Source of the DNA: an uncultured Rhodospirillaceae bacterium
Lineage (GTDB): Bacteria > Pseudomonadota > Alphaproteobacteria > MPNO01 > UBA830
Assembly: GCA_963974055.1 (NCBI GenBank)
Contig: CAXBCP010000023.1
Location: 11,666-75,665 of the forward strand
Length of the DNA stretch: 64,000 bases
Direction of reading: 5' to 3'
Positions 1-64,000 of the stretch are shown piece by piece (positions within the stretch are counted from its first letter, which is position 1; every line of letters starts with the position of its first letter). The notes beneath the pieces are model-generated. The model was given only the letters and a program-made list of their open reading frames with translations, made no database searches and was not told the origin of the DNA. Position numbers and translations under genes: made by a program.

Positions 1-1540
1 TAAAGCCGCCGGTTTCGCTGAGGTCTCCCTTTTCCATCACGGCCATCTGGCTGACCATGCGGGCGTCCACGGCGCCGGGTTTGCCGATCTGTGCGCCAAG
101 GACGGGCATGAAGATCAGGGCCATGAAGAGCGACGCGGTCAGCGTTGCGATCAGGGTGATCGGCAGGAATTTCATGAATTCGCCGACAAGCCCGGGCCAG
201 AACAGCAGCGGCAGGAACGCCGCCAGCGTCGTGGCGGTCGAGGCGATAATTGGCCACGACATGCGCTTTGCCGCTTCGGCATAGGCCTTCGCCCGATGGG
301 TGCCCTCGATCATGCGCCTGTCGGCATATTCCGTGACGACGATGGCGCCGTCGACCAGCAGCCCGACGGACAGGATAAGGGCGAACAGGACGACCACGTT
401 CACCGTCATGCCGAACGCGGACAGCACCAGGATGCCGGTCAGGAAGGACCCGGGAATCGATATGCCGACCAGCAGGCCGGTACGGACGCCGAGGGCAGCG
501 ACGATGATGATCATCACCAGCAGGATGGCCGACAGCACGTTGTTCTGAAGATCGCGCAGCATGTCGCGGATGTTCTTGGAATCGTCGCTCGAAAACGTAA
601 CCGTGATTTCCGCCGGCCAGGACTTGCGTTCCTCCGCGACGAGGTCTTTTACGGAATTCACGGTTTCGATGATGTTCTGGCCGGTGCGTTTTTTCACTTC
701 GATAGAGATCGCCGGTTCGCCGTTGAGGCGCGCGTAGTTGTCGCGGTCCTCGAAGGTGCGCCGGACCGACGCGATGTCGCGGACGGTGACCACGGAATCG
801 CCACTGGTCTTGAGCGGCATGTCGAGGATGTCGTTGACGTTCTCGAACAGGCCGGGAACCTTGATGGCGAAACTGCCTTTTTCGCCGCGCAGAGACCCGG
901 CGGCGATCAGCAGGTTGGAGCGGCTGACCGCGTCCAGGATGGCCCTGGGGTCGAGGGCGTAGGAATCGACCAGCAGGGGGTCGATGATGATTTCGACCTG
1001 TTCGTCGCGGTCGCCGCCGATCGTCGCCTCGAGAACGCTGGAAATGCCTTCGATTTTTTCCTGCAGGTCGCGGCTGATTTTCAGCAAGGTCCGCTCGGGA
1101 ACCTCGCCGCCCAGCGTGACGATGATGATGGGAAACAGGCTCAGATTGACCTCGTTCACGGTCGGCTCGTCCGCGGATTCGGGAAGTTCGGCCTTCGCTA
1201 TATCCACTTTTTCGCGGACATCGGCGAGGGCGAGGTCGGCGTTGAACCCGGCCTCGAATTCCAGCAGGACGTTCGCGCCGCCCTGATAGGCGCTGGACCG
1301 GATTTCCTTGATGCCCTCGATCGATTTGACCTCCGTCTCCATCGGACGGACGAGCAGGCGTTCCGCGTCTTCCGGTGAAATACCCTTCAGCGTCATCGAC
1401 ACGTAGATAATCGGGACATTGACGTCGGGCCGGGCTTCCTTGGGAATATTGAGGTAGGACGAAAACCCGGCGATCAGCAGCAATACGAGGACCGCAAGGA
1501 CGGTCCGCGAACGCGACAGGGCAGCGTCGATAATGCTCAT
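1..1540 (-). CDS. RND efflux permease subunit (AcrB/AcrD/AcrF family), 3' part runs off the window
   Basis: Manual translation from ATG at 1540: MSIIDAALSRSRTVLAVLVLLLIAGFSSYLNIPKEARPDVNVPIIYVSMTLKGISPEDAERLLVRPME, a typical AcrB N-terminus; overlaps the stop of the adaptor gene. Confidence 0.9.
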   Translation of the reverse strand, partial: MSIIDAALSRSRTVLAVLVLLLIAGFSSYLNIPKEARPDVNVPIIYVSMTLKGISPEDAERLLVRPMETEVKSIEGIKEIRSSAYQGGANVLLEFEAGFNADLALADVREKVDIAKAELPESADEPTVNEVNLSLFPIIIVTLGGEVPERTLLKISRDLQEKIEGISSVLEATIGGDRDEQVEIIIDPLLVDSYALDPRAILDAVSRSNLLIAAGSLRGEKGSFAIKVPGLFENVNDILDMPLKTSGDSVVTVRDIASVRRTFEDRDNYARLNGEPAISIEVKKRTGQNIIETVNSVKDLVAEERKSWPAEITVTFSSDDSKNIRDMLRDLQNNVLSAILLVMIIIVAALGVRTGLLVGISIPGSFLTGILVLSAFGMTVNVVVLFALILSVGLLVDGAIVVTEYADRRMIEGTHRAKAYAEAAKRMSWPIIASTATTLAAFLPLLFWPGLVGEFMKFLPITLIATLTASLFMALIFMPVLGAQIGKPGAVDARMVSQMAVMEKGDLSETGGF

Positions 1541-2619
1541 GACCCGGCGATTTCCGCTTCGGCCACCGGTTTCACCTTCTGGCCCGAGCGGACATATTCA
1601 TGGCCGACGGTGATCAGCCTGTCGCCGTCCTGCAGGCCCGATATCCATAACCCTTCGGGTGAATCGGAGAGGATCGAAATCGCCTTGAAGCGGACGATGT
1701 CGCCGTCATCGACCGTCCGGACACCGATACGGCCGTCATCCGACAGGGTCAGGACCGCGGGCGAAACCACATGCGCCTTTACCGGCGGCAGGGGGAGTGA
1801 GAGCTTGCCGGTCAGCCCGGCGCGTATCCGGTAGTCCGGGTTGGGAATTTCCAGCTCGATCCGGAACGACCGTGTCTGCGGGTCCGATACCGAGGCGATA
1901 TAGCGGATCGTGCCGGTCGCGGTTGTCCCGTCGATGAACGTAACCTGTCCCTGTTCGCCGACCGAAATGGAACCGATTTCGCGCTCCGACGCGGACCCGA
2001 CCGCGAGGACGGGATCGAGGTCGACGATCTTCGCAACCGCGTCGCCGGCCTTTACGTAATCGCCTTTTTCGACATGGCGCGTTTCCAGCACGCCCCGGAA
2101 CGGCGCCTTGAGGGTGGTGCGCGACAGGTCGATCTGCATCGACTTGGTTCTGGCGCGGGCGGCGTCCAGCTGGGCGCGGGCCTCGGCGAGCTTGGTGTCG
2201 GACCTGAACCCTTTTTTCGCCAGTTCCGTGGCGGCGCGGTATTCGATCTCGCGCTGCCGGACCAGCGCCGTCGCCTCCGAGAGCAGGGCATTGCGGTCTT
2301 CCGCGCTCTGGCGGGCGACGGTGTCGCCGGCGTCAAGGATGCGTCCCTCGACGGCGGGCACGTCGACGATCGGACCGGCGGTCTCCGCGCGTAAGGTGAC
2401 GAGGCGGGATTCTTCGGTGCGGCCGTTCACAACCAGGGACGCGTTTCGTATCCGGGCCGTCACCGACCGTACCCGCACGGATACGACCGGTTTTGCCGTT
2501 TCCTGTTTCCCGGCGCCGTTGGCGGCCGCCTGGCGGTCGGCGCCGCCGAACTGGCCGGAGGCGATCCAGGCGGTGGCGCCGATGGCGAGGATTCCGGCGA
2601 CGATGACGGACGTTCTCAT
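1537..2619 (-). CDS. RND efflux periplasmic adaptor (membrane fusion protein)
   Basis: N-terminal anchor, lipoyl-like halves, TLKAPFRG and DPQTRSFRIELEIPN motifs; upstream of the AcrB-like gene. Confidence 0.9.
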   Translation of the reverse strand: MRTSVIVAGILAIGATAWIASGQFGGADRQAAANGAGKQETAKPVVSVRVRSVTARIRNASLVVNGRTEESRLVTLRAETAGPIVDVPAVEGRILDAGDTVARQSAEDRNALLSEATALVRQREIEYRAATELAKKGFRSDTKLAEARAQLDAARARTKSMQIDLSRTTLKAPFRGVLETRHVEKGDYVKAGDAVAKIVDLDPVLAVGSASEREIGSISVGEQGQVTFIDGTTATGTIRYIASVSDPQTRSFRIELEIPNPDYRIRAGLTGKLSLPLPPVKAHVVSPAVLTLSDDGRIGVRTVDDGDIVRFKAISILSDSPEGLWISGLQDGDRLITVGHEYVRSGQKVKPVAEAEIAGS

Positions 2620-3197
2620 GTCTTTGCCTCCTGCGCGGAGGAGGGGATGCTTTCGTCCGCCGGACCGTGCATTTCATTCCTGAGCGCCGCGCCGACAAGT
2701 TCGTGCCGGTGGTTTTCAAGGTAATCGGCGGCGGCCCGGTAGATCGCCATGCCGTACCCCAGGGAAAACGCTTCGCCGCCGGGCATGTCCGGCCTGCGGC
2801 ATTCTTCCATTTCGCCGAGCCGGTGATTCAGCATTTCGACGCGCGCGGAGATCAGGTTGTCGATGTCCCTGGCGGGCAGAAGCTGGCCGAAGAACATCGT
2901 GAACAGAAAATCGGATCGCAGCCGGTCCGGTCCGGGCGGTTCTTCCAGCGCCTGGATCAGCGCAAGCCGCCCCGCCGGGGTGATCGAATAGACTTTCTTT
3001 GCCGGTTTGCCGTCCTGGCGGATGTCCTGCACCGAGATCAGGCCGGCCCCTTTCAGCGCGCTGAGAGCCGGATATATGGAGCCGAAGCCGGCCGCGTAGA
3101 AATAGGCGAAGGGGCCTTCTTCGCACTGTTTCTTGATTTCATAACCCGTGGCGTCGCCGCGGGAAAGAACACCCAGACAAAGTGTTTTAACGTCCAT
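2616..3197 (-). CDS. PadR family transcriptional regulator
   Basis: LGVLSRGDATGYEIKK...GSIYPALSAL...KKVYSITPAGR PadR signature; heads the efflux operon. Confidence 0.9.
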   Translation of the reverse strand: MDVKTLCLGVLSRGDATGYEIKKQCEEGPFAYFYAAGFGSIYPALSALKGAGLISVQDIRQDGKPAKKVYSITPAGRLALIQALEEPPGPDRLRSDFLFTMFFGQLLPARDIDNLISARVEMLNHRLGEMEECRRPDMPGGEAFSLGYGMAIYRAAADYLENHRHELVGAALRNEMHGPADESIPSSAQEAKT

Positions 3198-3370
3198 ATC
3201 GGGGGCCTGACCGTTGAGAGAATTTATAATTGATATATGTTGGTTCGATATATATAATTGCTTCCGGCCAAAAATTCAAACACTATCGCGGCCGCAGGAC
3301 GGAACATTCGAAAAGCCGGTTTGGTTCGGCCGGGGATATGTCGCCGGCGCGGGAATCAGGATACCGGAAT

Positions 3371-3379
3371 TTATCCACA
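3371..3379 (+). promoter_or_regulatory. Perfect DnaA box TTATCCACA
   Basis: Exact consensus 9-mer in an intergenic region; function untested. Confidence 0.35.
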
Positions 3380-3488
3380 GGATGTCCGCATTTGCGTTGA
3401 AGAAATGTGTCGGATTTTTTTACAGTTTCGTGACGGCCGACCGCCTGTTTCGTGCTTAAGGTATTGATAAGTAACGGTTATGAAGAAC

Positions 3489-3504
3489 TGGCATGAGTCT
3501 TGCA
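3489..3504 (+). promoter_or_regulatory. Sigma54 (-24/-12) promoter
   Basis: TGGCATG-AGTC-TTGCA matches TGGCACG-N4-TTGCW with correct GG/GC spacing. Confidence 0.65.
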
Positions 3505-3515
3505 TACGATATACC

Positions 3516-3816
3516 GTTGTATTCGCGGGCCGGTGAACGAAGCGTATTCCGCATTAAAGGGATGGGCGTCGGAAGCCGGATTGAATTCGTCCGGGGGTGC
3601 CGGACGCCGCATGTTTGAGTTGAGAAATCCAAAACGGGCAATGCCTACCCTGCCTGTTTGGAGGTTGCGCTGCAGACGCTTCGGCAAATGTGGTGCGACT
3701 GATGGGCTGCCGGATGCCTACCCCCGGCAGGTCGTCATGCGGACTGTCTGACGCCTACCCCGGACAGTCCCCAAAAAGGCGGCGGTTCAGCGTATCCGGA
3801 CCGCCGCCGCTTTTTT
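3516..3816 (+). ncRNA. Candidate small RNA with three stem-loops sharing the loop AYGCCTACCC
   Basis: Hairpins at 3632-3659, 3707-3730 and 3741-3770, each with a 10-nt loop (ATGCCTACCC, ATGCCTACCC, ACGCCTACCC); upstream sigma54 promoter and downstream terminator; 5' end estimated from promoter position. Confidence 0.65.
3773..3816. terminator. Rho-independent terminator, probably bidirectional
   Basis: AAAAA-GGCGGCGGT...ACCGCCGCC-GC-TTTTTT. Confidence 0.75.
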
Positions 3817-3902
3817 CCGTATATTGATATCGCAGCGATACCGGCGCGGTCCTGTAAGGGCCGGCACGGGGGCTTTTCAACTATCAGATTGAGACCTGGA
3901 GA

Positions 3903-3909
3903 TTGGCTG
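3903..3909 (+). repeat. Left attachment core TTGGCTG
   Basis: Identical to 24825-24831; context GAGATTGGCTG versus GAGATTTGGCTG. Confidence 0.75.
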
Positions 3910-4005
3910 CCCTTCTTGAACACGTATAGAACCAATTGTCTCGCGCCGGAGGCTGAATTTCGCAGGCTCATTCAAGAAATTTCTAATCTCGACGCGGCGG
4001 CATAG
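3904..4005 (+). other. Displaced C-terminal coding segment of the island recombinase (WLPFLNTYRTNCLAPEAEFRRLIQEISNLDAAA*)
   Basis: Open frame starting at the att core TGG CTG, the same two codons the recombinase reads in frame at 24826-24831; has no start codon of its own. Confidence 0.7.
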
Positions 4006-4302
4006 CGGAAATTCGGGCCATGCGCAGACAACGAACGTTTCGAGCCCGTCGACGCCGTTCGACGCTGCGCAGCGAATGACCGCTTCCGGGACAGCCCGAC
4101 GAAAAACGTGTCAAGTCAGGGTGGAGTTTTGCCAAGGGGCTCTGACAAAGCAATCTTAAGCGTCCACACTGGACCTCTTGCGCGGGTCACTATGACCTTC
4201 GTTGGTTTATCTCAAAGCACACAAAAGCTCCTTGCAGGTGGGTAGAGACACCACCTTGGAGAGGACACCGGGATGGGGTTGTAACATAAACATTCTCGCA
4301 GG

Positions 4303-6516
4303 TTACTCGGGCCGAACGATCTTATGGTCGACCAGCGGTCCTTCAAGAATCTTGCTCACGCCGCTCCGCTCATTCGTAGTCGCGATCACGAGCTCCTGAG
4401 CGGCCCTACTCGCCCCAAGATACACGCGGGAAATGTAGCGCCTTTTGGCACCGATCCCCATGCCATCAACCGACCAATCGGCGTCGTCTAGATTTACGAG
4501 AAACACGGAATCAAACTGTAGTCCCGCCACGTATTCCGGCATGCTAAGGACGCATCTCTTCTTTGCGTATCTCAACTCTCGCATGTCATCGCGGGACACC
4601 ACAGTGACCACTTTGTCTTTGACCCTCGATGCCATCATGTACGTCTTGAAGCGCTCTTCGTTCATACAGAGGACTGCCACCTGCCGGCCGCCTCCATCCA
4701 AGGCGTTCGCTCTCCGGTTCGCCTCCTCCAAAACGCTATCGATCATTTCGATGTCGGTCTCGAACTCCCAGAGCTCTGGAACCGGCCCGCTTTCCCGGCT
4801 TGAATTGCCGGAGTATTCTCGAAATTCCCCCTCCAGATCCAGCGCAGGAAAGCTCGCATCCAGCCCGGCGAGCAGCTCGACGATTTCCGGCGTCGACCGG
4901 TATACTTTCTCAAGATCGACCTGTTCGGACGGCCCAATGCCAGGGTTGCGGAACCGCTTTCCGCCCACATTCAGGGCGTTGTCGGAGGTGCTCTGCTTCA
5001 GGTCGTAGGCCATGAGAAGCGGCCACTTCCCGTCTACGCGTGCCCGGGTTGCGAAAAGGTTGTGGAAAACCATCGCCTCAACCCGATTGAAGTAGTGATA
5101 CTCGTCCACGAAAATGGCGTCGAACCCGACGGAATCGCGGAGTTGATCCCATTCGTGCAGGACGAGATATCTTTCGAAATCGGATATCATCTGGTCCATA
5201 CTCAGGAAATTCTCGGCCCGAAGTGCTTGGCGGTATTTCTCGTGAAGTTCTAGAAGCAGCTTCCGATCAGCCTCGGTCTTGAGCTCCATCTGCCATCTCT
5301 CTCGTGTAGTCGTGACATACCGAGCGGCTTCAGTCGTTCCCTTCCGGATTTTCTCCGCATCGAGAATACACGCGAATTCGTTTCCGATTTCCTGAATTAG
5401 AGTGTCGGGCGGATCGTCATCATCGAAGATCTCCAGCAAACTCTCGCATTGTTTGCGGAGCGTAAGCACGAAACGCGGATGCAATCGGATTTCCTTGATC
5501 GCGTCGCGTATTAGCATTGCCTGTATCTCTCGGCCTTCCATTCCGTCTGAGGAGAGTGGGGTAAGGCCCTTTTTCTCGTAGCTTAGCAACTCGCGTGCAA
5601 GCTCGTAGAGCGTGCCGACCCAGAGCTTCGGCTTTCCGTCCACGGTCTGAAGAGACGCCCATCTCTCGGTGGGGTCGAGCGCGTGGAACGTTTGCCTGAG
5701 AACGTCGTGGGCCAGAGCGGAACTGTGCGTCAGGAACGCGAACCTCTTTTGGTTCTCGCCGTCAGCGTCCTCATAGAGGTCCCTCAAGCATTTTACGGCC
5801 ATCGCCTGTGTCTTTCCTGTTCCTGCCGCGCCGCGCAGGCGCACAGGGGCGGAATAGTCTTTTTCGACGAATGCCAGCTGCTCTTTATTAAGCTTGTATT
5901 GGTACCATTCTTGCAGCGTTCCGGACGAACTGAGGTCCAGCTTCTTGGGCATCAACAAGAGGATACCGTATTCTCCGACTGTCGATGTCCGTTCTTTGTC
6001 GTCCTTAACCAAGGCGTCAAGAAACCCTTCCTTGGCACGTTCGTAGACCGTATAGCTAATATTCAAACCATTGAAGCCCTGTGTTTCGGACGTCACTGCA
6101 AAAACGAAAAGGTTGGTGTTGTCGCCCTGCGGCGATTGGTCGAAGTGGAGCCGCGGCCCCCCCGGTCGCCTAGACGGCGCGGCATAGATCGAAAGGAGTG
6201 ATCCCTCACGGTAGGGTTGCCACGCAATCGGCAATGAAATGTTGCGGTCGAATTGTCGCATCCCCACACGGGCGATGCGACTCAGAAGAGCAATCGAACT
6301 GATCTCCGGGCTGAAGATCACCGCGTCGGCGACCACGAAAGCGCTTGTTTCGTCGGCGTCGTCCGTAAGTATATATACGATATCATTTAGTTCGACCTTT
6401 CGAAGACCCAAGGCATTGTCGGGAATATCGAAATTTTCGAACCAAGACTCGTCGATCAGCGCGGAATCAAGCGCAGAGAGAGCGGACCCGACAATAACAA
6501 CCCCCTTATACGCCAT
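4303..6516 (-). CDS. UvrD/REP-like superfamily 1 helicase with an uncharacterised N-terminal region
   Basis: GAAGTGKT (I), FLTHSSAL (Ia), IFVDEYH (II), YDLKQS (III), VYRSTPEI (IV), GLQFDSVFL (V), YLGASRA (VI). Confidence 0.8.
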   Translation of the reverse strand: MAYKGVVIVGSALSALDSALIDESWFENFDIPDNALGLRKVELNDIVYILTDDADETSAFVVADAVIFSPEISSIALLSRIARVGMRQFDRNISLPIAWQPYREGSLLSIYAAPSRRPGGPRLHFDQSPQGDNTNLFVFAVTSETQGFNGLNISYTVYERAKEGFLDALVKDDKERTSTVGEYGILLLMPKKLDLSSSGTLQEWYQYKLNKEQLAFVEKDYSAPVRLRGAAGTGKTQAMAVKCLRDLYEDADGENQKRFAFLTHSSALAHDVLRQTFHALDPTERWASLQTVDGKPKLWVGTLYELARELLSYEKKGLTPLSSDGMEGREIQAMLIRDAIKEIRLHPRFVLTLRKQCESLLEIFDDDDPPDTLIQEIGNEFACILDAEKIRKGTTEAARYVTTTRERWQMELKTEADRKLLLELHEKYRQALRAENFLSMDQMISDFERYLVLHEWDQLRDSVGFDAIFVDEYHYFNRVEAMVFHNLFATRARVDGKWPLLMAYDLKQSTSDNALNVGGKRFRNPGIGPSEQVDLEKVYRSTPEIVELLAGLDASFPALDLEGEFREYSGNSSRESGPVPELWEFETDIEMIDSVLEEANRRANALDGGGRQVAVLCMNEERFKTYMMASRVKDKVVTVVSRDDMRELRYAKKRCVLSMPEYVAGLQFDSVFLVNLDDADWSVDGMGIGAKRRYISRVYLGASRAAQELVIATTNERSGVSKILEGPLVDHKIVRPE

Positions 6517-7363
6517 TATTAGCTACCTCCGAGTTCTTTTGGTCGACCAGCAGTTGGGCCGCCACCCGGCATTCTTCCTCAAATGCTCGCGGCGACCCTA
6601 TCCGCGAGAAAAGAAAGGCCATCTTCTGCACTATCTGGTACCTCAGTCCATCGGAGAACCGACCGACCCTGTAGAAAGCGTGTGGTTGATCGTGAATTCT
6701 GATCTCTGCTATCGATCGAAATACTTCGGTTTCGGGGACGCCGGAGATGTCGCGCAGCCGGACGACGAACCCTTCAGATTTGCTTCCTGGGATGCCGGGG
6801 ACGAACACGTAATCAGCGAAGCCGCCCGGCTGCTCCAAGCAGCGTCGCGCCTCGTCTAGAATCTTTTCTCGCTTCTGCGAAAATGTCTCCGCGCATTTCA
6901 AGAGATCCGAAAGCCCCTCACTGTCGCCGTTCGAACACAAAGCCGCGTTGATAGCGGTGATCCTCGCGCGCAGCTTGACGTCTTCCACACCGATGGTATC
7001 GATAATCTGGTCGGCGCCCTCTTCCTGCATCCACTGCAACAGATCCGCAGTCTCCAGAAGGCGCAAACTAGCATCTTTACTCTTCAAGAGTGAATTCAAC
7101 TGTTCGCAGATGGGGCCGAGTTGCTTTTGTACCAACTTGTCAAGTTGCTCCTTTGCCCAATAGCGCTCGATGAACCTGTCCGCGGGAATGATCTCCATCC
7201 AGGAGATCAGGCTAGAGTTCTTTTTTTGTTCGATGTCGCAATCGGCGTTCAGGATGAAGCCCCATTGAAACTGCTCCTCATTGTCTATTGGGACCGCACG
7301 GCGAATGATGTCGCCCTGCATGAAGTTCTCGTCCTCGGAGACCTCCTGAAGATGGTCAGCCAT
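6506..7363 (-). CDS. Hypothetical protein (QGDI...ILNADCD motif; possibly PemK/MazF-like fold)
   Basis: ATG at 7363 with a strong GAGGAGGGG RBS; 285 aa; overlaps the helicase start by 11 nt; fold call is inference. Confidence 0.7.
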   Translation of the reverse strand: MADHLQEVSEDENFMQGDIIRRAVPIDNEEQFQWGFILNADCDIEQKKNSSLISWMEIIPADRFIERYWAKEQLDKLVQKQLGPICEQLNSLLKSKDASLRLLETADLLQWMQEEGADQIIDTIGVEDVKLRARITAINAALCSNGDSEGLSDLLKCAETFSQKREKILDEARRCLEQPGGFADYVFVPGIPGSKSEGFVVRLRDISGVPETEVFRSIAEIRIHDQPHAFYRVGRFSDGLRYQIVQKMAFLFSRIGSPRAFEEECRVAAQLLVDQKNSEVANNGV

Positions 7364-7714
7364 CAGGACACCCCTCCTCGGCATAGAGCAACAAACAAGG
7401 TCGGGTCCTGCCGAATCCTACCGACTTGAATCGGCAAGATGTCGGGGCGCGACGTACTTGGCAGTAGCGGTGGTGACCACTCGGATTATGCATTAGATTC
7501 GGCATTTAGTTGTGCGGCTTTTGCCAAGTTAGTGCTTCCAATACGTAGCCTCGCCGATGGCACCACGCTTGGCAACCCGGTGTGTATCGGCCTAGTTGGG
7601 ACTAAGAGCCTTACTTCTACAGTCGGAAATGGTTCACTTGGCACAGACAATCGATTTCTGGGCAGGGTTTGTGTCCGGGATCAACCTTATAGCTTTCGGC
7701 ACGACAGCCAAAGT

Positions 7715-7880
7715 CGAGTTTCGGCGATTGGTGAAGGCGTTGTCCGTCGTTTTGCCCGCTGGCGAGAAGTCCAGCGCAACGCTTTTCTGATAGGCTTGCA
7801 GTTCCAGGGCCCGCGAGAGGAAATCGCTGCCCTGATCGACATGGATCGTTTTCGGATAAAGTACGCCAGATAAACCGATC
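7715..7880 (-). pseudogene. IS3-family transposase (integrase core) remnant
   Basis: YPKTIHVDQGSDFLSRALELQAYQKSVALDFSPAGKTTDNAF resembles the IS3 OrfB xDNGxEF...WAY...LDFSRPGKPTDNAF segment; rest of the element missing; limits approximate. Confidence 0.7.
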
Positions 7881-8270
7881 AAACGAGGTTGGGGGCAGCC
7901 AAGGCTCTGGGAGGCGTTACGACAGGGTCGAGGGGATGGCGACCTCTTCGGCCGGAGATCGAGCCTGAACTCAACACAGAAATGCGGGGATGGGGCGATA
8001 CTGCCCGGAAAGGTCTTCCAATTAACAAGCCTCATCTCGATCGGTGTCAGGGGCAATACCACTGGATCGTGAGAGTTTCTGGGTATCTGTAACAAAAAAG
8101 TGGCCCAGATTTAGGGAGGAAGTACCCATTTCCGACTTGAATCGCCGTCTCCGGATCCAGATGCAGCACCCAGCCCTGCGCCTCGTTTTGGTCATTGTTT
8201 AGTAATCGCTATACGATTCGGGGTTGTTAAGTGTAAAGTGCTTTCTAAACAAAAACTGGAGTGAGGGACC

Positions 8271-8627
8271 ATGACTGACGTTAGCGAGAGATTCGGCGCG
8301 TACATACGGGAAAAACGGGAAGAAAAGGGGATCAGTTTGCGGGATATGGCGAGGCAGATCTCGGCGAGTCCCACATTTGTATCGAAGGTGGAAACTGAGG
8401 ACTGGAAGCCTGGCGAGGAAAAGCTGCGAAAGATAGCTCACGTCATCGAGTGCGATGAGGAGGAACTGATTGCGATGGCAGGGCGCGTGCCGTCAGAACT
8501 CTCAGATATCATCAAGCAGCACGCACATCGTCATGAACTTTCGGCATTGCTGCGGACGACACAGGGAATGTCCGCAGAAGAACTTGGAAAGCTGGTTGAG
8601 CAGGCGAAGAAAGCAAAAATGGATTGA
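8271..8627 (+). CDS. XRE family HTH transcriptional regulator (ImmR-like)
   Basis: FGAYIREKREEKGISLRDMARQISASPTFVSKVE HTH_3 signature. Confidence 0.9.
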   Translation: MTDVSERFGAYIREKREEKGISLRDMARQISASPTFVSKVETEDWKPGEEKLRKIAHVIECDEEELIAMAGRVPSELSDIIKQHAHRHELSALLRTTQGMSAEELGKLVEQAKKAKMD

Positions 8628-8678
8628 TTGCCTGCGAAAGTGGGCGCCCCCCGAAGATGAAAATGAGGATAACGAAAT

Positions 8679-9446
8679 ATGTCGATTAAGGTCAGGTATC
8701 TCTCCAAGGACGAGATCGAACTGGAGGCGGAGCTGCTGCTCGCGCAATACGCGGAGACGATCGGTGGCCCCGTGAAGCTGCCTGTCCCGGTCGACGAAAT
8801 AACAAAATATCATCTTGCGCTCCAATTAGAATTTGCCGATCTCCACGATGTTCTCGATGTTCCCAGGCAGCGCAATACGCCCGATATTCTGGGGGCAATT
8901 TGGGTCGATAAGGAAGTTATCCTGATCGACGAAATGCTCGATCCGAATGGTTACCCCTCCATGGCGGGACGCTACCGTTTCAGCGTGGCGCACGAAATCG
9001 GTCACTGGTGCCTTCACCGGGACTATGTTTCAAAGGATACCAGACAAGCTGCACTGTTCGACGCCCCGTCAGAACCGACGGTAATCTGCCGCTCCGGACT
9101 AACGAGAGAGCCGATTGAATGGCAGGCGGATAAATATGCATCCTGTTTGCTGATGCCGCGTCTCAAAGTGCGGGAGATGTGGCAAGAGCGTTTCAACAGC
9201 AAGCGCCCCTTGCTGCTTTCGTCCCTGAAACCGAATGTCGATGTGATGATGCGCGCGCACAATTTGATGTGCGGGCAGGGCAAATCTGAGGTCGCCGCTG
9301 TCAATGATGCACTTTTCGAGGAGGTCTCGAAACCGATTGCCCGACGCTTCGGCGTTTCGCCGTCGGCAATGCGGATACGGTTGGAAGAACTCGGTTTATT
9401 GCTGCGCGAGGCGCCAAAGCAGTCCGCATTAACGGATAGTTTTTGA
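8679..9446 (+). CDS. ImmA/IrrE family metallopeptidase
   Basis: RYRFSVAHEIGHW (HExxH) and EWQADKYASCLLMP motifs; adjacent to the XRE gene. Confidence 0.9.
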   Translation: MSIKVRYLSKDEIELEAELLLAQYAETIGGPVKLPVPVDEITKYHLALQLEFADLHDVLDVPRQRNTPDILGAIWVDKEVILIDEMLDPNGYPSMAGRYRFSVAHEIGHWCLHRDYVSKDTRQAALFDAPSEPTVICRSGLTREPIEWQADKYASCLLMPRLKVREMWQERFNSKRPLLLSSLKPNVDVMMRAHNLMCGQGKSEVAAVNDALFEEVSKPIARRFGVSPSAMRIRLEELGLLLREAPKQSALTDSF

Positions 9447-9470
9447 CTCTTTTTTTGGAAGGATTGTTAA

Positions 9471-9737
9471 GTGTCAACTGAACGATACGCGCAAGCATCA
9501 CCTCAGGCATGTGTCGCGTTTGAGACGTCAGATTTCTATCTGGCCTGTTTCTTGCGCTGTTCAGGATATGCGTTGCTTGATCTCCGGCCAGCAGGTCGTC
9601 GAAAGATATTTGTGTTTAAGGATAGCCCCGAGCGCCCGACCGATGTGCTGTCCTTCTACGGCGACAACACAACCGTCCCGCCGCTCGCATTCTCTTCCAC
9701 CATCAAAGACATGAAGGCGCTGTTATACAATGGATAA
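9471..9737 (+). CDS. Small hypothetical protein (DUF5659-like)
   Basis: TSDFYLACFLRCSGY pattern recalled from mobile-element proteins; GTG start. Confidence 0.6.
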   Translation: MSTERYAQASPQACVAFETSDFYLACFLRCSGYALLDLRPAGRRKIFVFKDSPERPTDVLSFYGDNTTVPPLAFSSTIKDMKALLYNG

Positions 9738-9951
9738 CCATCAGATCATCGAACCGAATAACCACGCCTGCGGCCCGCAGGCTCGCGAAGCTATCGACCG
9801 CCTGATCGAAGTAGTCTTGGACGGATTGCGGCACGGACATTTTCACTGCGCGATTTCGAGTGGAGTCGGAAAGGGCAACCGTCGCGAACTCGTGATTGAG
9901 GCAGGTAAGAGCCACAAGTTTGTTATCCCCGAGAATGAGCTGCGGGGCTGA
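9730..9951 (+). CDS. Small hypothetical island protein
   Basis: 73 aa, overlaps the upstream stop; LDGLRHGHF...RELVIEAGKSHKF. Confidence 0.65.
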   Translation: MDNHQIIEPNNHACGPQAREAIDRLIEVVLDGLRHGHFHCAISSGVGKGNRRELVIEAGKSHKFVIPENELRG

Positions 9952-10076
9952 CAGCGCGAACGAACGGCGATCCCTGGGATTGGGACGCCGAACATGCAAA
10001 TGACAATACGATCCAGCGTTATCGGTGGGAATCCGAGGCCGGAGATCAGAGGCACGGAGCGGCGAAGAGCCGGCCG

Positions 10077-10321
10077 TGAGATCTTCGGTGAAAGCTGCAA
10101 ACGACAATCAGAATGACGACCAGATCGAACGAACCCGTGAGGTATGGCAACCGCGCGTCGGGCGCGACCTGAGCCGCGACGAGGCACAACAGATTGCTGC
10201 CAACGTTACTGGCTTTTTCTCTGTCCTGGCCGAGTGGTCACGGGCCGAACTGCCGATGCCCGCGAACGATAATTCCAACGGGTTACCTCCTGACGACAAG
10301 GGGGTGCGCCATGACCGTTGA
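10077..10321 (+). CDS. Small hypothetical island protein
   Basis: IERTREVWQPRVGRDLSRDEAQQIAANVTGFFSVLAEW; overlaps the primase start; start codon uncertain. Confidence 0.55.
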
Positions 10322-12899
10322 TTACATCGAGATGTCGACAGCCCCGACAGTTTTTCCAATCGAGCTTCCGGAAGCAGGTAAAGGCGGTGAAGCCGGTGCA
10401 TTCCAGATCGGAAATGCCGAATTTATCGATAAGGTTTTCCCGCTGCTGCCCGAAGGCGCCTTTGCAGCAGTCTCGTCAAAGAGCGGCGATCCCGGTCTGG
10501 GCGGATGGCCGGCCTGTCGCGCGGATATCTCGGCCATGACTCTATCCACCGAAACTAACAACTTCATCGGTTGTTCGAGCTTTTATCCCGGCGCTGATGG
10601 TTCTTTCCGGGCGCGTAAAGGCCAGTTTGCCGCCTGCCATTTCCTGATGCTCGACGATCTGGGCACAAAGGTGCATCTGGGTCGACTGGATGGTTTCGAG
10701 TTGTCATGGCTGATCGAAACGAGTCCCGGAAATCACCAGGGCGGGATCATCCTTGCAGAAGCACTTACAGACGGTGCTACGGCAATACGGTTGTTAAATG
10801 CGTTGATTGAAGCTGGTTTGTGCGACGCGGGTGCGACAGGTCCACTGAGCCGCTGGGCGCGGTTGCCGGTGGCGATTAACGGCAAGCCGAAATATGTGGA
10901 TGAGGCCGGCATGCCCTTTCAGTGCCGACTGCTCGAATGGCGTCCCGAAAACCGCTACACGCCGCAGGAGATCGTTGATCAATTACAATTGGAACTTGCA
11001 CCTGCCGGGAGGCCGAAGAAGACCGGTAAGCGGTCCACATCCTCTGACAGCACCCCCCACAGTATCGGTAATGCGAATGACGACGTTCTGACGCCCAGGG
11101 CGGCGGAGAACCCGGTTGTGGCAGCACTGAAGGCGCGGGGCCTCTACAAGACGCCACTGGGGTCCGGTAAGCACGACATTACCTGCCCGTGGGTTCAGGA
11201 GCATACCGACGCGATTGACAGCGGTGCGGCGTATTTTGAACCTGACGAGCACTATCCCGTGGGCGGTTTTTGTTGTCAGCATTCCCATCGCGACAAGTAC
11301 CATATTCGACAGCTGCTTGAATTCCTCTACGTGCGCAACGCAGAGGCAAGGCACAAGCCGCTGATCCGGGTGATCGCCGGCGACCTGCACCGCGTTGTGG
11401 ATGCGGCAGAAAAGGAACTAGCTAACCGTGGGCGGCATTATCAGGCCGGTGGCTTGATTGTTTCTGTCTCGACCGATCCGACCTCAGGTGACCCTTCAAT
11501 CGTGCCTACCAGCGCGCCTGCTTTGACCCGTGATCTTTCAATCGCGGCGACCTGGGAGAAATACGACGGGCGCACAGAAGACTGGGTTCGCTGTGACCCG
11601 CCAGCGCGGCATGCCACAATTCTGTTCGATTCACAGAATTTTCGTTACTTGCCGCCGTTGTCTGGAGTAGTGCGCCAACCATACTTTCGGGAGACCGACG
11701 GAGAACTCATCCGACAGCCCGGTTACGACAAAACGGCGCAGCGTTTCGGTGTTTTCGATGCGCGGCAATTCGTGATCCCGGATCCGACGCCTGAAGCGGC
11801 AGGGGAGGCACTGGCCTTACTCGAAGAACTGCTCTCGGAGTTTCACTTCGTGGCGGCCACGGACAAGGCTGCGGCGCTTGCGGCAATTTTCACCGCGGTT
11901 GTGCGCCCGACACTGCCCTGTGCACCGGCATTTCACGTCCGGGCACCGGTATTCGGGAGTGGCAAGACCTACCTCTGCGAACTGATTGGTGCATTCGCGG
12001 GGCCGGGCGGAAATGCAAAAGTGAGTTATCCTACGAGTTCGGAGGAGGCCACTAAGGTCATCCTGTCGCTTCTGCTGAGCAGTCCGGCGGTCATCGAATT
12101 TGATGACATGGACACCGACTGGATACCGCACGGCACGATCAAGCGTATGCTGACAGCGGAACACATCACAGACCGCATTCTGGGGGTCAGCAAGACCGCG
12201 ACAGTCAGCACCCGCACCCTGTTTCTGGGGTCAGGTAATAACGTCGGCCCGATACGCGATTTATTGCGCCGCGTGCTGACGATTCACATCGACCCGCGCT
12301 GCGCGACACCGGCAACGATGTCCTACAAAGGCTTTCCCGTCGATAAGGTTCGTCAGAGGCGTGGTGAATACGTAGCGGCGGTTCTGACGATCATCCAGGC
12401 ATGGCGGGCGGCTGGTTCACCGTCCGCGGCGGTGGACAGCATTGTCACTTTCGGCGGGGCGTGGTCGGACTATTGCCGGTATCCACTGATGTGGCTCGGT
12501 CACCCTGACCCCGCAACGGCGCTGCTGGAACAGGTCCGCCATGATCCTGACGGCGACGCGCTCGGCTGTCTGATGGCGGAGTGGCATGGTGTCTTCGGTT
12601 CGGCCCCGGTTACTGTGCGCAAGGCCGTTGACGCGGCACTTCGTGACTATCCCAACCTGATTGACGCGATGCGCGAATTTCCGATCGAAGAACGCGGCGA
12701 GATCAACCGCTCGAAACTGGGCTGGCTGCTGAAGAAGAACGCCAACCGGATCGTTAATGACCTTGAGTTCCAGCGGGCAGAAGCTGACGGGCGCACAGCC
12801 TGGCGTGTGGTAGCTGTAAAAACACCGCCTTTACCGGCTTCACCGCCTTCCGCCGGCTCGGTTGGGGAAACTGTCACGGGTTGGAGGGGACGGGTATGA
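10311..12899 (+). CDS. Primase-ATPase replication protein (RepB-like primase N-terminus, Cys/His cluster, P-loop ATPase)
   Basis: MLDDLGTK and LIETSPGNHQ (RepB-type primase), CPWVQEH...FCCQHSH, APVFGSGKT Walker A; ATG at 10311 after a GGGG RBS. Confidence 0.75.
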   Translation: MTVDYIEMSTAPTVFPIELPEAGKGGEAGAFQIGNAEFIDKVFPLLPEGAFAAVSSKSGDPGLGGWPACRADISAMTLSTETNNFIGCSSFYPGADGSFRARKGQFAACHFLMLDDLGTKVHLGRLDGFELSWLIETSPGNHQGGIILAEALTDGATAIRLLNALIEAGLCDAGATGPLSRWARLPVAINGKPKYVDEAGMPFQCRLLEWRPENRYTPQEIVDQLQLELAPAGRPKKTGKRSTSSDSTPHSIGNANDDVLTPRAAENPVVAALKARGLYKTPLGSGKHDITCPWVQEHTDAIDSGAAYFEPDEHYPVGGFCCQHSHRDKYHIRQLLEFLYVRNAEARHKPLIRVIAGDLHRVVDAAEKELANRGRHYQAGGLIVSVSTDPTSGDPSIVPTSAPALTRDLSIAATWEKYDGRTEDWVRCDPPARHATILFDSQNFRYLPPLSGVVRQPYFRETDGELIRQPGYDKTAQRFGVFDARQFVIPDPTPEAAGEALALLEELLSEFHFVAATDKAAALAAIFTAVVRPTLPCAPAFHVRAPVFGSGKTYLCELIGAFAGPGGNAKVSYPTSSEEATKVILSLLLSSPAVIEFDDMDTDWIPHGTIKRMLTAEHITDRILGVSKTATVSTRTLFLGSGNNVGPIRDLLRRVLTIHIDPRCATPATMSYKGFPVDKVRQRRGEYVAAVLTIIQAWRAAGSPSAAVDSIVTFGGAWSDYCRYPLMWLGHPDPATALLEQVRHDPDGDALGCLMAEWHGVFGSAPVTVRKAVDAALRDYPNLIDAMREFPIEERGEINRSKLGWLLKKNANRIVNDLEFQRAEADGRTAWRVVAVKTPPLPASPPSAGSVGETVTGWRGRV

Positions 12900-13447
12900 A
12901 CGCACCCAAAGCTATAATGGAGGCCCGTGCGGCGGGTGTCCAAATCCTCCTCGACGGCGAAGACCTGGTTCTTGAAGCCTCATCACCACCCCCGGAATCC
13001 GTTCTCGACGCACTGTCCCGCAACAAGGTCGGGATTGTCACCCTGCTGCGTCTGGCTAACGACGGGTGGTCGTCCGACGACTGGCAGGCGTTCTTCGACG
13101 AACGCGCAGGCATCGCCGAGTTCGATGCAGGGCAGACACCGGAGCAGGCTGAAACCACCGCGTTCGAGTGCTGCATGGTCGAATGGCTTGATCGCCATTT
13201 ATTCCGTACCGACCCGGGGCGCTGCGCTGCGTGCGGCGAGCCCGACAGGGACGGGCATACCGTCGTTCCCTACGGGGCAGAAAGCCACGGTCACACCTGG
13301 CTTCATCCCGCCTGTCGGGGTGATTGGAACCGGTATAGACGGCAGCAGGCACGGCAGTTCCTGGAAGGCGCTGGGATCAGAGGTCGGTCCGAAGCGACGG
13401 AAAGGACCAAGTTTCCAAACGATCTCGGAAAAAACGGGGGCGCATGA
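12896..13447 (+). CDS. Hypothetical protein typical of primase-downstream modules
   Basis: ATGA-coupled to the primase; FFDERAGIAEFDAG and CAAC...HPAC motifs. Confidence 0.65.
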   Translation: MNAPKAIMEARAAGVQILLDGEDLVLEASSPPPESVLDALSRNKVGIVTLLRLANDGWSSDDWQAFFDERAGIAEFDAGQTPEQAETTAFECCMVEWLDRHLFRTDPGRCAACGEPDRDGHTVVPYGAESHGHTWLHPACRGDWNRYRRQQARQFLEGAGIRGRSEATERTKFPNDLGKNGGA

Positions 13448-14085
13448 TGGGTGGATTCGGGTCCGGGCGGCCCAGTGGATACGGGCGCCAGATTGTGGAA
13501 GCCTGCCGGTCGATCGATGTGAACCGGTTACATCGGGAGGGCTGTCTTGTTCCGGGATGGGGAGGTGGGTGGCAATGGACGTGTGATGGGGAGAAGGTAG
13601 CGTCGATCAATATGCGCGCCGAGGACGACCTGCTGAACCTTTCCTATCGGGTGCGCATCGCCGACGGCGACTGGGAAGACGTGGGGGAGACCGTCCGCAT
13701 CGTCCGCGTACCCTGCCGGTTCGGCGGCACAAGGCCCTATTTCATCTGCCCTGGCGTCGTCGACGGCGCTGTCTGTGGCCGGCGCGTGGTGAAACTGTAC
13801 GGCCCGGGACGTTATTTTCTTTGCCGCCATTGTTACCGCCTTGCGAATGCGAGCCAGAACGAGGAGGCGTGGGACCGGTCACTACGGCGTGCGGGGAAAA
13901 TCAGACGGCGGCTCGGTGGCGAGGATGGGGCTGCGATACCGTTCCCGGCGCGTCCCAAAGGCATGTGGCAACGCACCTATGAGAGGTTGCGCGAGGAAGC
14001 CCTGGAGGCGGAAATTCTGGCCGATGAAGCTTTTATTATGAGAGCCCAACGGCTTCTCAATCATCTAGAAAGATCAAACCGATAA
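13444..14085 (+). CDS. Hypothetical protein (GGFGSGR N-terminus, Cys-rich)
   Basis: 213 aa, ATGA overlap with the upstream gene; RPYFICPG...CRHCYRL. Confidence 0.65.
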   Translation: MMGGFGSGRPSGYGRQIVEACRSIDVNRLHREGCLVPGWGGGWQWTCDGEKVASINMRAEDDLLNLSYRVRIADGDWEDVGETVRIVRVPCRFGGTRPYFICPGVVDGAVCGRRVVKLYGPGRYFLCRHCYRLANASQNEEAWDRSLRRAGKIRRRLGGEDGAAIPFPARPKGMWQRTYERLREEALEAEILADEAFIMRAQRLLNHLERSNR

Positions 14086-14099
14086 AGGAGTTTCCGACC

Positions 14100-14909
14100 A
14101 TGATCGAGACCAATCCAATCTTGCCGGCAGAGGCGGGAGGCACCGAAATCACGCGCTTCAACGCACTCCGGCACGGCATCCTGTCGCGCTACACGGTACT
14201 GCCTTGGGAAGATGCGGACGAGTACCAGAGGCTTCTGGCAGCGCTGGTGGCAGAGCACACCCCGCGGGGGCCGACAGAAGAACATCTGGTCGAGGAGTTG
14301 GCCGGTATCCTGTGGCGCAAACGGCGCCTTAGACTTGCCGAAGCAGCAGTCCACCGGCGCGGGCTGGACGGTACCCTGTGTTCCTATCGTGAGACCGTGA
14401 AGGTGGCGCTGGTACATCTCGACGCTACTGACCAGTCCGAGCGCGTGGTTGATGCTATCCGCGCCACGGCCGAAGAAACAGCCGAAGACATACGCGGGAT
14501 GGAGGAGGACGAGGCGATGACGCGCCGGGCGATGGAGTTGCTCTCATCGTCGCGCAATGATGCCTACGAGACGGCCCTGGCGGCGCTGAGGGCCGACACG
14601 CGGGATTGGTGGGAGGGCACCCTCAACAGTGATCCCGACGAGCTCGACGAGGACGAGGAGCCACCCACCGCCGATGCGGACTCCCTTTGCCGTTTCCTGA
14701 CGCGGGAGATTTTGCCCTGGTATGCGACCCGGCGTAAGGAGCTTGCCAACCGGCCGCTCATCCGCGAGCAGGCCTATGGCGACGCCGTGAATGCGGACAA
14801 GCTGGAACGGCTCGGCCGCTACGAGGTTTATCTCGACCGCAAGATGGAGCGCACGCTCACTATGCTGATCCGGCTTCAGGGTCTTCGGGCCGGTTCAGCT
14901 GACGGCTGA
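14100..14909 (+). CDS. Hypothetical protein with an NALRHG motif (small-terminase-like motif)
   Basis: 269 aa; RFNALRHGILSR near the N-terminus; function is inference. Confidence 0.65.
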   Translation: MIETNPILPAEAGGTEITRFNALRHGILSRYTVLPWEDADEYQRLLAALVAEHTPRGPTEEHLVEELAGILWRKRRLRLAEAAVHRRGLDGTLCSYRETVKVALVHLDATDQSERVVDAIRATAEETAEDIRGMEEDEAMTRRAMELLSSSRNDAYETALAALRADTRDWWEGTLNSDPDELDEDEEPPTADADSLCRFLTREILPWYATRRKELANRPLIREQAYGDAVNADKLERLGRYEVYLDRKMERTLTMLIRLQGLRAGSADG

Positions 14910-15043
14910 TCCGTTTCGCAAAACGGCGCGAACTCGCGGGTCCTTCCTGGCAGCGTTCCTATACGGGCGGGCGTGGCGCGGCGTATCGCTGGCGACTGGA
15001 CTCTATTTTCTGGGAATCCATCGGAATCCGGAATCCATTGCGC

Positions 15044-15063
15044 TTTGGGCCAATTTGGCCAAA
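15044..15063. promoter_or_regulatory. Imperfect palindrome TTTGGGCCAATTTGGCCAAA, probable Phd operator
   Basis: About 30 bp upstream of the phd ATG; Phd-family antitoxins autoregulate through promoter palindromes. Confidence 0.45.
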
Positions 15064-15091
15064 ACTGCTTTAGAGCTAGACGGGGAAACCG

Positions 15092-15295
15092 ATGCAAACA
15101 CTGAGTGCAAAAGACGCGAAATACGGGTTTGGCCGGTTGATCGATTTGGCGCGCGCTGAGCCCGTCGCGGTGGCTAAGCATGGACGCCCCGTTGTCGTCG
15201 TGCTGGCGGTTGAGGAGTACGAGAGGCTGAGGACGCTGGATATGCGAAAGGGCTCGAAAAAGCAGGAGGGCCTGACATCGGAGGAGAACCAATGA
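15092..15295 (+). CDS. Phd/YefM family antitoxin
   Basis: LSAKDAKYGFGRLIDLARAEPVAVAKHGRPVVVV signature. Confidence 0.85.
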   Translation: MQTLSAKDAKYGFGRLIDLARAEPVAVAKHGRPVVVVLAVEEYERLRTLDMRKGSKKQEGLTSEENQ

Positions 15296-15381
15296 TTCTC
15301 AAGCTGGCGCTGCTGGGTGATCGGCTGGTCCGCTATCCAGACCAACAAGTAGGCGATGTTGCCCGTCGGGCGGCTGCTTGA
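15292..15381 (+). CDS. 29-aa small ORF coupled to phd (MILKLALLGDRLVRYPDQQVGDVARRAAA)
   Basis: ATGA overlap with the phd stop and a GGAGGAG RBS; may be a remnant. Confidence 0.35.
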   Translation: MILKLALLGDRLVRYPDQQVGDVARRAAA

Positions 15382-15428
15382 GGCGCTGCGCGAGCAAGAC
15401 CTCGACACCAAGAAAAGCAAGGACGACT

Positions 15429-17438
15429 ATGAATACAAATACCTCCCTGGCCGATTTCATCTGGAAAAACGCGGATGATCTCTGGGGTAATTTCAAGCAC
15501 ACCGATTTCGGCAAGATCATCTTACCTTTCACGCTTCTTCGGCGCCTTGAGTGCGTCCTGGAGCCGACGCGGGAGCAGGTCCGAGAGACGTTCGCTTCTA
15601 TGAAAGACAAGGGGATAGACCTTGATGTCATCCTGCGCACGCAGACCGACTACCCGTTCTACAACACCTCGAATTACGACCTGCGCAGCCTCGGCGCAAC
15701 CCGGACCCGTCAGAACCTCGAGGACTACATTGCCTCCTTCTCTGACAACGCGCGCGTGATCTTCGAACAGTTCGATTTCGCGAACACGCTGGCGCGGATG
15801 GACAAGGCTGGGGTCCTCTACAAGATATGCCAGAACTTCGCCGCCATCGACCTCCACCCGGACGCGGTTCCGGAACGGGTGATGTCCAACGTCTACGAAC
15901 ACCTGATCCGGCGCTTCGGCGCCGAGGTGAACGAGGCGGCCGAAGACTTCATGACCCCGCGCGACGTCGTCCATCTGGCCATCGAGCTGCTGCTCGACCC
16001 GGACGACCAGATGTTCATCGACAACCCCGGCCTGATCCGGACCCTCTATGACCCCACCTGCGGCACCGGCGGCTTCCTGTCGGACGGGATGGAGCACGTG
16101 AACGCGCTGCGCGACCAGTATTCGGTCGCCCCGGTCATCGTCCCCTACGGTCAGGAACTGGAACCGGAGACCCACGCGGTCTGCCTCGCCTCAATGCTGC
16201 TCAAGACCGTCGAGTCCGATCCCGGCCGCGACCTGTCTAAGAACATCAAGCTCGGCAGCACCCTGTCCGACGACAAGCTGGCGAACGACCGGTTCCACTA
16301 CTGCGTCTCGAATCCTCCCTTCGGCAAGAAATGGGAGATGGACCAGGTCGACGTGGTGCGGGAGCATCAGGAAAAGGGGTTCGAGGGCCGGTTCGGCCCC
16401 AAGCTGCCGCGTGTCAGCGACGGGTCGATGCTGTTCCTGCTTCATCTTCTTAGCAAGCTGGAGGCGCCGGAACGCGGTGGCGGGCGGGCGGCCATCGTCT
16501 TGTCCGGCTCGCCCCTGTTCAACGGGAACGCGGGACAGGGCGAATCCGAGATTCGGCGCTATCTGCTTGAGGAGGACGTGGTCGAGGCGATCATCGCGCT
16601 TCCGACCGAGATCTTCTTCCGCACCGGGATCGGCACCTACATCTGGCTCCTGTCCAACAAGAAGCCTGCCGCCCGAAAGGGCAAGGTCCAACTGATCGAC
16701 GCGACCGCGCTCTATGAGCCCATGCGCAAGAGCGAGGGGAACAAGCGCCGCCGCGTCGGGGACGACCAGATCCGCCAGATCGTCCAGATGTATGCCGACT
16801 TCGCCGAGACGAAGGAGAGCCGTCTATTCGACAGCCGCGACTTCGGCTACCGCCGGGTGAAGGTTCTGCGCCCGCTGCGCAAGAAGATCGTGATCTCGGC
16901 CGAGGGGCTGGCGGCGCTGGCGGATGAAACCGCATGGGGCAAGCTCGCGCCCGAAGTGCAGATCGCCTGGACCGCGCTGTTAGAGGACATGATGGGCGAC
17001 GAGCAGGCCTGGAGCTGGGTCGACACGTGGGCGAAGGAAGCGGCAAAGCAGGACTCGGGTCTGGGCAAGGTGAACGCCGCCCTGATCAAGGCGTTCCATA
17101 AATCCTTCGGCCTGCGGGACCCGGACCTCGATCCGGTGCTTGACAAGAAGGGTGAGATCATCCCCGACGACGACCTGACGGATTTCGAGAACATCCCCCT
17201 TGGCACGGACATCCGGGACTACATGGCGCAGGAGGTGCTGCCCCATGCGCACGACGCCTATGTGGATGAGACGTTCCGCGACGACTACGACGGCCAGGTG
17301 GGCGTCGTGGGGTACGAGATCAACTTCAACCGCTACTTCTATGAATATCAGCCGCCCCGCGATCTCGAGGTGATCGACGCCGAGCTGAAGGCGGTCGAGG
17401 CGGAGATCGCCGCGGTGCTGGCGGAGGTGACGGAATGA
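15429..17438 (+). CDS. hsdM: Type I restriction-modification methyltransferase subunit
   Basis: ADFIWKNAD, DFMTPRDVV, YDPTCGTGGFL (SAM binding), VSNPPFG (N6-adenine catalytic motif). Confidence 0.95.
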   Translation: MNTNTSLADFIWKNADDLWGNFKHTDFGKIILPFTLLRRLECVLEPTREQVRETFASMKDKGIDLDVILRTQTDYPFYNTSNYDLRSLGATRTRQNLEDYIASFSDNARVIFEQFDFANTLARMDKAGVLYKICQNFAAIDLHPDAVPERVMSNVYEHLIRRFGAEVNEAAEDFMTPRDVVHLAIELLLDPDDQMFIDNPGLIRTLYDPTCGTGGFLSDGMEHVNALRDQYSVAPVIVPYGQELEPETHAVCLASMLLKTVESDPGRDLSKNIKLGSTLSDDKLANDRFHYCVSNPPFGKKWEMDQVDVVREHQEKGFEGRFGPKLPRVSDGSMLFLLHLLSKLEAPERGGGRAAIVLSGSPLFNGNAGQGESEIRRYLLEEDVVEAIIALPTEIFFRTGIGTYIWLLSNKKPAARKGKVQLIDATALYEPMRKSEGNKRRRVGDDQIRQIVQMYADFAETKESRLFDSRDFGYRRVKVLRPLRKKIVISAEGLAALADETAWGKLAPEVQIAWTALLEDMMGDEQAWSWVDTWAKEAAKQDSGLGKVNAALIKAFHKSFGLRDPDLDPVLDKKGEIIPDDDLTDFENIPLGTDIRDYMAQEVLPHAHDAYVDETFRDDYDGQVGVVGYEINFNRYFYEYQPPRDLEVIDAELKAVEAEIAAVLAEVTE

Positions 17439-18658
17439 GTTACCGGCGCCCCGTTGAGGTGAAGCCCGCCAAAGCGCCGTGGATTGAGGAAATTCCGGCG
17501 CATTGGGATGAGCGCCCCTTCTATGCAGTCGCGAAAGAGCGGCGGTCGAAGAACATTGGGATGAAAGAGGATAACCTTTTGTCCCTGAGCTACGGAAATA
17601 TCATCCGCAAGGACATAAACACGCCGAACGGCCTGCTGCCCGAGTCATTCGAGACCTACCAGATTGTCGAACCGCACGATGTCGTTTTCCGTCTGACCGA
17701 CCTCCAGAACGACAAGCGCAGCCTGCGGTCAGCGATCTGCCCGGAACGGGGGATCATCACGTCCGCCTATCTGGCAGTCCGGTCAGAGGGCGTGCTGCCG
17801 GGCTTCATGAGCTACCTGATGCGGGCCTATGACGTTCAGAAGGTCTTTTACTCGATGGGTGGTGGCCTGCGTCAGTCGCTGGGGTTTGAAGACCTACGCC
17901 GAATGTCGGTGGTCGCTCCGGGACTTGATGAGCAGGCCAACATCGTTGCGTTCCTCGACCGAGAAACCGCCCAGATTGACGGCCTGGTCGAGAAGAAGAC
18001 CCGGTTCATCGCGCTGCTGAAGGAAAAGCGGGCAGCTGACATCATCGAGGCGATATCCCCCAAGGAGGGATGGAACCGCTTCCCCTTCTGGTCTGTAGCC
18101 AATGCGAAGTCGATTTCCGGCCGTCCGGATGTAGATCTTCTGTCAGTCTATCTTGATAGAGGCGTTATTCCGTATTCGGAGGGCGGCGGTTTGGTTCACA
18201 AACCTGCCGAGAGCCTCGAAAAATACCAGTTGGTAGAGCCAGGCGACCTGGTGCTGAACAACCAGCAAGCGTGGCGCGGTTCTCTGGGGGTATCTCTTCA
18301 TCGGGGCATTGTCAGCCCCGCCTATCTCGTCCTGAAGCTGGATAGGGAAAAGCTCGATCCAACCTTCGCAAACTACATGTTCCGAGCTCGACCGTATGTC
18401 GAGAAATTCATGCTTGCCTCGATGAGTGTTGGAGACATTCAGCGGCAGATTAAATGGCCGCACCTGCGAATTGTCCCAGTGGTGGTTCCGAGTGTTACAG
18501 AACAGCGCGAAATTGCTGAGCGCCTCGATAGTGAGGGAAAGCGCATTAATGATCTGATCACGCTAACCGAGCGCAGCATCGACCTACTCCGCGAGAAGCG
18601 TGCGGCACTCATCACTGCCGCCGTCACCGGCAAAGTCGACGTGAGTGCCACACCATGA
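17435..18658 (+). CDS. hsdS: Type I restriction-modification specificity subunit
   Basis: EEIPAHW N-terminus, two TRDs separated by EQANIVAFLDRETAQID...KEKR, C-terminal EKRAALITAAVTGK. Confidence 0.93.
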   Translation: MSYRRPVEVKPAKAPWIEEIPAHWDERPFYAVAKERRSKNIGMKEDNLLSLSYGNIIRKDINTPNGLLPESFETYQIVEPHDVVFRLTDLQNDKRSLRSAICPERGIITSAYLAVRSEGVLPGFMSYLMRAYDVQKVFYSMGGGLRQSLGFEDLRRMSVVAPGLDEQANIVAFLDRETAQIDGLVEKKTRFIALLKEKRAADIIEAISPKEGWNRFPFWSVANAKSISGRPDVDLLSVYLDRGVIPYSEGGGLVHKPAESLEKYQLVEPGDLVLNNQQAWRGSLGVSLHRGIVSPAYLVLKLDREKLDPTFANYMFRARPYVEKFMLASMSVGDIQRQIKWPHLRIVPVVVPSVTEQREIAERLDSEGKRINDLITLTERSIDLLREKRAALITAAVTGKVDVSATP

Positions 18659-21600
18659 GTGACCTCCACCACGAGAAGCATCTCGAGTCCCATATCGTCG
18701 GCAAGCTCGCCGAGGCGGGCTGGCTGGTCGGCACCTCAGGTGCCTACGACACGGACCGCGCCATGTATCCAGAAGATCTGGAGGCCTGGCTGCGCGCCAC
18801 CCAGCCGCAGAAATGGGACCGGCTTCAGGCGATGAACGGCGACAAGACCCTGACGGTCGTTATGGACCGGCTGGAGACAGCGCTGGAAAAACAGGGGATG
18901 GTCCAGACCCTCCGCCGGGGCTTCTCGATCGCCGGCGCCGGTCACCTCGACCTGTCCGAGGCAGCCCCGGAGGACCAGCGCAACGAGAAGGTCCTGCAAC
19001 GCTACGCATCGAACCGGCTGCGGGTCGTGCCGCAGCTGAAATATCACCCGGGCCGCGAGCTCGCCATCGACCTCGGGCTGTTCCTGAACGGCCTGCCGCT
19101 CGCCACGGTCGAGCTGAAGACGGATTTCACCCAGTCGGTCGAACACGCAAAAGCCCAGTACCGGCGAGACCGCCCCCCGGTTGATCCTGTCACGAAACGC
19201 AAGCACCCGCTCTTGACGTATCAGCGGGGTGCGGTGGTGCATTTCGCGATGTCGGACAGCGAGATCTGGATGACCACGAAGCTCGCGGGCGACGACACCT
19301 TCTTCCTGCCGTTCAACAAGGGTGACGATGGCCGGGCAGGAAACCCGGCGGGGGAGGGTGGCGAATACCCGGTCGCCTATTTCTGGGAGGAGATCTGCCG
19401 ACGCGACGCGTTCTTGCGGATTTTTCATAGCTTCGTCTATGTCGAGAAGAAGAACGTGGTGGACCTGAAGGGGAACTGGTCGGTCAAGGAGACGCTGATC
19501 TTTCCCCGGTTCCATCAGTTTGACGCGGTCAACAGGATGATCGCCGACGCGAAGGCGAGGGGACCCGGGCATCCCTACCTGTGCGAGCACAGCGCGGGCT
19601 CGGGCAAGACCTCGACCATCGCCTGGACGGCTCATGATCTGGTGAAGCTACGCCGGGACGACGGGACGCCGATCTTCGACACGGTGATCATCGTGACGGA
19701 CCGGAACGTCCTGGACGGGCAGCTTCAGGACGCGGTCCAGCAGATCGACCACCAGAAGGGGCTGATCGCCGCGATCGACAGGGAGACCTCGTCGAAGTCG
19801 AAGAGCGACCAGTTGAGCGAGGCGATGCTGAAGGGCACCCCGATCATCGTGGTGACCATCCAGACCTTTCCCTTCGCCATGGAGGCAATCCTGACAGAGA
19901 CGTCCCTGCGGGACCGGAACTTCGCAGTGATCATCGACGAGGCGCACAATTCCCAGACCGGGAACACCGCCTCCAAACTGCAAGCAACGCTTGCCCTGTC
20001 TGCGCGCAAGGATGTGGAGGAGATGACGGTCGAGGACATTCTGGTGGAGATCCAGCGAGCCCGGAAGCGCCCGTCGAACGTGTCCCATTTCGCCTTCACC
20101 GCGACCCCGAAGCACTCGACCATGATGCTCTTCGGGCGCCCGGCCGATCTCACCAAGCCCGCCTCGGACGACAACCTGCTGGTCTCATTCCACAAGTACG
20201 AGATGCGCCAGGCGATCGAGGAAGGGTTCATCCTGGACGTTCTCCGCGGCTACGTCCCCTACAAGACCGCCTTCAACCTCGGACAGGAAATCGTCGACGA
20301 GAAGCGTGTTGACGGAAAGGCGGCAAAGCGCGCCCTGGCGAAATGGATGACGCTCCACCCGACGAACGTGACCCAGAAGGTTCAGTTCATCATCGAGCAT
20401 TTCTCGAAGAACGTCGCCCATCTGTTGGACGGGAAAGCAAAGGCGATGGTGGTAACCAGTTCCCGGGCCTCAGCGGTTCGGTACAAGCGCGCCTTCGATG
20501 CATTTATCGAAGCGAACCCGGAATATGGATACATTCGGACCCTTGTTGCCTTCTCCGGCAAGCTGACCGGGCGCGAAGTAATGCACCCTAACGACGATCT
20601 GCTACATGGGGACGTCTTCGTCGTCGAGGAGGACGCCGAGTTCACCGAGGCGAACATGAACCGGGAGACAGGCGGCAAGGACCTGCGCCACGTCTTCGAC
20701 CGGCCGGAATACCGGGTCATGCTCGTGGCGGACAAGTTCCAGACCGGGTTCGACCAGCCTAAGCTGGTCGCGATGTATGTGGACAAGAAGATCGCGAACA
20801 CGGTTGAGATCGTCCAGACCTTCTCGCGCCTGAACCGGACCTTTCCGGGCAAGGATCAGACCTTCATCATCGATTTCGTGAACGATCCGGACGTGGTCCG
20901 GGCCGCATTCGCCCAGTACGACCGGGGCGCGCGGATCGAGGAGGTTCAGGACCTCAACGTCATCTACGACCTGAAGGAATTCCTCGACAACCAAGGGATC
21001 TATGACGAGACCCACATTCTCGACTTTCAGGCCGCCCGTTTTCGGACCGCTGCGTCTGCGGCGACCGGAAAGGACGACGAGGCGGTGCACAAGGAGATGT
21101 ACGCCGCGACCCAGGAGCCGACAGACGCCTACAACCGGCGCCTGTCCGAGCTGCGGGATCGCGCGGCAGCGGCGGAGGACGCTTGGCAGCGCGCGAGGAG
21201 TGCTGGGAACGAAGATGGGATGAAGCGAGCCGATCACGAACGCGAGCAGGTCGAAACGGCGATCGTTTCCCTCACTGACTTCAAGTCAGGCTTGTCCCGG
21301 TTCGGACGGCTCTACGCCTATATCGCCCAGCTGGTAGATTTAGGAGACCCAGACTTGGAGACTTTTGCCGCCTTCTCGAAGCTGCTTGCGAACCGGCTCG
21401 ACGGAGTGCCTGCGGTTGAGATCGACCTGCACGGCATTGCGCTGACCGGGTACGACATCACGGATCGGGAACCGACAAACGAAGGCGAGGACGAGGAGCC
21501 GCCCACCCTCGACCCGGTGAAGGGCGGTGGCGGCGGCTCTCTACCCGGCGCTCTGCCCGTGTACATGCAGGAGCTGATTGAGCGGCTGAACAGCCTGTTT

Positions 21601-21888
21601 GGCGAGGCGACCCCGATCGAGGATCAGGTCGCCTTCGTGAATCAGGTGGCTGCGATCACTCGCGAAAATCCTGTGGTGATGGCGCAGATCGAGAAGAACA
21701 CCAAGGACCAAGCAATGAAGGGCAATCTTCCCGGAGCGGTCCAGGCTGCAGTGGTGCGGGCGATGTCATCGCACAGCGCGCTAGCGTCCCTCCTCCTAAG
21801 CAGAGACCGGCAGGCCATGCCTATTTTGGAGGGCGTAATCTATGAGATCCTAAAGCGTGGCGGGACGCTGAGCTTTTACGATCAATGA
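18655..21888 (+). CDS. hsdR: Type I restriction endonuclease subunit R
   Basis: GLPLATVELK nuclease motif, HSAGSGKT Walker A, IIDEAH, TATP, QTGFDQP, QTFSRLNR. Confidence 0.95.
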   Translation: MSDLHHEKHLESHIVGKLAEAGWLVGTSGAYDTDRAMYPEDLEAWLRATQPQKWDRLQAMNGDKTLTVVMDRLETALEKQGMVQTLRRGFSIAGAGHLDLSEAAPEDQRNEKVLQRYASNRLRVVPQLKYHPGRELAIDLGLFLNGLPLATVELKTDFTQSVEHAKAQYRRDRPPVDPVTKRKHPLLTYQRGAVVHFAMSDSEIWMTTKLAGDDTFFLPFNKGDDGRAGNPAGEGGEYPVAYFWEEICRRDAFLRIFHSFVYVEKKNVVDLKGNWSVKETLIFPRFHQFDAVNRMIADAKARGPGHPYLCEHSAGSGKTSTIAWTAHDLVKLRRDDGTPIFDTVIIVTDRNVLDGQLQDAVQQIDHQKGLIAAIDRETSSKSKSDQLSEAMLKGTPIIVVTIQTFPFAMEAILTETSLRDRNFAVIIDEAHNSQTGNTASKLQATLALSARKDVEEMTVEDILVEIQRARKRPSNVSHFAFTATPKHSTMMLFGRPADLTKPASDDNLLVSFHKYEMRQAIEEGFILDVLRGYVPYKTAFNLGQEIVDEKRVDGKAAKRALAKWMTLHPTNVTQKVQFIIEHFSKNVAHLLDGKAKAMVVTSSRASAVRYKRAFDAFIEANPEYGYIRTLVAFSGKLTGREVMHPNDDLLHGDVFVVEEDAEFTEANMNRETGGKDLRHVFDRPEYRVMLVADKFQTGFDQPKLVAMYVDKKIANTVEIVQTFSRLNRTFPGKDQTFIIDFVNDPDVVRAAFAQYDRGARIEEVQDLNVIYDLKEFLDNQGIYDETHILDFQAARFRTAASAATGKDDEAVHKEMYAATQEPTDAYNRRLSELRDRAAAAEDAWQRARSAGNEDGMKRADHEREQVETAIVSLTDFKSGLSRFGRLYAYIAQLVDLGDPDLETFAAFSKLLANRLDGVPAVEIDLHGIALTGYDITDREPTNEGEDEEPPTLDPVKGGGGGSLPGALPVYMQELIERLNSLFGEATPIEDQVAFVNQVAAITRENPVVMAQIEKNTKDQAMKGNLPGAVQAAVVRAMSSHSALASLLLSRDRQAMPILEGVIYEILKRGGTLSFYDQ

Positions 21889-21930
21889 GTTGGAGCCCCG
21901 AAATAAATTGAGATTCTTCAAGGCAGCAGA

Positions 21931-23151
21931 ATGAGTGTGACGGCAAGCTTCCTTCACGGGTATCCTCAGACGAAGATCGCTACGATGATTTGCGACCGTC
22001 TGGCACGCTGCGGCGAAGCGCAGATCGTGTCGGGTTTTGCGACACCTGATGGAATTGAGGCGCTACGCGCCAGATCGTACTCGAATAAGATCACCCGTTT
22101 CGTGCTCGGCGCAGGTACTTTCAAGGCCTTCGAAGCATTGGATGACCTGTTAACTTCTGGACTACCGCCCAATGCGGCACGGGTTCATCTCGGGCATACA
22201 CGTGCAACCGGAGGCAGGAAAAACCCGTTTGCACGATTGCGACCCATGCTTCACAGCAAGGTCTATTACTTCGAAATGCCCGACGGAAAGGCAGCGGCCT
22301 TTGTCGGCTCTCATAACCTGACCGGATTCGCCATGCGCGGGTTGAACGGCGAGGCTGCGGTCCTTCTTGAGGGTGAAACTTCAGACACTGTCTTCGACGA
22401 GATTCGAGCGCATGTCGCGGAGAGTTATCGACAAGCCGTTGCCTATGATACATCGCTCAAGGAAGCGTATGCGCTCTGGTTCCGTGAATATCTTGAAGGG
22501 TTGCGCATTGAGACGTCCGATATGCCGCGGGACGATGAAAGCCGGCGTACGGTAATCCTATTTGCGAAGGCGCCTGCGGGACGAATTCCCTCGGAAGGGG
22601 ATCGGGTTTATTTCGAACTCGATCTGCGGATCACCGACGTCAAAGCCATCGACACAGAAGTGCATTTGCATCTTTTTGAAACGATGCCGGCTAACCCGGC
22701 AGAAGCGCTCTCGCGCTCCAGTCAATCTGACACCGCCCTTTTGGGCAAGGTGGAAGCAATTGATTCCGCCGCGGGCTCTGCCGAGGTCAGGGCGGATTGG
22801 TTTATTGATGACCCTTCGAATCCTGAATTGAAGCCAGCGGTGGCGCCATTTCGGCCGATTTTATCGCCCGGCAAACAACAGGTGCGTGCGGAGATCTCGG
22901 AGGACCTTATGACACGATTTGACTATCTATTCGATTCAGGAAGAGGGAAATGGGTCCCAACTTTGGGTAATGAGACGGTCGTCGAAGAGGGTACAGATCT
23001 GGTTTGGTCCCGAGTGGAGGGGCTTCGTGAACAAGAAAGCGGGGAGGTAGGGCAACAAATGATGTTGGCCGACCTTCGGGAGATATCGCCAGAGTCGGGC
23101 TCCTTTGTTCTCTTCTCACGCAGGCGCCGAAAGCTTGGCACGCGCGAATGA
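21931..23151 (+). CDS. Phospholipase D-superfamily (HKD) nuclease-like protein, NgoFVII/BfiI-like N-terminus
   Basis: MLHSKVYYFE...FVGSHNLT...NGE is a single HxK/GSxN PLD nuclease motif; C-terminal half unrecognised. Confidence 0.7.
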   Translation: MSVTASFLHGYPQTKIATMICDRLARCGEAQIVSGFATPDGIEALRARSYSNKITRFVLGAGTFKAFEALDDLLTSGLPPNAARVHLGHTRATGGRKNPFARLRPMLHSKVYYFEMPDGKAAAFVGSHNLTGFAMRGLNGEAAVLLEGETSDTVFDEIRAHVAESYRQAVAYDTSLKEAYALWFREYLEGLRIETSDMPRDDESRRTVILFAKAPAGRIPSEGDRVYFELDLRITDVKAIDTEVHLHLFETMPANPAEALSRSSQSDTALLGKVEAIDSAAGSAEVRADWFIDDPSNPELKPAVAPFRPILSPGKQQVRAEISEDLMTRFDYLFDSGRGKWVPTLGNETVVEEGTDLVWSRVEGLREQESGEVGQQMMLADLREISPESGSFVLFSRRRRKLGTRE

Positions 23152-23224
23152 GACTGAAAACTAACTGAAGCATGCTCCAGGCGCGGGGATAGCCTCTGAG
23201 AAGCTTGAGCGATAAGTATTCAGG

Positions 23225-23276
23225 GTTGTGCTGGGCATATTGTTTAGTATATACTAAACAATATGCCCAGCACAAC
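23225..23276. repeat. Perfect 52-bp palindrome covering the recombinase promoter and start codon
   Basis: GTTGTGCTGGGCATATTGTTTAGTAT|ATACTAAACAATATGCCCAGCACAAC, 26-bp arms, no spacer. Confidence 0.95.
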
Positions 23277-24858
23277 AAACAAATCCAAAAGCGAGGCCGC
23301 CGGCGATGTCAGCCGGGCGGTGCTCTATGCCCGCGTCTCCTCCAAAGAACAAGAGAAGGAAGGCTTCTCGATCCCGGCACAGCTTAAGCTGCTGAAGGAG
23401 TACGCCGCGCGCGAAGGGTTGTCCGTCGTTCAAGAGTTCGTTGACGTGGAAACGGCCAAGCAGACGGGCCGCACCAACTTCTCTGAGATGATCGCATTTC
23501 TGCGTGCCAATCCCGGGGTTCGGATCATTCTGGTCGAGAAGACCGACCGCCTTTACCGAAACCTTAAGGACTGGGTGATGCTCGACGAGATTGACGTCGA
23601 AATCCATCTCGTCAAGGAAGGCGTGGTCTTGTCGCGTGACTCGAGGTCGTCGGAGAAGTTCATGCATGGCATCAAGGTTTTGATGGCCAAGAACTACATC
23701 GACAACCTGTCCGAGGAAGCGCGTAAAGGTATGCAGGAGAAGGCCGAGCAGGGCATCTGGCCGACCAAAGCGCCGCTCGGCTATCGCAATATCACGGGGC
23801 CGGACGGAAAGAAGATCATCGACGTCAATCCCGAGGTCGCCCCGATCGTTGGAAAGCTGTTCGAATGGTATGCCGCTGGAAGTTATTCGCTGAAGGAGCT
23901 TGGCAGAAAGGCGGCAGCGGAGGGTTTCCGCTATCCGCGGTCCGGCGCCCGTGTTCCGAACAGCACGATCCACACGATCCTGCGGAACCGGCTCTATACC
24001 GGCCAGTTCGAATGGAACGGCAAGTTGATCGTGGGTAAGCACGAACCGCTGGTTTCGGCTGAGCTTTGGCAGCGCGTTCAGGACGTGCTCGACGGTCGGA
24101 ACGCCAAAAAGCACCGGCGTATGAAACATGATTTCGCTTTTTCGGGGCTTATCGGCTGTGCGAAATGTGGCTGCTCGGTCGTCGGTGAGATCAAGAAGCA
24201 GAAATACATCTACTATCACTGTACCGGCTACGCCGATAAGTGCCGGGAGGATCCCGCCGCCTGCCGCAGGAAGTATGTTCGCGAGGAAGCGTTGGAGGCC
24301 CAGTTCTCGGAACTGCTTGGCAAGCTGTGTTTCGACGACGAAGTGCTGGAATGGGTGCGGGAGGCACTGCATGCTAGCAAAGCTGACGAACAGCGGGAAC
24401 ATGGTGAAGCAATTAGGCGGTTGAGGACTGAGTATGACCGCCTGCAGCACCGCATCGATGTGATGTATATCGATAAGTTGGACGGAAAAATCGGCGGCGA
24501 GTTCTTCGACCGGATGGCCGGAGATTGGCGGGAGGAACAGTCTCGTTGCCTGAAAGACATCGAACGCCACCAGGAAGCACAGCAGTCTTACATGGACGAG
24601 GGAGTGAAGATTCTCGAACTCGCGCAGAACGCTCAAACGCTGTTCGAACGCCAGCCCGCTCGAGAAAAGCGGCGATTACTGAACTTCGTACTTTCGAACT
24701 GCTCGTGGGACGATGGCGAATTGATCGCCGAATTCCGGCAACCCTTTGATTTATTGGCGAAAACCACTGCCACTTCCTCCCAAAAACGGGCAGAAAACGG
24801 CGGGAGTGTGATAAAAAAAGAGATTTGGCTGGGGAACCTGGATTCGAACCAGGACTAA
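23263..24858 (+). CDS. Large serine recombinase (integrase)
   Basis: VLYARVSSKEQ catalytic Ser motif, VEKTDRLYRN, recombinase domain, CAKCG...YYHC zinc ribbon, coiled coil; last codons run antisense into the tRNA. Confidence 0.95.
   Translation: MPSTTNKSKSEAAGDVSRAVLYARVSSKEQEKEGFSIPAQLKLLKEYAAREGLSVVQEFVDVETAKQTGRTNFSEMIAFLRANPGVRIILVEKTDRLYRNLKDWVMLDEIDVEIHLVKEGVVLSRDSRSSEKFMHGIKVLMAKNYIDNLSEEARKGMQEKAEQGIWPTKAPLGYRNITGPDGKKIIDVNPEVAPIVGKLFEWYAAGSYSLKELGRKAAAEGFRYPRSGARVPNSTIHTILRNRLYTGQFEWNGKLIVGKHEPLVSAELWQRVQDVLDGRNAKKHRRMKHDFAFSGLIGCAKCGCSVVGEIKKQKYIYYHCTGYADKCREDPAACRRKYVREEALEAQFSELLGKLCFDDEVLEWVREALHASKADEQREHGEAIRRLRTEYDRLQHRIDVMYIDKLDGKIGGEFFDRMAGDWREEQSRCLKDIERHQEAQQSYMDEGVKILELAQNAQTLFERQPAREKRRLLNFVLSNCSWDDGELIAEFRQPFDLLAKTTATSSQKRAENGGSVIKKEIWLGNLDSNQD
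24825..24831 (+). repeat. Right attachment core TTGGCTG
   Basis: Overlaps the tRNA-Gln 3' CCA and recombinase codons W522/L523. Confidence 0.75.
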
Positions 24859-24899
24859 GCGGGTCAGAGCCACTCGTTCTACCGTTAAACTATTCCCCA
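24826..24899 (-). tRNA. tRNA-Gln (anticodon CTG)
   Basis: Reverse complement TGGGGAATAGTTTAACGGTAGAACGAGTGGCTCTGACCCGCTTAGTCCTGGTTCGAATCCAGGTTCCCCAGCCA folds as a cloverleaf with a GTTCGAATC T-loop and encoded CCA. Confidence 0.95.
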
Positions 24900-25117
24900 T
24901 CGGACCGGGCGACGGTCTCGCCGTTATCCGGGCGCGGTTTCTAGCATACGCCAATCGTGTTGAGAAGAAGCTTTCGTCCGCCGTGCCGATTGCGTCCGGC
25001 GTCGGAGAATTTGCTTCGCAGGCTATCAATACGTGGATATAGTTAATCACACTCGGATTAACAAATTTGCGCAAACCTGCCCGGGGTGAAGCGCATTGGA
25101 GAGGAAGCGTGCCGGCA

Positions 25118-26182
25118 ATGCCGCCGCATAAAAACAATAGCCGGGCGGATGGACGAGACAGGGCGGGTGGTCGCAACGGGGCCGGTCGCAGGCAACGTGT
25201 ATTCGCAGCGCTTGATCTCGGGACCAACAATTGTCGTTTGTTGATCGCCCATCCGGCGCGCAATGGTTTCCGCGTCGTCGACGGCTTTTCGCGTATCGTC
25301 CGCCTCGGAGAAGGCGTCAGCGAAAAGGGTACGCTGTCGGAGGACGCGATCGAGCGAACGGTCGATGCGCTCCGGATCTGCGCAAAAAAAATGGCGCGCC
25401 GCCGGGTCTCCGCCGCCCGCTGTGTCGCGACCCAGGCGGCCCGGTCGGCCGGCAACAGCGACGATTTCGTGCGCCGCGTGAAAGAGGAAACCGGCCTCAC
25501 CCTGGAAGTGATTACCGCGCGCGAGGAAGCGGAACTGACGCTGACCGGCTGTTTTTCGCTGCTCGATACGAATCACGATCATGCCCTGATGTTCGATGTC
25601 GGCGGCGGCAGCGCTGAATTCGTCTGGGCGCGTATTCTGCCCGGCGGCGGCGCCGAGGTCGAGGGCTGGACATCGCTGCCCTGCGGCGTGGTCACGCTGA
25701 CGGAACGGCACGGGCGGGAAGATTTTCTGCCGGAAGAATACCGGTCACTGGTGTCGGATGTGGTAGGGATGCTCCGTTCGTTCGACGCGGAGCACGATAT
25801 TTCGCGTCATATTGCCGCCGGAAGGGTGCAGATGGTGGGAACGGCCGGGACCGTCACCACCATTGCCGGGGTCGATATGTGCCTGCCGCGCTACAACCGG
25901 TCCAAGGTGGACGGTGCCTGGCTGTCCTTCGATGCGGTCGCGCGGATCAGTGGAGAACTGTCGATGCAGAATTACGATCAACGTGCCGCGCATCCGTGCA
26001 TCGGCCATAACCGGGCGGATCTCGTTGTCGCCGGGTGCGCCGTGCTGGAAGCCGTCTGCACGTTGTGGCCGGCGGGCCGTCTGCGTGTCGCCGACCGTGG
26101 CGTGCGCGAAGGCATTCTCAGCGTCATGGCGGGGCAGCCCCAGGCATCCTGCACCATTGCAACCGCCTCGGCGGCGGAATAA
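25118..26182 (+). CDS. ppx: Ppx/GppA family exopolyphosphatase
   Basis: AALDLGTNNCRLLI, VRLGEG, EEAELT, FDVGGGSAE, GVREG. Confidence 0.9.
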   Translation: MPPHKNNSRADGRDRAGGRNGAGRRQRVFAALDLGTNNCRLLIAHPARNGFRVVDGFSRIVRLGEGVSEKGTLSEDAIERTVDALRICAKKMARRRVSAARCVATQAARSAGNSDDFVRRVKEETGLTLEVITAREEAELTLTGCFSLLDTNHDHALMFDVGGGSAEFVWARILPGGGAEVEGWTSLPCGVVTLTERHGREDFLPEEYRSLVSDVVGMLRSFDAEHDISRHIAAGRVQMVGTAGTVTTIAGVDMCLPRYNRSKVDGAWLSFDAVARISGELSMQNYDQRAAHPCIGHNRADLVVAGCAVLEAVCTLWPAGRLRVADRGVREGILSVMAGQPQASCTIATASAAE

Positions 26183-26189
26183 CCCCCGG

Positions 26190-26966
26190 ATGGCGCGGAA
26201 CTCCGGCGGAAAAAGCGGTGGCGGCAAAGGCAGCGGCAAAGGCGGCGGCCGGGGCGCCGCCGGCGGCAAGTCTTCGGGGCGCGGGCTGACCGGCCGCAAC
26301 ATGCGGGTGCGGGTCAAGACCGCCCGCGGCCGCACGTCGTCGTCGACCCGCTGGCTGGACCGCCAGCTCAACGATCCGTATGTCCACGAGGCGCGCAAGC
26401 AGGGCCTGCGGTCGCGCGCCGCTTTCAAGATTGCCCAGCTCGACGACCAGTACAAACTCTTCCGGCGCGGCCAGAAGGTGGTGGATATCGGCGCGGCACC
26501 GGGCGGCTGGACCCAGATCGCCGTCGAACGGGTGGCCCCCGACGAAAGCGGCGGGGTCGTGATCGCGGTCGACATCCAGGAAATGGAGCCGGTCGGCGGT
26601 GCGACCACAATGGTCCTCGATATCAACGATCCGACGGCGCCCGCATTGTTAATGGGCGCGCTTGGCGGCCAGGCCGACGTGATCCTGAGCGATATGGCGG
26701 CGCCGGTCACGGGGCATAAATCCACGGATCACCTGCGGACGATGGCGCTCTGCGAAGAAGCGCATGCCTTTGCCTGCGATGCGCTGGTGGCGGGCGGGAC
26801 GCTGGTGATGAAGGCCTTCGCCGGCGGCGCCCATGGCGAACTGATGACGGCCATTAACCGGAATTTCGACAAGGTCCGCACCGTCAAGCCCGATGCGTCG
26901 CGCCCGGAAAGCCCCGAAACCTATATCGTCGCGACGGGATTCAGACGGCCCGAACAGGCCGGCTAG
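26190..26966 (+). CDS. rlmE: 23S rRNA Um2552 methyltransferase
   Basis: RQLNDPYV...[40 protein letters not shown]; Gly/Lys-rich N-terminal extension. Confidence 0.93.
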
Positions 26967-27064
26967 ACCTCCCTGCAATTTTTCTTTGTGCACTGCGCCA
27001 TTCTTGTTGGGATTCGAGGGGGCGATGTGTATATTTCGGCGTCACTCCAACAACAGGTGGTGGC

Positions 27065-28528
27065 ATGGAAATCCGCGAAGCGCTGACGTTTGACGACATA
27101 CTCCTCGTACCCGCGGAATCTGCCGTTCTCCCCCATGAAGCCTCTACGAAAACGCGCCTGACGCGCTCGATCAGCCTTGGTATTCCGCTGGTTTCCGCGG
27201 CAATGGACACGGTGACGGAATCGGCTATGGCGATTGCCATGGCCCAGGCGGGCGGCATCGGCGTGCTTCACAAGAACCTTGAAATTGCCGCCCAGGCGGA
27301 CGAGGTCCGGGCCGTCAAGAAATTCGAGTCCGGCATGGTGGTCAACCCGGTCACCATCGCGCCCGAACGCACCCTTGCCGACGCGCTGGCCCTGATGGAA
27401 GGCCACAGGATTTCCGGCATTCCGGTCGTCGAGGCCAATAGCGGCAAGCTTGTCGGCGTCCTCACCAACCGGGACGTCCGCTTCGCAGACCGGCCCGACC
27501 AGCCCGTCAGCGAACTGATGACCCATGAAAACCTGGTGACGGTGAACGAAGGCGTCGATATGGCCGAGGCCCGGCGCCTGCTGCACAAATTCCGGATCGA
27601 AAAGCTTCTGGTTGTCGATGACAGCTATCGCTGCATCGGCCTGATCACGGTCAAGGACATGGAAAAGGCGAAGCTTCATCCGGATGCCACCAAGGACGAC
27701 AAGGGCCGTCTGCGCGTCGCTGCGGCGACCGGAGTCGGCGATGACGGGTTTGCGCGGGCCGAGGCGCTGATTGACGCCGAGGCGGATGTCGTGGTGGTCG
27801 ATACCGCGCACGGTCATTCCCGCGGCGTGCTCGAAGCGGTCGCCCGGATCAAACGCATTTCCAACAGCACGCAGGTCATCGCCGGCAATATCGCGACCCC
27901 CGACGGCGCCAGGGCACTGATCGATGCAGGTGCGGATTCGGTCAAGATCGGGATCGGGCCGGGCTCGATCTGCACCACGCGCGCGGTCACCGGCGTCGGC
28001 GTGCCGCAGTTCAGCGCGGTGCATGAATCCTCGGAAATCTGTCATAAAAACGACGTGCCCTGTATTGCCGATGGCGGTGTCCGCCTGTCGGGCGATGTCG
28101 CGAAAGCGATCGCGGCGGGGGCGGACTGCGTGATGGTGGGCTCGTTGCTCGCCGGCACCGAGGAAAGCCCCGGCGAGGTGTTCCTGTATCAGGGGCGGTC
28201 CTACAAGTCCTATCGCGGGATGGGATCGCTGGGCGCGATGGCACAGGGATCGGCGGACCGTTATTTTCAGCAGGAAGTGAACGATACGCTCAAGCTCGTG
28301 CCCGAGGGGATCGAGGGCAGGGTGCCGTACAAGGGCCCGGCGGGCGCGGTCCTGCACCAGCTCATCGGCGGCCTGCGCGCCTCGATGGGATATACCGGCA
28401 ACGGCACCGTCGCCGACATGCAGGCCAACTGCTCCTTCCGGCGGGCGACGTCGGCGGGCTTCCGCGAAGGTCACGTCCACGACGTGTCGATCATGCGCGA
28501 GGCGCCCAATTACCGGCCCCCGGAATAG
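27065..28528 (+). CDS. guaB: IMP dehydrogenase
   Basis: [13 protein letters not shown] pair, [13 protein letters not shown] catalytic Cys, YRGMGS, VPEGIEG. Confidence 0.98.
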
Positions 28529-28532
28529 TGCG

Positions 28533-29090
28533 GTGACGGGGGCGGCGACCGATATCGGCGTAAGGGAGGCGGATGCCGACGATGCCGCGGTGATCGCCCG
28601 CATTCATTCGGAAAGCTGGCGGTCGACCTATGCCGGCATTCTGCCCGACGACGTTCTGCTCGATCTCGAATCCCGGGACCACAAAGAGCGCTGGTGGCGC
28701 CATGTGCTCGGACCGGTGCGCAGCGATCATTTCGTGTATGTTGCGGAATCGGCCGATGGCGGCGTGATCGGATTCGCCAGCGCCGGCCCGTCGCGCAATA
28801 CCGGTCTGCCCTACCGGGCCGAGGTTTATACAATTTACCTGCAGGACGATTTTCACGGTTTCGGTATCGGGCGCCAGCTTTTCGCCAGCACCGTCGCCCG
28901 GGCGCAGGAAGCGCGCGGCCCGTCCGTGATCGTCTGGTGCCTGAGGGAAAATCCGTCCCGGTTCTTTTACGAGCGCATGGGCGGGGTAATGGTGGCACGC
29001 CGGACCGGCACGGTCGGATCGGCGGCCGTAGAGGAAATCGGATACGCCTGGGAAGACGCTTCCGATCTGGCTGTCTGGGGGAGTGCCTGA
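28533..29090 (+). CDS. GNAT family N-acetyltransferase
   Basis: [20 protein letters not shown] acetyl-CoA motif; [10 protein letters not shown]. Confidence 0.85.
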
Positions 29091-30651
29091 GTCCGTGAAT
29101 ATTTCCGACCGCGTATTGATTATCGATTTCGGGTCCCAGGTGACCCAGCTTATCGCCCGCCGCGTGCGCGAAAGCGGCGTGTATTGCGAAATCCATCCGT
29201 TCAACAAGGTAACGGCGGCGACGCTGGCCGAGTTCGCGCCGAAGGCGATCGTCCTGTCCGGCGGTCCGGCCTCGGTACTCGATATCGATACCCCGCGGGC
29301 GCCCGACGAGGTCTTCGATCTCGGCGTGCCGGTGCTCGGCATCTGTTACGGCCAGCAGACCATGGTCGAACAGCTCGGCGGCGAGGTGCAGACGTCGGAT
29401 CACCGGGAATTCGGCCGCGCCATGGTCACGGTCGCCGAGGACTGCGCGATGTTCGAGGGCGTCTGGCATGTCGGCGCCGAGGAGCAGGTCTGGATGAGCC
29501 ACGGCGACCGCGTGGTGCGGCTGCCGGACGGGTTCCGCGTTGTCGGCACCAGCGTCGGCGCGCCCTATGCCGCGATCGCCAATGACGAGCGCCGGTTCTA
29601 CGCGGTCCAGTTCCATCCCGAAGTCGTCCACACGCCCCACGGCGCGGAGCTGCTGAAGAATTTCACCCATGGCGTTGCCGGCTGTCGGGGCGACTGGACC
29701 ATGGCGGCGTTTCGCGACCAGGAAATAGCCAAGGTGCGCGCCCAGGTCGGCACCGGGCGCGTGATCTGCGGCCTGTCGGGCGGCGTGGATTCGTCGGTGG
29801 TCGCGGTGCTGCTGCACGAAGCGATCGGCGACCAGCTGACCTGCGTATTCGTCGATACCGGCATGATGCGCCAGGACGAGGCGGAGGAGGTCGTGACCCT
29901 GTTCCGCGATCACTACAACATTTCGCTGGTGCATCGCGATGCGGCGGACCTGTTCGTCGGCAAGCTCGCCGGCGTCACCGACCCGGAACAGAAGCGCAAG
30001 ATTATCGGCAGCACGTTCATCGACGTGTTCGACGAGGAAGCGAAGAAGGTCGGCGGCGCCGATTTCCTCGCCCAGGGCACGCTGTATCCCGATGTAATCG
30101 AATCCGTCTCGTTCCATGGCGGGCCCAGCGTGACGATCAAGTCCCACCACAATGTCGGCGGCCTGCCGGAGCGCATGAACATGGCGCTGGTCGAGCCGCT
30201 GCGCGAACTGTTCAAGGACGAAGTCCGCGCGCTCGGCCGCGAACTGGGGCTGCCGGAAAGCTTCGTCGGCCGCCATCCGTTTCCCGGGCCGGGCCTCGCG
30301 ATCCGCATTCCCGGCGACATCACGCGCGAAAAGCTCGACGTGCTGCGCAAGGCCGATGCGATCTACCTCGAGGAAATCCGCAATGCCGGGCTGTACGACG
30401 AGATCTGGCAGGCCTTCGCCGTGCTGCTGCCGGTCCAGACCGTCGGCGTGATGGGCGATGCCCGTACCTACGACAATGTCTGCGCCCTGCGCGCGGTAAC
30501 GTCGACCGACGGCATGACCGCCGATTTCTATCCCTATGACATGGGGTTTCTCGGCCGCACGGCGAACCGCATCATCAACGAGGTCCGCGGCATCAACCGG
30601 GTGGTCTACGACATCACGTCGAAACCGCCCGGCACCATCGAGTGGGAATAG
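29083..30651 (+). CDS. guaA: GMP synthase (glutamine-hydrolysing)
   Basis: [42 protein letters not shown]. Confidence 0.98.
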
Positions 30652-30729
30652 GGTTTCGGATCGAATTCACCGGCTTTTGAGATCGGGGGCATCCGCCGGC
30701 GGAAATCCGCCGGTGCCGGGTCGGGGTGC

Positions 30730-31302
30730 CTATTCCGCGGCGGCGAGGATCCGGCTTTTCTGCGCCTGAATTTCGCAGTAATTCGCGGCATGCTGCAGCG
30801 TCATGTCGGCGATCTCGATGTGTTCCGGCAGATCGATCAGTGTTTTTACGGCCTCGGCGACTTCGGTATACGACAGGGACGGCAGCGCATGTTCCAGCAG
30901 GCCCAGGTTGATCGTGGTGATCCGGCAGCGCTTGTCCGAATTGTAGGTCAGGTTGGCGGCAAGCTGGTTCAGCGCCGCTTTCTGGGCCGCGTACATGTAG
31001 CCTTTCGAAATGTTCGGCTGCGCCGCTCTCGACGACATATTGATGATGTATTTGCCCGCGTCGGCTTTCCAGGCGTCGAAAAACCGGAACAGCAGCTCGA
31101 CCTGCGAAAAACCCTGATGTGCCTGGTTGATGAAAATGTCGAAGTCCCGGGGACGGATATCGTCCTCGAGCCTGACATTCGTCACGCTAAAGGCGCGCGC
31201 GCGGCCGGACGGCCCGTGGTTCGCGGATTCGTCCGTCAGCAGATCCGTGATCGCCCCGGCCAGACCGGTGCTACCGGTTATTGCCACTCTCGTAGTGTTC
31301 AT
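30730..31302 (-). CDS. Compact short-chain dehydrogenase/reductase-like protein
   Basis: VAITGSTGLAG, FINQAH, IINMSS, YAAQK (YxxxK); about 190 aa. Confidence 0.7.
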   Translation of the reverse strand: MNTTRVAITGSTGLAGAITDLLTDESANHGPSGRARAFSVTNVRLEDDIRPRDFDIFINQAHQGFSQVELLFRFFDAWKADAGKYIINMSSRAAQPNISKGYMYAAQKAALNQLAANLTYNSDKRCRITTINLGLLEHALPSLSYTEVAEAVKTLIDLPEHIEIADMTLQHAANYCEIQAQKSRILAAAE

Positions 31303-32182
31303 TGAGCATCCTGAAAGATTCGCCACCGAACAATACCCCTTTGACATTGCATTGATTGCAGGGGGCCTGGCTCCGGTCCCCCTTGGCCAGGCGCCGGCGG
31401 ATTTTGGCCATCGCCTTGGAGAACCACACATCCTCGAGGCTGTCCTGTATCAGATTGCCGACCACCTGTTCCCGGCCCCAGTCGTTCGAGCAGAAAAGAA
31501 CGTCGCCGTTCCAGTCGACGAACATCTTGTAGAACGGGTAATGGCAGGGCTTGCCGCGCAACTGTTCGACCTCGCTTTCGTCCTGGCCGGTCCAGGTGAT
31601 CCGGCCCGACCGGTTGTTCAGGATCAGGCCATGGTCGCTGTCGTTCCAGTGCATGCGGTATTTGACGCTTTCCGCGCGTTCCGGCCCGACCATCCGCTCG
31701 AATCCGGCCATCTGGTCCGCGCCGTCGTACAAATTGATATAGAGGAGATCGAGGCCGTTTTCGAAAACCCGGGACACCAGTTCCGGGGTCAGTTTGTCGC
31801 CGTTGGTGTTGCACTCGATCGTTGCGTGCGGCAGCTTTTCGCGGAATATCCCGACGATTTCGGGAAACAGCGGGTTCAGGAAATTTTCCCCGAACCCGGA
31901 GAACGATACCTTTCCGGCATATTGCGCGGCGCTTAGCCGTTCGGCGATCAGTTCGGCGCCGGTGAGGGACATGTTGAGGTTTCTGTTCGGAAAGACCGTT
32001 TCGTCGAAGCGCGGGCAGAACACGCATTTCCGGTTGCACAGTTCCGTCGTGTTGACCTCCACCGTCAGCAGGGACTTCACCAGGCCTGCGCCATGGGTGT
32101 TTCTTTTGAAATGGGACGCTTCCTGGTTTTTCCGGTGTTCCAGAAAGGTTTCCTTGTCGAATGTGTTTGGTGTCGCGTCCAT
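31271..32182 (-). CDS. Radical SAM protein with SPASM/twitch domain
   Basis: CNRKCVFC (CxxxCxxC); CHYPF...DVLFCSND...CNQC auxiliary cluster motif. Confidence 0.9.
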   Translation of the reverse strand: MDATPNTFDKETFLEHRKNQEASHFKRNTHGAGLVKSLLTVEVNTTELCNRKCVFCPRFDETVFPNRNLNMSLTGAELIAERLSAAQYAGKVSFSGFGENFLNPLFPEIVGIFREKLPHATIECNTNGDKLTPELVSRVFENGLDLLYINLYDGADQMAGFERMVGPERAESVKYRMHWNDSDHGLILNNRSGRITWTGQDESEVEQLRGKPCHYPFYKMFVDWNGDVLFCSNDWGREQVVGNLIQDSLEDVWFSKAMAKIRRRLAKGDRSQAPCNQCNVKGVLFGGESFRMLNEHYESGNNR

Positions 32183-32450
32183 TTCGTTCCCGCTTGCAAA
32201 CCGAATAAGGGGCGCGCACGGCGCCGGTTTCGTTAAAAGCACGCATGCTGCGACCCGTGCTCTGAAAGAAACGCCCCTATTTGTGCCTCTTAACCAACAA
32301 ATTAAGGTTAATTTTTGGCGCCCATGTCCCTGTTTTTTGCCGGAACGCGGTTTCGGCGCGCGGCGGCAGGGTACTTGATCGGATCGGCGCCGGATGTAGG
32401 GTGGGCCGCGCCCGCGGTCAGCGGCGTATTTCAGGTATGAGAGTTGTGAG

Positions 32451-33464
32451 ATGGAACTGAAGATCAGAAATCCCTACCGGGTCGTCGGCGATCTCAGCTG
32501 CTTTCTGCGCCTGTATTGCCGGCAACCCAATGCCTATTACGCCTCCCCGAAACGGAATGTGCTGAATTCGGCTGTGTCCCTGGCGGCGCGGGTGTGGGGC
32601 TTCAGAAAGCTGACCCGCGCGGCACACCGGTTTTTTCCCGTCGAATGCGGCGACGGGCGGGTATTCACCGCCCGGGATACGAATTCCCAGTACCATTCGA
32701 TCTATTTCGATGCCTATCGCGACGCCTACGAGCCCGATGTGACGTCGGCGCTCGAATGTTTCCTGAATGCCGGCGACGTGTTCGTGGATGTCGGCTCCAA
32801 CTGGGGCCATCACACGTTTTACGCGGTTCTCGAAAAGGGCGCGTCCGCGGTGGCGTTCGAACCGAACCCGATCGTCGGCGACGACCTTGCACGGGTGGCC
32901 GGCGAACTGGGCGTATCGGACCGGGTGACCCTGCACCGGGCCGGGGTATCCGACGGCGAGGGGACCCTTCGTCTCAGCCAGAACTATTTCGAATCCGGCG
33001 TGGCCTCTATTGACGACAGCTTCGCCGCCGAGCGCAAATCCGAAAAACTGATATCGGTCTGCCACCGGGTTCTCGGTCTCAAACCCATCGTCAACGAGGT
33101 GCCGGTCGTGACGCTCGATTCCCTCGCCCTCGACAGGATCGACCTGATGAAGGTCGATGCCGAAGGCGTTGAGCTGGCGGTCTTCCGGGGCGGGCGGGAC
33201 ACGATCGCGAGGCTGCGGCCCAGGATATGCTTCGAGTTTCACAGCGCCGACCTCAGCACATACGACCCGTTCGAACGGTTCTTCGCCGATCTCGATTACA
33301 CGCTCTATGAAATCGCGGCGGAAAAGAAGCCGTCCTCTCCCGGCGTCTTCGATGTCGCGTTGAGCCCCATCGCCGGGCCGTCGCTCGTTGCGCACAGGCA
33401 ATACAACATCATCGCCATGCCCAACGAGGCCGATCCGCCGGACGGGGCCCCGACGCCTGATTAA
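32451..33464 (+). CDS. FkbM family methyltransferase
   Basis: VDVGSNWG, AFEPNP, MKVDAEGVE. Confidence 0.85.
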   Translation: MELKIRNPYRVVGDLSCFLRLYCRQPNAYYASPKRNVLNSAVSLAARVWGFRKLTRAAHRFFPVECGDGRVFTARDTNSQYHSIYFDAYRDAYEPDVTSALECFLNAGDVFVDVGSNWGHHTFYAVLEKGASAVAFEPNPIVGDDLARVAGELGVSDRVTLHRAGVSDGEGTLRLSQNYFESGVASIDDSFAAERKSEKLISVCHRVLGLKPIVNEVPVVTLDSLALDRIDLMKVDAEGVELAVFRGGRDTIARLRPRICFEFHSADLSTYDPFERFFADLDYTLYEIAAEKKPSSPGVFDVALSPIAGPSLVAHRQYNIIAMPNEADPPDGAPTPD

Positions 33465-33470
33465 GGACGC

Positions 33471-34094
33471 TTATTTAAGCGCGTCGCGCATAAACATGTC
33501 CTTGAAGATCCGGTCGAGTTTTTCACGATAGGCCGGCCCGACCATCTTGCCCGTCTCCGACGGGATAAGCCCGGAGCCGAGCCCGTCGGTGCCGCGAAAT
33601 TCGGTTTCGGCGAGCTGCTTTCCGTCCGCCCCGAATATCTGCGCGCGGAGTTCGTAGAGCAGGCGCGTCGCTACGTAGGTATCGGATTTCCATTCCTGGA
33701 GCGTGATCAGCAGGGCGCGCGCGGCCCCGGTGCCGGTTATCGTGCGGCGGGCCTCCGCCGGTCCCTGGGCCGGTGCGATCGTAACGGCCTCGGCCTTGAT
33801 ATTGCGGGCTTTGAGCCCGTTGACGACCGCGGTCGTCATGTCGGCGGCCAGCGGCTTGCCGGATGCCGTGACGACATCGAACGGGTTGCCCCAACCGCCC
33901 CGCGAGAGCCCGACAAAGTCCGGCGTCTTGTTGTTGTCGACGATGTAGCTCCGCCGGTCATGGACGGCGACCGCAACGGTCTTGTCCGTCTGAACGTCCC
34001 AGTTCGGGTCGGCATAGGTATAGTCGTGCTTGACGCCGATCGCGCAGCCGCCTGTGATTATTGCCAGAGCAATCGTGATAAGGATCGAGCGCAT
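33471..34094 (-). CDS. Putative lipoprotein (YajG-like)
   Basis: Signal peptide ending TGGC; VAVHDRR; family call tentative. Confidence 0.6.
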   Translation of the reverse strand: MRSILITIALAIITGGCAIGVKHDYTYADPNWDVQTDKTVAVAVHDRRSYIVDNNKTPDFVGLSRGGWGNPFDVVTASGKPLAADMTTAVVNGLKARNIKAEAVTIAPAQGPAEARRTITGTGAARALLITLQEWKSDTYVATRLLYELRAQIFGADGKQLAETEFRGTDGLGSGLIPSETGKMVGPAYREKLDRIFKDMFMRDALK

Positions 34095-34562
34095 TGTTTC
34101 TCCAGTTTTTGATCTGTGTGTTGAACCCGGTCGCTACGTGCATCCATGGAGGGCAGGGCGACGGGCATCGTAGCGGACCGCCTCACGGGGTTGAATACTA
34201 TATTTTTCGCAACGGCCTGCGCGTTGCAGGGGTGTCTGTCGCGTGGCGGTTATGGCGCGGTCAGACAGGGGGCGGCCACCGCGAACCGGTTTGTCGTGAC
34301 CCGGACCGGGCCCGAGCGTCCGTGATCCCGAAAATTAACCCTGTTATGCAGTCATGCGACCGGGGGAAGGAATGTAATACCTTTGAAAACAATGCATTAG
34401 CCGCAATTTTGTCCTTTGGGCTGATGCAAAAATGTTAATGGAATCAATGCGCTTTAAAATACATGTCATAAAACGGTTGAAATCCCGAATCGGGTTTGTT
34501 ACACTTTTGTGGTCCGGCGCTTCCTGTGTAAAGGAAACGTCATATTTCGCTTGAAAAATTAG

Positions 34563-34593
34563 TTGCACTGCACTATCTCACCGTGCACTGCAA
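34563..34593. promoter_or_regulatory. Inverted repeat TTGCACTGCAC-N9-GTGCACTGCAA upstream of the mini-GcrA gene
   Basis: 10 of 11 positions complementary; 25 bp before the ATG. Confidence 0.5.
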
Positions 34594-34618
34594 TATTTTG
34601 TTGAATCGGGTAAGAATC

Positions 34619-34828
34619 ATGAGCCAAGCTAAGCAGAAAGTCCTCAATATCACGCGTCTGTTCAATCATGGACCGTCGCCGTTCCGTACCTGCCAGTGGC
34701 CGCACGGCGAGCCGGCAACGAAGGAATTTCATTTCTGCGGCGACAAGACGCTCGAAGGATATTCCTATTGCCCGAAGCACGTTGAAATGGCCTATCGTGA
34801 GCCGGAGCCGCGCCGCAAGGTCGCCTAG
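34619..34828 (+). CDS. GcrA C-terminal-domain-only protein (69 aa)
   Basis: TCQWPHGEP...FHFCG...GYSYCPKH...AY matches the GcrA C-terminal domain; no N-terminal HTH. Confidence 0.75.
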   Translation: MSQAKQKVLNITRLFNHGPSPFRTCQWPHGEPATKEFHFCGDKTLEGYSYCPKHVEMAYREPEPRRKVA

Positions 34829-34890
34829 TTCACTGTAAATCGCCTGCTGTCCTTCATGGATAGCCGGTGACCGAACGGTCGAAAATTGAT

Positions 34891-34922
34891 AAGCTGCCTC
34901 CCGACCGGAGGCAGCTTTCTTT
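34891..34922 (+). terminator. Rho-independent terminator
   Basis: AAGCTGCCTCC-CGACC-GGAGGCAGCTT followed by TCTTT. Confidence 0.6.
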
Positions 34923-34934
34923 CGTGAGGACCCC

Positions 34935-35744
34935 ATGATCGTTCAGACCGCGCCCGAGGGCGCTCGCCGTTTCGTTATCCGCATGTCGGAACACACGGCA
35001 TTGTCGGACAGCCTCGCCGGGGCATTCGGCAATGACCGTTTTGCACCGGTCGAAGATCCCGCATCCCGTTACATCATTGCAAATCACGATGCCGGGTGGG
35101 CGGATCTGGACGACGAATTCCGGATCGATCCCGCGACCGGCTTTCCCTATAACCTGGCCGAAACGCCGTTCGACCTGATCATGGGAACCAGCAAGGCCTC
35201 GCCGGATTTCAATGAAGCCCACGACCCGTTTGCGGGCCTGTTGTCGAGCATGCATTCCTGGGGCCTGTACAATGGCCGCTACGGACTGTCCGACGTCGTA
35301 TTGCTCGACAAGGTGGCCGAACAGAATGTCCCCGCCGCGGAGGCCATGCTGGCCGGCGAGGAGGCGCGGCAGGCGCGGCTGAAAGAAACATTGCGCGACC
35401 GTCCGGACACCCGCGACAAGGTCGAAGACCGGCGCCTGATGCAGGCCTACAAGCAGCTTCAGTTCTTCGATACGCTGGCCCTTTATTTCAACCGGATACA
35501 CGAAGGCGCGCGCGCCGAAGCCGTGTTCCCCAACGTGCCGATGTCGGAAACGGCCGATGCCGAGATCACCGTCACGCCGCTCGGCGACGGCATCTACAGG
35601 GTCGCGCCCTGGCCGTTTGCCGGCGACCGGCTGACGGTCGAATTCGACGGCCGCTACATGGCGCCCGAGCCGGGGCGGGAACGATCATCCGTCGCCCCGG
35701 ACCTGCCGGTTGAAGCGCAGTCCGTGACGCTGGTCGCAGGCTGA
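34935..35744 (+). CDS. DUF3891-like protein
   Basis: HTALSDSLAGAFGN and ANHDAGW...DPATGFPY pattern. Confidence 0.65.
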   Translation: MIVQTAPEGARRFVIRMSEHTALSDSLAGAFGNDRFAPVEDPASRYIIANHDAGWADLDDEFRIDPATGFPYNLAETPFDLIMGTSKASPDFNEAHDPFAGLLSSMHSWGLYNGRYGLSDVVLLDKVAEQNVPAAEAMLAGEEARQARLKETLRDRPDTRDKVEDRRLMQAYKQLQFFDTLALYFNRIHEGARAEAVFPNVPMSETADAEITVTPLGDGIYRVAPWPFAGDRLTVEFDGRYMAPEPGRERSSVAPDLPVEAQSVTLVAG

Positions 35745-35829
35745 CCCGCCGGGCGTTTTCCGCGCGACGATCCGGCTTTTGCCCGCCTGTCCTCCCTGCG
35801 GTATTGTCTCTCCGAATGGAGGCCTCTGC

Positions 35830-36039
35830 GTGTTTGCAAAAATAATCGGTGTCGTCACGGCGATCACCATCTTCCTGCTGTATTTCAGGTGGCGCGGCAC
35901 CGATCCGGTCCTGGAAACGATGCTCGGAATCCTGCTGGCGCTCGCCGGCGGGACCTGGGCCTGGTGGCTGACCGGGCGGCGCCAGCAGCGCATGGAGCGC
36001 GACAGCCGGGATCCCCACGACCGGACACCGCCCCGATGA
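35830..36039 (+). CDS. Small two-TM membrane protein
   Basis: Two hydrophobic segments; ATGA overlap with fni; start uncertain. Confidence 0.5.
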   Translation: MFAKIIGVVTAITIFLLYFRWRGTDPVLETMLGILLALAGGTWAWWLTGRRQQRMERDSRDPHDRTPPR

Positions 36040-37076
36040 CAGGGATCGAAGGCCGCAAACGCGAACATATCGACACCGTTCTGAACGAGGACGTTTCGTC
36101 GAAGGGCGTCACGACGGGGTTGGAGGACTATGCGTTCGACCACGTCGCACTGCCCGAGATCGACCTCGACGCGGTGGAGACGGGCTGTACGGTTCTCGGC
36201 AGGGACCTGTCGGCGCCGTTGCTGATTTCCAGCATGACCGGGGGCACGGCCATCGCTCGCGATATCAACATGCGTCTCGCCGAGGCGGCGCAGTCGCTCG
36301 GGATTGCGATGGGCGTCGGATCGCAACGGGCGGCGATCGAGCAGCCCTGCTTTGCCGATACGTTCGATGTGCGATCGGTCGCCCCCGATATCCTGCTTTT
36401 CGCCAATCTCGGCGCGGTGCAGCTCAATTACGGCTATTCGGCGGACCAGGCCCGGCAGGCGGTGGACATGATCGGCGCGGATGCGCTGTTTCTTCATCTG
36501 AACCCGCTGCAGGAGGCCGTGCAGGCCGGCGGCGACCGCAACTGGACCGGGCTGTACGCCAAGATCGGCACGCTCGTGGAAACGCTCGGGGTTCCGGTGG
36601 TGATCAAGGAAGTCGGCAACGGCATTTCGGGCGCCGTTGCCCGGCGGCTTGCGGATCTCGGCGTTGCGGGCATCGATGTCGCGGGCGCCGGCGGCACCAG
36701 CTGGAGCGAGGTCGAAGCGTATCGTCAGAAAGACCCGGCGGTCCGCCGCATAGCCCATACCTTTGCCGGGTGGGGAATCCCGACGGCCACGGCGCTGGCG
36801 GATGTCTGCGAGGCCGCGCCCGGTCTGCCGGTTTTCGCGTCCGGCGGCATCCGCTCGGGTATCGATGTCGCCAAGGCGATCCGGCTCGGGGCATCCCTGG
36901 TCGGGATGGCGGCGCCGGCGCTGGGCTCGGCGACCGAAACGGCCGATATGGTAACGGAAACACTGACGGAAACCGCGGCTGAGCTGCGCATTGCGATGTT
37001 TTGTACGGGGAGCAGGGATTTGACGGCACTGAAATCGGCGGCAATGCGCCGCGTATCCAGCGGGGACCGCGTGTGA
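36036..37076 (+). CDS. fni: Type 2 isopentenyl-diphosphate delta-isomerase
   Basis: RKREHI, ISSMTGG, GVGSQR, HLNPLQE, IKEVGNG, AGAGGTSW, SGGIRSG. Confidence 0.95.
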   Translation: MTGIEGRKREHIDTVLNEDVSSKGVTTGLEDYAFDHVALPEIDLDAVETGCTVLGRDLSAPLLISSMTGGTAIARDINMRLAEAAQSLGIAMGVGSQRAAIEQPCFADTFDVRSVAPDILLFANLGAVQLNYGYSADQARQAVDMIGADALFLHLNPLQEAVQAGGDRNWTGLYAKIGTLVETLGVPVVIKEVGNGISGAVARRLADLGVAGIDVAGAGGTSWSEVEAYRQKDPAVRRIAHTFAGWGIPTATALADVCEAAPGLPVFASGGIRSGIDVAKAIRLGASLVGMAAPALGSATETADMVTETLTETAAELRIAMFCTGSRDLTALKSAAMRRVSSGDRV

Positions 37077-37789
37077 GTACGAAAAAGGTATTGCCGCCGC
37101 AGCCGGTTCGCGAGGCGGGGACGAAGGCGGTGCGCCCGTCCGATGCCGCGACGATCATCATCTGGCGCAAGCGGGGGCGGCGGATCGAAGTGCTCATGGG
37201 CGAACGCCACCGGGCGCACAAGTTCCTGCCGCATCGCTACGTGTTTCCCGGCGGCCGCGTCGATGCCGGCGATGCCCGTGTCCGGGTGGGCAGCGAGATG
37301 GCGCCCGCGGTGGCGGCGCAGCTTGCCCGTACGACCCGCAACGGCCGTGCCCGTTCGATCGCCATTGCCGCGATCCGCGAGACGTTCGAAGAGACCGGCC
37401 TGATCATCGGGGCCGACGATCCGCTGCCGCACCGGCCGCCGCCCAGCGGCTGGGACCGGTTTTTCGGGGCGGGCTACGCCCCGGCACTGGACCGGCTGGA
37501 TTATATCGCGCGCGCGATTACGCCTGTCTTCCGGCCGATGCGCTTCGATGCGCGCTTTTTCATGGTCGAGGCCGGCGGGGTGGTCGGCGACCTGGAGGGC
37601 TCGGGCGAGCTTGAAAACCTGGACTGGATTCCCATACAGGAGACGCAGAATTTCGAACTCGCGCTGGTGACCCGGAACATCCTGAATTACGCGGAAGGTC
37701 TGATCAAAGACCCGCCGGCCCAGACGGCGCGCCGCAAGATTCCCTTTTTCAGGCATTACGGCGGCGGACACCACCTGATCATGCAATAG
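37073..37789 (+). CDS. NUDIX hydrolase
   Basis: YVFPGGRVD...AAIRETFEETGL Nudix box. Confidence 0.85.
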   Translation: MSTKKVLPPQPVREAGTKAVRPSDAATIIIWRKRGRRIEVLMGERHRAHKFLPHRYVFPGGRVDAGDARVRVGSEMAPAVAAQLARTTRNGRARSIAIAAIRETFEETGLIIGADDPLPHRPPPSGWDRFFGAGYAPALDRLDYIARAITPVFRPMRFDARFFMVEAGGVVGDLEGSGELENLDWIPIQETQNFELALVTRNILNYAEGLIKDPPAQTARRKIPFFRHYGGGHHLIMQ

Positions 37790-37811
37790 GCGTGCCCGCG
37801 CGGCGGCGTGC

Positions 37812-38576
37812 CTACATGTTCATGACGTCGGGTTTCTGCCGGGCGAGCTGGCGCAGCAGGTAGGTCCAGCCGCGGCCGAACATCTTGTCGTTGAACAGGT
37901 AGCCCTTGGTCCGCCGGCTTCCTTCGTCCGACGGCGGCGACAGGCGTCCCGCCGCCATGGCCATCAGCTGCATCTCGGCCTCTTTTTCCATCGTATCCGC
38001 CAGGATCACGGCCGCCGGGATCGATCCGGCGGCGGTTAGCAATCCATGGTTTTTAAGAACCATGCAGGATCTTTCGCCCAGCGCGCGCGCCATGGCGGCG
38101 CCGGGTTCCTTGCCGAGCGCGACGCCGTCGTCTTCATCGAACAGGACGCATTCGTCGTGGAGCCGGGCGCCGCCCTGGGTGATCGTCTGGATGTTTTCGC
38201 CGAGGGCGCTGAGCGCCGTTACATGTTTTGCATGGGTATGAAGGATACAGGTAACGTCGGGCCGGGCGGCGTAGATCTGTGTGTGAATATGCAGTGTCGG
38301 ATTGATATCGACATCGTCGCCCGACAGCACGTTGAGTTCGAAATCCGATTCATGAATAAGATCCTGCGTGACCTCGCCGAAACCGAAATTCTGGACGTGA
38401 AACAGGAACGTTTCCGCGCCCGGCAGCCGCGCCGTAAGGTGACTGCCCATACCGCTCGGCTGGCCGAGCATGTCGACGACATGAAAGGCGAAAAGAAGTT
38501 CCTGGCGCAGCCGCGCAACGGCGTCGTCGGGATCGACCTGCCGGATTTGCGGCATCCGTACGATCTGTCCGGTCAT
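37812..38576 (-). CDS. Class II aldolase/adducin family protein
   Basis: HIHTQIYAARPDVTCILHTH and VLKNHG metal-binding His residues. Confidence 0.88.
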   Translation of the reverse strand: MTGQIVRMPQIRQVDPDDAVARLRQELLFAFHVVDMLGQPSGMGSHLTARLPGAETFLFHVQNFGFGEVTQDLIHESDFELNVLSGDDVDINPTLHIHTQIYAARPDVTCILHTHAKHVTALSALGENIQTITQGGARLHDECVLFDEDDGVALGKEPGAAMARALGERSCMVLKNHGLLTAAGSIPAAVILADTMEKEAEMQLMAMAAGRLSPPSDEGSRRTKGYLFNDKMFGRGWTYLLRQLARQKPDVMNM

Positions 38577-38599
38577 GGGAAGGGGCCTTTCGGAAAGGG

Positions 38600-38947
38600 T
38601 TATTTCTTGACGAGTTTCAGTTTGCGTTTCAGTACCGACAGGGCGTCGGTCAGGGAAGCGCTGCGTTTCAGTCTTTCGCGGCCGTGAAACACCAGAAATT
38701 CGGTTTTGTCGGACGACGTCTGGCGCTTGATCACGGTGAAGGCCGGCTGGCGGCTGTTATTGCGGTAGATGAGGAAGGCGGCCATCGTGGGATCGTGGCG
38801 GATGGCGTAATCCTTCCACTCGCCGTTCATGACCCGCCGGCTGTAGACGGTGAGAAGCTGATCGAGTTCCCGCTTGTTGAAACATATATCGGGCAGGCCG
38901 AGCCGGGCGGCGCGTTTGTAGTCGGCAAGGCTGACAACGGTTGTCAT
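38600..38947 (-). CDS. DUF2794-like protein
   Basis: FNKRELDQLLTVYSRRVMNGEWKDYAI. Confidence 0.8.
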   Translation of the reverse strand: MTTVVSLADYKRAARLGLPDICFNKRELDQLLTVYSRRVMNGEWKDYAIRHDPTMAAFLIYRNNSRQPAFTVIKRQTSSDKTEFLVFHGRERLKRSASLTDALSVLKRKLKLVKK

Positions 38948-39176
38948 CGTCGCAGGCGGAGCCCTTTATTGTGGCTTTTCGATGACAACAATTATCCCCA
39001 TTTCGTCCGCCGCGTCCAGTCATCTGGACGATCGGTTGCGATTTGGTCCCGCACATCGCGGATTGGTGCCGTTTCGCGCCCTAAATTATTAATACAAAAG
39101 CGAAAATGGGGGTTTGCTACCATTCCGTCACCCCGGTATCTTACCGGCCATTTTCCTGAAATGTCCGGAGTGCCCC

Positions 39177-39830
39177 GTGGGCGATATATTTCGCGAAGTC
39201 GATGAAGAGCTGAAACAGGACCGCTACGAAAAGCTGTGGCGGCAATACGGCAAGTACGTCATTGCCGGCGCGGTCCTGATCGTGGCCGCGGTGGCGGGCT
39301 GGAAGGCCTGGGAAAGCCACCAGACCAGCCAGCGCCATGCCGAAGGAAAGAAATTCGCCGCCGCCGCCGCGCTGATGCAGGACGGCAAGGCGTCCGAAGC
39401 GTCTGCCGCGTTCTCCCAGCTTGCCGCCGATGCGGGCTCGGGATACGGCGTCCTGGCGCGCTTCTACCAGGCATCGATCGTTGCGAAGGGCGGCGACGCC
39501 GCCGGCGCGATCGGAATTTACGATTCGATCGCCGATGACGGCTCGGTTCCGACCGCCATGCAGGAGCTGGCCACCGTGCTTGGCGCGCTGCAGGCGCTTC
39601 GCGTGCCGTCCATCGACGCGGCGACGATCGAAAAAAAGGTGCAGCCGATGACCGGGGCGGGCAGGGCCTATCGCCATGTCGCGCTGGAGGTCATGGCACT
39701 GACGGCACAGCGTGCCGGCGATATGGAAAAGGCGCGGACCAGTTACCGCGCCATCGTCGACGACCCGGCATCGCCGCCGGGCATCCGGGCGCGGGCGTCT
39801 CAAATGCTTAACATTCTCGGCGCGTCCTGA
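39177..39830 (+). CDS. YfgM-like TPR membrane-anchored protein
   Basis: DIFREVDEELKQDRYEKLWRQYG plus a TM segment; upstream of bamB-der. Confidence 0.85.
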   Translation: MGDIFREVDEELKQDRYEKLWRQYGKYVIAGAVLIVAAVAGWKAWESHQTSQRHAEGKKFAAAAALMQDGKASEASAAFSQLAADAGSGYGVLARFYQASIVAKGGDAAGAIGIYDSIADDGSVPTAMQELATVLGALQALRVPSIDAATIEKKVQPMTGAGRAYRHVALEVMALTAQRAGDMEKARTSYRAIVDDPASPPGIRARASQMLNILGAS

Positions 39831-39847
39831 GCGGGAGAGAACGGGTA

Positions 39848-41173
39848 ATGTCGGCCTTTCCCTTTGCCCGCATCGTTGCGATCGCGGCCCTGGCGCTTAC
39901 GCTCGCGGGCTGCAGCGGCTGGCTCGGCGGATCCGTGAAGAAACCCCTGGAAGGGGAGAGGATCGACGTTCTGCGCGGCGGCAACACGATCGCAGTGGAC
40001 GAGCGGATCAAGGATCTGAAGGTCCTGTTGCCGAAACCCGACGTCAATCTCGACTGGCCCCAGGCCGGGGGGTATCCCAATCACGCCATGCATCATCTGG
40101 CGGCGTCGGGCGCGCTGGCGCGGCAATGGCAGTCGAGCATCGGCGAAGGCTCCGATGACGAGGCGCAACTCCTGGCCCAGCCCGTGATTTCCGGCGGGCG
40201 GATTTACACCATGGACATCGAGGCGCAGGTCAGCGCGTTCGACGAAAAGTCAGGCTCGCGCCTGTGGCGGGCGGAGCTGTCCGGGGACGACGACGAAGGC
40301 ATTCTCGGCGGCGGCGTTGCCGTCGATGGCGGCCGGGTCTATGCGACGACGGGGTTTGCCGACGTCGTGGTGCTCGACGCGAAAACCGGACGCGAGATCT
40401 GGCGGAAAAAGCTGAGCGGGCCGATCCGGGCGGCGCCCACGATCTGGGCCGGCAGGGTCTTCGTGGTGACGGTGGCGAACGAGTTGTTCGCGCTGAGCGC
40501 CGATGACGGCCGCGAGCTCTGGACCCATGCCGGGCTCAGCGAAGTCGCCGGGCTTGTCGGCGGTTCTGCCCCGGCGGTGGATGGCGGCGTGGTGGTCGTT
40601 CCCTATTCCTCGGGCGAGGTCGTGGCCCTGCGCGTCGAGAACGGGCGGCAGGTCTGGACCGAGTCCCTGACCGCGATCCGCCGTTCGGATGCCGTGACGG
40701 CCATCGCCCATATCCGCGGCCAGCCCGTGATCGACCGGGGCATCGTGTATATCGTCGGGAACAGCAACCGCACCGTCGCCGTGGACCTGCGGACGGGGAC
40801 GCGGCTCTGGGAAGTTCCCATGGGGGGAATGCACGGCGCATGGGTCGCCGGCGACTTTCTCTACGTCGTCACGCGGGATTCGGAACTTGTCTGCCTGACC
40901 CGGCGCGGCGGGCGGGTGCGGTGGGTGACCCAGTTACCGCAGTTCGAGGATCCGGAAGACCGGGAGGGACCGGTTCTGTGGGCCGGTCCGGTGCTGGCGG
41001 GCGATCGTCTTCTGGTGGCGAACAATATCGAGGAAATCTGGTCTGTTTCGCCCTATTCGGGGAAAATTCTCGGGCGTATCGAAATCTCCGGCCCGGTGCT
41101 GATTCCGCCGATCGTCGCGCGGGAAACGGTTTACGTCCTCACGGACGAAGCCGACCTGATCGCATTCCGCTGA
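39848..41173 (+). CDS. bamB: PQQ-like beta-propeller lipoprotein (BamB-like)
   Basis: Lipobox LAGC, repeated WQ/WR/WT beta-propeller blades, yfgM-bamB-der synteny. Confidence 0.8.
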   Translation: MSAFPFARIVAIAALALTLAGCSGWLGGSVKKPLEGERIDVLRGGNTIAVDERIKDLKVLLPKPDVNLDWPQAGGYPNHAMHHLAASGALARQWQSSIGEGSDDEAQLLAQPVISGGRIYTMDIEAQVSAFDEKSGSRLWRAELSGDDDEGILGGGVAVDGGRVYATTGFADVVVLDAKTGREIWRKKLSGPIRAAPTIWAGRVFVVTVANELFALSADDGRELWTHAGLSEVAGLVGGSAPAVDGGVVVVPYSSGEVVALRVENGRQVWTESLTAIRRSDAVTAIAHIRGQPVIDRGIVYIVGNSNRTVAVDLRTGTRLWEVPMGGMHGAWVAGDFLYVVTRDSELVCLTRRGGRVRWVTQLPQFEDPEDREGPVLWAGPVLAGDRLLVANNIEEIWSVSPYSGKILGRIEISGPVLIPPIVARETVYVLTDEADLIAFR

Positions 41174-41186
41174 TCCGGCGCCCGTC

Positions 41187-42674
41187 ATGAAACCCCACAT
41201 AGCAATCGTCGGCCGTCCGAATGTCGGCAAATCGACCCTGTTCAACCGGCTGATCGGCCGGCGTTCCGCGCTTGTCGACCCGACGCCGGGAGTGACGCGC
41301 GACCGCCGCGAGGGCGACGCCTATCTCGGGCGGCTCCGGTTCACGGCAATCGATACGGCGGGGCTCGAGGATGCGCCGAAATCCGAAATGGAATCCGAAA
41401 TGCAGGCGCAGACATTGCGGGCCATCGACGAGGCCGATGCAGCGCTCCTGGTGTTCGATGCGCGGGCCGGCGTTACGCCGCTCGACCGGCATTTCGCCGC
41501 CCTGATGCGGAAATCGAATTCCCCCGTGATCCTGGTCGCGAACAAGTGCGAGGCGCGGTCCGCCGATGCCGGCCGGCTCGAGGCCTATGAACTGGGCCTC
41601 GGCGAACCCGTCGCGATTGCCTCCGAGCACGGTATCGGCATGCCCGACCTCGAAGACGCCATCGCCGCCGCGCTTGCTGATTTCGACTGGGATGCGGACG
41701 AGCCCGATACGGATTTCGGGGAACCGGTCGAAGGCCGCCGGGGCAAAGTCGCGCGTCCGGCAGCGAATAAAGTCGAGGACGATGACGGGGAAATCGGTGA
41801 CGAAGAGTTTGCCGAGTATGCGGAAGAAGAGGCCGAGTTCGAGGAATATCACGGGCCTCTCCAGCTCGCGATCGTGGGCCGGCCGAATGTCGGCAAGTCG
41901 ACGCTGGTCAACAATCTTCTCGGCGACGAGCGGGTCATCACGGGACCGGAGGCTGGGATCACGCGGGATGCGATCTCCATCGAATGGACATGGCAGGGCA
42001 CGCCGATCAAGCTGATCGATACGGCGGGGATGCGGCGCCGGGCGCGGGTCAACCAGAAGGTCGAAAAGCTTTCGGTCGGCGACACGCTCGAAGCGATCCG
42101 GTTTGCCCATGTGGTCGTGCTTGTCGTGGATGCGACGATGATGCCGGAGAAGCAGGATCTCGTGATCGCGCGCCATATCATCGACGAGGGACGCGGCATT
42201 GTGATCGCGGTGAACAAGTGGGACGTTGTCGAAAACGGTGCCGAAGCCCTGAAACTGATGTTCGACCGGATGGAAATTTCCCTGCCGCAGATTCGCGGGG
42301 TGCCGGTCGTCACGTTGTCGGCGCTGACGTCGCGCGGCATTCACAAGCTGTTGCCGGCGGTACTCGATGTTTACGAGGTATGGAACCGCCGTGTGTCGAC
42401 GGGGCCGTTGAACCGGTGGCTGCACGCCACCATCGAACGTCATCCGCCGCCGATCAATCGCGGCCGCCGTATCCGGATACGCTACATCACGCAATCGAAG
42501 TCCCGCCCGCCGACCTTCGCTGTTTTCTGCAGCCAGCCGACAGGCGTTCCGGAATCCTATATCCGTTACCTGACCAACGGGATTCGCGAAATGTTCGAAT
42601 TCCCGGGGGTGCCGATCCGGATCAATCTCCGCGGACAGAAGAACCCTTACGCGCCGGGCAGCGACCGCAGCTAG
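41187..42674 (+). CDS. der: Ribosome biogenesis GTPase Der
   Basis: Two GRPNVGKS G-domains with DTAG and NKCE/NKWD; KH-like C-terminus. Confidence 0.97.
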   Translation: MKPHIAIVGRPNVGKSTLFNRLIGRRSALVDPTPGVTRDRREGDAYLGRLRFTAIDTAGLEDAPKSEMESEMQAQTLRAIDEADAALLVFDARAGVTPLDRHFAALMRKSNSPVILVANKCEARSADAGRLEAYELGLGEPVAIASEHGIGMPDLEDAIAAALADFDWDADEPDTDFGEPVEGRRGKVARPAANKVEDDDGEIGDEEFAEYAEEEAEFEEYHGPLQLAIVGRPNVGKSTLVNNLLGDERVITGPEAGITRDAISIEWTWQGTPIKLIDTAGMRRRARVNQKVEKLSVGDTLEAIRFAHVVVLVVDATMMPEKQDLVIARHIIDEGRGIVIAVNKWDVVENGAEALKLMFDRMEISLPQIRGVPVVTLSALTSRGIHKLLPAVLDVYEVWNRRVSTGPLNRWLHATIERHPPPINRGRRIRIRYITQSKSRPPTFAVFCSQPTGVPESYIRYLTNGIREMFEFPGVPIRINLRGQKNPYAPGSDRS

Positions 42675-42703
42675 CGCATATTCCGCTTACGCGGAATGCC
42701 GGG

Positions 42704-43405
42704 TTATTTCTGCGATGCGTCCGTTTTCTCGGCCGTTTTCTCCGCCGGTTTTTCCGGCAGGCTCGCCTTCCGGTCGATAGCGGCGCGCGCCTCGGCCGTC
42801 TTTTCGGCGGCCTGTCTTGCAAAACGGTCGAACAGCGTGCCGAGGTCCTTCCACAGGGCCTTGCCGGCGTCGGCCTTGTGCGCAAAAACGGCGCGGCGCG
42901 CATTCGTGCTGCGTTCGGACAGGCTGGCTTCTATGGCTGCGCCGTTGAAGGCGAATTCGAGTTCGTCCAGGCTGACAGGACCGATTTTCGTGGTGTTTCG
43001 CTTTACAGTCAGGTTTGTCAGGGCAATCCGCAGAATGTAGGCATCGGCGTCCGCGTCCGCGCTGCTGCTCCGGGCCGATGCCGCGATATGCTTCTTGAGC
43101 GCATCGGAGAACGCGGCGCGTACTTTCTCGTAGGCGGCGGGGTCGAGGCTATTGAAGTCCGAAGCGGCTGATACCGTAATTTCGGCCGGGGCGAGGATCA
43201 GCTGCTTTACCCGGGCCGGCCGGGTCCCTTCCTTGCGGACAAAGACACCGAAACTGTCGGCGCCGCTCTGGCGTTCGTACCTGTGCAGCGGCCCCAGCCA
43301 GTTGGTCGAAACCCCGAGGACATCGTCGTTTCCGGACGAGCAGGCGGCGCAGGTGATCAGCATCAAAAGGCCGATCGCCGATAGTCTGTATGCCGGACGG
43401 TTCAT
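42704..43405 (-). CDS. Putative lipoprotein (DUF3313-like)
   Basis: Signal peptide ending CAAC; family tentative. Confidence 0.55.
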   Translation of the reverse strand: MNRPAYRLSAIGLLMLITCAACSSGNDDVLGVSTNWLGPLHRYERQSGADSFGVFVRKEGTRPARVKQLILAPAEITVSAASDFNSLDPAAYEKVRAAFSDALKKHIAASARSSSADADADAYILRIALTNLTVKRNTTKIGPVSLDELEFAFNGAAIEASLSERSTNARRAVFAHKADAGKALWKDLGTLFDRFARQAAEKTAEARAAIDRKASLPEKPAEKTAEKTDASQK

Positions 43406-43586
43406 GTCTGCAATCTATGAGCCTTATGCCCCCCGCACAAGAATCGGGAGCCGGGCAAGATGGATGTGTCAGCCCTTTATTTGTCATATTACTGTCATAA
43501 ATAATTCATTTAGTCCCCTGAAATATAAAGAGAAAATAATCATTCGGGCCGTATTCTCGGCCGGTACCAGAAAGCTTCGGGGAAAA

Positions 43587-44816
43587 TTGGTGGACGGTAA
43601 TTTCGAAAGCGCCGCGGACGGCGTCGGGCGACTGGTGAATCGTGTCGCTCCGATTGCACCGACGGATTATTGCGGCGACGTGCATCACAGGTTTCTGGCG
43701 GACCCTGATTTGCTGGCGCTTGCGGTCGTGGACGATCAGAACGTTCCCGTCGGACTGGTAAACCGTCAGGAACTCCAGGTCAGGCTTGCGGACCGTTTCG
43801 GCTGGGCATTGTACGAACGCAAGCCGGTCTCCGTTGTGATGGAAGAGGAGCCGTTTTCCGTGGACGCGTCGATTGCGTTCGACCCGCTCAGCCGGCTGAT
43901 TATCAGCCAGCGGCCATCGGCGTTGATGTCGGGATTTATCGTTACGGAGAACGGCAGGTATGCAGGGCTGGGGACGGCGCTGGCCGTGTTGCAGATGGCG
44001 GCCGACCGGTCTGCTGCCCGCGCCCGAGAGCTTGAACGCGCTCATTCCCGGGCGGAGGAAGCCAACCGGGCGAAATCCCTGTTCCTCGCGAATATGAGCC
44101 ACGAATTGCGGACCCCGCTGAATGCCATTATCGGGTTTTCGGATCTTATGAAAAACCGGATATTCGGACAGCTGGGCAGCGACCAATACGACCAGTACGC
44201 ACAGGATATCAACACCAGCGGGCATCATTTGCTGGAACTGATCGACGGCATTCTCGATCTGTCGAAGGTCGAAGCGGGCAAGCTCGATCCTGTCTTCGAG
44301 CCGGTGGACGTGGGGGAACTGCTTGGTGAGTGCCTCCGGTATTTTACCGTTGCCGGCGCCGAGGCCGGGGTATCCCTGGAAATCGATATTCCGGAACTGC
44401 CGGTATGTATCACCGCAGACAGGCGAATGCTGCGTCAGGTGCTGCTGAACCTGATCTCGAACGCCCTTAAATTCACCGAGGCGGGGGGGCAGGTGACCGT
44501 CTCCGTCATGGTCCGTGACGGCGCGGCCGTCATCCGCGTGAACGATACGGGAATCGGTATCGCACCCGAGGATATGTCCAAGGTGATGGAGCCCTTCGGA
44601 CAGGTAGAGGGAGGCCTGAACCGTCGGTTCGATGGCACCGGGCTGGGATTGCCGCTGTCGGAAGCACTGGTAACGGTCCTGGAGGGAAGCCTGTCGATCG
44701 AGAGCACGGTCGGGGTCGGCACGGCCGTGACAATCTCGCTGCCGCGACAGGTGACCCGGGGCAGAACGGCTTCCCTGTCGACAGAACGCGGGCGTTCAAC
44801 CGGCACGCACAGCTAG
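43587..44816 (+). CDS. Cytoplasmic sensor histidine kinase with an N-terminal CBS-like pair
   Basis: ANMSHELRTPLNAIIGFS H-box, NLISNALKFT, DTGIGI, GTGLGL; no TM segment; start uncertain (TTG 43587 or GTG 43590). Confidence 0.85.
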   Translation: MVDGNFESAADGVGRLVNRVAPIAPTDYCGDVHHRFLADPDLLALAVVDDQNVPVGLVNRQELQVRLADRFGWALYERKPVSVVMEEEPFSVDASIAFDPLSRLIISQRPSALMSGFIVTENGRYAGLGTALAVLQMAADRSAARARELERAHSRAEEANRAKSLFLANMSHELRTPLNAIIGFSDLMKNRIFGQLGSDQYDQYAQDINTSGHHLLELIDGILDLSKVEAGKLDPVFEPVDVGELLGECLRYFTVAGAEAGVSLEIDIPELPVCITADRRMLRQVLLNLISNALKFTEAGGQVTVSVMVRDGAAVIRVNDTGIGIAPEDMSKVMEPFGQVEGGLNRRFDGTGLGLPLSEALVTVLEGSLSIESTVGVGTAVTISLPRQVTRGRTASLSTERGRSTGTHS

Positions 44817-44831
44817 AGCGTTCGCCCGGCG

Positions 44832-45548
44832 TCAGTAGGCGGGAATCACCGCGCCATGCGGCTCGCAGTCCGGGGCGGCGAGATCGACGAAAAACCCGGT
44901 AATGTCATCGGGCGTTTTCAGGGTGTCCGGGTCCTCGCCGGGAAAGGCTTCGGCGCGCATCGACGTGCGGGTCGCGCCGGGGTCCAGCAGGTTGATCTTC
45001 AGCCTGGTTTCCTCGGTTTCGGCGGCCCAGCAGTTCACCATCATTTCGAGCGCCGCCTTGGTCACCGCATAGGCGCCCCAATAGGGCCGCTTGCCCCGCG
45101 CGGCGCCGGAGGTCACGAAGATCGCCCGGCCGGCATCGGACTGGCGCAGCAGCGGGTCCGTCGTCCGGATCAGGCGCCAGTTCGCATTCAGGTTCACGTC
45201 CACCACGTCGGACCATACGGCGGCGTCGATATGGTTGATCGGCGCCATTTCGCCGAGCAGGGCGGCGTTCCCGACCAGGATATCGAGCCTGCCGAAGCGC
45301 TCGGCAATGGTCGGGCCGATCATGTCCACCTGGTCGAGGTCGCGCAGGTCCAGTTCGAGCAGGGTCGCCGCCCGGTCGTCGCCATGAACGCTGCGGATAC
45401 GGTCGTCGATGTCTTCAAGCCCGCCCCGGGTGCGGGCGACAAGCACCACATGGGCGCCTTCCGCGGCGAAACGCAGAGCGACGGCGGCGCCGATGCCGCG
45501 CGATGCCCCGGTGACGAGGGCGATCCGGTCCTGCAGGCGTCCGGTCAC
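44832..45548 (-). CDS. SDR family oxidoreductase (YciK-like)
   Basis: TGASRGIG, YAVTK. Confidence 0.9.
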   Translation of the reverse strand: MTGRLQDRIALVTGASRGIGAAVALRFAAEGAHVVLVARTRGGLEDIDDRIRSVHGDDRAATLLELDLRDLDQVDMIGPTIAERFGRLDILVGNAALLGEMAPINHIDAAVWSDVVDVNLNANWRLIRTTDPLLRQSDAGRAIFVTSGAARGKRPYWGAYAVTKAALEMMVNCWAAETEETRLKINLLDPGATRTSMRAEAFPGEDPDTLKTPDDITGFFVDLAAPDCEPHGAVIPAY

Positions 45549-47002
45549 GCGAGCTGTGTCAGGAAGGACAGTTGCGGGCTGGGCTGGTCGGTCGATTCAT
45601 CCGTCAGCGCGATCGGGTATTCGCCGGAGAAACAGGCATCGCAGTATTGCGGCTGTTCGCCGTTTCGCGAGGCTTCGCCCATCGCCCGGTACAGCCCGTC
45701 CATGGACAGGAAGGCCAGGCTGTCGACGCCGATGATCTTCGCCATTTCCGCGATATTGTGCTGGGCGGCGAGCAACTGGTCGCGGTCCGGGGTATCGACG
45801 CCGTAAAAACAGGAATACGTCGTCGGCGGGCTCGCGATGCGCATGTGAACCTCGGTCGCGCCGGCGGCACGGACCATTTCGACGATTTTCACCGACGTCG
45901 TGCCGCGGACGATGCTGTCGTCGACCAGGATGACGCGGCGGCCGTCGATGACTTCGCGGTTGGCGTTGTGTTTCAGCTTGACCCCGAGATGGCGGATACG
46001 GTCGGTCGGTTCGATAAATGTCCGCCCGACATAGTGGTTGCGGATAATCCCGAGCTCGTAAGGAATGCCTGACTGTTCGGAATAGCCGAGGGCGGCGGGG
46101 ACGCCGGAATCCGGCACCGGGATGACGACATCCGCGGGCACCCCGGTTTCGACGGCCAGTTCGCGGCCGATGTTCTTGCGGGCGTCGTAGACGTTCTTGC
46201 CCTCGATCGTGCTGTCGGGGCGCGCAAAGTAGATATATTCGAAAATGCAGAACCGGTGCTGCTTCTTCCCGAACGGATGCATCGACTGCAAGCCGTCTTC
46301 GTCGATCAGGACCATTTCTCCGGGTTCGATATCGCGCACGTATTCGGCGCCGATGATGTCGAGCGCGCAGGTCTCGGAGGCCAGGATATAGGCTTCCTCG
46401 AAACGGCCGAGAACCAGCGGGCGCACACCGTGCGGATCGCGGACGCCGATGAGCGTGTCGTTATGCAGCGCGACCAGCGAATAGGCGCCTTCGACCGTCT
46501 GCAGCGCGGCGACGGCCCGGTCGACGACGGTGTCGAATGTGCTGGTGGCGATCAGGTGCAGGATCACCTCGGTATCGGTGGTCGACTGGAAAATACACCC
46601 GCGCTGGACCAGCGCGTGGCGCAGCGCGACGGCGTTGGTCAGGTTGCCGTTATGGCCGATGGCAAAGCCGCCGGACGAGAAATCGGCGAAAAGCGGCTGG
46701 ATATTGCGGGTGAGCGTGTCGCCCGTCGTCGAATAGCGGTTATGGCCGATGGCCGACCGGCCCGGCAGTTTGCTGATGACGCTTTCTTCGCTGAAATTGT
46801 CGCCGACATGGCCGGCCGCCCGGTGGCTGTAGAACTGACCGCCTTCGTAGGTGACGATCCCGGCCGCTTCCTGGCCGCGGTGCTGCAGGGCGTGAAGGCC
46901 GAGCGCGGTAAGGGCGGCGGCGTCCGTGTGGCCGTAGACGCCAAAGATGCCGCATTCTTCATGCAGCTTGTCGTCATCGAATGGGTTTGTGGTTATCGAC
47001 AC
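45545..47002 (-). CDS. purF: Amidophosphoribosyltransferase
   Basis: EECGIFG, QHRGQE, PVPDSG, VDDSIVRGTT. Confidence 0.98.
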   Translation of the reverse strand: MSITTNPFDDDKLHEECGIFGVYGHTDAAALTALGLHALQHRGQEAAGIVTYEGGQFYSHRAAGHVGDNFSEESVISKLPGRSAIGHNRYSTTGDTLTRNIQPLFADFSSGGFAIGHNGNLTNAVALRHALVQRGCIFQSTTDTEVILHLIATSTFDTVVDRAVAALQTVEGAYSLVALHNDTLIGVRDPHGVRPLVLGRFEEAYILASETCALDIIGAEYVRDIEPGEMVLIDEDGLQSMHPFGKKQHRFCIFEYIYFARPDSTIEGKNVYDARKNIGRELAVETGVPADVVIPVPDSGVPAALGYSEQSGIPYELGIIRNHYVGRTFIEPTDRIRHLGVKLKHNANREVIDGRRVILVDDSIVRGTTSVKIVEMVRAAGATEVHMRIASPPTTYSCFYGVDTPDRDQLLAAQHNIAEMAKIIGVDSLAFLSMDGLYRAMGEASRNGEQPQYCDACFSGEYPIALTDESTDQPSPQLSFLTQLA

Positions 47003-47015
47003 GCGGGGTGCATCC

Positions 47016-47645
47016 TTATTGATGGCTTCGGATCAGGCGATCCATTTCCTGACGCTCTTCGGGCTTGTAACCGGATTTACGTTCGTTTCCGGCACTTTCG
47101 GGCTTCGGCGACAGCAGCGAGCGAAAAGTGCCGTCGCGGTCGGCATCGGGCGCTGCCGGGGGCTTCAGGCCCAGTTCCGACGGGACCGCCGACACAAGCA
47201 TGTTCGCGCCGCGCTTGAGCAGCGGCAGCGTTTTTGCGCCTTTGTAGAACGCCGACTGGTCGTTCAGGTCCAGGACCTGCTGGCTGAACAGGTAGCCGCC
47301 GCTGACCACGACCGCGCCGATCGCAAGACCGGCGAGGAAGCCGAACGTGCGGTCGAGCATCCCGAACGCGCTGTCGCGGACGCCGCCGGCGATGGCGTGG
47401 CTGATCAGGGTGAGCACGATCATCGACACCACGAAAATCGCGGCGCCGGCCGCGATGTCGGCGATCAGCTCCTGGCCGATCCATTCCCGCGCATAGGGGC
47501 GGGCATGGGAAAATCCGTAGACCGTCGCGAGCGTCGCGCCGACCCAGCCGGCCAGGCCCAGGATGACCCGGACCAGTCCGAGCCGCAGGGCGATGATCCC
47601 GCATAAAACGATAATTACCGCAACGGCGATATCCGCAGTGTTCAT
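47016..47645 (-). CDS. cvpA: CvpA family membrane protein
   Basis: Hydrophobic, LDRTFGFLAG motif, radA-cvpA-purF synteny. Confidence 0.88.
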   Translation of the reverse strand: MNTADIAVAVIIVLCGIIALRLGLVRVILGLAGWVGATLATVYGFSHARPYAREWIGQELIADIAAGAAIFVVSMIVLTLISHAIAGGVRDSAFGMLDRTFGFLAGLAIGAVVVSGGYLFSQQVLDLNDQSAFYKGAKTLPLLKRGANMLVSAVPSELGLKPPAAPDADRDGTFRSLLSPKPESAGNERKSGYKPEERQEMDRLIRSHQ

Positions 47646-49078
47646 TCAGCAGCCTCTGTCTCAGCACGCATCGCTGCACCCGAAAGATCGAACAGTCCTA
47701 GCATGTCCTGCAGTTTTCGCATCTCAGAAATACGGATTTTGGCAGAATCGTCGCTATTCTGTCCCGTGTCGTTTCCGGGGTCCCGTTTGCGCCCGGCGCG
47801 GCGGCGCGGCGGCGCCCAGGCGGCTTCGAACCCCAGTTTCGCGGCTTCCTTGAGCCGCAGGTCGGCCTGATTGACGGACCGCACTTCGCCGGACAGCCCG
47901 ATTTCGCCGAATATGACGGTATCCGCCGCAAGCGGCTGGTCGAGGATCGCGGACACCAGTGCGGCGGCGACGGCGAGGTCGGCCGCCGGCTCGCTTATGC
48001 GCAGCCCGCCCGCAACGTTCAGATAGACGTCCCGCCCGGCCAGGCTTATGCCGCAGCGGGCTTCGAGCACCGCGAGCACCATGGCGAGACGCGCCGAATC
48101 CCAGCCGATCACGGCGCGCCGCGGGGTGCCGAGCGCGGACGGCGCCACAAGGGCCTGAATTTCCACCAGCACGGGGCGCGTGCCCTCCATGCCGGCGAAT
48201 ACAGCGGCGCCCGATACGTCGTCGCGCCGTTCGGACAGGAACAGCGCGGACGGGTTTTCGACCTGCATCAGGCCGGCGCCGGTCATTTCGAACACGCCGA
48301 TTTCGTCGGTCGGCCCGAAGCGGTTCTTGATGGCGCGCAGCAGCCGGAACTGGTGGCCGCGCTCGCCTTCGAAATACAGAACCGTATCGACCATGTGTTC
48401 GAGGACGCGGGGACCGGCAATGGCCCCGTCCTTGGTGACGTGGCCGACCAGAATGACGGTGAACCCCCGCCGTTTGGCAAGCCGGATGAGCGTGTCGGCG
48501 GTACTGCGCACCTGCGAAACGGAGCCCGGCGCGGAATCGAGATTGTCGAGATACATCGTCTGGATGGAGTCGATGATCACCATGCGCGGCGGGTTGGCGA
48601 CATCCAGGGTCGCCATGATATCGCGGACATTCGTCGCCGCGGCGAGCTGCACCGGCGACGAGGTCAGGCCGAGCCGGTCGGCGCGCATCCGGACCTGGTC
48701 GATGGCTTCCTCGCCCGAGATATAGGCGCAGGATGCGGACCTCGAAATTGCCGCGGCGACCTGCAGCAGGATCGTCGATTTTCCGATTCCGGGATCGCCG
48801 CCCACCAGCAGCGCCGAGCCGGGCACGAGCCCGCCGCCCGTTACCCTGTCGAATTCCAGCAGGCCGGAGGTCAGGCGCGGCGGCGGCTTGGTTTTTCCGT
48901 CCAGCGGAACGAATTCGATATTGCGGCCTTTTCCGGCGCCGAGACCTTTCGGTGTCGTGTCGGCGGCGATCTCTTCGGCGATGGAATTCCATTCGTTGCA
49001 GGAATCGCACTGGCCCTGCCATTTGCTGTAGGTCGCGGCGCAGTTCTGACAGGTGAACACGGTCGATTTCTTCGCCAT
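47642..49078 (-). CDS. radA: DNA repair protein RadA/Sms
   Basis: CQNC...CDSC zinc finger, GDPGIGKS, KNRFG. Confidence 0.97.
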   Translation of the reverse strand: MAKKSTVFTCQNCAATYSKWQGQCDSCNEWNSIAEEIAADTTPKGLGAGKGRNIEFVPLDGKTKPPPRLTSGLLEFDRVTGGGLVPGSALLVGGDPGIGKSTILLQVAAAISRSASCAYISGEEAIDQVRMRADRLGLTSSPVQLAAATNVRDIMATLDVANPPRMVIIDSIQTMYLDNLDSAPGSVSQVRSTADTLIRLAKRRGFTVILVGHVTKDGAIAGPRVLEHMVDTVLYFEGERGHQFRLLRAIKNRFGPTDEIGVFEMTGAGLMQVENPSALFLSERRDDVSGAAVFAGMEGTRPVLVEIQALVAPSALGTPRRAVIGWDSARLAMVLAVLEARCGISLAGRDVYLNVAGGLRISEPAADLAVAAALVSAILDQPLAADTVIFGEIGLSGEVRSVNQADLRLKEAAKLGFEAAWAPPRRRAGRKRDPGNDTGQNSDDSAKIRISEMRKLQDMLGLFDLSGAAMRAETEAAE

Positions 49079-49081
49079 CGC

Positions 49082-49870
49082 TCAGTCCGCCCCGGCGGTG
49101 GCGAGGTTTGTCGAAATCGGGCCGTCGACCCGGCCGTGGATGAACTGGTCGACATAGGGGTTGCCGCTGGCGTTGATCGCCCCGACATCGCCGACCCAGA
49201 TGATCTTGCCTTCGTAGATCATGGCGATGCGGTCGGCGATCCGCCGGGCGCTTTCCATGTCGTGGGTGATGGTCAGGGCGGTCGCCCCGAGTTCGCGCAC
49301 GCATTTGACGATCAGGCTGTCGATGACTTCGCCCATCAGCGGGTCGATTCCCGTTGTCGGCTCGTCGAAGAACAGGATCTCCGGATTGGCGGCGATCGCC
49401 CGGGCGAGGCCGACCCGTTTCTGCGCGCCGGCGGAGATATCGGCCGGAAACCGGTCGACGCCGTCGCTGTCCAGCCCGACCTGGCGGAGCCGCTCGATCG
49501 CGATTTCGCGGGCTTCGGCTTTTTCGACGCCATGGGCCGACATCAGACCGAAGGCGACGTTTTCCCAGAGCGGCAGCGAGTCGAACAGCGCCGCGCCCTG
49601 GAACAGCATGCCGAGCTTGCGGTTGATCCGGTCGCGGGCGGCGCCGGTGATGCCGACGACTTCTTCGCCGTCGATTTTGATCGACCCGGAATCCGGCGTC
49701 AGGATACCGACGATGTTCTTCAGCAGCACCGATTTGCCGCTGCCCGACCCCCCGATCACGGCCAGGGATTCGCCTTCGTATACGTCGAGATCGAGTCCCC
49801 GCAGGACGTGTTTTGTACCGAACGACTTGGTCAGCCCGCGAATGGCGATTTTGACCGGCGCCGCCGTCAT
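49082..49870 (-). CDS. mlaF: MlaF-like ABC transporter ATP-binding protein
   Basis: GGSGSGKS, FDEPTTGID, ITHD; degenerate signature ISAGAQKR. Confidence 0.85.
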   Translation of the reverse strand: MTAAPVKIAIRGLTKSFGTKHVLRGLDLDVYEGESLAVIGGSGSGKSVLLKNIVGILTPDSGSIKIDGEEVVGITGAARDRINRKLGMLFQGAALFDSLPLWENVAFGLMSAHGVEKAEAREIAIERLRQVGLDSDGVDRFPADISAGAQKRVGLARAIAANPEILFFDEPTTGIDPLMGEVIDSLIVKCVRELGATALTITHDMESARRIADRIAMIYEGKIIWVGDVGAINASGNPYVDQFIHGRVDGPISTNLATAGAD

Positions 49871-50640
49871 TTGGCGAAAAACGCTTCGGTGATCAGGTAA
49901 TTCGACGCCAGGATAAGGATCGATGCCGATACCACGGCGTTCGTCGTCGCCGCGCCGACGCCCTGGGCGCCGCCCTTGGAATAATACCCGTGGTAACACC
50001 CCATCAGGGCGATCAGGAAACCGAACACCGCGGCTTTGACGAGGCCGGATACCACGTCGATGAATTCGAGAAACTGCCAGGTGTTCTTCAGGTAGACGGC
50101 GGGGTTGAAATCCAGCTTGTGCACCGCGACCAGGTAGCCGCCGAATACGCCGATGATATCCGCGACCAGCACGCAGCACGGCAGCATCACCATCCCGGCG
50201 AGGAGACGCGGCGCAACCAGGTATTTGTAGGGGTTGGTCGCCAGGGTCGACAGGGCGTCTATCTGCTCTGTGACCCGCATGGTACCGATTTCGGCCGCCA
50301 TCGCGGCGCCGATCCGGCCCGCGATCATCAGCCCGGCGAGAACCGGGGCGAGTTCCCGCGTGATCGACAGGACGACCACGGTCGCGACCGCGCCCTCGGC
50401 GTTGAAGCGCGCAAAGCCGCTATAGCTCTGCAGTGCCAGAACCATGCCGGTAAACACCGCGGTCAGGCCGACCACGGGAAGCGAATAATACCCGATCTCG
50501 ATAATCTGGCGCAGCAGCAGCCGGGGATAGAAGGGCGGGCGGACGACGTGGCTGACGCTGATGCCCGCGAAAATGGCGAGACGTCCGGTCGAGGCCAGGA
50601 AACGCAGCAGGACGCGGCCGATGGCGGCAACGAAATTCAT
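49867..50640 (-). CDS. mlaE: MlaE-like ABC transporter permease
   Basis: RELAPVLAGLMIAGRIG...AEIGTMRVTEQIDAL. Confidence 0.92.
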   Translation of the reverse strand: MNFVAAIGRVLLRFLASTGRLAIFAGISVSHVVRPPFYPRLLLRQIIEIGYYSLPVVGLTAVFTGMVLALQSYSGFARFNAEGAVATVVVLSITRELAPVLAGLMIAGRIGAAMAAEIGTMRVTEQIDALSTLATNPYKYLVAPRLLAGMVMLPCCVLVADIIGVFGGYLVAVHKLDFNPAVYLKNTWQFLEFIDVVSGLVKAAVFGFLIALMGCYHGYYSKGGAQGVGAATTNAVVSASILILASNYLITEAFFAK

Positions 50641-51773
50641 GACCGATCCCCGCCGGCGGGGACGCCGCCGCCGGTATAGGTGCGGGCATAACGCTGGCCC
50701 AGCGCCGTCAGGATTTCATAGCCGATGGTGCCCGCCTCGTCGGCAAGGTCGTCGATCGTGTGCTGTTCGCAGATCATGTCGATATCGTCGCCCGTTCCGA
50801 TGGCGTGTGGCGGGACGGCGGAAATATCGAACGTTACCAGGTCCATTGAAACGCGCCCGACAACCGGCACTTTTACGCCGGCTGCGTATCCGTGCCCGCG
50901 ATTTCCCAGAGACCTAAGATATCCGTCCGCATATCCTGCCGCGACGGTCGCCAGACGGCTGCCCGCCGGTACCGATTGCGTCGCACCGTAGCCAACGGTC
51001 GATTCGCTGTCAACGACACGGATTTGCAGGATTTTCCCTTTTAAACCAACAGCTTGTTTCATCTTTTTCGGGGCGCCCGTCGACCGTGAAACGCCGTACA
51101 GCGCGGCCCCCGGCCGGGACAGGTCGTAGTGGAAATCGGGGCCGAGAAATATCCCCGCCGAATTGGCCAGCGATGCCGGCGCCGCCGGAAGCTCGGCCCG
51201 CAATGCGTCGAACTGGACGCGCTGTTCCCGGTTCATGGGGTGGCCGGAATCTTCGCCGCAGGCAAGATGGCTCATGATATAGGCGACCGAGATACCGTCG
51301 AGCGCATCCGGCGCGCGGGCGAGCGCGCCTGCTTCCGCCGGCGACAGGCCGAGACGGCGCATGCCGGTATCCAGCGACAGGATCGCCGCCGCGCCGCCGG
51401 TCGCGCGCCCGTGGTCCGCCCAGGCCGCGATATCCTCCGGGGTGTTCAGCACCGGGGTCAGGTCGAATGCCGCAATGTCTTTCGCCGTATCCGCGCCCAT
51501 CAGCCCGTTCAGGACATAAATCGCCGGCGCCGCGCCCAGCGCCGCCCGCAGGCGGATGCCCTCGTCGATGGTGGCGACGAAAAACCGGGTGCAGCCGGCG
51601 GCGGCGAGTGCGCGTCCTGCCTGTTCGAGGCCGACGCCGTAGCCGTCCGCCTTGACGACGGCGCCGCAGGCCGCCGGGGCCGTCCGTGCCGACAGGTCGC
51701 GCCAGTTTTCGGCGATCGCGTCCAGGTTGACGGTCAGGACGGCGCCGGGATGGCCGGAGGCGCGCGCCGTCAG
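50637..51773 (-). CDS. alr: Alanine racemase (probable CTG start)
   Basis: AVVKADGYG PLP-lysine motif lies upstream of the first ATG (51500); LDTGMRRLG, SLANSAG, RPGAALYG, VGYGAT, GRVSMD, TIGYEIL. Confidence 0.92.
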   Translation of the reverse strand: MTARASGHPGAVLTVNLDAIAENWRDLSARTAPAACGAVVKADGYGVGLEQAGRALAAAGCTRFFVATIDEGIRLRAALGAAPAIYVLNGLMGADTAKDIAAFDLTPVLNTPEDIAAWADHGRATGGAAAILSLDTGMRRLGLSPAEAGALARAPDALDGISVAYIMSHLACGEDSGHPMNREQRVQFDALRAELPAAPASLANSAGIFLGPDFHYDLSRPGAALYGVSRSTGAPKKMKQAVGLKGKILQIRVVDSESTVGYGATQSVPAGSRLATVAAGYADGYLRSLGNRGHGYAAGVKVPVVGRVSMDLVTFDISAVPPHAIGTGDDIDMICEQHTIDDLADEAGTIGYEILTALGQRYARTYTGGGVPAGGDRS

Positions 51774-53329
51774 AACGGCACGTCTCCCGGCGGCGGCGCG
51801 CCGTCGGCGTCGCGCGGATCGGCGTAGTCGTCCTCGTCTTCCAGGTTGTCGAATTTCGTGGCTTCGGGATAGAAGCGGAGCTTCACCGTGCCGGTCGGTC
51901 CGTGCCGCTGCTTGGCGATGATGACCTCGGCATGGCCGCGGACTTCGGCCATCGCTTCTTCCCAGATCATGTAGCGTTCGTTCAGCTTTTCATGGGATTC
52001 GTCGCCGCGCCGCGACGGTTCGGCGCGCTGCAGATAGTATTCGTCGCGATAGATGAACATCACGACGTCGGCGTCCTGTTCGATCGTGCCCGATTCACGC
52101 AGGTCGGCGAGCTGCGGGCGTTTGTCTTCGCGCTGTTCGACGGCGCGGCTGAGCTGCGACAGGGCGATCACCGGGACCTCCAGCTCCTTGGCCAGGGTTT
52201 TCAGCCCCCGGGTGATTTCCGAAATTTCCTGGACGCGGTTCTGTTCGCGCCCGCCGCCGCTGCCCTGCAGCAGTTGCAGGTAATCGACGACGATCAGTCC
52301 CAGGCCGTGCTGGCGTTTCAGGCGCCGCGCCCGGGTCCGCAGGGCGGAAACCGTGAGGGCAGGGGTGTCGTCGATATAAAGCGGGGCTTTCTGAAGCCGC
52401 TGGCTGGTCTGTACCAGACGGTCGAACTCGGTCTGGTTCAGCTCGCCCTTGCGGATCTTGTCCGACGCGATCTGGGCGCCTTCGGCAAGGATACGGGCTG
52501 CGAGCTGTTCGGCCGACATTTCGAGCGAGAAAAATCCGACCACCGGATCGTCGACCGGGGTTTCGTTGCCGTGTTCGTCGACGACGGTATCGGTCAGGTT
52601 GGCGACGTTGAAGGCGATATTGGTGGCCAGCGCCGTCTTGCCCATGGCCGGGCGGCCGGCGAGGACGATCAGATCGGACCTGTGCAGCCCGCCGAGCAGC
52701 AGGTCGAGCTGCCGGAACTGGGTCGGCACGCCGCCGAGCGCGCCGTCCCGGTTGAAGGCGACGGCCGCCATGTCGACCGCATCGCGGATGGATTCGGCGA
52801 AGCTCTGGAACCCGCCCTCGTAATTGCCCGTGGTCGCGAGGTCGTAAAGATACTGTTCCGCGCCTTCGACCTGGCGCATCGCGCTGTCTTCGGGATCGTG
52901 GGAGAACGCATGGTTGACGACATCGGTGCCGAGCTCGATCAGCTGGCGGCGCAGGAAAAGGTCGTAGATCAGGCGGCCGTAATCTTCGGCATTGATGATG
53001 GCGAAGGTCGCGCCCGCCAGCTCCGCGAGATAGCGGTGACCGCCGATTTCGGCGAATTCCTCGGTGTCGAAGACGTGTTTCAGGGTCGTCGGGTTGGCCT
53101 GCTGGCCGCGTTCGATCAGCTTGGCGCAGGCATCGTATATCCGCCCGTGGAGAGGGTCGAAGAAATGCTCCGGGCGCAGGAATTCGGAAATCCGTTCATA
53201 GGCGCGGTTGTTTTCCAGCACCGCGCCCAGAAGCCCCATTTCGGCCTCGATATTGTTCGGCGGCTGCCGATAGCCCTGGGTGTCTTCGCCCGGGGAGTCG
53301 TCTTCGTGCTGATGCAGCGTTGTGGCCAC
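51770..53329 (-). CDS. dnaB: Replicative DNA helicase
   Basis: PPNNIEAE, AGRPAMGKT, FSLEMS, VDYLQL, LSQLSR, DLRESGTIEQDAD, KQRHGPTG. Confidence 0.98.
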   Translation of the reverse strand: MATTLHQHEDDSPGEDTQGYRQPPNNIEAEMGLLGAVLENNRAYERISEFLRPEHFFDPLHGRIYDACAKLIERGQQANPTTLKHVFDTEEFAEIGGHRYLAELAGATFAIINAEDYGRLIYDLFLRRQLIELGTDVVNHAFSHDPEDSAMRQVEGAEQYLYDLATTGNYEGGFQSFAESIRDAVDMAAVAFNRDGALGGVPTQFRQLDLLLGGLHRSDLIVLAGRPAMGKTALATNIAFNVANLTDTVVDEHGNETPVDDPVVGFFSLEMSAEQLAARILAEGAQIASDKIRKGELNQTEFDRLVQTSQRLQKAPLYIDDTPALTVSALRTRARRLKRQHGLGLIVVDYLQLLQGSGGGREQNRVQEISEITRGLKTLAKELEVPVIALSQLSRAVEQREDKRPQLADLRESGTIEQDADVVMFIYRDEYYLQRAEPSRRGDESHEKLNERYMIWEEAMAEVRGHAEVIIAKQRHGPTGTVKLRFYPEATKFDNLEDEDDYADPRDADGAPPPGDVPF

Positions 53330-53446
53330 GATTCATTCTCCGGTTTTCGAGTATGCGGAGCCTACTGCGAATCGGCGATTCGCAGATTGCATTCCTCGTC
53401 TGCGATCCGTATTTGCGGTGGACGGTTCCGGTCTGCGGACCCTGTC

Positions 53447-53455
53447 TGTGGAATA
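53447..53455 (-). promoter_or_regulatory. DnaA-box-like site (8/9) upstream of dnaB
   Basis: TATTCCACA on the minus strand, about 120 bp before the dnaB start. Confidence 0.3.
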
Positions 53456-53555
53456 CGGGGAAAATAAGGCGAAGTCTGGGGACAACCGCGTTTTAATTCG
53501 CGATAGCGCTTCCCGCGGGCCTTGCGGCGAACACGGAACTGTGGGCAGGCGTCGG

Positions 53556-54800
53556 TCAGGCGGCCCGGGTGCGGTCGCCGCGCCGTTCCTTGTCCGCCTG
53601 CGCGCGTTCCCAGTCGACCATGTAATCGCGGGTCAGGGGCACCGTCTCGAGCGATTTGGTCAGCTGAATCTGGAACACCATCAGGTTTTCGTAGCGGAAA
53701 CCCATTTCGCAGATCACGAGATACAGGTCCCACATACGGCAGAATTTCTCGTCGTATATCGCAGCGACTTCGTCGCGGCGGGCTTCGAAGGCTTCGCGCC
53801 AGTGACGCAGGGTTTCGGCATAGTGAAGCCGCAATATCTCGATATCGGTGCAGATCAGGCCCGATTTTTCCACGACCGGCATTACCTCGGACAGCGCGGG
53901 TACGTCCGCGCCCGGGAAAATATACTTGCGGATAAACGGATTGATCGCGTTCGGGCGGTCGAGCCGGCCGATGGAGTGGATCACCGCCACGCCGTCATCG
54001 GTCAGCAGGTCGCGGAGCTTGTCGAAAAATTCCGCATAGTTCTTCTTGCCGACATGTTCGAACATGCCGACAGAAACGATCCGGTCGAATTTTTCGGGCA
54101 GTTCGCGGTAGTCCTGAAGCCGGAACCGGACGCGCTCGTCGATGCCGGCGGTTTTCGCCCGTTCGTTCGAAAGCTTGTGCTGCTCTGTGGACAGGGTCAC
54201 GCCGGTCACGTCGGCATCGGACACGTCGGCGATATACAGGCCGAGACCGCCCCAGCCGGAACCGATATCGAGAACGTTCAACCCGTCGCGGTCGAGCAGC
54301 AGTTTCGACGCCAGATGGCGTTTCTTGTTCAGCTGGGCGGTTTCCAGGTCTTCGTCGGGGCGCGTGAAATAGGCGCAGGAATACTGACGGTCCCGGTCGA
54401 GGAACAGTTCGTACAGTTCGGAAGACAGGTCGTAGTGATGGGCGACGTTCTTCCGGGCAATCCCGATCGGATTGTATTGCTTCAGCTTGCGGCTGCCGAG
54501 CCCGATCCAGCGCAGGACATCAAGTAACGGGAACGTCTCGATATATTTATAGTTGATCGCGGCAAGTTCAAGAAAATCGAACAGGGTGCCGTCCTCGATC
54601 TCCAGGTCGCCGTTCATATAGGCTTCCGCAACCGACAGGCCCGGGTTCAAAGGCAGCGTGTAGTTCAGGCTGGACTTGTTCAGCCGGACCGTGCACCGCG
54701 GCGGCGACCCGTCTCCAAAGACCCGCGTGTTGCCGCGGGCGTCGATGACGCGAATGGCCTGAGTCCGGATTCCGTACTTCATCAAAGACGTAAACAGCAT
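53556..54800 (-). CDS. cfa: Cyclopropane-fatty-acyl-phospholipid synthase family methyltransferase
   Basis: AHHYDLS, QYSCAYF, LDIGSGWGG, SVGMFEHVG, YIFPG, HYAETL. Confidence 0.9.
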   Translation of the reverse strand: MLFTSLMKYGIRTQAIRVIDARGNTRVFGDGSPPRCTVRLNKSSLNYTLPLNPGLSVAEAYMNGDLEIEDGTLFDFLELAAINYKYIETFPLLDVLRWIGLGSRKLKQYNPIGIARKNVAHHYDLSSELYELFLDRDRQYSCAYFTRPDEDLETAQLNKKRHLASKLLLDRDGLNVLDIGSGWGGLGLYIADVSDADVTGVTLSTEQHKLSNERAKTAGIDERVRFRLQDYRELPEKFDRIVSVGMFEHVGKKNYAEFFDKLRDLLTDDGVAVIHSIGRLDRPNAINPFIRKYIFPGADVPALSEVMPVVEKSGLICTDIEILRLHYAETLRHWREAFEARRDEVAAIYDEKFCRMWDLYLVICEMGFRYENLMVFQIQLTKSLETVPLTRDYMVDWERAQADKERRGDRTRAA

Positions 54801-55322
54801 GACCCGTCCCCCATGCTGATCCACACCCTTCGGACTTCCTGTCGGGGGTGCGCTCGATAATTGCCAAGAATAAGACAATATCGGTGCAAATTTCAAATGG
54901 CTTTGACCGGGATCAATCTATTGGCAGTCCCGCGCGTAAAGAAACAGTGCTGCGAAGAATACCCCGGTATTCATCGGTGCCGGGGACGCCGATCCGGATG
55001 CATTTGGCTCAAATCGTTGCCCGGAAACATTCAGCGAAAGATAACTATAGTCGCGGCGGCGGCGAATACATTCGCGAAAAGTTTCGGGCAATGACCGTTA
55101 TAGTTAACGGTTTTTTTTAATGATCACTGGAGTTGAAGCCGGGCGAAAACCGGGTCTCGCCCGAAGTAGTCTTTCGAACCCCCGGGAATATTGTAACGGA
55201 AAGCCATACACAAGGCGCGTTTGTTTGCTTTCGTCTGTGGTGGCATGTAATGTATTGATATTTAAGGATAAAATTTAATCCGGGGCAGCAAAGGGTAAAT
55301 TTGCCGAAAACTTTCCCCAAAC

Positions 55323-55331
55323 TTATCCACA
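55323..55331 (+). promoter_or_regulatory. Perfect DnaA box TTATCCACA in an AT-rich intergenic region
   Basis: Exact 9-mer between manC and cfa-dnaB. Confidence 0.35.
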
Positions 55332-55370
55332 GCGGGAAAGGTATAAATTTCAAAGACCTAGAGGGGATTT

Positions 55371-56795
55371 TTAGTCCCGTCCGTAAATATCTTCGTAGCG
55401 TTCGATGTCGTCTTCCCCGAGATAGCTGCCCGACTGAACCTCGATCAGGTTCAGCGGCACCTTGCCCGGATTGGACAGCCGGTGGACGGCCAGGGGCGGC
55501 AGGTAGACGGACTCGTTTTCGTGCAGGACGAACGTGTTGTCGTCTTTCGTCACTTCTGCGACGCCGTTGACGATAACCCAGTGCTCGGCGCGGTGATGGT
55601 GCCGCTGCAGGGACAACGAGGCGCCGGCATTCACGGTAATGCGCTTGACCTGGAAGCGGTCGCCGGCGTGAACGGTCTGGTAAAAGCCCCACGGCCGGTA
55701 GACCCGCGGATGCAGCGAGGATTCGTCGCGTTTCTCGCTCTTCAGCCGGTCGATAATCGACTTTACGTCCTGGGTGCGGTTCAACGGCAATACGAGCACG
55801 GCATCCATCGTCGCGACCACGGCAAGGTCTTCGACGCCGAGCACCGTCACCAGCGGCCCGTCGGAGGCGACGAAGGAATTTTTCGTCTCCAGCGCCAGGG
55901 CGTCGCCGCGGATGACATTCCCGCCGGAATCCTTGTCGCCGATCTCCCACAGCGAGGCCCAGGAGCCGACGTCGTTCCATCCGATATCCGCGGGTACAAC
56001 CGCGGCGCGCGCCGTGTGTTCCATCACCGCGTAATCGATAGACTTCGACGGGATGGCGGCAAAGGCGGCTTTGTCGAGGCGCAGGAAGTCGAGATCGGTC
56101 TCCGCGGTGGCCACCGAATCTTCGGCGCCCTTGCGGATTTCCGGCTCGAAGGTACTGCACTCTTCGAGGAAGCTCGCGGCCGAGAACAGGAACATGCCGC
56201 TGTTCCAGAAATAGGTCCCCCTGGCGAGATAGTCTTCGGCGGTCGCCCGGTCCGGTTTCTCGACGAAGCTGTCGACCCTGAAGACCCCTTCGCGGGTGCC
56301 GAGCCGGTCGCCGCCGGAAATATATCCGTAGCCGGTCTCGGCGCGGGTCGGTTTTATCCCGAAGGTCACAAGCGCGCCGTCCGACGCGGCTTCGGCGGCG
56401 GTCTTTACGGCGGCGCGGAACATGGCCACGTCCTTGATCAAATGGTCCGACGGCAGGACGAGCATCAGCGCGTCCGGCTCCCGCGCCGCGAGGATCGTCG
56501 CCGCAACCGCGACGGCGGGGGCGGTGTTGCGCGCGACCGGTTCCAGCACGATATGGCTCGGCGTGATGCCGGCTTCGCGAAGTTGCTGGGCGACGAGAAA
56601 GCGGTGCTCTTCGTTGCAGACCATAAGCGGCGCCGCGAACAGCGCCGGATCCGAGACCCGGGAAGCCGTTTCCTGCAGCAGGCTCTGGTCCGATACCAGG
56701 GGCAGGAACTGTTTCGGATAGGACGTCCGCGACTGGGGCCACAGGCGCGTCCCCGAACCGCCCGACAGTATCACCGGGTAAATTTTTGCCGCCAC
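55371..56795 (-). CDS. manC: Mannose-1-phosphate guanylyltransferase/mannose-6-phosphate isomerase
   Basis: ILSGGSGTRLWP...PKQF, EPVARNTAPA, FVEKPD, WNSGMF, SIDYAVME, RPWG, C-terminal cupin. Confidence 0.95.
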   Translation of the reverse strand: MAAKIYPVILSGGSGTRLWPQSRTSYPKQFLPLVSDQSLLQETASRVSDPALFAAPLMVCNEEHRFLVAQQLREAGITPSHIVLEPVARNTAPAVAVAATILAAREPDALMLVLPSDHLIKDVAMFRAAVKTAAEAASDGALVTFGIKPTRAETGYGYISGGDRLGTREGVFRVDSFVEKPDRATAEDYLARGTYFWNSGMFLFSAASFLEECSTFEPEIRKGAEDSVATAETDLDFLRLDKAAFAAIPSKSIDYAVMEHTARAAVVPADIGWNDVGSWASLWEIGDKDSGGNVIRGDALALETKNSFVASDGPLVTVLGVEDLAVVATMDAVLVLPLNRTQDVKSIIDRLKSEKRDESSLHPRVYRPWGFYQTVHAGDRFQVKRITVNAGASLSLQRHHHRAEHWVIVNGVAEVTKDDNTFVLHENESVYLPPLAVHRLSNPGKVPLNLIEVQSGSYLGEDDIERYEDIYGRD

Positions 56796-56930
56796 CTGAT
56801 CTCTCCCCCGACGCTTGCCGAAACTCTGTGCTGCTTTGCTAGAACATTTTCGTCCAATACGGAAGAAAACGTTCCAGGTCGTACTCCGTTTGCGCGGACT
56901 CGCGCGGGTGCCGTAAAAACAGGAAACGTT

Positions 56931-57812
56931 CTAGGTTACGGCGCACAGAACAATCCAGCCGATTGCCACACCGATCGCTCCGAAGAGAACCGCGATCGCT
57001 ATTTCGAGCTTCCGCTGGGCGATATGGACCTGGAGCAGGGGGCCGAGCTGCCCGCCGACGATCACCCCCGGAATCGAATAACAGACCAGGTTCCACGGAA
57101 TCGCTTCCAGCCCGCCGGCATAGATCAGCGCCGCCATCTGCACGACCGACGCCGCGGCGATGGTGACGATCACGATAAACACCGATGTCGCCGCGGCGAC
57201 GGCGACCGGCACGCGGTTGCGTTTGAGGAGCTGGGGCAGGATCACCTCGCCGATGCCGACCCCCAGGAACCCGGTCAGGACCGCGCCGATCGCGGTATAG
57301 ATGCCGCCGACAAACCCCTGTTTCGGTTTGCGGAACCGGTAGGTCTGGCCGTCGCGGCCCGTTACCGTGCGGATTTCCGCCCGGGCATCGACGGCGGCCT
57401 CGGCGGCGTTGCGAACGTCCGGCGTATGGCGCAGGAGCACCGGGCACAGGACAAGCATCAGCGCGGCGTATGCCGCTTGCAGCAGCAGTTCCTGTTTCTG
57501 CACAATGCCGAACATCAGCGCGCCGGCAACGGCGACGGGGACCGAAACACGGAGGAACGCCGTCGCGCTGTCAAAGTCGATGAGCCGCCGTCGGTAATAG
57601 CCGACGAAGCCGGACGAAAAGCCGAAGACGGTTGTCAGCAGCGCCGCGCCGATGGCGGCGGAGGTCGCAAGCGGGTATTCCGGACCCAGCAGCGGAAAAA
57701 TCACGACGAATACGGGGATGAACAGGGCCGCGCCGCCGATTCCGCCCAGCATCGCCAGGGTGGCGACGCATATCCCGACCGGGAACATAAACCAGTATTG
57801 CGTCCAATCCAT
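56931..57812 (-). CDS. TauE/SafE (sulfite exporter) family membrane protein
   Basis: GIGGAALFIP and GVGIGEV repeats, multiple TM helices. Confidence 0.85.
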   Translation of the reverse strand: MDWTQYWFMFPVGICVATLAMLGGIGGAALFIPVFVVIFPLLGPEYPLATSAAIGAALLTTVFGFSSGFVGYYRRRLIDFDSATAFLRVSVPVAVAGALMFGIVQKQELLLQAAYAALMLVLCPVLLRHTPDVRNAAEAAVDARAEIRTVTGRDGQTYRFRKPKQGFVGGIYTAIGAVLTGFLGVGIGEVILPQLLKRNRVPVAVAAATSVFIVIVTIAAASVVQMAALIYAGGLEAIPWNLVCYSIPGVIVGGQLGPLLQVHIAQRKLEIAIAVLFGAIGVAIGWIVLCAVT

Positions 57813-58136
57813 CTTTGACCCGGGAGGTTTTAACGGTGATCGCCGTCGGCGTGGCGGACGGGCAGGATAGCCGAATCTCTCGGTATCGCTATATTCGGAA
57901 AATCCCGGGCCCCTGCCGCCGGGCGCGCAAGCGGCGGGTGGATTGGATATTAACCATACCGGGTGTTCGATCGGACAAATTAACGAACTTTAAACGGTTC
58001 GACATGTATCAAACCCTACCGATTCTGGTACAAAGTCTGGTGTTGTTAACCAATTTGTTGTATGGCTTTGGGCGTTCGTCCGGGAATTGGCAGATTTTAC
58101 TTGGATCCAGATAGAGTACCGCTAGGAGGTAGAAGA

Positions 58137-58409
58137 ATGAAGTATCTTAAATATGTGACCGTGATCGCCGTGCCGCTGCTGTTTGCCGCGGGTTGCGAGA
58201 CGATGAACCAGAACGACAAGGCAATGCTTGAAAAAGCCAATGCCAGCTCGGCGGAAGCCAAAGCAGCGTCGATGAAAGCCTCGGCCGATGCCGCGGCCGC
58301 CGCCGCCGCCGCCCGTGCCGCCGCCGATGCCGCCAATCGTGCGGCTGCGGAAGCGAAAGCGGCCAGCGACAAGGCCGACCGGATCTTCCAGAAGGGTCTT
58401 CGCAAATAA
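58137..58409 (+). CDS. Alanine-zipper outer-membrane lipoprotein (Lpp/OprI-like)
   Basis: GGAGG RBS, lipobox FAAGC, Ala-rich coiled coil, ends QKGLRK. Confidence 0.8.
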   Translation: MKYLKYVTVIAVPLLFAAGCETMNQNDKAMLEKANASSAEAKAASMKASADAAAAAAAARAAADAANRAAAEAKAASDKADRIFQKGLRK

Positions 58410-58436
58410 AAACCGGGCTTTAGCCCGATTTTCCAG

Positions 58437-58473
58437 AAACGGCGCTTCCCACTACCGGGAAGCGCCGTTTTTT
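58437..58473. terminator. Bidirectional Rho-independent terminator
   Basis: AAACGGCGCTTCCC-ACTACC-GGGAAGCGCCGTTT-TTT between convergent genes. Confidence 0.85.
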
Positions 58474-58495
58474 ATTTGTCTGTGCTGTGGAGGCG

Positions 58496-59530
58496 TTACT
58501 GGGGAACGGTTTCCGGCGCTTCCGCCTGCCCGGATGCCGTTTCCGAGACCGATTTCGGCCTGAGTATCCCGATCGGAATACCGCGGCGTTCGACCGCCGC
58601 CTGTTTGGCCGCGTCCCAGTCGATCCGGTCGCTGTCTTCGCCGGCGGCCATCGCGATGAAATATTCGAATTCGGCCGGTTTCGCCGGCGTCAGCTTGCCG
58701 GTCTGTTCGACCTCGTCCGCCTGTTCCTGGCTCGGGTGGATTTCCAGCCAGAGCTGGTCGCCCTGGCGCGCCAGTTTCACGGGCTGGTCGACGACGGTGA
58801 CCGGCGTGCCGACTTTGATGTCGGGGAACAGCCGGGCGATATCCTCGGGATAGAGACGCACGCAGCCATGGCTGACGCGGCGGCCGACGCCATACGGCTT
58901 GTTGGTTCCGTGAAAAAGATAGGCGGGCCAGCCGAGATAGACCGCGTGGGTGCCGAGCGGGTTGTCCGGGCCGGGTTTGACGATTGCCGGCAGGTCGGGA
59001 TCCTGTTCGCGCACCGATTTGGGGACGTACCAGGTCGGCGCCTTTTTCTTGCGGACGACCTTGGTCGTTCCCTTGGGCGTGTCCCAGCCCGAATCGCCGA
59101 TGCCGAGCGGCACGGTGTCCACCGTCCGGCCGTCGGGCCGGAAAAAATACAGCCGCTGATCGGCAAGGTTGATGACCAGCCCTTCATGCAGTGCGGCGGG
59201 CAGGATATGGGCGGTCGGCAGCACGATTTTCTTGTCGGCGCCGGGCACCCACGGATCGATCCCCGGATTGGCCGACACGATTTCGGTGTAGCCGAGCCCG
59301 AATTTGCGGGCGAGGTCGACCAGGGAATCCTCGTAAACCGTCACATGGGTCTGCATTTTGCCGACGATCGACGGATAACCGGATGCTTCGGCCCCGGCGG
59401 CTTCCGCCCCGGTTGCGGTCCCGGGCTTCGCCGCATTTTCCATCGCTGCGCGGGCGGCCGCCGGCAGCGCCGACAGTCCGGCGGCGGCGGCAAGGGCGGA
59501 ACAGAATAGACGTCGATCGGTCTGTATCAT
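58496..59530 (-). CDS. L,D-transpeptidase (YkuD/ErfK/YcfS family), Tat-like signal
   Basis: RRLF twin-arginine-like signal, NPGIDPW, GPDNPLG, FHGTN...SHGCVRLYPEDI. Confidence 0.93.
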   Translation of the reverse strand: MIQTDRRLFCSALAAAAGLSALPAAARAAMENAAKPGTATGAEAAGAEASGYPSIVGKMQTHVTVYEDSLVDLARKFGLGYTEIVSANPGIDPWVPGADKKIVLPTAHILPAALHEGLVINLADQRLYFFRPDGRTVDTVPLGIGDSGWDTPKGTTKVVRKKKAPTWYVPKSVREQDPDLPAIVKPGPDNPLGTHAVYLGWPAYLFHGTNKPYGVGRRVSHGCVRLYPEDIARLFPDIKVGTPVTVVDQPVKLARQGDQLWLEIHPSQEQADEVEQTGKLTPAKPAEFEYFIAMAAGEDSDRIDWDAAKQAAVERRGIPIGILRPKSVSETASGQAEAPETVPQ

Positions 59531-59664
59531 CGGATCGCTTTCAGGATTAACCAGTCAAATATGTACGCGATTACACATTAGCAAGGGTTAAACCTTCGCT
59601 AAGCTGTTGACCACACACGAATATATGAACGCGTTTGCGCGGCGGAACCGCGTTTCGGGCGGTC

Positions 59665-60132
59665 TCACGCGTCTGCCGGCACGCCTTCCGGCAGGTGGCT
59701 GCCGCGCCCGTAGCGGCCGACGACTTCGCCGGTGGCCAGCAGGTTGCCGTCGGTATCGTGGACGTCGCAGGAGGCCACGAAAATCGTCTTTCCCGCCTTG
59801 CGGACCCGGGCGGTGGTCACCAGCGTGCCTTCGGTCGCGCTGCCGACCAGGTTGACGTTGAGCGAAATCGTCATCGCCTTGCGGGTATTGCCCGGCACGG
59901 CGCAGAAGATGCCGGCATGCGCGCCCGCGGTATCGATCAGCGACGCATAGACCCCGCCGTGAACGACGCTGATTCCGTTGCGGTGCATGTCCGAAATCGC
60001 AAGGTGGATGACGCAGCGATCCGGTCCCCATTCCGCAATTCGCGCGCCCATTTCGTCGAGGAAGCCGACGAAACGCTTCATTTCCCTTCCGGCGTCGTCC
60101 AGTACGGGGACGTCTATGGGAGCATCTGCCAT
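59665..60132 (-). CDS. PaaI family thioesterase
   Basis: NGISVVHGGVYASLIDTAG hotdog-fold motif. Confidence 0.9.
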   Translation of the reverse strand: MADAPIDVPVLDDAGREMKRFVGFLDEMGARIAEWGPDRCVIHLAISDMHRNGISVVHGGVYASLIDTAGAHAGIFCAVPGNTRKAMTISLNVNLVGSATEGTLVTTARVRKAGKTIFVASCDVHDTDGNLLATGEVVGRYGRGSHLPEGVPADA

Positions 60133-60269
60133 GACGAGAAATCCAATATGCGTCTATCGACGTAACCTGATAAACCAAATCGCCTTTGAATCAACCACTT
60201 ATGCGCGCGAATATCGACATGTGACGATTTTTGGCTATAGTGGCCGCGCCTAATTCTGGGGAACTTTCT

Positions 60270-60890
60270 ATGAAAAGAGTAATTGTCGGCATCACCGGTG
60301 CCACCGGCACGATTTACGGCGTGCGCCTGATGGAACTGATGAAAACCGATCCGGAGATCGAAATTCATCTCGTGATGAGCCGGTCTGCCAAGCTGACCCT
60401 GAAGATGGAGCACGACCTCGAGCTCGACTACATCAACGCCCTTGCCGACGAAGTCCACGACCCCGGCAATATCGGCGCGTCGATCTCGTCGGGCTCATTC
60501 CATTCCGAAGGCATGATTATCGCCCCGTGCTCCATCAAGACGATGTCGAATATCGCGGCCGGCAATACCGGCGACCTGATCAGCCGGGCGGCCGACGTGA
60601 TCCTGAAGGAACGCCGCACGCTGATCGTCGCGATCCGCGAAACCCCGCTCCATATCGGCCACCTCGAAAACCTGACCAAGCTGGCCCGCATCGGCGCGGT
60701 TATCTTTCCGCCCGTGCCGGCGTTCTATAACCGCCCGGCCTCGTTGCAGGATATCGTCGACCAGTCCTGCATGCGCATGCTCGACCAGTTGCACATCCAT
60801 CTCGAATCGGCGCCGCGCTGGGGCGAAGAGGGCGGCGTGCCCGCCGTCGGCCAGAAAATCGACGGCGGCAAGGCGGACAGCGCGGGCTAG
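60270..60890 (+). CDS. ubiX: Flavin prenyltransferase
   Basis: VGITGATG, ISSGS, APCSIKT, RAADVILKERR, RETP, PPVPAFY. Confidence 0.95.
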   Translation: MKRVIVGITGATGTIYGVRLMELMKTDPEIEIHLVMSRSAKLTLKMEHDLELDYINALADEVHDPGNIGASISSGSFHSEGMIIAPCSIKTMSNIAAGNTGDLISRAADVILKERRTLIVAIRETPLHIGHLENLTKLARIGAVIFPPVPAFYNRPASLQDIVDQSCMRMLDQLHIHLESAPRWGEEGGVPAVGQKIDGGKADSAG

Positions 60891-60957
60891 ACCATATTCC
60901 GCTTGCGCGGGGGAGCGGACCGGTGCCGTCAAAACCGGAAACGCCCCAGGCGCGGAC

Positions 60958-61749
60958 CTAGACGAATGCGACGCTGACCGATCCCAGCCGGTCGAGGGCG
61001 ATTTCTGCCGTGGCGGTTTCGCTTTCGACCCAGATCACCGGCGCGACCGAGCCGGTCAGTACGACCTGACCCGCGGTGAGTTGCTCGCCCTGCGCCGCCA
61101 GCGTGTTGGCAAGCCAGGAAAGGGCTTCGAACGGGTGGCCCATGACCTCGGCGCCGGTGCCGCTGCCTTTTTCCACCCCGTCGATCCGCGTCCGTCCAAC
61201 GAGAGCGGCGAGGTCGATATCGCGCCAGTCCGATATTTCCGCGCCCGGGACGCAGGCTTTGTGAAAAAAATCGTCGGCGACCAGTGTCGGCGTGCCGCGG
61301 GCGAGGAAATCGCCGTAGCGGTTCTCGACGATCTCGATCGCCGGGAAAACCGTATCGACGATATCGCCGACGCTGTCGCGCGTATACGCTCCGCCGGCCG
61401 AGTCCGCACCGATCCGCAGGCCGATTTCGCATTCGATGCCGGGATTGCAGAAGCCCGACGCAGCAAGGGACGTGCCGTTTTCATAAACATTGTCCGACAT
61501 CATCCGCCCGCAGGCCGGGCCGTCGACGCCGAGATAGGCCTGCATGGAACCGGTGGTGGCGCCGATTTTCCAGCCGGCGAGGGTACTGCCGGTGTGTTCC
61601 CGGAAATAATCGTGGAGCGCCGCCTGTACGGAATAGCCGTCTGCGATGCGTTCGGGGCGGTCGGCATCCGCAAGGTCGGGCACCGGCGCGGCCGCCAGCC
61701 GGGCGCCGCCGATCAGGGCGGCGCATCGGGAAATTGCGGCGGCATCCAT
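60958..61749 (-). CDS. 2-keto-4-pentenoate hydratase (FAH superfamily)
   Basis: GWKIGATT, IECEIG, PAIEIVENR, GHPFEALSWLAN, GQVVLTGS. Confidence 0.88.
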   Translation of the reverse strand: MDAAAISRCAALIGGARLAAAPVPDLADADRPERIADGYSVQAALHDYFREHTGSTLAGWKIGATTGSMQAYLGVDGPACGRMMSDNVYENGTSLAASGFCNPGIECEIGLRIGADSAGGAYTRDSVGDIVDTVFPAIEIVENRYGDFLARGTPTLVADDFFHKACVPGAEISDWRDIDLAALVGRTRIDGVEKGSGTGAEVMGHPFEALSWLANTLAAQGEQLTAGQVVLTGSVAPVIWVESETATAEIALDRLGSVSVAFV

Positions 61750-61751
61750 GA

Positions 61752-62471
61752 TCAGGTGACCGGTTTTTCGTCCTCGAAATTGGCGGCCTGTTTGCGCTCG
61801 TTGAGTTCCACCGCTTCGCGGCAGCGCTGCCAAAGCTGTTCGCCGTAATAGTCGGTGAAATCGTCGAACACGCGCTGGACCGGCACGTCTGACCACAGCC
61901 CGTGGCTGCGGACGTATTCCATGTGCTTGTGGCCGTGCTGGTCGAATTCCTGGAGCAGCGCGTCCTCGACCCCGTCGAATTCGGTCGGGGTGACGCCGAA
62001 CTTGTCGCACAGTTCGATATTGAACGCCGGCGCCGCCTTTACCCATTTGCCGTCGATCAGCATCACCGCGTAACCGTGGTGCAGGAACAGGGTCTTGCCG
62101 CCCATCGCCTCCGCCATGCGCGGGCTGCACATGTGGTTGGTGACGTCCGACAGGCCGATAGCGGTGGGAATGCCCGCGGCGCGGGTGACAGCGGCGAGCA
62201 GGGCGGCTTTCGGGATGCAATAGGCGGCACCCGTTTCCAGCACGTCGCTTGCCGAATAGGCTTCCGCCCGGTTGGTGATCCGGTAGGGATCGTAGCGCAC
62301 GGAATCTCGGACCGCGTAAAACGCCTGCACTGCCTTTTCCTTGTCGGTCGCCGCGCCATCGATCGCCTTGGCGGCGAATTCGGCGACGACCGGTTTGTCG
62401 AAGTCGAGAAACGGGGTGGGGCGGAGATATTCGTCCGTCGGTTCGGGATGGCCGGTTTCGAGAAATTCCAT
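61752..62471 (-). CDS. Transglutaminase-like cysteine protease domain protein
   Basis: VRDSVRYDPY, YCIPKA catalytic Cys, HHGY...IDGKW. Confidence 0.85.
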   Translation of the reverse strand: MEFLETGHPEPTDEYLRPTPFLDFDKPVVAEFAAKAIDGAATDKEKAVQAFYAVRDSVRYDPYRITNRAEAYSASDVLETGAAYCIPKAALLAAVTRAAGIPTAIGLSDVTNHMCSPRMAEAMGGKTLFLHHGYAVMLIDGKWVKAAPAFNIELCDKFGVTPTEFDGVEDALLQEFDQHGHKHMEYVRSHGLWSDVPVQRVFDDFTDYYGEQLWQRCREAVELNERKQAANFEDEKPVT

Positions 62472-62713
62472 GGATCTGCCTTGCTGCGCTGGTCGGGCGC
62501 GAAGATTAGGGGCCGGGAGCGGCGACGGCAAGCGGGTCTGTTTCGGGCCCGTGCATATCTGGGGCGCGCGATGGAGATGGCGCTGATGCATGCCGGTCGG
62601 CTAAGCTGCCGCACAATAATAAACCCGGTGGGGACGGAACGAAAAATGACATTAAAAACAGACACGGCCTGCGCACGGCCGGGCATTGCATCGGCTGCCG
62701 GAGTACGGGCCTG

Positions 62714-63613
62714 ATGGCGGCGCCCGCCGGCGGACCGGACCGGCACAGCCCCGTCGCCGGAATTCTCTGGATGGTGGCGGCCGCGCTCTGCTTTTCCGCT
62801 TCGCTTACCCTGATCAAAGCGGTGCAGGATGGCGGCATGACCGTGTTTCAGGCGGTCTTGTTCCGCCAGATTTTCGGCCTGATCGTTTTCACTCCCATCA
62901 TCCTGCGGGCCGGCGCCGCATCGATGAAGACGAGCGTGCCGTTCGGTCATTTCATGCGCGCGCTGCTCGGGATTATCGGCATGTGCACCGGCTATTATTC
63001 GCTGAACTTCATCAACGTCCCGGATTCGGTGGCGCTGCAGTTTACGCTGCCGATCTTCACGATGTTCTGCGCGATCCTGCTGCTGGGCGAAAAGCTCCGC
63101 TCGCATCGCGTGATCGCGACGCTGGTCGGGTTCGGCGGCGTGCTGATCATCGTGCGGCCCGGATTTTCGGAATTGAATCCGGGGATATTCCTGGCGCTGA
63201 CCGCGGCGGCGTTTTACGCGATGTCGGATACGATATCGCGGTGGCTCGCGCGCTACGACAAGCTGCCGTCGATCATGATGTGGAATTTCATCTTCATGAT
63301 TCCGATGGCCGGAATTCCCGCCGCTATCTGGTGGGTGACGCCGCAACCGGAAATCTGGCTGCACGCGTTCGCCTTCGCGGTCGCGGGCGTCGGCGCCCAG
63401 TTCTGCCTGACCCGTTCGTTCGGTCTCGCCGAAGCGAGTCTGGTGTCGCCGATCCTGTTCCTGCGCCTGCCGCTGATTGCGGTGATTTCGTTCTTCGCCT
63501 TCGGCCAGATCACGGAAATCTGGACCTGGGTCGGGGCCGCTGTCATCTTTATCGCGACAAGCTGGATGACCCGTGTGGAGACTCGGAAACCGGCCGCCGT
63601 GAAATCGGCTTAG
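62714..63613 (+). CDS. DMT/EamA family transporter
   Basis: About ten TM helices, FTLPIF...LGEK, GVLIIVRPG. Confidence 0.9.
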   Translation: MAAPAGGPDRHSPVAGILWMVAAALCFSASLTLIKAVQDGGMTVFQAVLFRQIFGLIVFTPIILRAGAASMKTSVPFGHFMRALLGIIGMCTGYYSLNFINVPDSVALQFTLPIFTMFCAILLLGEKLRSHRVIATLVGFGGVLIIVRPGFSELNPGIFLALTAAAFYAMSDTISRWLARYDKLPSIMMWNFIFMIPMAGIPAAIWWVTPQPEIWLHAFAFAVAGVGAQFCLTRSFGLAEASLVSPILFLRLPLIAVISFFAFGQITEIWTWVGAAVIFIATSWMTRVETRKPAAVKSA

Positions 63614-63649
63614 GGGCGCGGGACGCTGCGCGACGACAGGGGAGAGAGC

Positions 63650-64000
63650 ATGCCAGAGCCGGCGACATCCTGTACGGACGGCGATCTCGCGCATGCGGCG
63701 CTCATGCAGGCGGCGCGGGCGATGACCGAAACCGTGCGGTCGCGCGCCGCCGGGGCCGAGCGGAACCGGCGGCTTCACCGCGAAACCCATGAAGCGCTGC
63801 GCGACGGCGGATTCTACAAAATCCAGATGCCGGCCCGATATGGCGGGCTGGAGATGAGCCACCGGACGATGCTCGACGTATCGGTCGAACTCGGGCGCGG
63901 CTGCGGCTCCACGGCCTGGATTTTTTCGAACATAGCCGCCCAGAACGGGATCGTTGCCATGGCGTCCCGCCAGGCGCAGGACGATGTCTGGGCCGCCGAC
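63650..64000 (+). CDS. Acyl-CoA dehydrogenase-like flavin-dependent hydroxylase, 5' part
   Basis: AERNRRL...LRDGGFYKIQMPARYGGLE...ELGRGCGSTAW; runs off the window. Confidence 0.8.
   Translation, partial: MPEPATSCTDGDLAHAALMQAARAMTETVRSRAAGAERNRRLHRETHEALRDGGFYKIQMPARYGGLEMSHRTMLDVSVELGRGCGSTAWIFSNIAAQNGIVAMASRQAQDDVWAAD

Follow-up and report, generated by a model that had tools for sequence, protein, structure and literature searches.

A predicted sigma-54-driven small RNA with three alike loops, apparently under the enhancer of the PEP-CTERM regulon in an uncultured alphaproteobacterium

The ar14 or 'cuckoo' RNAs of alphaproteobacteria, such as CcsR1-4 of Rhodobacter and NfeR1 of Sinorhizobium, are trans-acting RNAs in which several hairpins repeat a C-rich loop that works as an anti-Shine-Dalgarno seed, and which end in a terminator; their loop word is CCUCCUCCC, their promoters are of other types and their genes occur in tandem copies. 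In other bacteria, a regulator of the NtrC family acts with sigma-54 to drive an sRNA as the output of a two-component system, as do LuxO for Qrr1-4 of Vibrio and CbrB for CrcZ of Pseudomonas. The Qrr RNAs pair through a single-stranded seed, and CrcZ is an A-rich sponge for Hfq/Crc that repeats one motif many times. The Pxr sRNA of Myxococcus, which controls a social or surface behaviour, is likewise sigma-54 dependent and has three stem-loops and no repeated loop word, while CpxQ and SroC are examples of sRNAs derived from 3' UTRs. PEP-CTERM/exosortase systems, for their part, are found widely among environmental bacteria and provide the basis on which flocs and biofilms form; to our knowledge, almost nothing has been learned about their regulation beyond the PrsK/PrsR sigma-54 switch, or about the signal to which PrsK responds. 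The cis-regulatory region of PEP-CTERM genes has been described as a 17-nt motif ending in TTTACA, a spacer with a mean of 62.8 nt and a sigma-54 motif with -24(GG) and -12(GC) elements (Haft 2006, PMC1569441).

The DNA stretch analysed here, hereafter the window (64 kb), contains a locus that combines traits of these systems. It shares with the cuckoo RNAs the repeated C-rich loop followed by a terminator, but its loop is GCCUACCC, the three loops lie within one RNA and there is no Rfam match to that group. The logic of a regulator plus sigma-54 is that of Qrr and CrcZ, to which it has no relation in sequence or in Rfam, and the sigma-54 promoter, the several hairpins and the connection to social or surface behaviour recall Pxr, although the phylum differs and Rfam gives no match. 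Its promoter has the same 17-nt motif, a spacer close to 63 nt and the same sigma-54 -24/-12 motif as the region of Haft 2006 (PMC1569441), and PrsK, PrsR and PrsT, together with this promoter type in front of PEP-CTERM genes, are present in this genome as well; unlike in the system of Haft 2006, the PEP-CTERM-box promoter here appears to drive a non-coding RNA. We found no report of an sRNA linked to PEP-CTERM, PrsR or exosortase in the open literature that was searched.

Anatomy and conservation of the RNA

The preliminary description of this DNA had proposed an unannotated sigma-54-driven sRNA on account of a near-consensus -24/-12 promoter, three hairpins with different stems and near-identical loops, and a strong terminator. 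All of these elements were recovered (Table 1), and the comparison with relatives described below speaks for the proposal as a whole. A fourth hairpin, Hv, was absent from that description. Transcription is predicted to start near position 3515, and the data support the reading of the interval from there to the terminator as a stand-alone gene for a structured non-coding RNA of ~300 nt.

Table 1. Features of the sRNA locus and its promoter region (positions in the window)
Feature	Position	Strand	Remarks
PEP-CTERM box TGTCGGATTTTTTTACA, 17 nt, TGTCGG-N6-TTTACA	3408-3424	+	'Motif 1' of Haft 2006; presumed PrsR enhancer
IHF-type bending site, TATCAATACCTTA matching WATCAANNNNTTR	3457-3469	-	Read from the sequence; IHF binding putative
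Sigma-54 -24/-12 promoter TGGCATgagtcTTGCA, TGGCAT gagtc TTGCA	3489-3504	+	One mismatch to TGGCAC-N5-TTGCW
sRNA transcript, predicted, ~302 nt	3515-3816	+	From the predicted +1 through the terminal U-tract
5' domain, variable	3515-3627	+	Sequence poorly conserved among homologues
Hairpin H1	3628-3662	+	Loop AUGCCUACCC at 3641-3650
Hairpin Hv, variable sequence, without the conserved loop	3663-3700	+	Between H1 and H2; from the fold and alignment A3
Hairpin H2	3701-3736	+	Loop AUGCCUACCC at 3714-3723
Hairpin H3	3741-3770	+	Loop ACGCCUACCC at 3751-3760; invariant U.G adjoining the closing G-C
Intrinsic terminator	3778-3816	+	Stem GGCGGCGGUUC/GGACCGCCGCC, loop AGCGUAUCC at 3789-3797, U6 tail

The loops of H1, H2 and H3, each of 10 nt, share the C-rich pattern (A)(U/C)GCCUACCC on stems that differ from one another, and the RNA, folded as 303 nt, has a minimum free energy of -141.8 kcal/mol (z = -4.2 relative to shuffled sequences). 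The word GCCTACCC occurs three times in the window, every time within the sRNA locus. The two strands of the 4.92-Mb genome together contain it 35 times, compared with 232 occurrences of the reversed word; the probability that a given copy has two more within 118 nt is about 9e-8. The source organism is represented by metagenome bins only.

Homologues of the sRNA, measuring 325-368 nt from the -24 element of the promoter to the terminator, were collected from relatives and marine metagenomes, and 13 distinct ones were aligned over 52 stem pairs (alignment A3). In this alignment 96% of the cells pair, as opposed to 33-48% when the partner columns are slid, and 18 of the 52 pairs are compensatory, whereas shuffled alignments give 9.0 +/- 1.9 and none of the 500 shuffles reached 18. 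Compensatory changes were found in H1 (helix 1 of A3; 5 of 11 pairs, 95.8% paired), Hv (helix 2; 3 of 8 pairs, 85.6% paired) and H2 (helix 3; 7 of 13 pairs, 96.4% paired), and the three loops are invariant across all 13 homologues. Covarying stems that carry invariant loops support the structured sRNA proposed in the preliminary description.

The stem of H3 is invariant within this three-hairpin family and covaries in a wider alignment of the hairpin and terminator module (alignment A1), in which 4 of its 10 pairs are changed on both sides. The terminator, which is helix 2 of A1, contains 11 pairs, five of them compensatory (96.8% paired); over the whole of A1, 95.8% of the cells pair and nine pairs are compensatory. 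The loop of the module's hairpin, its closing G-C and the adjacent U.G are invariant in 17/17 module sequences across families. The terminator loop AGCGUAUCC, which has the pattern GCNUAYCC in common with the hairpin loops, is conserved in families f1 and f4 and not in f5, f2 and f3. The 5' domain showed no conserved pairing with the loops (mean z over the 13 homologues, -0.27), and the idea that it contains an internal 'anti-seed' masking one of them was therefore rejected.

The promoter and the PrsK/PrsR regulon

The PEP-CTERM box starts 81 nt upstream of the TGGCA of the sRNA promoter, leaving a spacer of 64 nt. A box starts 79-83 nt before TGGCA at 14 other sigma-54 promoters, and 122-139 nt before it at two more, such that ~17 promoters of the genome have both elements; most of them precede ORFs ending in VPEP, a hydrophobic stretch and RRR, that is, PEP-CTERM genes. 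The sequence YAA-N4-TTGAWW, at about -31 from TGGCA, was found in 6 of 14 box promoters of the genome and also appears when a consensus is drawn from all 14, and an IHF-like site is also present in the homologues of the sRNA, where it is conserved together with the box and the sigma-54 promoter (TGGCAC-N5-TTGCA). Judged by its architecture, which it shares with the PEP-CTERM genes of the genome, the sRNA promoter is a PEP-CTERM-box promoter. The genes prsK, prsR and prsT lie in tandem on contig C1, and their products scored over the curated cut-offs (PrsK, TIGR02916, 776 bits; PrsR, TIGR02915, 700 bits; PrsT, TIGR02917, 457 bits). The sRNA is thus apparently under the same sigma-54/PrsR enhancer as the genes for PEP-CTERM surface proteins, and its expression would be expected to depend on RpoN and PrsR. 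In that case it could serve as a compact marker transcript of PrsK/PrsR activity in marine metatranscriptomes. The presumed role of the box as an enhancer of this regulon, like the reuse of the hairpin module treated below, lay beyond the view of the preliminary description.

A second box-driven transcript of ~150 nt, at C15, was considered as a conserved partner sRNA and was ruled out, as it is not conserved.

Loops as putative seeds and their candidate targets

We lean towards the reading that the RNA belongs to the PrsK/PrsR sigma-54 regulon and that its loops would serve as seeds for pairing with GGGGUAGGC sites that lie on mRNAs of the PEP-CTERM system itself. Sigma-54 RNA polymerase would bind at TGGCAT-N5-TTGCA and be activated by PrsR from the box, with an IHF-type bend of the DNA between the two, so that the sRNA would be made together with the PEP-CTERM surface proteins. 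Behind a fast-evolving 5' domain, H1, the variable hairpin, H2, H3 and the terminator would follow, with H1-H3 exposing the same loop, and the three loops would pair with G-rich sites at ribosome-binding sites or mRNA 5' ends in a mode analogous to that of the repeated anti-Shine-Dalgarno loops of the CcsR/NfeR1-type sRNAs of alphaproteobacteria. Features of Hfq-type sRNAs can be seen here, namely the A-rich spacer CCCCAAAAAGG before the terminator and the U6 tail, and the genome encodes Hfq, at C27, in a form that shares 59% identity with the E. coli protein. The sRNA probably tunes the PEP-CTERM export system after transcription; a conserved core sRNA of the regulon would add a post-transcriptional, feed-forward arm to the PrsK/PrsR control of this system.

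The best candidate targets in the genus are three mRNAs of the PEP-CTERM/XrtA system, which have perfect loop complements of 10-12 nt at the ribosome-binding site or the 5' end. The gene of the XrtA-associated tyrosine autokinase at C1:242525 (TIGR03018, 252 bits) has CGGGGUAGGCG immediately upstream of its start codon, an 11-nt complement of the H3 loop. In the VWA gene at C38:17717, whose product has a PEP-CTERM-like tail, the 10-nt complement of the H2 loop is GGGGUAGGCA, 4 nt upstream of the ATG. The third site, CAGGGUAGGCGU, is found at the predicted +1 of the box/sigma-54-driven mRNA of a PepA-like PEP-CTERM protein, encoded at C8:7215, and complements H1 or H3. The autokinase and the two PEP-CTERM proteins would offer specific targets that are open to testing. 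Conservation of the three sites is limited to the genus, with the VWA site kept in three other genomes (with changed flanks), the kinase site in two and the PepA-like site in one. Three of about ten start-site matches lie in genes of the PEP-CTERM system, which amount to ~1.5% of the genes (p ~4e-4 in a post hoc test). The sites at bamA, an ABC permease and a response regulator-kinase are perfect complements too; these genes and MscS were ruled out as targets because their sites are not conserved within the genus.

On a genome-wide scale, loop-complementary words of 8-10 nt are found at most 40 nt before called gene starts 3-6 times more often than variants without likeness to a Shine-Dalgarno sequence. 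The canonical GGGAGG variant is enriched at least as much, so that Shine-Dalgarno likeness may explain part of the enrichment. Called gene starts were used in place of an 'ORF within 40 nt' criterion, which was discarded because its baseline is ~20% for any word. A duplex-energy scan of 3894 start regions performed no better than a reversed-loop control in this genome of 62% G+C and is therefore uninformative. The earlier suggestion that the loops form a multivalent seed for GGGUAGGC leaders gains some support from the perfect complements on three mRNAs (two of them conserved in the genus) and none from the energy scan. For the ancestral GCCAACCC loop, no convincing targets were found in this genome or in eight others, the sites being mostly inside coding regions. 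The autokinase site was ruled out as an order-wide target, since genomes outside the genus lack it and TIGR03007 occurs in only 12/78 genomes; the XrtA chain-length gene is missing from many genomes that hold the hairpin and terminator module.

The hairpin module across the order and the rival explanations

The GCCWACCC hairpin with its terminator also terminates some PEP-CTERM mRNAs and shorter box-driven sRNAs, and the module was found in 33 of 78 genomes of the order. Almost every strong match lies downstream of a sigma-54 promoter on the same strand, usually one with the box; among the 24 genomes that have such matches, PrsR was detected in at least 12, and the module and a detectable PrsR tend to occur together (odds ratio 12.5, p = 5e-5). 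At least four families have kept stand-alone box/sigma-54 transcripts in which the hairpin is the sole element. Where the hairpin ends a PEP-CTERM mRNA it overlaps the stop codon, and it is unusual for the hairpin of an sRNA to stand at the end of mRNAs as well; such single-hairpin copies could be released as seed-sharing sRNAs in the manner of CpxQ and SroC, with a length of ~75 nt in the case of the PEP-CTERM mRNA at C44, although here the hairpin overlaps the stop codon. A tentative and rather doubtful extension of these observations is that the PrsK/PrsR regulon might, throughout the order, use the GCCWACCC hairpin as a portable riboregulatory module. The sRNAs with one to three copies, and the 3' ends of some PEP-CTERM mRNAs and of one small-protein mRNA with one copy overlapping the stop codon, would all present the same loop to one partner, either the mRNAs of the exosortase/exopolysaccharide machinery or a loop-specific protein, and the summed transcription of the regulon would feed back on the export of surface polymers. 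Were this so, it would be the first known post-transcriptional layer of the PEP-CTERM/exosortase system.

Pairing is one way to use a repeated loop, and multivalency is also typical of protein sponges such as RsmZ and CrcZ. The GCCUACCC loops, and perhaps the AGCGUAUCC loop of the terminator, could bind an RNA-binding protein, which the sRNA would either deliver to, or titrate from, PEP-CTERM mRNAs whose 3' ends have a single copy of the hairpin. The constancy of the U.G across families, the H3 stem that stays whole in the three-hairpin family while H1 and H2 covary, and the GCNUAYCC terminator loop kept in f1 and f4 exceed the needs of a simple seed and would suit recognition by a protein, and the constancy of the loop and its closing pair, the presence of the same hairpin on the mRNAs and the failure to find an order-wide mRNA target agree with this. 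We nevertheless consider a sponge or decoy unlikely. There is no known or co-located candidate protein, the sRNA persists in the three families in which the terminator loop is not conserved, and the loops have neither the GGA motif of CsrA, though a CsrA homologue is encoded, nor the A-rich motifs of Crc/Hfq; a CsrA/RsmA sponge of the CsrB or RsmY/Z type was ruled out, as no conserved loop contains GGA and Rfam gives no match. Within the genus the loop comes in two variants, U being found in the sRNA and A in the tails of the mRNAs, as would be expected of two sets of pairing targets more than of a single protein site, and the conserved perfect complements on mRNAs of the PEP-CTERM system also favour pairing. 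Since the module always stands directly before the terminator, and ends both coding and non-coding box-driven transcripts, it might instead be a cis-acting element that affects the stability, processing or termination efficiency of the PrsR regulon's transcripts, with the three-hairpin RNA as a duplicated and largely inert, or merely stabilised, by-product without function in trans. This seems quite improbable to us given that the transcripts made of the hairpin and no more are so widely conserved, that H1 and H2 present the same loop on covarying stems far from the 3' end, and that the locus is syntenic beside a divergent padR-hlyD-acrB operon.

Two further explanations concern the identity of the locus as opposed to its mode of action. 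Mechanical ORFs of 41-83 codons overlap the sRNA region on both strands, and one relative (L015) has a second, truncated copy of the sRNA adjoining a transposase fragment, as might be expected of a small protein-coding or antisense feature or of a dispersed REP/MITE repeat. We give this hardly any credence: the 351-nt region is single-copy in the genome, its sole other match being a 75-nt partial one at C44, and it is therefore no REP/MITE element; moreover, the loop word is rare, the substitutions in the stems are compensatory and not codon-like, and conservation is lacking in the 5' domain, in which an ORF could begin. It is also very improbable that the RNA is a divergent member of a catalogued alphaproteobacterial family, either ar7 or the ar14/'cuckoo'/CcsR group, despite the common layout of several hairpins with C-rich loops before a terminator. 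In Rfam searches of the window and of 12 related loci, at the gathering scores and at E <= 10, only tRNA exceeded its threshold, and the ar14/'cuckoo'/CcsR group appeared neither in the window nor at the related loci, in line with the preliminary remark that the loop was of no recognised family. The best sub-threshold match, and the only other family at E <= 10, was ar7 (RF02342), which has a similar three-hairpin layout; the match runs over the full length of the model and covers H2, H3 and the terminator (E = 0.014). We do not regard the RNA as an ar7 member because it scores 24.8 bits, with the gathering score set at 60, and because the loop sequences differ, GCCUACCC here as against CCUCCUCCC or CCCCC in the catalogued families. 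In addition, a model of the sRNA's own family, used with strict filters and scoring 11 candidates per genome, matched nothing in ~398 alphaproteobacterial genomes outside the order. The RNA would thus add an uncatalogued family, one of marine alphaproteobacteria, to the sRNAs of this class that repeat a C-rich seed. A contig from Tara Oceans carries an identical 212-nt 3' domain, from H1 to the terminator.

A predicted sRNA gene behind a PEP-CTERM-box promoter

The sigma-54-type promoter, the three hairpins with near-identical loops and the strong terminator of the preliminary description were all found in place. The 303-nt RNA has a minimum free energy of -141.8 kcal/mol (z = -4.2); in the predicted fold its loops are C-rich and exposed, and its 3' part ends in an A-rich spacer and the U-tailed terminator. 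The loop word GCCTACCC has three copies in the 64-kb window, all inside the sRNA and clustered within 118 nt (chance ~9e-8), and is rare in the genome, a 96-contig bin of 4.92 Mb: both strands together have 35 copies, vs 232 of the reversed word.

Features of the sRNA locus and associated elements (window positions unless a contig is named; promoter, hairpins and terminator read in the sequence)
Feature	Position	Strand	Detail
Divergent operon upstream of the sRNA	2-3197	-	padR 2616-3197; hlyD-family 1537-2619; acrB-family up to 1540
PEP-CTERM box, TGTCGG-N6-TTTACA	3408-3424		17 nt, ~80 nt before promoter
IHF-consensus site	3457-3469	-	TATCAATACCTTA
Sigma-54 promoter	3489-3504	+	TGGCATgagtcTTGCA; 1 mismatch vs consensus
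Hairpin H1	3628-3662	+	loop AUGCCUACCC
Variable-sequence hairpin between H1 and H2	3663-3700	+	
Hairpin H2	3701-3736	+	loop AUGCCUACCC, same as H1
Hairpin H3	3741-3770	+	loop ACGCCUACCC
Terminator	3778-3816	+	G+C-rich, U6 tail
tRNA	24829-24899	-	
H3-like hairpin, then terminator	C44:27565-27643 (locus L002 1498-1576)	+	loops ACGCCAACCC and AGCGUAUCC
PrsK	own genome, tandem with PrsR and PrsT		TIGR02916, 776 bits
PrsR	own genome, tandem		TIGR02915, 700 bits
PrsT	own genome, tandem		TIGR02917, 457 bits
Candidate target site CGGGGUAGGCG	directly before start of XrtA-associated tyrosine autokinase (TIGR03018), after XrtA chain-length determinant (TIGR03007)		matches H3
Candidate target site GGGGUAGGCA	4 nt before ATG of VWA protein with PEP-CTERM-like tail		matches H2
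Candidate target site CAGGGUAGGCGU	predicted +1 of PepA-like PEP-CTERM mRNA with own box variant and sigma-54 promoter		matches H1 or H3

Three upstream elements, the 17-nt box, the IHF-consensus site and the sigma-54 promoter, are kept in all sRNA homologues, which agrees with the earlier proposal that sigma-54 drives the gene, transcription itself being predicted. In the same genome, about 17 TGGCAY-N5-TTGCW promoters are preceded by the same box. The distance from box start to promoter is 79-83 nt in 15 cases, among them the sRNA, and 122-139 nt in two; downstream of most of these promoters lie genes for secreted PEP-CTERM proteins, with a terminal VPEP, hydrophobic stretch and RRR. Judged by sequence, the box/sigma-54 region of the sRNA is the cis-regulatory region with a 17-nt motif ending TTTACA, a spacer averaging 62.8 nt and a sigma-54 motif, the phylogenetic profile of which matched PrsK, PrsR and PrsT (Haft et al., 2006; PMC1569441). 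An XrtA-system glycosyltransferase gene adjoins the genes for these three regulators. Given the encoded PrsK, PrsR and PrsT and the shared promoter architecture, the sRNA is assigned to the PEP-CTERM-box regulon, and its expression would depend on PrsR and RpoN.

Two further box/sigma-54 promoters precede something other than a PEP-CTERM gene. One, at C15:29566-29742 (-), heads a terminated 150-nt candidate RNA with three GCGUAG/GCGUAU words, which was not conserved in relatives; the other, at C22 ~68940-69324 (-), heads a predicted transcript of ~290 nt with a possible 58-codon ORF.

Conservation of the sRNA and a reused hairpin-terminator module

By BLAST against 41 relatives, the 3' two-thirds of the sRNA (H1 to terminator) is present in its own genus and in other genera of the family. 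The carriers in an exact-pattern scan were uncultured Rhodospirillaceae or Alphaproteobacteria bins, and a metagenome scan added marine contigs, one of them, from Tara Oceans, with a 3' domain identical to that of the window. The homologue and covariation analysis proposed in the preliminary description yielded 13 distinct sequences, for which RNAalifold gave five helices and 52 pairs, 18 with compensatory changes; 96% of cells paired vs 33-48% with partner columns slid, and 0 of 500 shuffles matched the observed covariation. The three loops are invariant across these homologues, as is the sequence of the H3 stem (13/13); the H1 and H2 stems covary, and the sequence of the first ~110 nt is not conserved.

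The sRNA is a stand-alone gene and not a leader; it adjoins the divergent padR-hlyD-acrB operon in several genomes, and the downstream genes vary or converge. In the window, a putative genomic island (~3900-24900) begins directly 3' of the terminator, with a recombinase tail (3904-4005), a UvrD-like helicase (4303-6516) and restriction-modification cargo. A repeat of the sRNA 3' end was not found at any other place in the genome, so the gene borders the island without having been copied as an att site. In a relative, locus L015 (G001:C37:20181-20380) holds a second sRNA copy without the promoter and first ~40 nt, abutting a transposase/integrase-core fragment.

The 351-nt region occurs once in its genome. 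The sole additional match, partial and 75 nt long, is on contig C44, where it forms the 3' end of a PEP-CTERM gene preceded by a box/sigma-54 promoter of its own (C44:26669/26790). There, the hairpin overlaps the stop codon (after ..KRRKTV) and the terminator is the same as that of the sRNA, an arrangement kept by orthologues in four relatives and possibly yielding a 3'-UTR-derived sRNA. A covariance model of this module was built from 17 sequences (95.8% of cells pair, nine pairs compensatory), all of which have the same U.G pair beside the closing G-C. Within the order, 33 of 78 genomes (16/24 genera) matched the model; with strict filters, none of ~398 other alphaproteobacterial genomes did. 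Strong matches nearly always have a sigma-54 promoter upstream, usually with the box ~80 nt further up; the promoter is 100-300 nt away in short one-hairpin sRNAs and ~800 nt away in PEP-CTERM mRNAs. Genomes with the module more often have a detectable PrsR (12/12/4/50 genomes; odds ratio 12.5, p = 5e-5), which was probably missed in some genomes, as few candidates were scored in each. In more distant families the box-driven sRNA keeps the C-rich loop (UGACGCCAACCCCUGG in one, CCCCCAACCACCCCCCAACC in another), and the terminator loop is not retained. With its three loops and the U variant, the sRNA of the window represents the family in expanded form.

Related elements were seen at C33:2173-2241 (-), where a hairpin with loop AAGCCAAUCC overlaps the stop codon of a PEP-CTERM gene (after ..RRRKQSV; 40 bits with the module model), and at C44:7044-7330 (-) (locus L169), where a second candidate sRNA of ~200 nt lies behind a box variant CGTCGGGATTCTTTACG, an IHF-like site and TGGCATGTTATTTGCT, and carries a hairpin with C-rich loop CAUCCCCACCUG and a terminator (weak match, 30.5 bits).

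Candidate targets and alternative readings

The sRNA shares the anatomy of alphaproteobacterial sRNAs that base-pair through repeated anti-Shine-Dalgarno loops, and Hfq is encoded in the genome; the loops may pair with mRNAs of the PEP-CTERM system. The multivalent seed proposed earlier gained some support. Scanning start regions by duplex energy gave no information in a genome this rich in G+C. A search for perfect loop complements of at least 10 nt including the loop core gave ~42 sites, three of them on mRNAs of the system co-regulated with the sRNA. Among the other genomes of the genus, three retain the VWA site, with changed flanks, two the kinase site and one the PepA-like site. Candidate sites at bamA, an ABC permease and a response regulator-kinase were rejected because they are not conserved within the genus, and an internal anti-seed in the 5' domain was likewise rejected after testing. 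Three of ~10 start-region sites fall in ~1.5% of genes (p ~4e-4, post hoc test). With crude gene calls (ORF and GC3 heuristic), complements of the loops (8-10 nt) were placed within 40 nt upstream of a called start 3-6 times as often as variants unlike a Shine-Dalgarno site, and no more often than the GGGAGG variant. The autokinase site was absent outside the genus; the XrtA chain-length gene occurs in only 12/78 genomes of the order. Because the sites are genus-limited and no target emerged for the GCCAACCC loop variant, we favour base-pairing with mRNAs of this system only slightly.

Simple seed pairing does not account for the invariant H3 stem and U.G pair. Both are better explained, together with a conserved terminator loop sharing the GCNUAYCC pattern, if a loop-specific protein binds the loops and the RNA acts as its sponge; this reading is nevertheless rather unlikely, as it lacks a known candidate protein and the loops lack CsrA and Crc/Hfq motifs. 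More doubtful still is a role solely in cis, at the 3' end. Since the region is single-copy and the loop word rare, the dispersed REP/MITE elements against which the preliminary description had warned are out. A repeat or small ORF is scarcely credible. It is highly improbable that the sRNA is a divergent ar7 or ar14 member: its best permissive Rfam match was ar7 (RF02342) at 24.8 bits vs a gathering score of 60, and cuckoo/ar14, RsmZ, CrcZ and Pxr gave no match at permissive settings. At the gathering thresholds of Rfam 15 the sole match in the window was a tRNA elsewhere, and 12 related loci gave nothing, so that the novelty first suggested holds at family level. The family is uncatalogued, and no sRNA tied to PEP-CTERM, PrsR or exosortase was found in the open literature searched; the kind, a two-component-system/sigma-54-driven sRNA with repeated seeds, is already known.

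The genome also encodes a CsrA homologue at C2:70241-70417 (+), which over 59 residues is 42% identical to the E. coli protein.

Follow-up and report, generated by a model that had tools for sequence, protein, structure and literature searches.

A genomic island at a tRNA-Gln gene whose large serine recombinase gene probably contains its own attachment site

The window, i.e., the whole stretch of 64,000 nucleotides analyzed here, contains a mobile, defence-carrying island of ~21 kb that abuts a tRNA-Gln gene precisely at its CCA end. The integrase gene of the island runs into the tRNA gene and stops 33 nt within its antisense strand (24826-24899). An earlier note placed the attachment site inside the recombinase gene and proposed that integration swaps the C-terminus of the enzyme. 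This claim is supported by (i) the empty site in relatives, (ii) the classes of C-terminal tails, (iii) the selection acting on the tail and (iv) an intact joined gene in contig L019. In our reading, based on sequence comparisons, bases 3910-24824 would constitute an island that was inserted at the CCA end of tRNA-Gln by a large serine recombinase (LSR), with attP located inside the LSR gene and the tail exchanged by integration and excision (probability about 0.85).

The integrase, the island and its borders

The coordinates and reading frames given in the earlier note were all reproduced: the ORF 23263-24858, its TGG CTG codons at 24826-24831 and its terminal GNLDSNQD in the tRNA antisense strand (Table 1). 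The predicted protein, with the C-terminus KKEIWLGNLDSNQD followed by a stop, contains a resolvase-type catalytic domain (PF00239, E = 4e-23, residues 19-165) with the motif YARVSS, in which Y21, R23, S25 and S26 are invariant (50 homologues), a Recombinase domain (PF07508, E = 6e-17) and then a zinc ribbon (Zn_ribbon_recom, PF13408, E = 2.5e-11). Serine-recombinase domains alone were found in the integrase, the catalytic domain of tyrosine recombinases being absent. Its sequence resembles those of the A118 and TP901-1 integrases; among solved structures the A118 integrase comes nearest, with residues 227-360 matching 4kis and 6dnw. In the AlphaFold2 model of a homologue (P0028), the coiled coil (358-454) is formed by two long antiparallel helices (358-405 and 411-454), with a pLDDT of about 90 for residues 380-430. 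Judged by these domains, the ORF is a complete LSR of standard architecture. The core of the palindrome overlapping its start codon is kept in relatives, just 5' of the ATG. No RDF was identified for the island.

Table 1. Coordinates of the island features and flanking sequences in the window
Feature	Position	Strand	Remarks
Chromosomal left flank: terminator-like hairpin (3780-3816) and spacer	3780-3902	.	In relatives, directly downstream of tRNA-Gln
attL core TTGGCTG	3903-3909	+	TGG is the portion common to the whole family
Detached integrase 3' end: Trp, Leu, 31 tail codons, stop	3904-4005	+	WLPFLNTYRTNCLAPEAEFRRLIQEISNLDAAA, then stop
UvrD/GajB-like helicase (4303-6516) and overlapping 292-aa partner (6506-7384)	4303-7384	-	Cargo
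Conserved left-end module	8271-9737	+	HTH_3/HTH_31 regulator 8271-8627; M78/IrrE-type peptidase 8679-9446; DUF5659 9471-9737
RepB-primase-domain protein, 901 aa	10194-12899	+	
Type I restriction-modification	15378-21888	+	hsdM 15378-17438; hsdS 17435-18658; hsdR 18655-21888
PLD-family nuclease-like protein	21931-23151	+	Matches to ZacB and DrmC are weak
Perfect 52-bp palindrome overlapping the integrase start codon	23225-23276	.	Core GTTTAG-N4-6-CTAAAC
LSR gene, integrated isoform, 531 aa	23263-24858	+	Codons 1-523 element-derived; last 8 codons and stop from tRNA antisense
attR core TTGGCTG	24825-24831	+	
tRNA-Gln(CTG), intact	24826-24899	-	ARAGORN; 3' ...CAGCCA is the predicted integration target

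The cargo varies among islands sharing the same ends, which points to continuing mobility through the integrated state. The RepB-primase-domain protein likely provides a replication function for the excised element.

Because the tRNA-Gln gene lies on the minus strand, the TGG CTG of the integrase gene is the antisense of ...CAGCCA-3', and the Trp codon TGG, invariant in the integrase, is the antisense of the tRNA CCA. The same core was said to open a reading frame at the far end of the island, and TTGGCTG was indeed found there, the frame from 3904 reading through the detached tail to its stop. The window contains four copies of TTGGCTG (6.1 expected), a number reached by 82 of 100 shuffles and thus not above chance, so the significance of the att sites rests on comparative evidence only. 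Shared sequence identity is confined to TGG and a few further bases, which fits a 2-bp crossover and would limit the crossover to TGG and the neighbouring bases. Core position 6 (CTG vs CTC) may vary with the tRNA that is targeted (Gln vs Asn): two end pairs agree, while G094, whose ends lie on separate contigs, is uncertain. The 112 attL flanks compared showed almost no conservation (<0.25 bit per position), so no left-arm motif of attB could be defined. An Rfam search of the left flank of the window returned no match.

Island-free relatives were expected to show the junction at the 3' end of the tRNA gene, and this is where it was found. In same-genus and same-family relatives the two flanks are joined at the tRNA end: in G010 they match in one piece, with the left flank contiguous with the tRNA gene, and in G001, whose tRNA-Gln is identical, they are nearly contiguous, the attB flank aligning with the 8 nt that immediately precede the core. 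G001 reads GCTGAAAATTGGCTGGGGAACC, and attL of the window reads CCTGGAGATTGGCTG|CCCTTC at the equivalent place. In G004-G006, flank and tRNA gene are separated by spacers of ~800 bp, in which no remnant of an integrase or tail was found.

The detached tail and its homologues

In-frame joining of the two gene parts at TTGGCTG, performed in silico, yielded a protein of 554 aa vs 531 aa for the integrated form, the same lengths as had been predicted. Conservation among 120 homologues (71-77% identity) reaches as far as EIW(L), with an invariant W521. The C-termini fall into the two classes anticipated by the earlier note. After the Trp, about 115 of the 120 homologues (about 98%) read tRNA antisense, with tails such as LGDLDSNQD, LGN followed directly by a stop, LGREDSNLR, RPRQDSNLR and LPGPDSNQR, among others; two carry the tail W-L-P-F-L-[ND]-T-Y-R. 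In a class sample of 400 genomes, the LSR 3' end of all five carriers enters, from the TGG onward, the antisense strand of the 3' end of a tRNA-Gln or tRNA-Asn gene. Complete pairs of ends were found elsewhere in a 17.8-kb island of the Kordiimonadales bacterium IMCC3096 (CP018227.1), with attL at 3,444,852 and the integrase gene at 3,461,054-3,462,646 ahead of tRNA-Gln, and in a 15.9-kb island (G221:C2). Further carrier strains are Jannaschia seohaensis DSM 25227, Enterovirga rhinocerotis DSM 25903, Mesorhizobium wenxiniae WYCCWR 10195 and Amaricoccus sp. W119.

The peptide encoded at 3904-4005, as had also been proposed, matches C-termini of homologues as well as the far ends of other islands: the tail pattern occurs at more than 119 loci, at far ends of islands in other genomes, mostly preceded by unrelated flanking sequence with in-frame stops. 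Among the matches listed, a length of exactly 33 codons is shared by 85 of 120 tails, and 25 extend past codon 33; of the 33-codon tails listed, 58 (68%) terminate in -AA, most often as LAA, FAA, VAA or IAA. The last two tail positions are among the most conserved, with C12, P15, F19 and L23 near-invariant, and the tail is conserved across Alphaproteobacteria, Acidobacteriota and other phyla. The tail of the window itself ends in DAAA rather than the consensus [LFVI]AA, and about one third of the tails have no terminal AA.

Tail variation falls mainly at third codon positions, and dN/dS equals 0.205 in the frame continuing the integrase, compared with 1.0 and 2.0 in the other two frames. These codon statistics show that the detached tail is under purifying selection at the protein level. 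Synonymous diversity (pS) is lower in tail codons 2-10 (0.43) than in codons 11-33 (0.69), which indicates an additional DNA-level constraint on the first ~27 nt of the tail; this segment probably also serves as the P' half-site. The AlphaFold2 model of P0028 gave a pLDDT below 50 for the tail and linker, so the predicted structure is uninformative on the tail. A protein search with residues 505-553 of P0028 recovered the query only (15 candidates), the E-value scale being too strict for 49 residues.

The two parts of the gene were found joined in contig L019, which encodes an intact 553-aa integrase (P0028). The gene order in this contig is the C-terminal part of hsdR, hsdM, hsdS, LSR, junction, HTH and M78, onward to the N-terminal part of hsdR; the left-end module of the window thus recurs there after the joined integrase gene. 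L019 is a single, circularly permuted copy with no chromosomal flank. It has no terminal overlap, and a tandem copy or a circle would be expected to give the same sequence.

A metagenome scan for EIW plus the tail revealed 36 loci, which mostly carry a remnant of the LSR 3' end (43-155 aa) before the tail, e.g., G043:C28. These remnants led us to reject the loci as evidence for circles and to interpret them as probable fossils left by serial or tandem insertions. The viral contigs scanned yielded no tail pattern; the element thus has no place among catalogued viruses.

Proposed exchange of the tail and alternative explanations

In the proposed mechanism, the P arm of attP would comprise the ...K-x-E-I codons of the integrase gene, the core TGG and one to three further bases, and the P' arm the start of the 31-codon tail. 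Integration would strand the tail at attL (3904-4005), and the gene would then run into the tRNA antisense at attR and stop after 8 unselected codons. Excision would rejoin the gene and restore the 554-aa form. The free circle would be the source of this full-length form, which would perform the attP x attB integration.

Three other explanations were weighed. The conserved sequence following the attL core could be merely DNA, a P' half-site with perhaps a regulatory role, with an incidental reading frame and with the 531-aa form as the real integrase. The attP site of a serine integrase needs about 25 bp on either side of the crossover, and the depressed pS of codons 2-10 agrees with such a constraint. 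However, the conservation spans about 100 nt, well past a half-site, and it has the marks of coding sequence: third-position periodicity, conservative amino acid replacements, low dN/dS solely in the integrase-continuing frame and, among the matches listed, a constant stop position (codon 34 in 85 of 120 tails). Moreover, all five changes between the window and L019 within PFLNTYRT are synonymous. A role as DNA only is therefore highly improbable.

It is also improbable that the swap takes place and is functionally neutral, with the CCA target imposing the TGG, the stop-free extension merely tolerated and the two isoforms alike. In known serine integrases, the C-terminal extension beyond the zinc ribbon and coiled coil varies and can often be dispensed with; the tRNA dictates the tail of the integrated form (GD, GN or GNLDSNQD, each followed by a stop), and the tail has no confident fold in the model. 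Neutrality is nevertheless difficult to reconcile with a fixed length, dN/dS of 0.2, four near-invariant residues and a terminal -AA conserved across phyla. Finally, the element could be mainly a replicating episome, for which the joined gene is the normal state and chromosomal copies are dead-end insertions that do not excise. The RepB-type primase of the island, the Toprim primase of its relatives and the many decayed chromosomal junctions would suit an episome, but the homologues include about 50 integrated copies for each joined one, no copy was found in viral contigs, and the window retains an intact integrase, tail and tRNA as well as two intact cores. Together with the differing cargo of same-ended islands, this makes a predominantly episomal life quite improbable. 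We thus favour exchange of the tail through an attP located within the gene.

What the tail does is a separate matter. The conserved end [LFVI]-Ala-Ala-COOH resembles an ssrA-like proteolysis signal, and the host tmRNA tag (ANDNDLALAA) likewise ends in LAA; to such a function we give slightly less than even chances. The enzyme would then be short-lived in the circular state, and integration would remove the signal. Conservation along the length of the tail (C12, P15, F19 and L23) exceeds what a terminal degron alone would need. By analogy with IntP/IntX of phage Mx8, the tail could, alternatively or additionally, tune activity or directionality, which we consider rather unlikely. More tentatively than the degron, the swap may be viewed as a state sensor: the full-length enzyme would exist in the circle only and be short-lived through ClpXP-type proteolysis and/or restricted to attP x attB, while the integrated, tail-less form would be stable and poised for excision.

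Comparison with known systems and significance

The closest precedents are tyrosine-recombinase systems, namely Mx8 IntP/IntX, the SSV1 integrase and the BPs repressor. The earlier note had named SSV1 and BPs, both of which are comparable, and had missed the closest one, the Mx8 tyrosine integrase acting at a tRNA gene. According to the account of Mx8 given in PMC6070905 (citing Tojo 1996 and Magrini 1999), attP lies within the coding sequence of intP, the target is a tRNA gene, and integration creates a recombinant gene (intX) with a new 3' end, whose product is still active and has changed properties. To the extent of that account, the arrangement described here is alike, with attP inside the integrase ORF and a new 3' end supplied by integration. 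Unlike the island enzyme, Mx8 Int belongs to the tyrosine recombinases, and its attP is large and depends on accessory factors; in the island, the CCA end itself serves as the core, and what is exchanged is a short tail terminating in -AA. Judged from these features, the island integrase would work like Mx8 Int without being its relative.

In mycobacteriophage BPs and its kin (clusters G, I, N and P), attP likewise lies inside a gene, and upon integration the repressor loses its last 33 residues, which carry an ssrA-like tag; the repressor is thus unstable in its viral form and stable in the prophage, and a C-terminal proteolysis signal is also present in the BPs integrase (PMC4557955). The split gene there is the repressor and the integrase is a tyrosine recombinase, whereas in the island the integrase gene itself is split; degradation was demonstrated experimentally for BPs, while here it is predicted from the tail sequence. 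The SSV1-type (fusellovirus) integrases, archaeal tyrosine recombinases, share with the island an attP inside the integrase gene and a tRNA-gene target, and the Islander paper names the Mx8 and SSV integrases as extending across attP (PMC4383910). The SSV1 gene, however, is split into two large parts and disrupted, whereas in the island enzyme the catalytic and DNA-binding domains stay intact and the tail alone changes.

The canonical serine integrases (A118/LI, phiC31, Bxb1, TP901-1 and SPbeta SprA) have the same Resolvase, Recombinase, zinc ribbon and coiled-coil architecture and a very short att core. They differ in having attP outside the integrase ORF and in targeting protein-coding genes or intergenic sites. 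The earlier note knew of no characterised case of such a switch in an LSR, and in the literature on serine integrases we likewise found no report of a gene spanning its attP. The Islander paper (2015; PMC4383910) states that no serine integrase was known to use a tRNA gene as its target.

The tRNA-targeting LSRs described here contradict the textbook rule that reserves tRNA genes for tyrosine integrases, and the CCA end would offer them a near-universal target, present wherever CCA is encoded in the genome. For annotation, the finding means that integrated copies are annotated with tRNA-derived tails and that the true end of the gene lies 15-25 kb away, at the opposite end of the island. Synthetic biology and genome engineering rely chiefly on serine integrases for one-way insertion of DNA; these enzymes are believed to need a separate RDF for their directionality. 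A widespread clade whose members change their own C-terminus with every recombination event may thereby gain or lose a degradation signal; if so, control would be self-contained, and self-limiting integrases could perhaps be designed on this principle. If the tail swap senses the state of the element, DNA rearrangement itself would set the stability or directionality of the enzyme, a layer of control not known for serine integrases. The islands of this LSR family carry genes for restriction-modification and other defence functions in Alphaproteobacteria as well as in some other phyla.

The integrase gene and its insertion site

The integrase gene (Table) encodes a 531-aa protein ending ...KKEIWLGNLDSNQD*, in which a domain search found Resolvase, Recombinase and Zn_ribbon_recom domains. 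It carries a YARVSS catalytic motif that is invariant among relatives and is similar to the A118 and TP901-1 integrases; its sequence is that of a complete large serine recombinase (LSR). Since ARAGORN places tRNA-Gln(CTG) on the minus strand across the gene end, the codons TGG CTG (24826-24831) are antisense to the ...CAGCCA-3' end of the tRNA, and the final eight integrase codons are read from its acceptor and T arms. A second TTGGCTG opens the frame WLPFLNTYRTNCLAPEAEFRRLIQEISNLDAAA*, and joining the two copies yields an in-frame protein of 554 aa; the 7-mer by itself is uninformative (4 copies in the window vs. 6.1 expected). The earlier note had proposed this arrangement, with attP inside the recombinase gene and a C-terminus swapped on integration; the ORF, tRNA gene, cores and joined frame were re-derived, and all its coordinates are correct.

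Features of the island and its insertion site (window positions)
Feature	Position	Strand	Remarks
attL core, TTGGCTG	3903-3909		
Detached integrase tail	3904-4005		
UvrD/GajB-like helicase with overlapping partner	4303-7384	-	between cores
HTH regulator, M78 peptidase, DUF5659 protein			between cores
RepB-primase protein			901 aa; between cores
Type I restriction-modification operon (hsdM, hsdS, hsdR)			between cores
PLD-type nuclease (PLD-family nuclease-like gene)	21931-23151	+	between cores
Integrase (LSR)	23263-24858	+	531 aa
attR core, TTGGCTG	24825-24831		
tRNA-Gln(CTG)	24826-24899	-	ARAGORN

The two flanks of the window were joined in silico and searched against 40 relatives. The joined flanks matched as a single piece in G010, a genome of the same family, and in G001, of the same genus, the left-flank hairpin region and the tRNA lie 169 nt apart. 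The junction reads GCTGAAAATTGGCTGGGGAACC in G001, CCTGGAGATTGGCTG followed by CCCTTC at the window attL, and AAAGAGATTTGGCTG followed by GGGAACC at attR. These 20.9 kb are therefore an island whose insertion point is precisely the 3' end of a tRNA gene that is otherwise identical, and both island-free relatives agree with the tRNA-end junction that had been predicted. The G+C content of the island is ~54-60%, vs. 62-68% in the flanks.

Several neighbouring features were recorded. The integrase start codon (ATG, 23263) is overlapped by a perfect 52-bp palindrome (23225-23276), whose core, GTTTAG-N4-6-CTAAAC, is kept directly 5' of the start codon in two distant relatives (L019 and L146); the palindrome probably controls the integrase, either as an operator or as a translational hairpin. 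The helicase shows weak similarity to GajB, and its 292-aa partner matches no Pfam or PADLOC family; lying at the left end of the island, opposite the restriction-modification cargo, the two form a candidate defence gene pair. The PLD-family gene starts 42 bp past hsdR, has no methylase of its own and gives weak PADLOC matches to ZacB and DrmC. The left chromosomal flank (3489-3816) contains a strong terminator and hairpins whose loops are of the CCTACCC type. Same-genus relatives share it at 80-88% identity and carry weaker, partial copies at other places in their genomes. A search of Rfam gave nothing at E <= 0.01; the flank may represent an unannotated sRNA family.

The detached tail as coding sequence

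The 120 closest homologues of the integrase (71-77% identity) are conserved up to ...FRQPFDLLAETT, followed by a variable linker and K-x-E-I-W-(L), and then diverge. W521, whose codon is the antisense of CCA, is invariant. As predicted, the C-termini form a tRNA-derived class and a W-L-P-x-x-[ND]-T-Y-R class: in ~98% of the homologues the sequence after Trp is tRNA antisense (LGDLDSNQD, LGNLDSNQD, LGD*, LGN*, LGREDSNLR, RPRQDSNLR or LPGPDSNQR), the short GD* type originating from a tRNA-Gln variant reading TGG CTG GGG GAC TAG, while two proteins (P0028 and P0084) continue LPFL[ND]TYRTMC.... The gene is present in five of 400 genomes sampled evenly across the class, and in all five its 3' end enters the tRNA 3' end antisense, from TGG onward (Gln-CTG twice, Gln-TTG, Asn-GTT twice).

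Back-translated WLPFL[ND]TYRT, scanned against 185,579 species genomes, matched at least 119 stretches. In most of the matches listed, TGG is preceded by an unrelated flank with in-frame stops, and these matches are the left ends of islands in the integrated state. Past the residues that the search pattern imposes, and among the matches listed, 85 of 120 tails have an open frame of exactly 33 codons, C12 (83/84) and P15 (82/84), as well as F19 and L23, are near-invariant, and differences fall mostly at third codon positions; the Nei-Gojobori dN/dS over codons 11-33 is 0.205 in the integrase frame, vs. 1.0 and 2.0 when the alternative frames are read. Synonymous diversity (pS) in these matches is 0.43 in codons 2-10 vs. 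0.69 further along, as would be expected if those ~27 nt double as the P' half-site. The tail has no start codon of its own and always follows a foreign flank, yet it is selected, and therefore is translated as the integrase end in the joined state. Its recurrence and dN/dS bear out the proposal that the 3904-4005 peptide is an integrase C-terminus, and we regard the detached tail as a real coding sequence.

Outside Alphaproteobacteria, the tail was found in Vicinamibacterales (L029, L037, L121), in delta-proteobacterial MAGs (L057, L103, L104, L114) and at L044 and L109. Some of these contigs are Mb-sized and belong to Acidobacteriota, and therefore the element family has crossed phylum boundaries. 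Six loci from Methylocella-like and other MAGs (L033, L039, L049, L098, L101, L110) share a flank before the tail, AATATGGCGAGCTTTACCGCCTGGATT followed by TGG, which suggests either that a second context of insertion is conserved or that the insertion is ancestral and shared.

Complete elements, joined genes and remnants

Both island ends lie on a single contig in Kordiimonadales IMCC3096 (CP018227.1; 17.8-kb island) and in a second genome, G221:C2 (15.9-kb island). The 15.5-kb Logan contig L019 carries an intact joined gene (P0028, 553 aa), directly followed by the module (HTH, M78, DUF5659, primase) with which the window island opens. HsdR is split across the contig ends, its C-terminal domain at the start and its N-terminal domains at the end, and L019 is therefore a single copy in circular permutation that includes no chromosomal flank; terminal overlap is absent, and the layout would fit a circle or a collapsed tandem equally. 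No copy of the element was found in the viral collection searched.

Scanning metagenomes for EIW followed by the tail yielded 36 loci, which were considered as live circles. This was rejected: in most, just 43-155 residues of an integrase 3' end precede the tail, and G043:C28 has an intact integrase directly adjacent to tRNA-Gln and, 24 kb upstream of that integrase, a ~100-nt remnant plus tail (15600-15840, L139). A newcomer inserting at a resident's attR would recreate the P-P' junction, and the remnant-bearing loci are best read as fossils of serial insertions. Such attP-like junctions, with a 43-155-aa remnant and an intact tail, occur in many chromosomes (L139, L156-L191; L057, L076, L103, L104), and some contigs carry two or three tails 2-3 kb apart, which suggests that elements inserted serially at a resident attR and that the older one then decayed.

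Possible roles of the tail

Comparative sequence places attP inside the integrase gene, with integration trading 31 selected residues for eight unselected tRNA-encoded ones. The full-length protein would be made from the free element and perform the integration. The best lead on the role of the tail is its [LFVI]-Ala-Ala-COOH terminus: 58 of 85 tails among the matches listed end in -AA (LAA 30, FAA 11, VAA 6, IAA 5, AAA 3), and the host tmRNA tag is ANDNDLALAA. In mycobacteriophage BPs, the repressor loses 33 C-terminal residues, among them an ssrA-like tag, on integration and is thereby stabilised, and the BPs integrase also has a C-terminal proteolysis signal (PMC4557955). That the tail is a degron is a tentative reading, at somewhat below even odds. 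Conservation extends over its full length, beyond the needs of a degron. A role in activity or directionality, as reported for Mx8 IntP/IntX (PMC6070905), is also plausible, at somewhat lower odds; the two roles are not exclusive. AlphaFold2 models P0028 as a standard LSR whose coiled coil is predicted with confidence. Linker and tail have pLDDT <50, residues 537-552 forming a nominal helix; a flexible, exposed end would fit these values, but they do not amount to evidence for one.

Integrase genes spanning attP are known in Mx8 and SSV (PMC4383910, PMC6070905), whose enzymes are tyrosine recombinases, whereas the enzyme described here is an LSR. The Islander paper states that tRNA genes were not known as serine integrase targets (PMC4383910). 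No report of a serine integrase with an attP-spanning gene was found in the literature searched, later TIGER/Islander papers included, which is absence of evidence only, given incomplete coverage. Judged from its sequence, the window holds a real, intact and well-delimited case of a serine integrase gene that extends across its attP, at the CCA end of a tRNA. What is new is the serine integrase version of a layout known for tyrosine recombinases, and the case yields a testable hypothesis, that control of the enzyme may depend on its recombination state.

Follow-up and report, generated by a model that had tools for sequence, protein, structure and literature searches.

The 64,000-nucleotide stretch of DNA analysed here (hereafter the window) contains a 20.9-kb genomic island (3904..24831), present in its integrated form and inserted beside a tRNA-Gln(CTG) gene. 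Its large serine recombinase (LSR) has the core of the attachment site inside its own reading frame. In this arrangement, one recombination event rewrites the C-terminus of the enzyme itself and, as strong comparative evidence suggests, toggles an ssrA-like tag. If true, this would constitute a one-gene feedback between the state of the DNA and the stability of the enzyme. The features of the integrated element are as follows:

3904..24831, no strand: integrated island, delimited by a dip in GC content, domain searches and the empty site in relatives
3903..3909, no strand: left junction core TTGGCTG, identical to the right core, with the crossover placed within the core
24825..24831, no strand: right junction core TTGGCTG, matching the left core
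24826..24899, minus strand: tRNA-Gln(CTG), the attB target, intact, its CCA end forming the core
23263..24858, plus strand: large serine recombinase, integrated isoform of 531 aa, assigned by Pfam domains and a PHROG integrase match
24832..24858, plus strand: tRNA-derived replacement end GNLDSNQD with stop codon, running antisense through the acceptor and T arm of the tRNA
3904..4005, plus strand: severed 3' end of the LSR gene (P' arm of attP), 33 codons WLPFLNTYRTNCLAPEAEFRRLIQEISNLDAAA plus TAG, homologous to contiguous tails

Identity between the two island junctions is limited to 7 bp (TTGGCTG), which correspond on the opposite strand to the CAGCCA 3' end of tRNA-Gln; the crossover dinucleotide could not be pinpointed by scanning the attP consensus for dyad symmetry. 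The G+C content is lower between the junctions than outside them. In relatives of the source genome, the left flank lies approximately 60-800 bp from tRNA-Gln with no island in between, the flank adjoining the tRNA being too variable in these genomes to set the junction to the base by them alone. In the source genome assembly, only attL and attR occur; contigs with attP or attB are absent, as is any further copy of the family. Besides the LSR at its right end, the island carries a UvrD-like helicase pair, an HTH repressor with an ImmA-like protease, a primase-like replication protein, a type I restriction-modification system and a PLD nuclease, as judged from Pfam and PHROGs.

Pfam recognizes Resolvase, Recombinase and Zn_ribbon_recom domains in the product of 23263-24858, which identify it as a large serine recombinase. 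The catalytic domain matches PF00239 at 4e-23 (residues 19-165, motif YARVSSKEQ), both PF07508 and PF13408 match as well, and the AlphaFold model of a homologue (P0003) contains long helices at 358-454, corresponding to a coiled-coil insert. In the integrated state, the protein ends in ...KKEIWLGNLDSNQD before the stop codon (also given as ...SVIKKEIWLGNLDSNQD before the stop), the last residues reading ...WLGNLDSNQD, and the final 11 LSR codons fall inside tRNA-Gln(CTG) in antisense orientation. When base 24825 is joined to base 3904, the frame is kept and a 554-aa protein results, which ends ...KKEIWLPFLNTYRT...LDAAA; the attP sequence at this circle junction reads …GAGATTTGGCTGCCCTTC…. The attP core is represented by the codons W-L (TTGGCTG), about 33 codons before the end of the LSR gene. 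Because the core lies inside the gene, the state of the DNA decides which protein is made, and the tail encoded at 3904-4005 would be translated only in the circular island. The original prediction had assigned the end ...LDAAA to the excised form and ...NQD to the integrated form, and the sequence at 3904-4005 and 23263-24858 agrees with both assignments. It had also proposed that excision attaches a degron and that integration removes it. This interpretation is supported in part, every element of it that sequence can address being upheld: the att core is located within the ORF, excision would restore a tail ending in Ala-Ala, and integration swaps in an acidic end derived from the tRNA.

The circular state of this element family exists, with an intact tail-bearing gene. 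Two contigs from two samples (JGI metagenomes 3300073648 and 3300073502) are 100% identical circular permutations of one another. The circle measures 18,674 bp and its source contig 18,801 bp, which leaves a terminal overlap of 127 bp; overlaps of this kind are left by assemblers on circular molecules. An intact 551-aa tail-bearing LSR is encoded on the circle, followed by the HTH and ImmA-like pair. The same layout was seen in a contig of 15.5 kb, the ends of which split an hsdR gene, and in one further contig. From the primase-like genes on the circular relatives, it can be supposed that the circle may replicate.

With the joined protein as query, thousands of homologues were retrieved at about 70-77% identity. 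Of the 120 best homologues, 105 pass into a tRNA-derived end directly after the W-L (or W-R) codons; these integrated-type ends include WLGD, WLGN, WLGDLDSNQD and WLPGPDSNQRPSG, each followed by a stop codon. A contiguous tail of the type WLPFL.TYRTMC.AP...FR..L.E...... was present in 11 of the 120, or in 12 when a protein with an internal deletion (P0095) is included, and the tail at 3904-4005 has contiguous homologues in P0003, P0104, P0115 and P0117. Searching 5.8 billion sequences with the 42-residue tail alone gave no match, E-values being hopeless at that size. Tail loci were collected by a pattern-based search built on an alignment of ten contiguous tails, in which one genome per species was scanned. 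This search yielded 144 confirmed tail matches in at least 144 species genomes, nearly all of them alphaproteobacterial and a few betaproteobacterial, and 80 loci were kept for analysis. In none of these 80 genomic loci does a complete LSR frame run directly into the tail from upstream, and in most of them the tail is preceded by unrelated flank; species-representative assemblies thus show the severed state, as does the window. The complete genome of Kordiimonadales IMCC3096 illustrates this state at both ends, its tail lying 16 kb upstream of an LSR which terminates with WLGD and a stop codon in tRNA-Gln(CTG), with TGGCTG as the core. Only 3 tails were found in a scan of viral contigs, from which it follows that the elements are mostly not phages.

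Two variations were noticed among the homologous loci. In nine of the 80, a short in-frame 3' remnant of an LSR (...AKSEI) precedes the tail; such remnants may be scars of tandem insertion at the same tRNA and subsequent deletion. Furthermore, two loci (L098 and L102) and three proteins (P0008, P0027 and P0057) have ends of the form WLC(W/T/S)QS..., which are not tRNA-like, and ARAGORN found no tRNA at L102, the sole locus of this subgroup that was run. The subgroup seems to use a different, non-tRNA target.

Conservation of the tail was assessed on 75 distinct tails, and the analysis at the DNA level on 69 distinct sequences of 33 codons. The length is exactly 33 aa in 65 of the 75. The conservation of the terminal Ala-Ala among homologues had been set beforehand as a test of the original prediction, and this conservation was indeed seen: 54 of the 75 distinct tails end in AA (LAA in 34, FAA in 7, IAA in 5, VAA, PAA and AAA in 2 each, MAA and DAA in 1 each), with a dN/dS (NG86) of approximately 0.06 at the terminal AA, where synonymous sites are saturated. 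Four tails end in LVA. The AA is absent from 21 tails, including those of the 18.7-kb circle (HAG) and of P0040 (GLS). As for the background, AA ends 3.3% of the ORFs of at least 300 aa in the source genome and 1 of the 105 integrated-form homologues. The four alanine codons GCC, GCG, GCT and GCA are all used at the terminal positions, and the stop codon, which can be TAG, TGA or TAA, is always codon 34 in the 69 sequences of 33 codons. Within codons 13-33, the third positions reach an entropy of 1.4-1.9 bits, the first and second positions are conserved, and dN/dS is 0.18 at a pS of 0.68, which is saturated. No variation is seen at positions Y8, R9, T10, C12 and P15 and hardly any at M11 and A14, and most of F19, R20, L23 and R27 are near-invariant as well; several conserved codons vary freely at the third position or, in the case of Arg, at the first. 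The coding pattern, together with the fixed position of the stop and the variety of stop codons, indicates that the tail, and above all its Ala-Ala at the extreme end, is kept by strong selection on the protein. Such selection requires an unbroken gene, as present in the excised state or in a tandem array.

It could be argued that the tail is no functional protein at all, its frame being open by chance or as a by-product of the P' arm DNA of attP. Some constraint at the DNA level beside the core is indeed visible, for the synonymous divergence is reduced in codons 1-12 (pS 0.41 versus 0.68), which fits an added constraint from the P' arm. On the other hand, codons 13-33 lie beyond the half-site of a serine integrase and still display the coding pattern and the low dN/dS given above; the stop position is fixed in spite of three different stop codons; and contiguous full-length genes occur on circular elements. 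We regard this explanation as extremely improbable, and the codon pattern and dN/dS essentially refute it. Two further candidates were considered and rejected: i) a minus-strand ORF (3735-3971) as the source of the conservation, since the codon-position pattern fits the plus frame only, and ii) a chromosomal ORF fused upstream of the tail, since the in-frame stretch is closed by a TAA at 3856-3858.

What, then, does the selected tail do? We think it fairly probable that its end acts as an ssrA-like ClpXP degron that depends on the integration state. In the source genome, the tmRNA tag is ANDNDLALAA, which ends in LAA, and clpX is present with a score above the curated cut-off. The asterisk mark given by ARAGORN was taken to mean that the tmRNA gene is permuted and consists of two pieces, as is typical of Alphaproteobacteria. 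The last five residues of the tail family follow the pattern [L/M/F]-[R/D/Q]-[L/F/I]-A-A, where position -3 is L, F or I in 58 of 69 tails, position -4 is most often R and position -5 is L, M or F. An unbiased screen of C-terminal pentamers in E. coli found that potent degrons are ClpXP-dependent and ssrA-like, with the consensus [L/F/Y/W]-[L/A/R]-L-A-A, in which the terminal Ala-Ala is required without being enough by itself (PMC10862746). The family pentamer fits this E. coli consensus, the specificity of the host ClpX being assumed from other bacteria. With the ssrA tag and ssrA-like degrons (PMC7652416, PMC10862746), the tail shares the hydrophobic-Ala-Ala-COOH C-terminus (the host tag ends in LALAA); it differs from the ssrA tag in being genetically encoded instead of added by trans-translation, its presence being toggled by site-specific recombination. 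The copy in the window, LDAAA, has Ala at -3 and Asp at -4, residues disfavoured in the E. coli screen relative to Leu and Arg, and the AAA end is rare in the family (2 of 75 distinct tails). Judging from these residues, LDAAA is probably a weaker tag than the ...LRLAA or [L/M]-R-L-A-A ends of the family.

Several observations were counted against the degron. The AA is lacking in the 21 tails mentioned above, that of the circle included. The whole tail is conserved and not its end alone, so that stability may not be its main function and a second role is suggested. Moreover, the benefit of placing a degron on the very form that must integrate is not obvious. AlphaFold, run on an alignment of 48 sequences, gave a poor overall model (pLDDT 64, pTM 0.31), in which the tail has low confidence (pLDDT <55) and two short helices. 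The tail comes after all canonical LSR domains and a variable linker rich in Ala, Thr and Ser. A low-confidence tail behind a variable linker is compatible with an exposed terminus and proves nothing; the model shows helical propensity in the tail, which is not confidently docked.

As a rival explanation, the tail could be a module of activity or directionality as in IntP/IntX of phage Mx8, the tail-bearing enzyme being proficient in integration and the tail-less one altered (reduced or excision-competent). The terminal AA would then belong to a binding helix, and the two isoforms would be equally stable. Purifying selection on all 33 residues would suit such a module, as would the five invariant residues, several of whose codons vary synonymously, and the two helices predicted with low confidence; in Mx8, a C-terminal swap alters integrase behaviour (PMC6070905). 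The tail is situated beyond the canonical LSR domains and the variable linker, however, and is not confidently docked. In addition, a binding helix leaves unexplained why the stop follows directly after the AA position in 65 of 75 tails, and why the last five residues match both the ClpX consensus and the host ssrA tag. We consider this explanation possible, albeit clearly less probable than the degron, with which it can coexist. Alternatively, the LAA end could recruit ClpX as a remodeller, which would strip the integrase from the product synapse, so that tRNA-Gln would regain a free 3' end and the reaction could no longer be reversed. ClpX is known to remodel a recombination complex in the case of MuA. 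The C-terminal conservation and the consensus match apply equally to this possibility, and the tag is borne only by the isoform that carries out integration; nevertheless, the proposal is pure inference, and its supposed need for disassembly of the LSR product complex is hypothetical. We therefore deem it unlikely.

Whichever isoform is made, its synthesis appears to be under the control of the island itself. The relevant features are:

23225..23276, no strand: perfect 52-bp palindrome, candidate operator, covering the LSR start codon
8271..9446, plus strand: HTH_31 repressor (8271-8627) and its Peptidase_M78/ImmA-like partner (8679-9446), assigned by Pfam domains

In four relatives, the centre of the palindrome (GTTTAGT-N4-ACTAAAC) is conserved directly before the LSR start. 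Both here (8195-8252) and in those relatives, the promoter of the HTH gene is flanked by GTTTAG and CTAAAC half-sites. The 52-bp palindrome is probably a shared operator through which the island repressor controls the LSR and HTH genes; the LSR mRNA may be leaderless. In the circular relatives, the HTH/ImmA pair directly follows the LSR tail, with the operator situated about 5-25 bp past the stop codon of the tail. In the window, the HTH repressor gene (8271-8627) is intact; it is separated from the junction by 4.3 kb and lies clear of attP.

Combining these elements, we propose a model in which the ClpXP degron is coupled to the state of the DNA. As the sequence shows, the island inserts at the CCA end of tRNA-Gln by means of an LSR whose attP lies inside its own gene. 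The circle encodes the 554-aa enzyme, with a flexible linker and the 33-residue tail, which has a hydrophobic-Ala-Ala-COOH end in most relatives and LDAAA here; the integrated element encodes the 531-aa enzyme, whose end (...NQD) is dictated by the tRNA. According to the model, an LAA-type end would mimic the host ssrA tag (ANDNDLALAA) and turn the circle-form integrase into a substrate of ClpXP. The level of this integrase would be kept low and tied to the protease capacity of the host, while the integrated isoform would escape ClpXP turnover. The N-proximal part of the tail (YRTMCxAP...FRR.LE.IR) has probably a further role, for example as an extended degron, an adaptor site or a module affecting recombination. 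Transcription of both isoforms would probably be gated by the HTH repressor of the island at the palindromic operator on the LSR start codon. We hold the explanation as a whole, i.e. a state-dependent tail combined with a ClpXP degron, with moderate confidence.

That the tail also helps to set the direction of recombination is speculative. No recombination directionality factor (RDF) had been recognized in the island from its sequence, and Pfam and PHROGs likewise revealed no excisionase or RDF among its small ORFs. The RDFs of serine integrases share no common family and escape detection by homology, so that their apparent absence means little. One may imagine this widespread family of integrases as sensors of DNA state. 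The circle would make a short-lived, integrating isoform, the chromosome a stable tail-less isoform poised for excision, and the direction and timing would be set partly (in some elements wholly) by the isoform and the ClpXP capacity, and not by a dedicated RDF alone. We find this extension rather doubtful.

Two phage systems resemble the arrangement described here. In Mx8 (Tojo et al. 1996; Magrini et al. 1999), attP is located inside the integrase gene and integration at a tRNA gene provides a new 3' end, giving rise to IntP and IntX (PMC6070905, PMC4383910). In both cases the att core lies in the ORF of the recombinase and the state of the DNA alters the enzyme, and here this recurs in the homologues. 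The Mx8 integrase is, however, a tyrosine recombinase, so that our serine recombinase is an analogue and not a member of that system. Mx8 swaps part of the catalytic domain, whereas a short appended tail is exchanged here; the effect reported for Mx8 concerns activity and specificity and not proteolysis, and no ssrA-like end is described. In mycobacteriophages BPs, Brujita and Charlie, attP also lies within an ORF, and when the phage integrates, the encoded protein loses a C-terminal ssrA-like tag and becomes stable (Broussard et al. 2013; PMC3694055). A C-terminal tag also makes the level of the BPs-type Int responsive to host proteases such as ClpXP (PMC3694055). The common feature, at the sequence level, is that integration removes a predicted C-terminal tag from the product of the attP-spanning gene. 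In the BPs-type phages, however, the split gene encodes the repressor, whereas here it encodes the recombinase, and their Int is a tyrosine integrase that keeps its own tag after integration.

Canonical large serine integrases (phiC31, Bxb1, A118/LI, TP901-1 and SprA of SPbeta) have their direction set by a separate RDF, and serine integrases are valued in genome engineering for their unidirectionality. The recombinase of the island resembles them in its combination of a resolvase domain, a recombinase domain and a zinc ribbon with a coiled-coil insert, and possibly also in the very short identity between attP and attB, but their attP lies outside the int ORF and here it lies inside. To our knowledge, none of them has been described as changing its isoform on integration or as targeting the CCA end of a tRNA. 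As to how natural elements control the level and direction of serine integrases, we know of a few phage cases only, in all of which a separate RDF is responsible. Genomic islands of Dehalococcoides specific for ssrA, described by McMurdie and colleagues in 2011, are said to carry serine recombinases and to occupy the 3' end of a tRNA-like gene. Those islands target tmRNA, and both their lineage and the recombinase clade differ from those considered here; we know of no tail swap or degron reported for them. In 2014, the authors of Islander noted that no serine recombinase was known to target a tRNA gene (PMC4383910). Our literature search yielded no account of a serine integrase in which integration swaps the tail or a degron. 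As far as can be judged from the sequences, a serine integrase here unites the IntP/IntX design of Mx8 with the removal of a tag as in BPs. Control that depends on integration, as in Mx8 and BPs, would be extended to serine integrases and to defence islands that are not phages.

The homologues also reveal that islands with tRNA-targeting serine recombinases form a large class, for the most part without annotation. At the end opposite the tRNA, the island bears a duplicate of just 6-7 bp of this gene, both in the window and in Kordiimonadales IMCC3096. With a duplication this short, island finders that seek a displaced tRNA fragment would probably miss the whole class.

A few further observations concern the remaining content of the island. 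The helicase pair (4303-7384, minus strand) consists of an atypical UvrD-like helicase, with 737 aa and a weak match to PF00580, and an overlapping 292-aa partner for which no Pfam match was found. The pair separates the severed tail from the conserved HTH/ImmA core; at this place the circular relatives possess either nothing or other cargo. It likely represents an insertion of defence cargo. Between the helicase module and the HTH gene, a 153-aa ORF (7634-8095, minus strand) contains a DQGS.F...DNA..N-like stretch; judged by eye, it looks like a remnant of the catalytic core of an IS3-type transposase. Finally, transcription of the LSR gene converges on tRNA-Gln and enters the tRNA antisense (24826-24858), and expression of the integrated LSR isoform could interfere with that of tRNA-Gln, or vice versa.

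Follow-up and report, generated by a model that had tools for sequence, protein, structure and literature searches.

The control of ICEBs1 in Bacillus subtilis by ImmR and ImmA, together with related phage-like immunity modules, has been reviewed (PMC5812530). In ICEBs1, an Xre-type repressor gene is followed by the gene of a metalloprotease anti-repressor, the tyrosine integrase gene int lies in the immR operon and control is exerted at Pxis. In SCCmec, an inverted repeat at the ccrAB promoter holds down expression and, through it, excision (Zhang et al. 2015, as summarized in PMC10226514); the gene there is leadered, the repeat is 55 bp away on its 5' side, and the host factor SarS binds it. 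Also established are the quasipalindrome template-switch mechanism of mutation (PMC7202029) and the creation of hairpins by template switching (PMC8794818). Additionally, promoters with symmetric elements are known to fire both ways (bioRxiv 10.1101/2020.01.31.928960), and at such promoters one orientation of the polymerase excludes the other (PMC12825309).

The locus considered here lies in a window of 64,000 nucleotides (the whole stretch of DNA that was analyzed) from an uncultured Rhodospirillaceae bacterium. As in ICEBs1, an Xre-type repressor gene precedes a metalloprotease anti-repressor gene (Table 1), the repressor is predicted to act on its own promoter as well as on those for recombination and replication, and derepression would trigger excision. 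In contrast to ICEBs1, this island belongs to an alphaproteobacterium and encodes a large serine recombinase (LSR), whose gene stands at the far end with a predicted leaderless promoter of its own; the repressor module is known here from its genes and predicted sites. The resemblance to SCCmec lies in a conserved inverted repeat upstream of LSR genes, which in SCCmec is a target of protein binding (PMC10226514); the difference is that the dyad here overlaps the -10 hexamer and start point of a leaderless gene and that its predicted binder is encoded by the element itself. In this genome the dyad sits at the center of a much longer perfect palindrome, which we consider fairly likely to be a private, fully symmetrized version of a conserved repressor operator and leaderless promoter. 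The palindrome by itself reveals no new mechanism: the regulation is known in kind, being closest to ImmR/ImmA control and the ccrAB repeat, and the mutational embellishment is unusual and mechanistically familiar.

Table 1. Features of the island and its palindrome, with positions in the window.
Feature	Position	Strand	Remark
Two operator-like sites 5' of xre, TTGTTTAGTAATCGCTATACG and TTGTTAAGTGTAAAGTGCTTTCTAAACA	8195..8251	+	Equivalents at Pxre of other islands
Xre-type HTH repressor gene, 118 aa, candidate dyad binder	8271..8627	+	Pfam HTH_31/HTH_3
ImmA/IrrE-like metalloprotease gene, presumed anti-repressor	8679..9446	+	Pfam Peptidase_M78
Operator-like site TTGTTAAGTGTCAACTGAACG, between immA and the DUF5659/replication operon	9464..9484	+	Equivalents at about 2,210-2,275 of other islands
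PLD-family nuclease gene, co-directional with hsdR	21931..23151	+	A leftward transcript would be antisense to its 3' end
Mirror leaderless 25-codon ORF MPSTTLNTYRSSFSEAIPAPGACFS	23161..23238	-	First 14 nt identical to recombinase start
Weak terminator-like hairpin and T-run for leftward transcripts, between palindrome and PLD stop	23165..23180	-	2 found vs 0.7 expected
Perfect palindrome, 26-nt arms	23225..23276		Also in independent assemblies L086 and L096
-35-like hexamer TTGTGC of the rightward promoter, 18-nt spacer	23226..23231	+	Within private left outer arm
Core dyad TGTTTAG-N6-CTAAACA, predicted Xre/ImmR-like operator, about -22 to -3	23241..23260		Conserved in 53 homologous loci
Mirror -10 TATACT	23246..23251	-	Predicted from perfect symmetry
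-10 hexamer TATACT, 7 nt 5' of ATG	23250..23255	+	Family: TACACT at the same place in 37/53, TATACT in 4/53
Large serine recombinase (LSR) gene, 531 aa	23263..24858	+	Pfam Resolvase, Recombinase and Zn_ribbon_recom; ATG is predicted transcription start
Mirror -35 TTGTGC, inside recombinase codons 3-5	23270..23275	-	Predicted from perfect symmetry
tRNA-Gln(CTG), integration target at recombinase 3' end (attR)	24826..24899	-	Same junction in L040 and L087

The palindrome spans 52 bp (23225-23276) with arms of 26 nt each (23225-23250 and 23251-23276), which are 100% complementary and have no spacer and no mismatch; its letters are GTTGTGCTGGGCATATTGTTTAGTAT|ATACTAAACAATATGCCCAGCACAAC. A preliminary description made from the letters of the window had claimed just this structure, as well as its unusual length, and both claims hold: in a whole-genome scan it is the longest perfect palindrome of the 4.9-Mb genome by a wide margin, the runners-up having arms of 18 nt, and the other long palindromes are mostly G+C-rich and terminator-hairpin-like. 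A+T makes up 87% of its center, TTTAGTATATACTAAA, in a genome whose G+C content is about 62%, and each strand folds at -28.2 kcal/mol (z = -10.5). No further copy of the 26-mer arm was found elsewhere in the window at up to 3 mismatches (0 expected), and the arm sequence has no second copy in the 4.9-Mb genome.

The junctions at about 3.9 kb and, in tRNA-Gln, at 24.8 kb, which have a TTGGCTG core in common, and the fall in G+C content between about 3 kb and 25 kb place the palindrome inside an integrative island of about 21 kb, at the 5' end of the integrase gene, whose 3' end runs into the tRNA-Gln. The downstream gene had been called a recombinase, and its Pfam domains identify it as a large serine recombinase. 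Cargo on the same strand upstream of it includes a type I R-M system, a PLD-family nuclease, a RepB-type primase gene and others. As the promoter lies inside the island, excision leaves its sequence unchanged, and the circular and integrated forms therefore differ only in supercoiling at the recombinase promoter.

The preliminary description had also read a promoter out of the palindrome, TTGTGC-N18-TATACT-N7-ATG, and this string is present exactly as given. It went uncalled by a stock promoter scanner, as TTGTGC agrees with TTGACA at just three of the six positions. We retrieved 80 homologous loci at 63-77% protein identity, mostly from Alphaproteobacteria, and in 53 of these the upstream DNA aligns gap-free to gcTTGCAA-N17-TACACT-AAACnnn-ATG. 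Among the 53, the -35 consensus is TTGCAA/TTGCGA, with TTG at the consensus position in 40 and within ±2 nt of it in 50, the -10 hexamer is TAnnnT in 46, and the ATG stands at a constant distance from the promoter in 50; a Shine-Dalgarno (SD)-like tetramer precedes the ATG in one. Distant LSR homologues of the Mesorhizobium and Hyphococcus groups have ordinary GGAG-type SD leaders instead. The locus has the elements of a sigma70-type promoter, with a -35 TTGnnn, a spacer of 16-18 nt and a -10 TAnnnT, as well as the leaderless arrangement of a -10 hexamer 6-8 nt from the start codon and no SD sequence. As the -10 hexamer ends 7 nt before the ATG, transcription is predicted to start at or next to its A, and a leaderless recombinase mRNA, claimed earlier together with the absence of a ribosome-binding site, is strongly backed by this conservation. 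The cI gene of phage lambda, transcribed from PRM, is leaderless too, with its -10 hexamer about 7 nt from the ATG, no SD sequence and an operator over the promoter. The layout here is like that of cI at PRM, the gene being a recombinase and not a repressor. No description of a leaderless serine-integrase promoter turned up in a full-text literature search.

The best-conserved block among the 53 LSR promoters, above the hexamers, is the dyad TGTTTAG-N6-CTAAACA, which spans the spacer, the -10 hexamer and the start point. The GTTTAG/CTAAAC core pairs at six of six positions in 34 of the 53 homologous loci, and the left half varies without compensation in 19 of the 53. At up to 3 mismatches the dyad has four matches in the window, where 0.44 are expected, and all lie within the island; the three outside the palindrome are at 8196-8215, 8232-8251 and 9465-9484. 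The 4.9-Mb genome has five occurrences of the half-site TTGTTWAGTRT, four of them in promoter regions of the island. A change in the locus L049, GTTGAG...CTCAAC, was considered as compensatory operator covariation and rejected, its genome having no Xre homologue and there being no altered second site near the recombinase. Also rejected as dyad binder was the product of a conserved 267-aa gene found 5' of many members of the family: this genome lacks the gene and keeps the dyad. Neither the central operator dyad nor the private nature of the outer arms was mentioned in the preliminary description.

A candidate binder is encoded within the island. The Xre protein has sequence matches in the PDB to ClgR and to an immunity repressor, and a single Xre homologue (44-58% identity) is found 3-16 kb 5' of the LSR gene, on the same strand, in 11 of 12 homologous islands. 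The backbone xre-immA-DUF5659-orf73...LSR recurs, with immA after xre in 10 of the 11 and DUF5659 and orf73 next in seven. Alphaproteobacterial islands of this build, in which xre-immA-DUF5659 and a variable defence cargo are followed by a serine recombinase at tRNA-Gln, are apparently undescribed. A weight matrix trained on the LSR-promoter dyads alone was scanned over the 12 homologous islands (5-17 kb), and its best match outside the LSR promoter lies at most 130 nt upstream of xre in nine of the 12, where about 1% would be expected by position. The third-best match is often also upstream of xre, and more matches lie directly 3' of immA; a clear Pxre site is missing in two of the 12 islands scanned (L109 and L112). 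At Pxre, site 1 overlaps the -35 hexamer (TGTTTAG-N6-GTTGAC) and site 2 the -10 hexamer and +1 (TGTAAAGT-N5-CTAAACA). The motif thus shifts in position relative to the hexamers at Pxre, which is operator-like behavior and not that of a promoter element. What would be looked for in a repressor operator is found here: a dyad over the core promoter, the motif at Pxre and at other promoters, and the co-occurrence of xre and immA. Since the dyad recurs upstream of xre and at the next operon in most islands checked, the central dyad is most likely the operator of the island's Xre-type repressor, a reading that rests on co-occurrence. On the same basis we infer that Xre would repress transcription of its own gene, of the replication operon and of the integrase, with the protease lifting this repression.

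The symmetry beyond the core is another matter. The outer 17 arm positions are complementary at 17 of 17 here, compared with 4.5±1.7 of 17 in the 53 relatives, which is about random (maximum 9, in L006). The relatives' core arms are mostly 6-9 nt long, and the longest perfect run is 11 nt, again in L006. The proposal in the preliminary description that homologous islands be checked for the same symmetry therefore has a divided outcome: the symmetry of the core dyad is conserved, and the long 26-nt arms occur in 0 of 53 relatives. As the outer arms are asymmetric throughout these relatives, the family does not need the long palindrome.

How the extension arose can be approached by comparing the arms with the family. 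The right arm, AATATGCCCAGCACAAC, has a family-typical profile score and the CTAAAC-N3-ATG spacing of the family, and its CTAAACAATATG is common to several relatives. The left arm falls in the bottom tenth of family profile scores, and its TTG stands one nucleotide farther out, giving a spacer of 18 instead of 17 nt. These features point to the left arm as the copy, and the left outer arm probably repeats in inverted form the gene's first 14 nt and the AAT before them, having replaced the old -35 region. A single fold-back template-switch mutation is most likely the origin of the private extension and would explain it best; the shorter, imperfect inverted repeat that the relatives have at this place is of the kind on which such a switch can nucleate. 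It should be noted that the polarity is ambiguous. In a comparison with L049, the closest 5' relative, 6 of the 11 coding positions in the right arm differ, as do 50 of 386 in the remaining aligned coding sequence (Fisher p = 0.0016), so that the right arm could instead be the one overwritten. Changes relative to L049 cluster in both arms (left 11/17, right 7/17), compared with 7/124 just downstream, and no near-identical un-extended relative was found; codons 2-4 of the recombinase are hypervariable among near relatives too.

The relatives available for this comparison are of several kinds. Over the 124 nt directly 3' of the palindrome, L049 and L092 are about 94% identical to the window, and the nearest full-length protein relatives of the recombinase are at most 77% identical. 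No homologous DNA was found in the genomes of 60 relatives, and an exact-DNA scan of metagenome and viral contigs with the 27-mer directly 3' of the palindrome had no match; no un-extended sister sequence was found in these searches. A protein search with the N-terminal region returned L049 and L092 (92%), L094 and L095, all with ordinary short dyads, and the 95%-identical relatives L087-L091 retain just the 3' third of the recombinase gene, beside tRNA-Gln.

As in known quasipalindrome template-switch mutations, which appear as clustered changes in one arm (PMC7202029; PMC8794818), the proposed event would have made a longer perfect inverted repeat out of a short imperfect one in a single step. 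Unlike the laboratory cases, it is deduced from relatives at most 77% identical, with no ancestor-descendant pair. Mutations of this type were reportedly described by Ripley in 1982 and by Dutra and Lovett in 2006, and the changes seen in laboratory reporters are of a few bases. The converted tract here, of about 14-17 nt with a 1-nt change in length, appears longer than the changes in those reporters (for their design, see PMC7202029).

The extension has consequences for the opposite strand. As the palindrome covers -38 to +14, the minus strand carries an identical operator, -35 hexamer, -10 hexamer and ATG, and a leftward start is predicted at 23238, 25 bp from the rightward one. The leftward RNA would run antisense into the PLD gene and would encode a leaderless 25-aa peptide; the open reading frame translates as the preliminary description had it (MPSTTLNTYRSSFSEAIPAPGACFS*) and is impossible in the relatives because the outer arms are private. 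This locus is like the symmetry-driven bidirectional promoters in that elements of the two strands coincide (Warman et al., bioRxiv 10.1101/2020.01.31.928960; PMC12825309), and the predicted spacing of the starts is at the edge of the 7-25 bp class of Warman et al. Known bidirectional promoters are pseudo-symmetric around the -10 hexamer only, with starts mostly 18 bp apart, whereas here the whole of -38 to +14, including the start codon, is exactly mirrored in sequence. The leftward RNA is overall no more structured than shuffles (z = 0.03). A read-through RNA from the upstream operon would form a 24-bp stem over the recombinase AUG (-64.4 kcal/mol, z = -7.1), and the scanner found no plus-strand terminator between the PLD stop and the palindrome. 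Extrusion of a cruciform would be plausible on physical grounds, and both it and a switch that responds to topology are speculative. Since the mirror promoter, possible cruciform and hairpin are not conserved features we treat them as by-products, and the mirror promoter, its reading frame, the competition between polymerase orientations and the read-through hairpin are probably near-neutral rather than a selected device.

Taken together, the LSR gene of this island of about 21 kb would be transcribed from its own sigma70-type promoter (-35 TTGnnn, 17-18 nt, -10 TAnACT) into a leaderless mRNA, and the 20-bp dyad overlapping the spacer, -10 hexamer and start point would serve as the operator of an Xre-type repressor, which would also act on its own gene and on the replication operon. 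As in the ImmR/ImmA system of ICEBs1, the recombinase would be expressed only once the repressor had been inactivated. A single intrastrand fold-back (quasipalindrome template-switch) event, confined to this lineage, may then have nucleated on the dyad; it probably duplicated in inverted form the 14 nt at the start of the coding strand, together with the AAT before them, over the old -35 region, leaving, by luck or selection, a TTG one nucleotide off the family position. The result would be an identical leftward promoter and ATG, two mutually exclusive orientations of RNA polymerase and the 24-bp hairpin over the ATG in read-through RNA. If so, this is the likely regulatory logic of a widespread family of islands, a repressor operator on a leaderless integrase promoter, with concrete sites. 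The private 52-bp extension would be a natural example of template switching that rewrites a promoter and mirrors a whole leaderless start signal, and it may be of use in studying bidirectional promoters, the tolerance of cells for perfect palindromes and the origin of small open reading frames.

Other explanations of the palindrome must be weighed against a symmetrized operator and promoter that arose by mutation. The source genome is a 96-contig draft from metagenomic data, and chimeric fold-back reads can yield perfect palindromes, so that an assembly or fold-back sequencing artefact has to be considered; the preliminary description had named it as a finding that would refute its claim. However, the exact 52 bp recurs in two further metagenome assemblies of other samples with the same non-symmetric flanks: one, ENA ERZ3422065 NODE_2971, differs by 13 SNPs over 7,885 bp and by one amino acid in the recombinase, and has the palindrome unchanged, and the other is an identical Tara scaffold. 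An artefact is therefore very unlikely; different, ordinary genes flank the palindrome on each side, the recombinase start codon and a family-standard promoter fall within it, and we give this explanation practically no weight. A more biological proposal is that the whole 52 bp is a selected device, either a supercoil-driven cruciform switch or a bidirectional promoter with a functional leftward RNA or 25-aa peptide, for example in antisense control of the PLD/R-M operon. The perfect arms around an A+T-rich center, the stable folding of each strand, the mirror promoter and ATG made identical by symmetry, the weak terminator-like hairpin facing leftward transcripts and the survival of the palindrome intact in a population variant with 13 SNPs elsewhere are all in its favor. 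Nonetheless we find it unlikely, as symmetry beyond the core occurs in none of the 53 relatives and so carries no evolutionary signal of selection, the leftward RNA has no structure in excess of shuffles, the mini-ORF is without homologues by construction, and supercoiling alone distinguishes the circle from the integrated form at this island-internal promoter. A bolder version, in which one template switch mirrored a complete leaderless unit (operator, both hexamers and start codon) to give at once a divergent, co-regulated and translatable 25-codon gene (de novo gene birth by palindromization) and the palindrome now also acts as a supercoil-dependent cruciform switch, is a long shot.

The arms might also be kept for a role at the RNA level, where the hairpin in a read-through hsdR-PLD transcript would bury the recombinase AUG, may attract RNase III and would insulate the integrase from transcription of the cargo. 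Both the missing plus-strand terminator upstream and the stable stem over the AUG fit such a role, but an internal AUG with no SD sequence is already poorly translated, the leaderless design of the family insulates without long arms, and relatives with the same gene order do without them, which leaves this explanation with a low probability. We see only a slim chance that the palindrome is the site of an enzyme, be it an att-like or autoregulatory site of the recombinase, a protelomerase target or an oriT or replication hairpin. Its length of about 50 bp and its dyad symmetry do resemble serine-integrase attP and telomere-resolution sites, it adjoins the recombinase gene, and the island encodes a RepB-type primase. 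It does not, however, lie at either boundary of the element, the arms match the real junctions at 12-13 of 26 positions, which is no better than shuffles, and a palindromic central dinucleotide (T|A) would abolish the polarity of recombination; a serine-recombinase att site was rejected on these points. A protelomerase (ResT/TelK-type) site was rejected likewise, no protelomerase gene having been found in the genome in a search with PF16684. Relatives with the same enzymes all lack the long arms, and the recurrence of the core dyad at Pxre is what would be expected for a transcription factor.

Some further identities were considered and set aside. A REP or other dispersed palindromic repeat is at odds with a palindrome that is single-copy in the genome. 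The A+T-rich center and the AAACAAATCC after the right arm do not suit an intrinsic terminator, nor was the palindrome called by the scanner. Among known Rfam families just generic miRNA-hairpin models matched, far below thresholds. The geometry also speaks against a single-strand hairpin promoter of the Frpo type, the -35 duplex and the +1 to +14 duplex being one and the same stem. Lastly, the peptide LNTYR is common to the mirror reading frame and the attL-encoded tail of the recombinase in its excised form, a likeness put down to coincidence because the DNA shows no similarity, with a score of 17 compared with 15.8±2.1 for shuffles.

Coordinates of the loci and features described here are listed in the table. 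Five JGI metagenome relatives (L087-L091, 87-93% nucleotide identity) keep only the final 188-213 codons of the serine recombinase gene, joined to unrelated DNA with tRNA-Gln still adjoining; the fragments are decayed island remnants at the same integration site. In two other genomes, xre lies only ~3-3.5 kb upstream of the recombinase gene; these loci (L105 and L106) would be minimal xre-immA-recombinase elements with nearly no cargo and could offer a compact test system. The island-bearing Tara scaffold, L096, ends within the tRNA-Gln gene, 21 nt past the recombinase stop, which could reflect either junction heterogeneity in the population (island present, absent or excised) or a mere repeat break.

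Coordinates of the features discussed, by locus, genome or window position
Feature	Sequence	Position
Gene directly upstream of recombinase	L092	643-1446
Gene directly upstream of recombinase	L017	2147-2971
Truncated recombinase gene (example)	L087	1797-2449
Candidate minimal element L105	G068:C2	123600-128700
Candidate minimal element L106	G065:C1	2159600-2164300
End of L096	window	24879
First 11-mer copy (site)	window	8224 (8195-8251)
Second 11-mer copy (site)	window	9464 (9464-9484)
Altered dyad	L049 (G066:C6)	2960-3010 (1353432-1353451)
Other palindrome	G000:C52	7976-8009
LNTYR, mirror ORF	window, minus strand	23200-23224
LNTYR, excised-form recombinase tail	window	3914-3928

Directly upstream of the recombinase, ~20 homologous loci encode a 267-274-aa protein that has no Pfam match and no copy in the window's genome. 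Its identity is 72-90% in most of these loci, a conservation greater than the recombinase's own, and in both loci with inspected gene calls (L092 and L094) an HNH_2 gene lies 5' of it. The 25-codon mirror ORF shares the peptide LNTYR with the tail of the excised-form recombinase; a relation between the two was rejected as coincidence, the DNA similarity not being significant.

Operator-like sequence also occurs away from the recombinase promoter. An exact 11-mer, TTGTTAAGTGT, is present in two copies, preceding xre and the DUF5659/replication operon, respectively, and the Pxre -35 element of the window's island reads CTATAC instead of the usual GTTGAC. In one close 5' relative, L049, the dyad at the recombinase gene is changed twice with pairing retained (GTTGAG...CTCAAC). 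No Xre homologue was found in that genome and no second site of this type near its recombinase; the remaining genomic near-matches belong to a dispersed repeat, TGTAGAGAGAAGACTCAACT, with >15 copies. Elsewhere in the window's genome just one more long perfect palindrome lacks a spacer, TATGCTCAGTATTATGCGCATAATACTGAGCATA; its arms are 17 nt each, and it looks operator-like rather than terminator-like.
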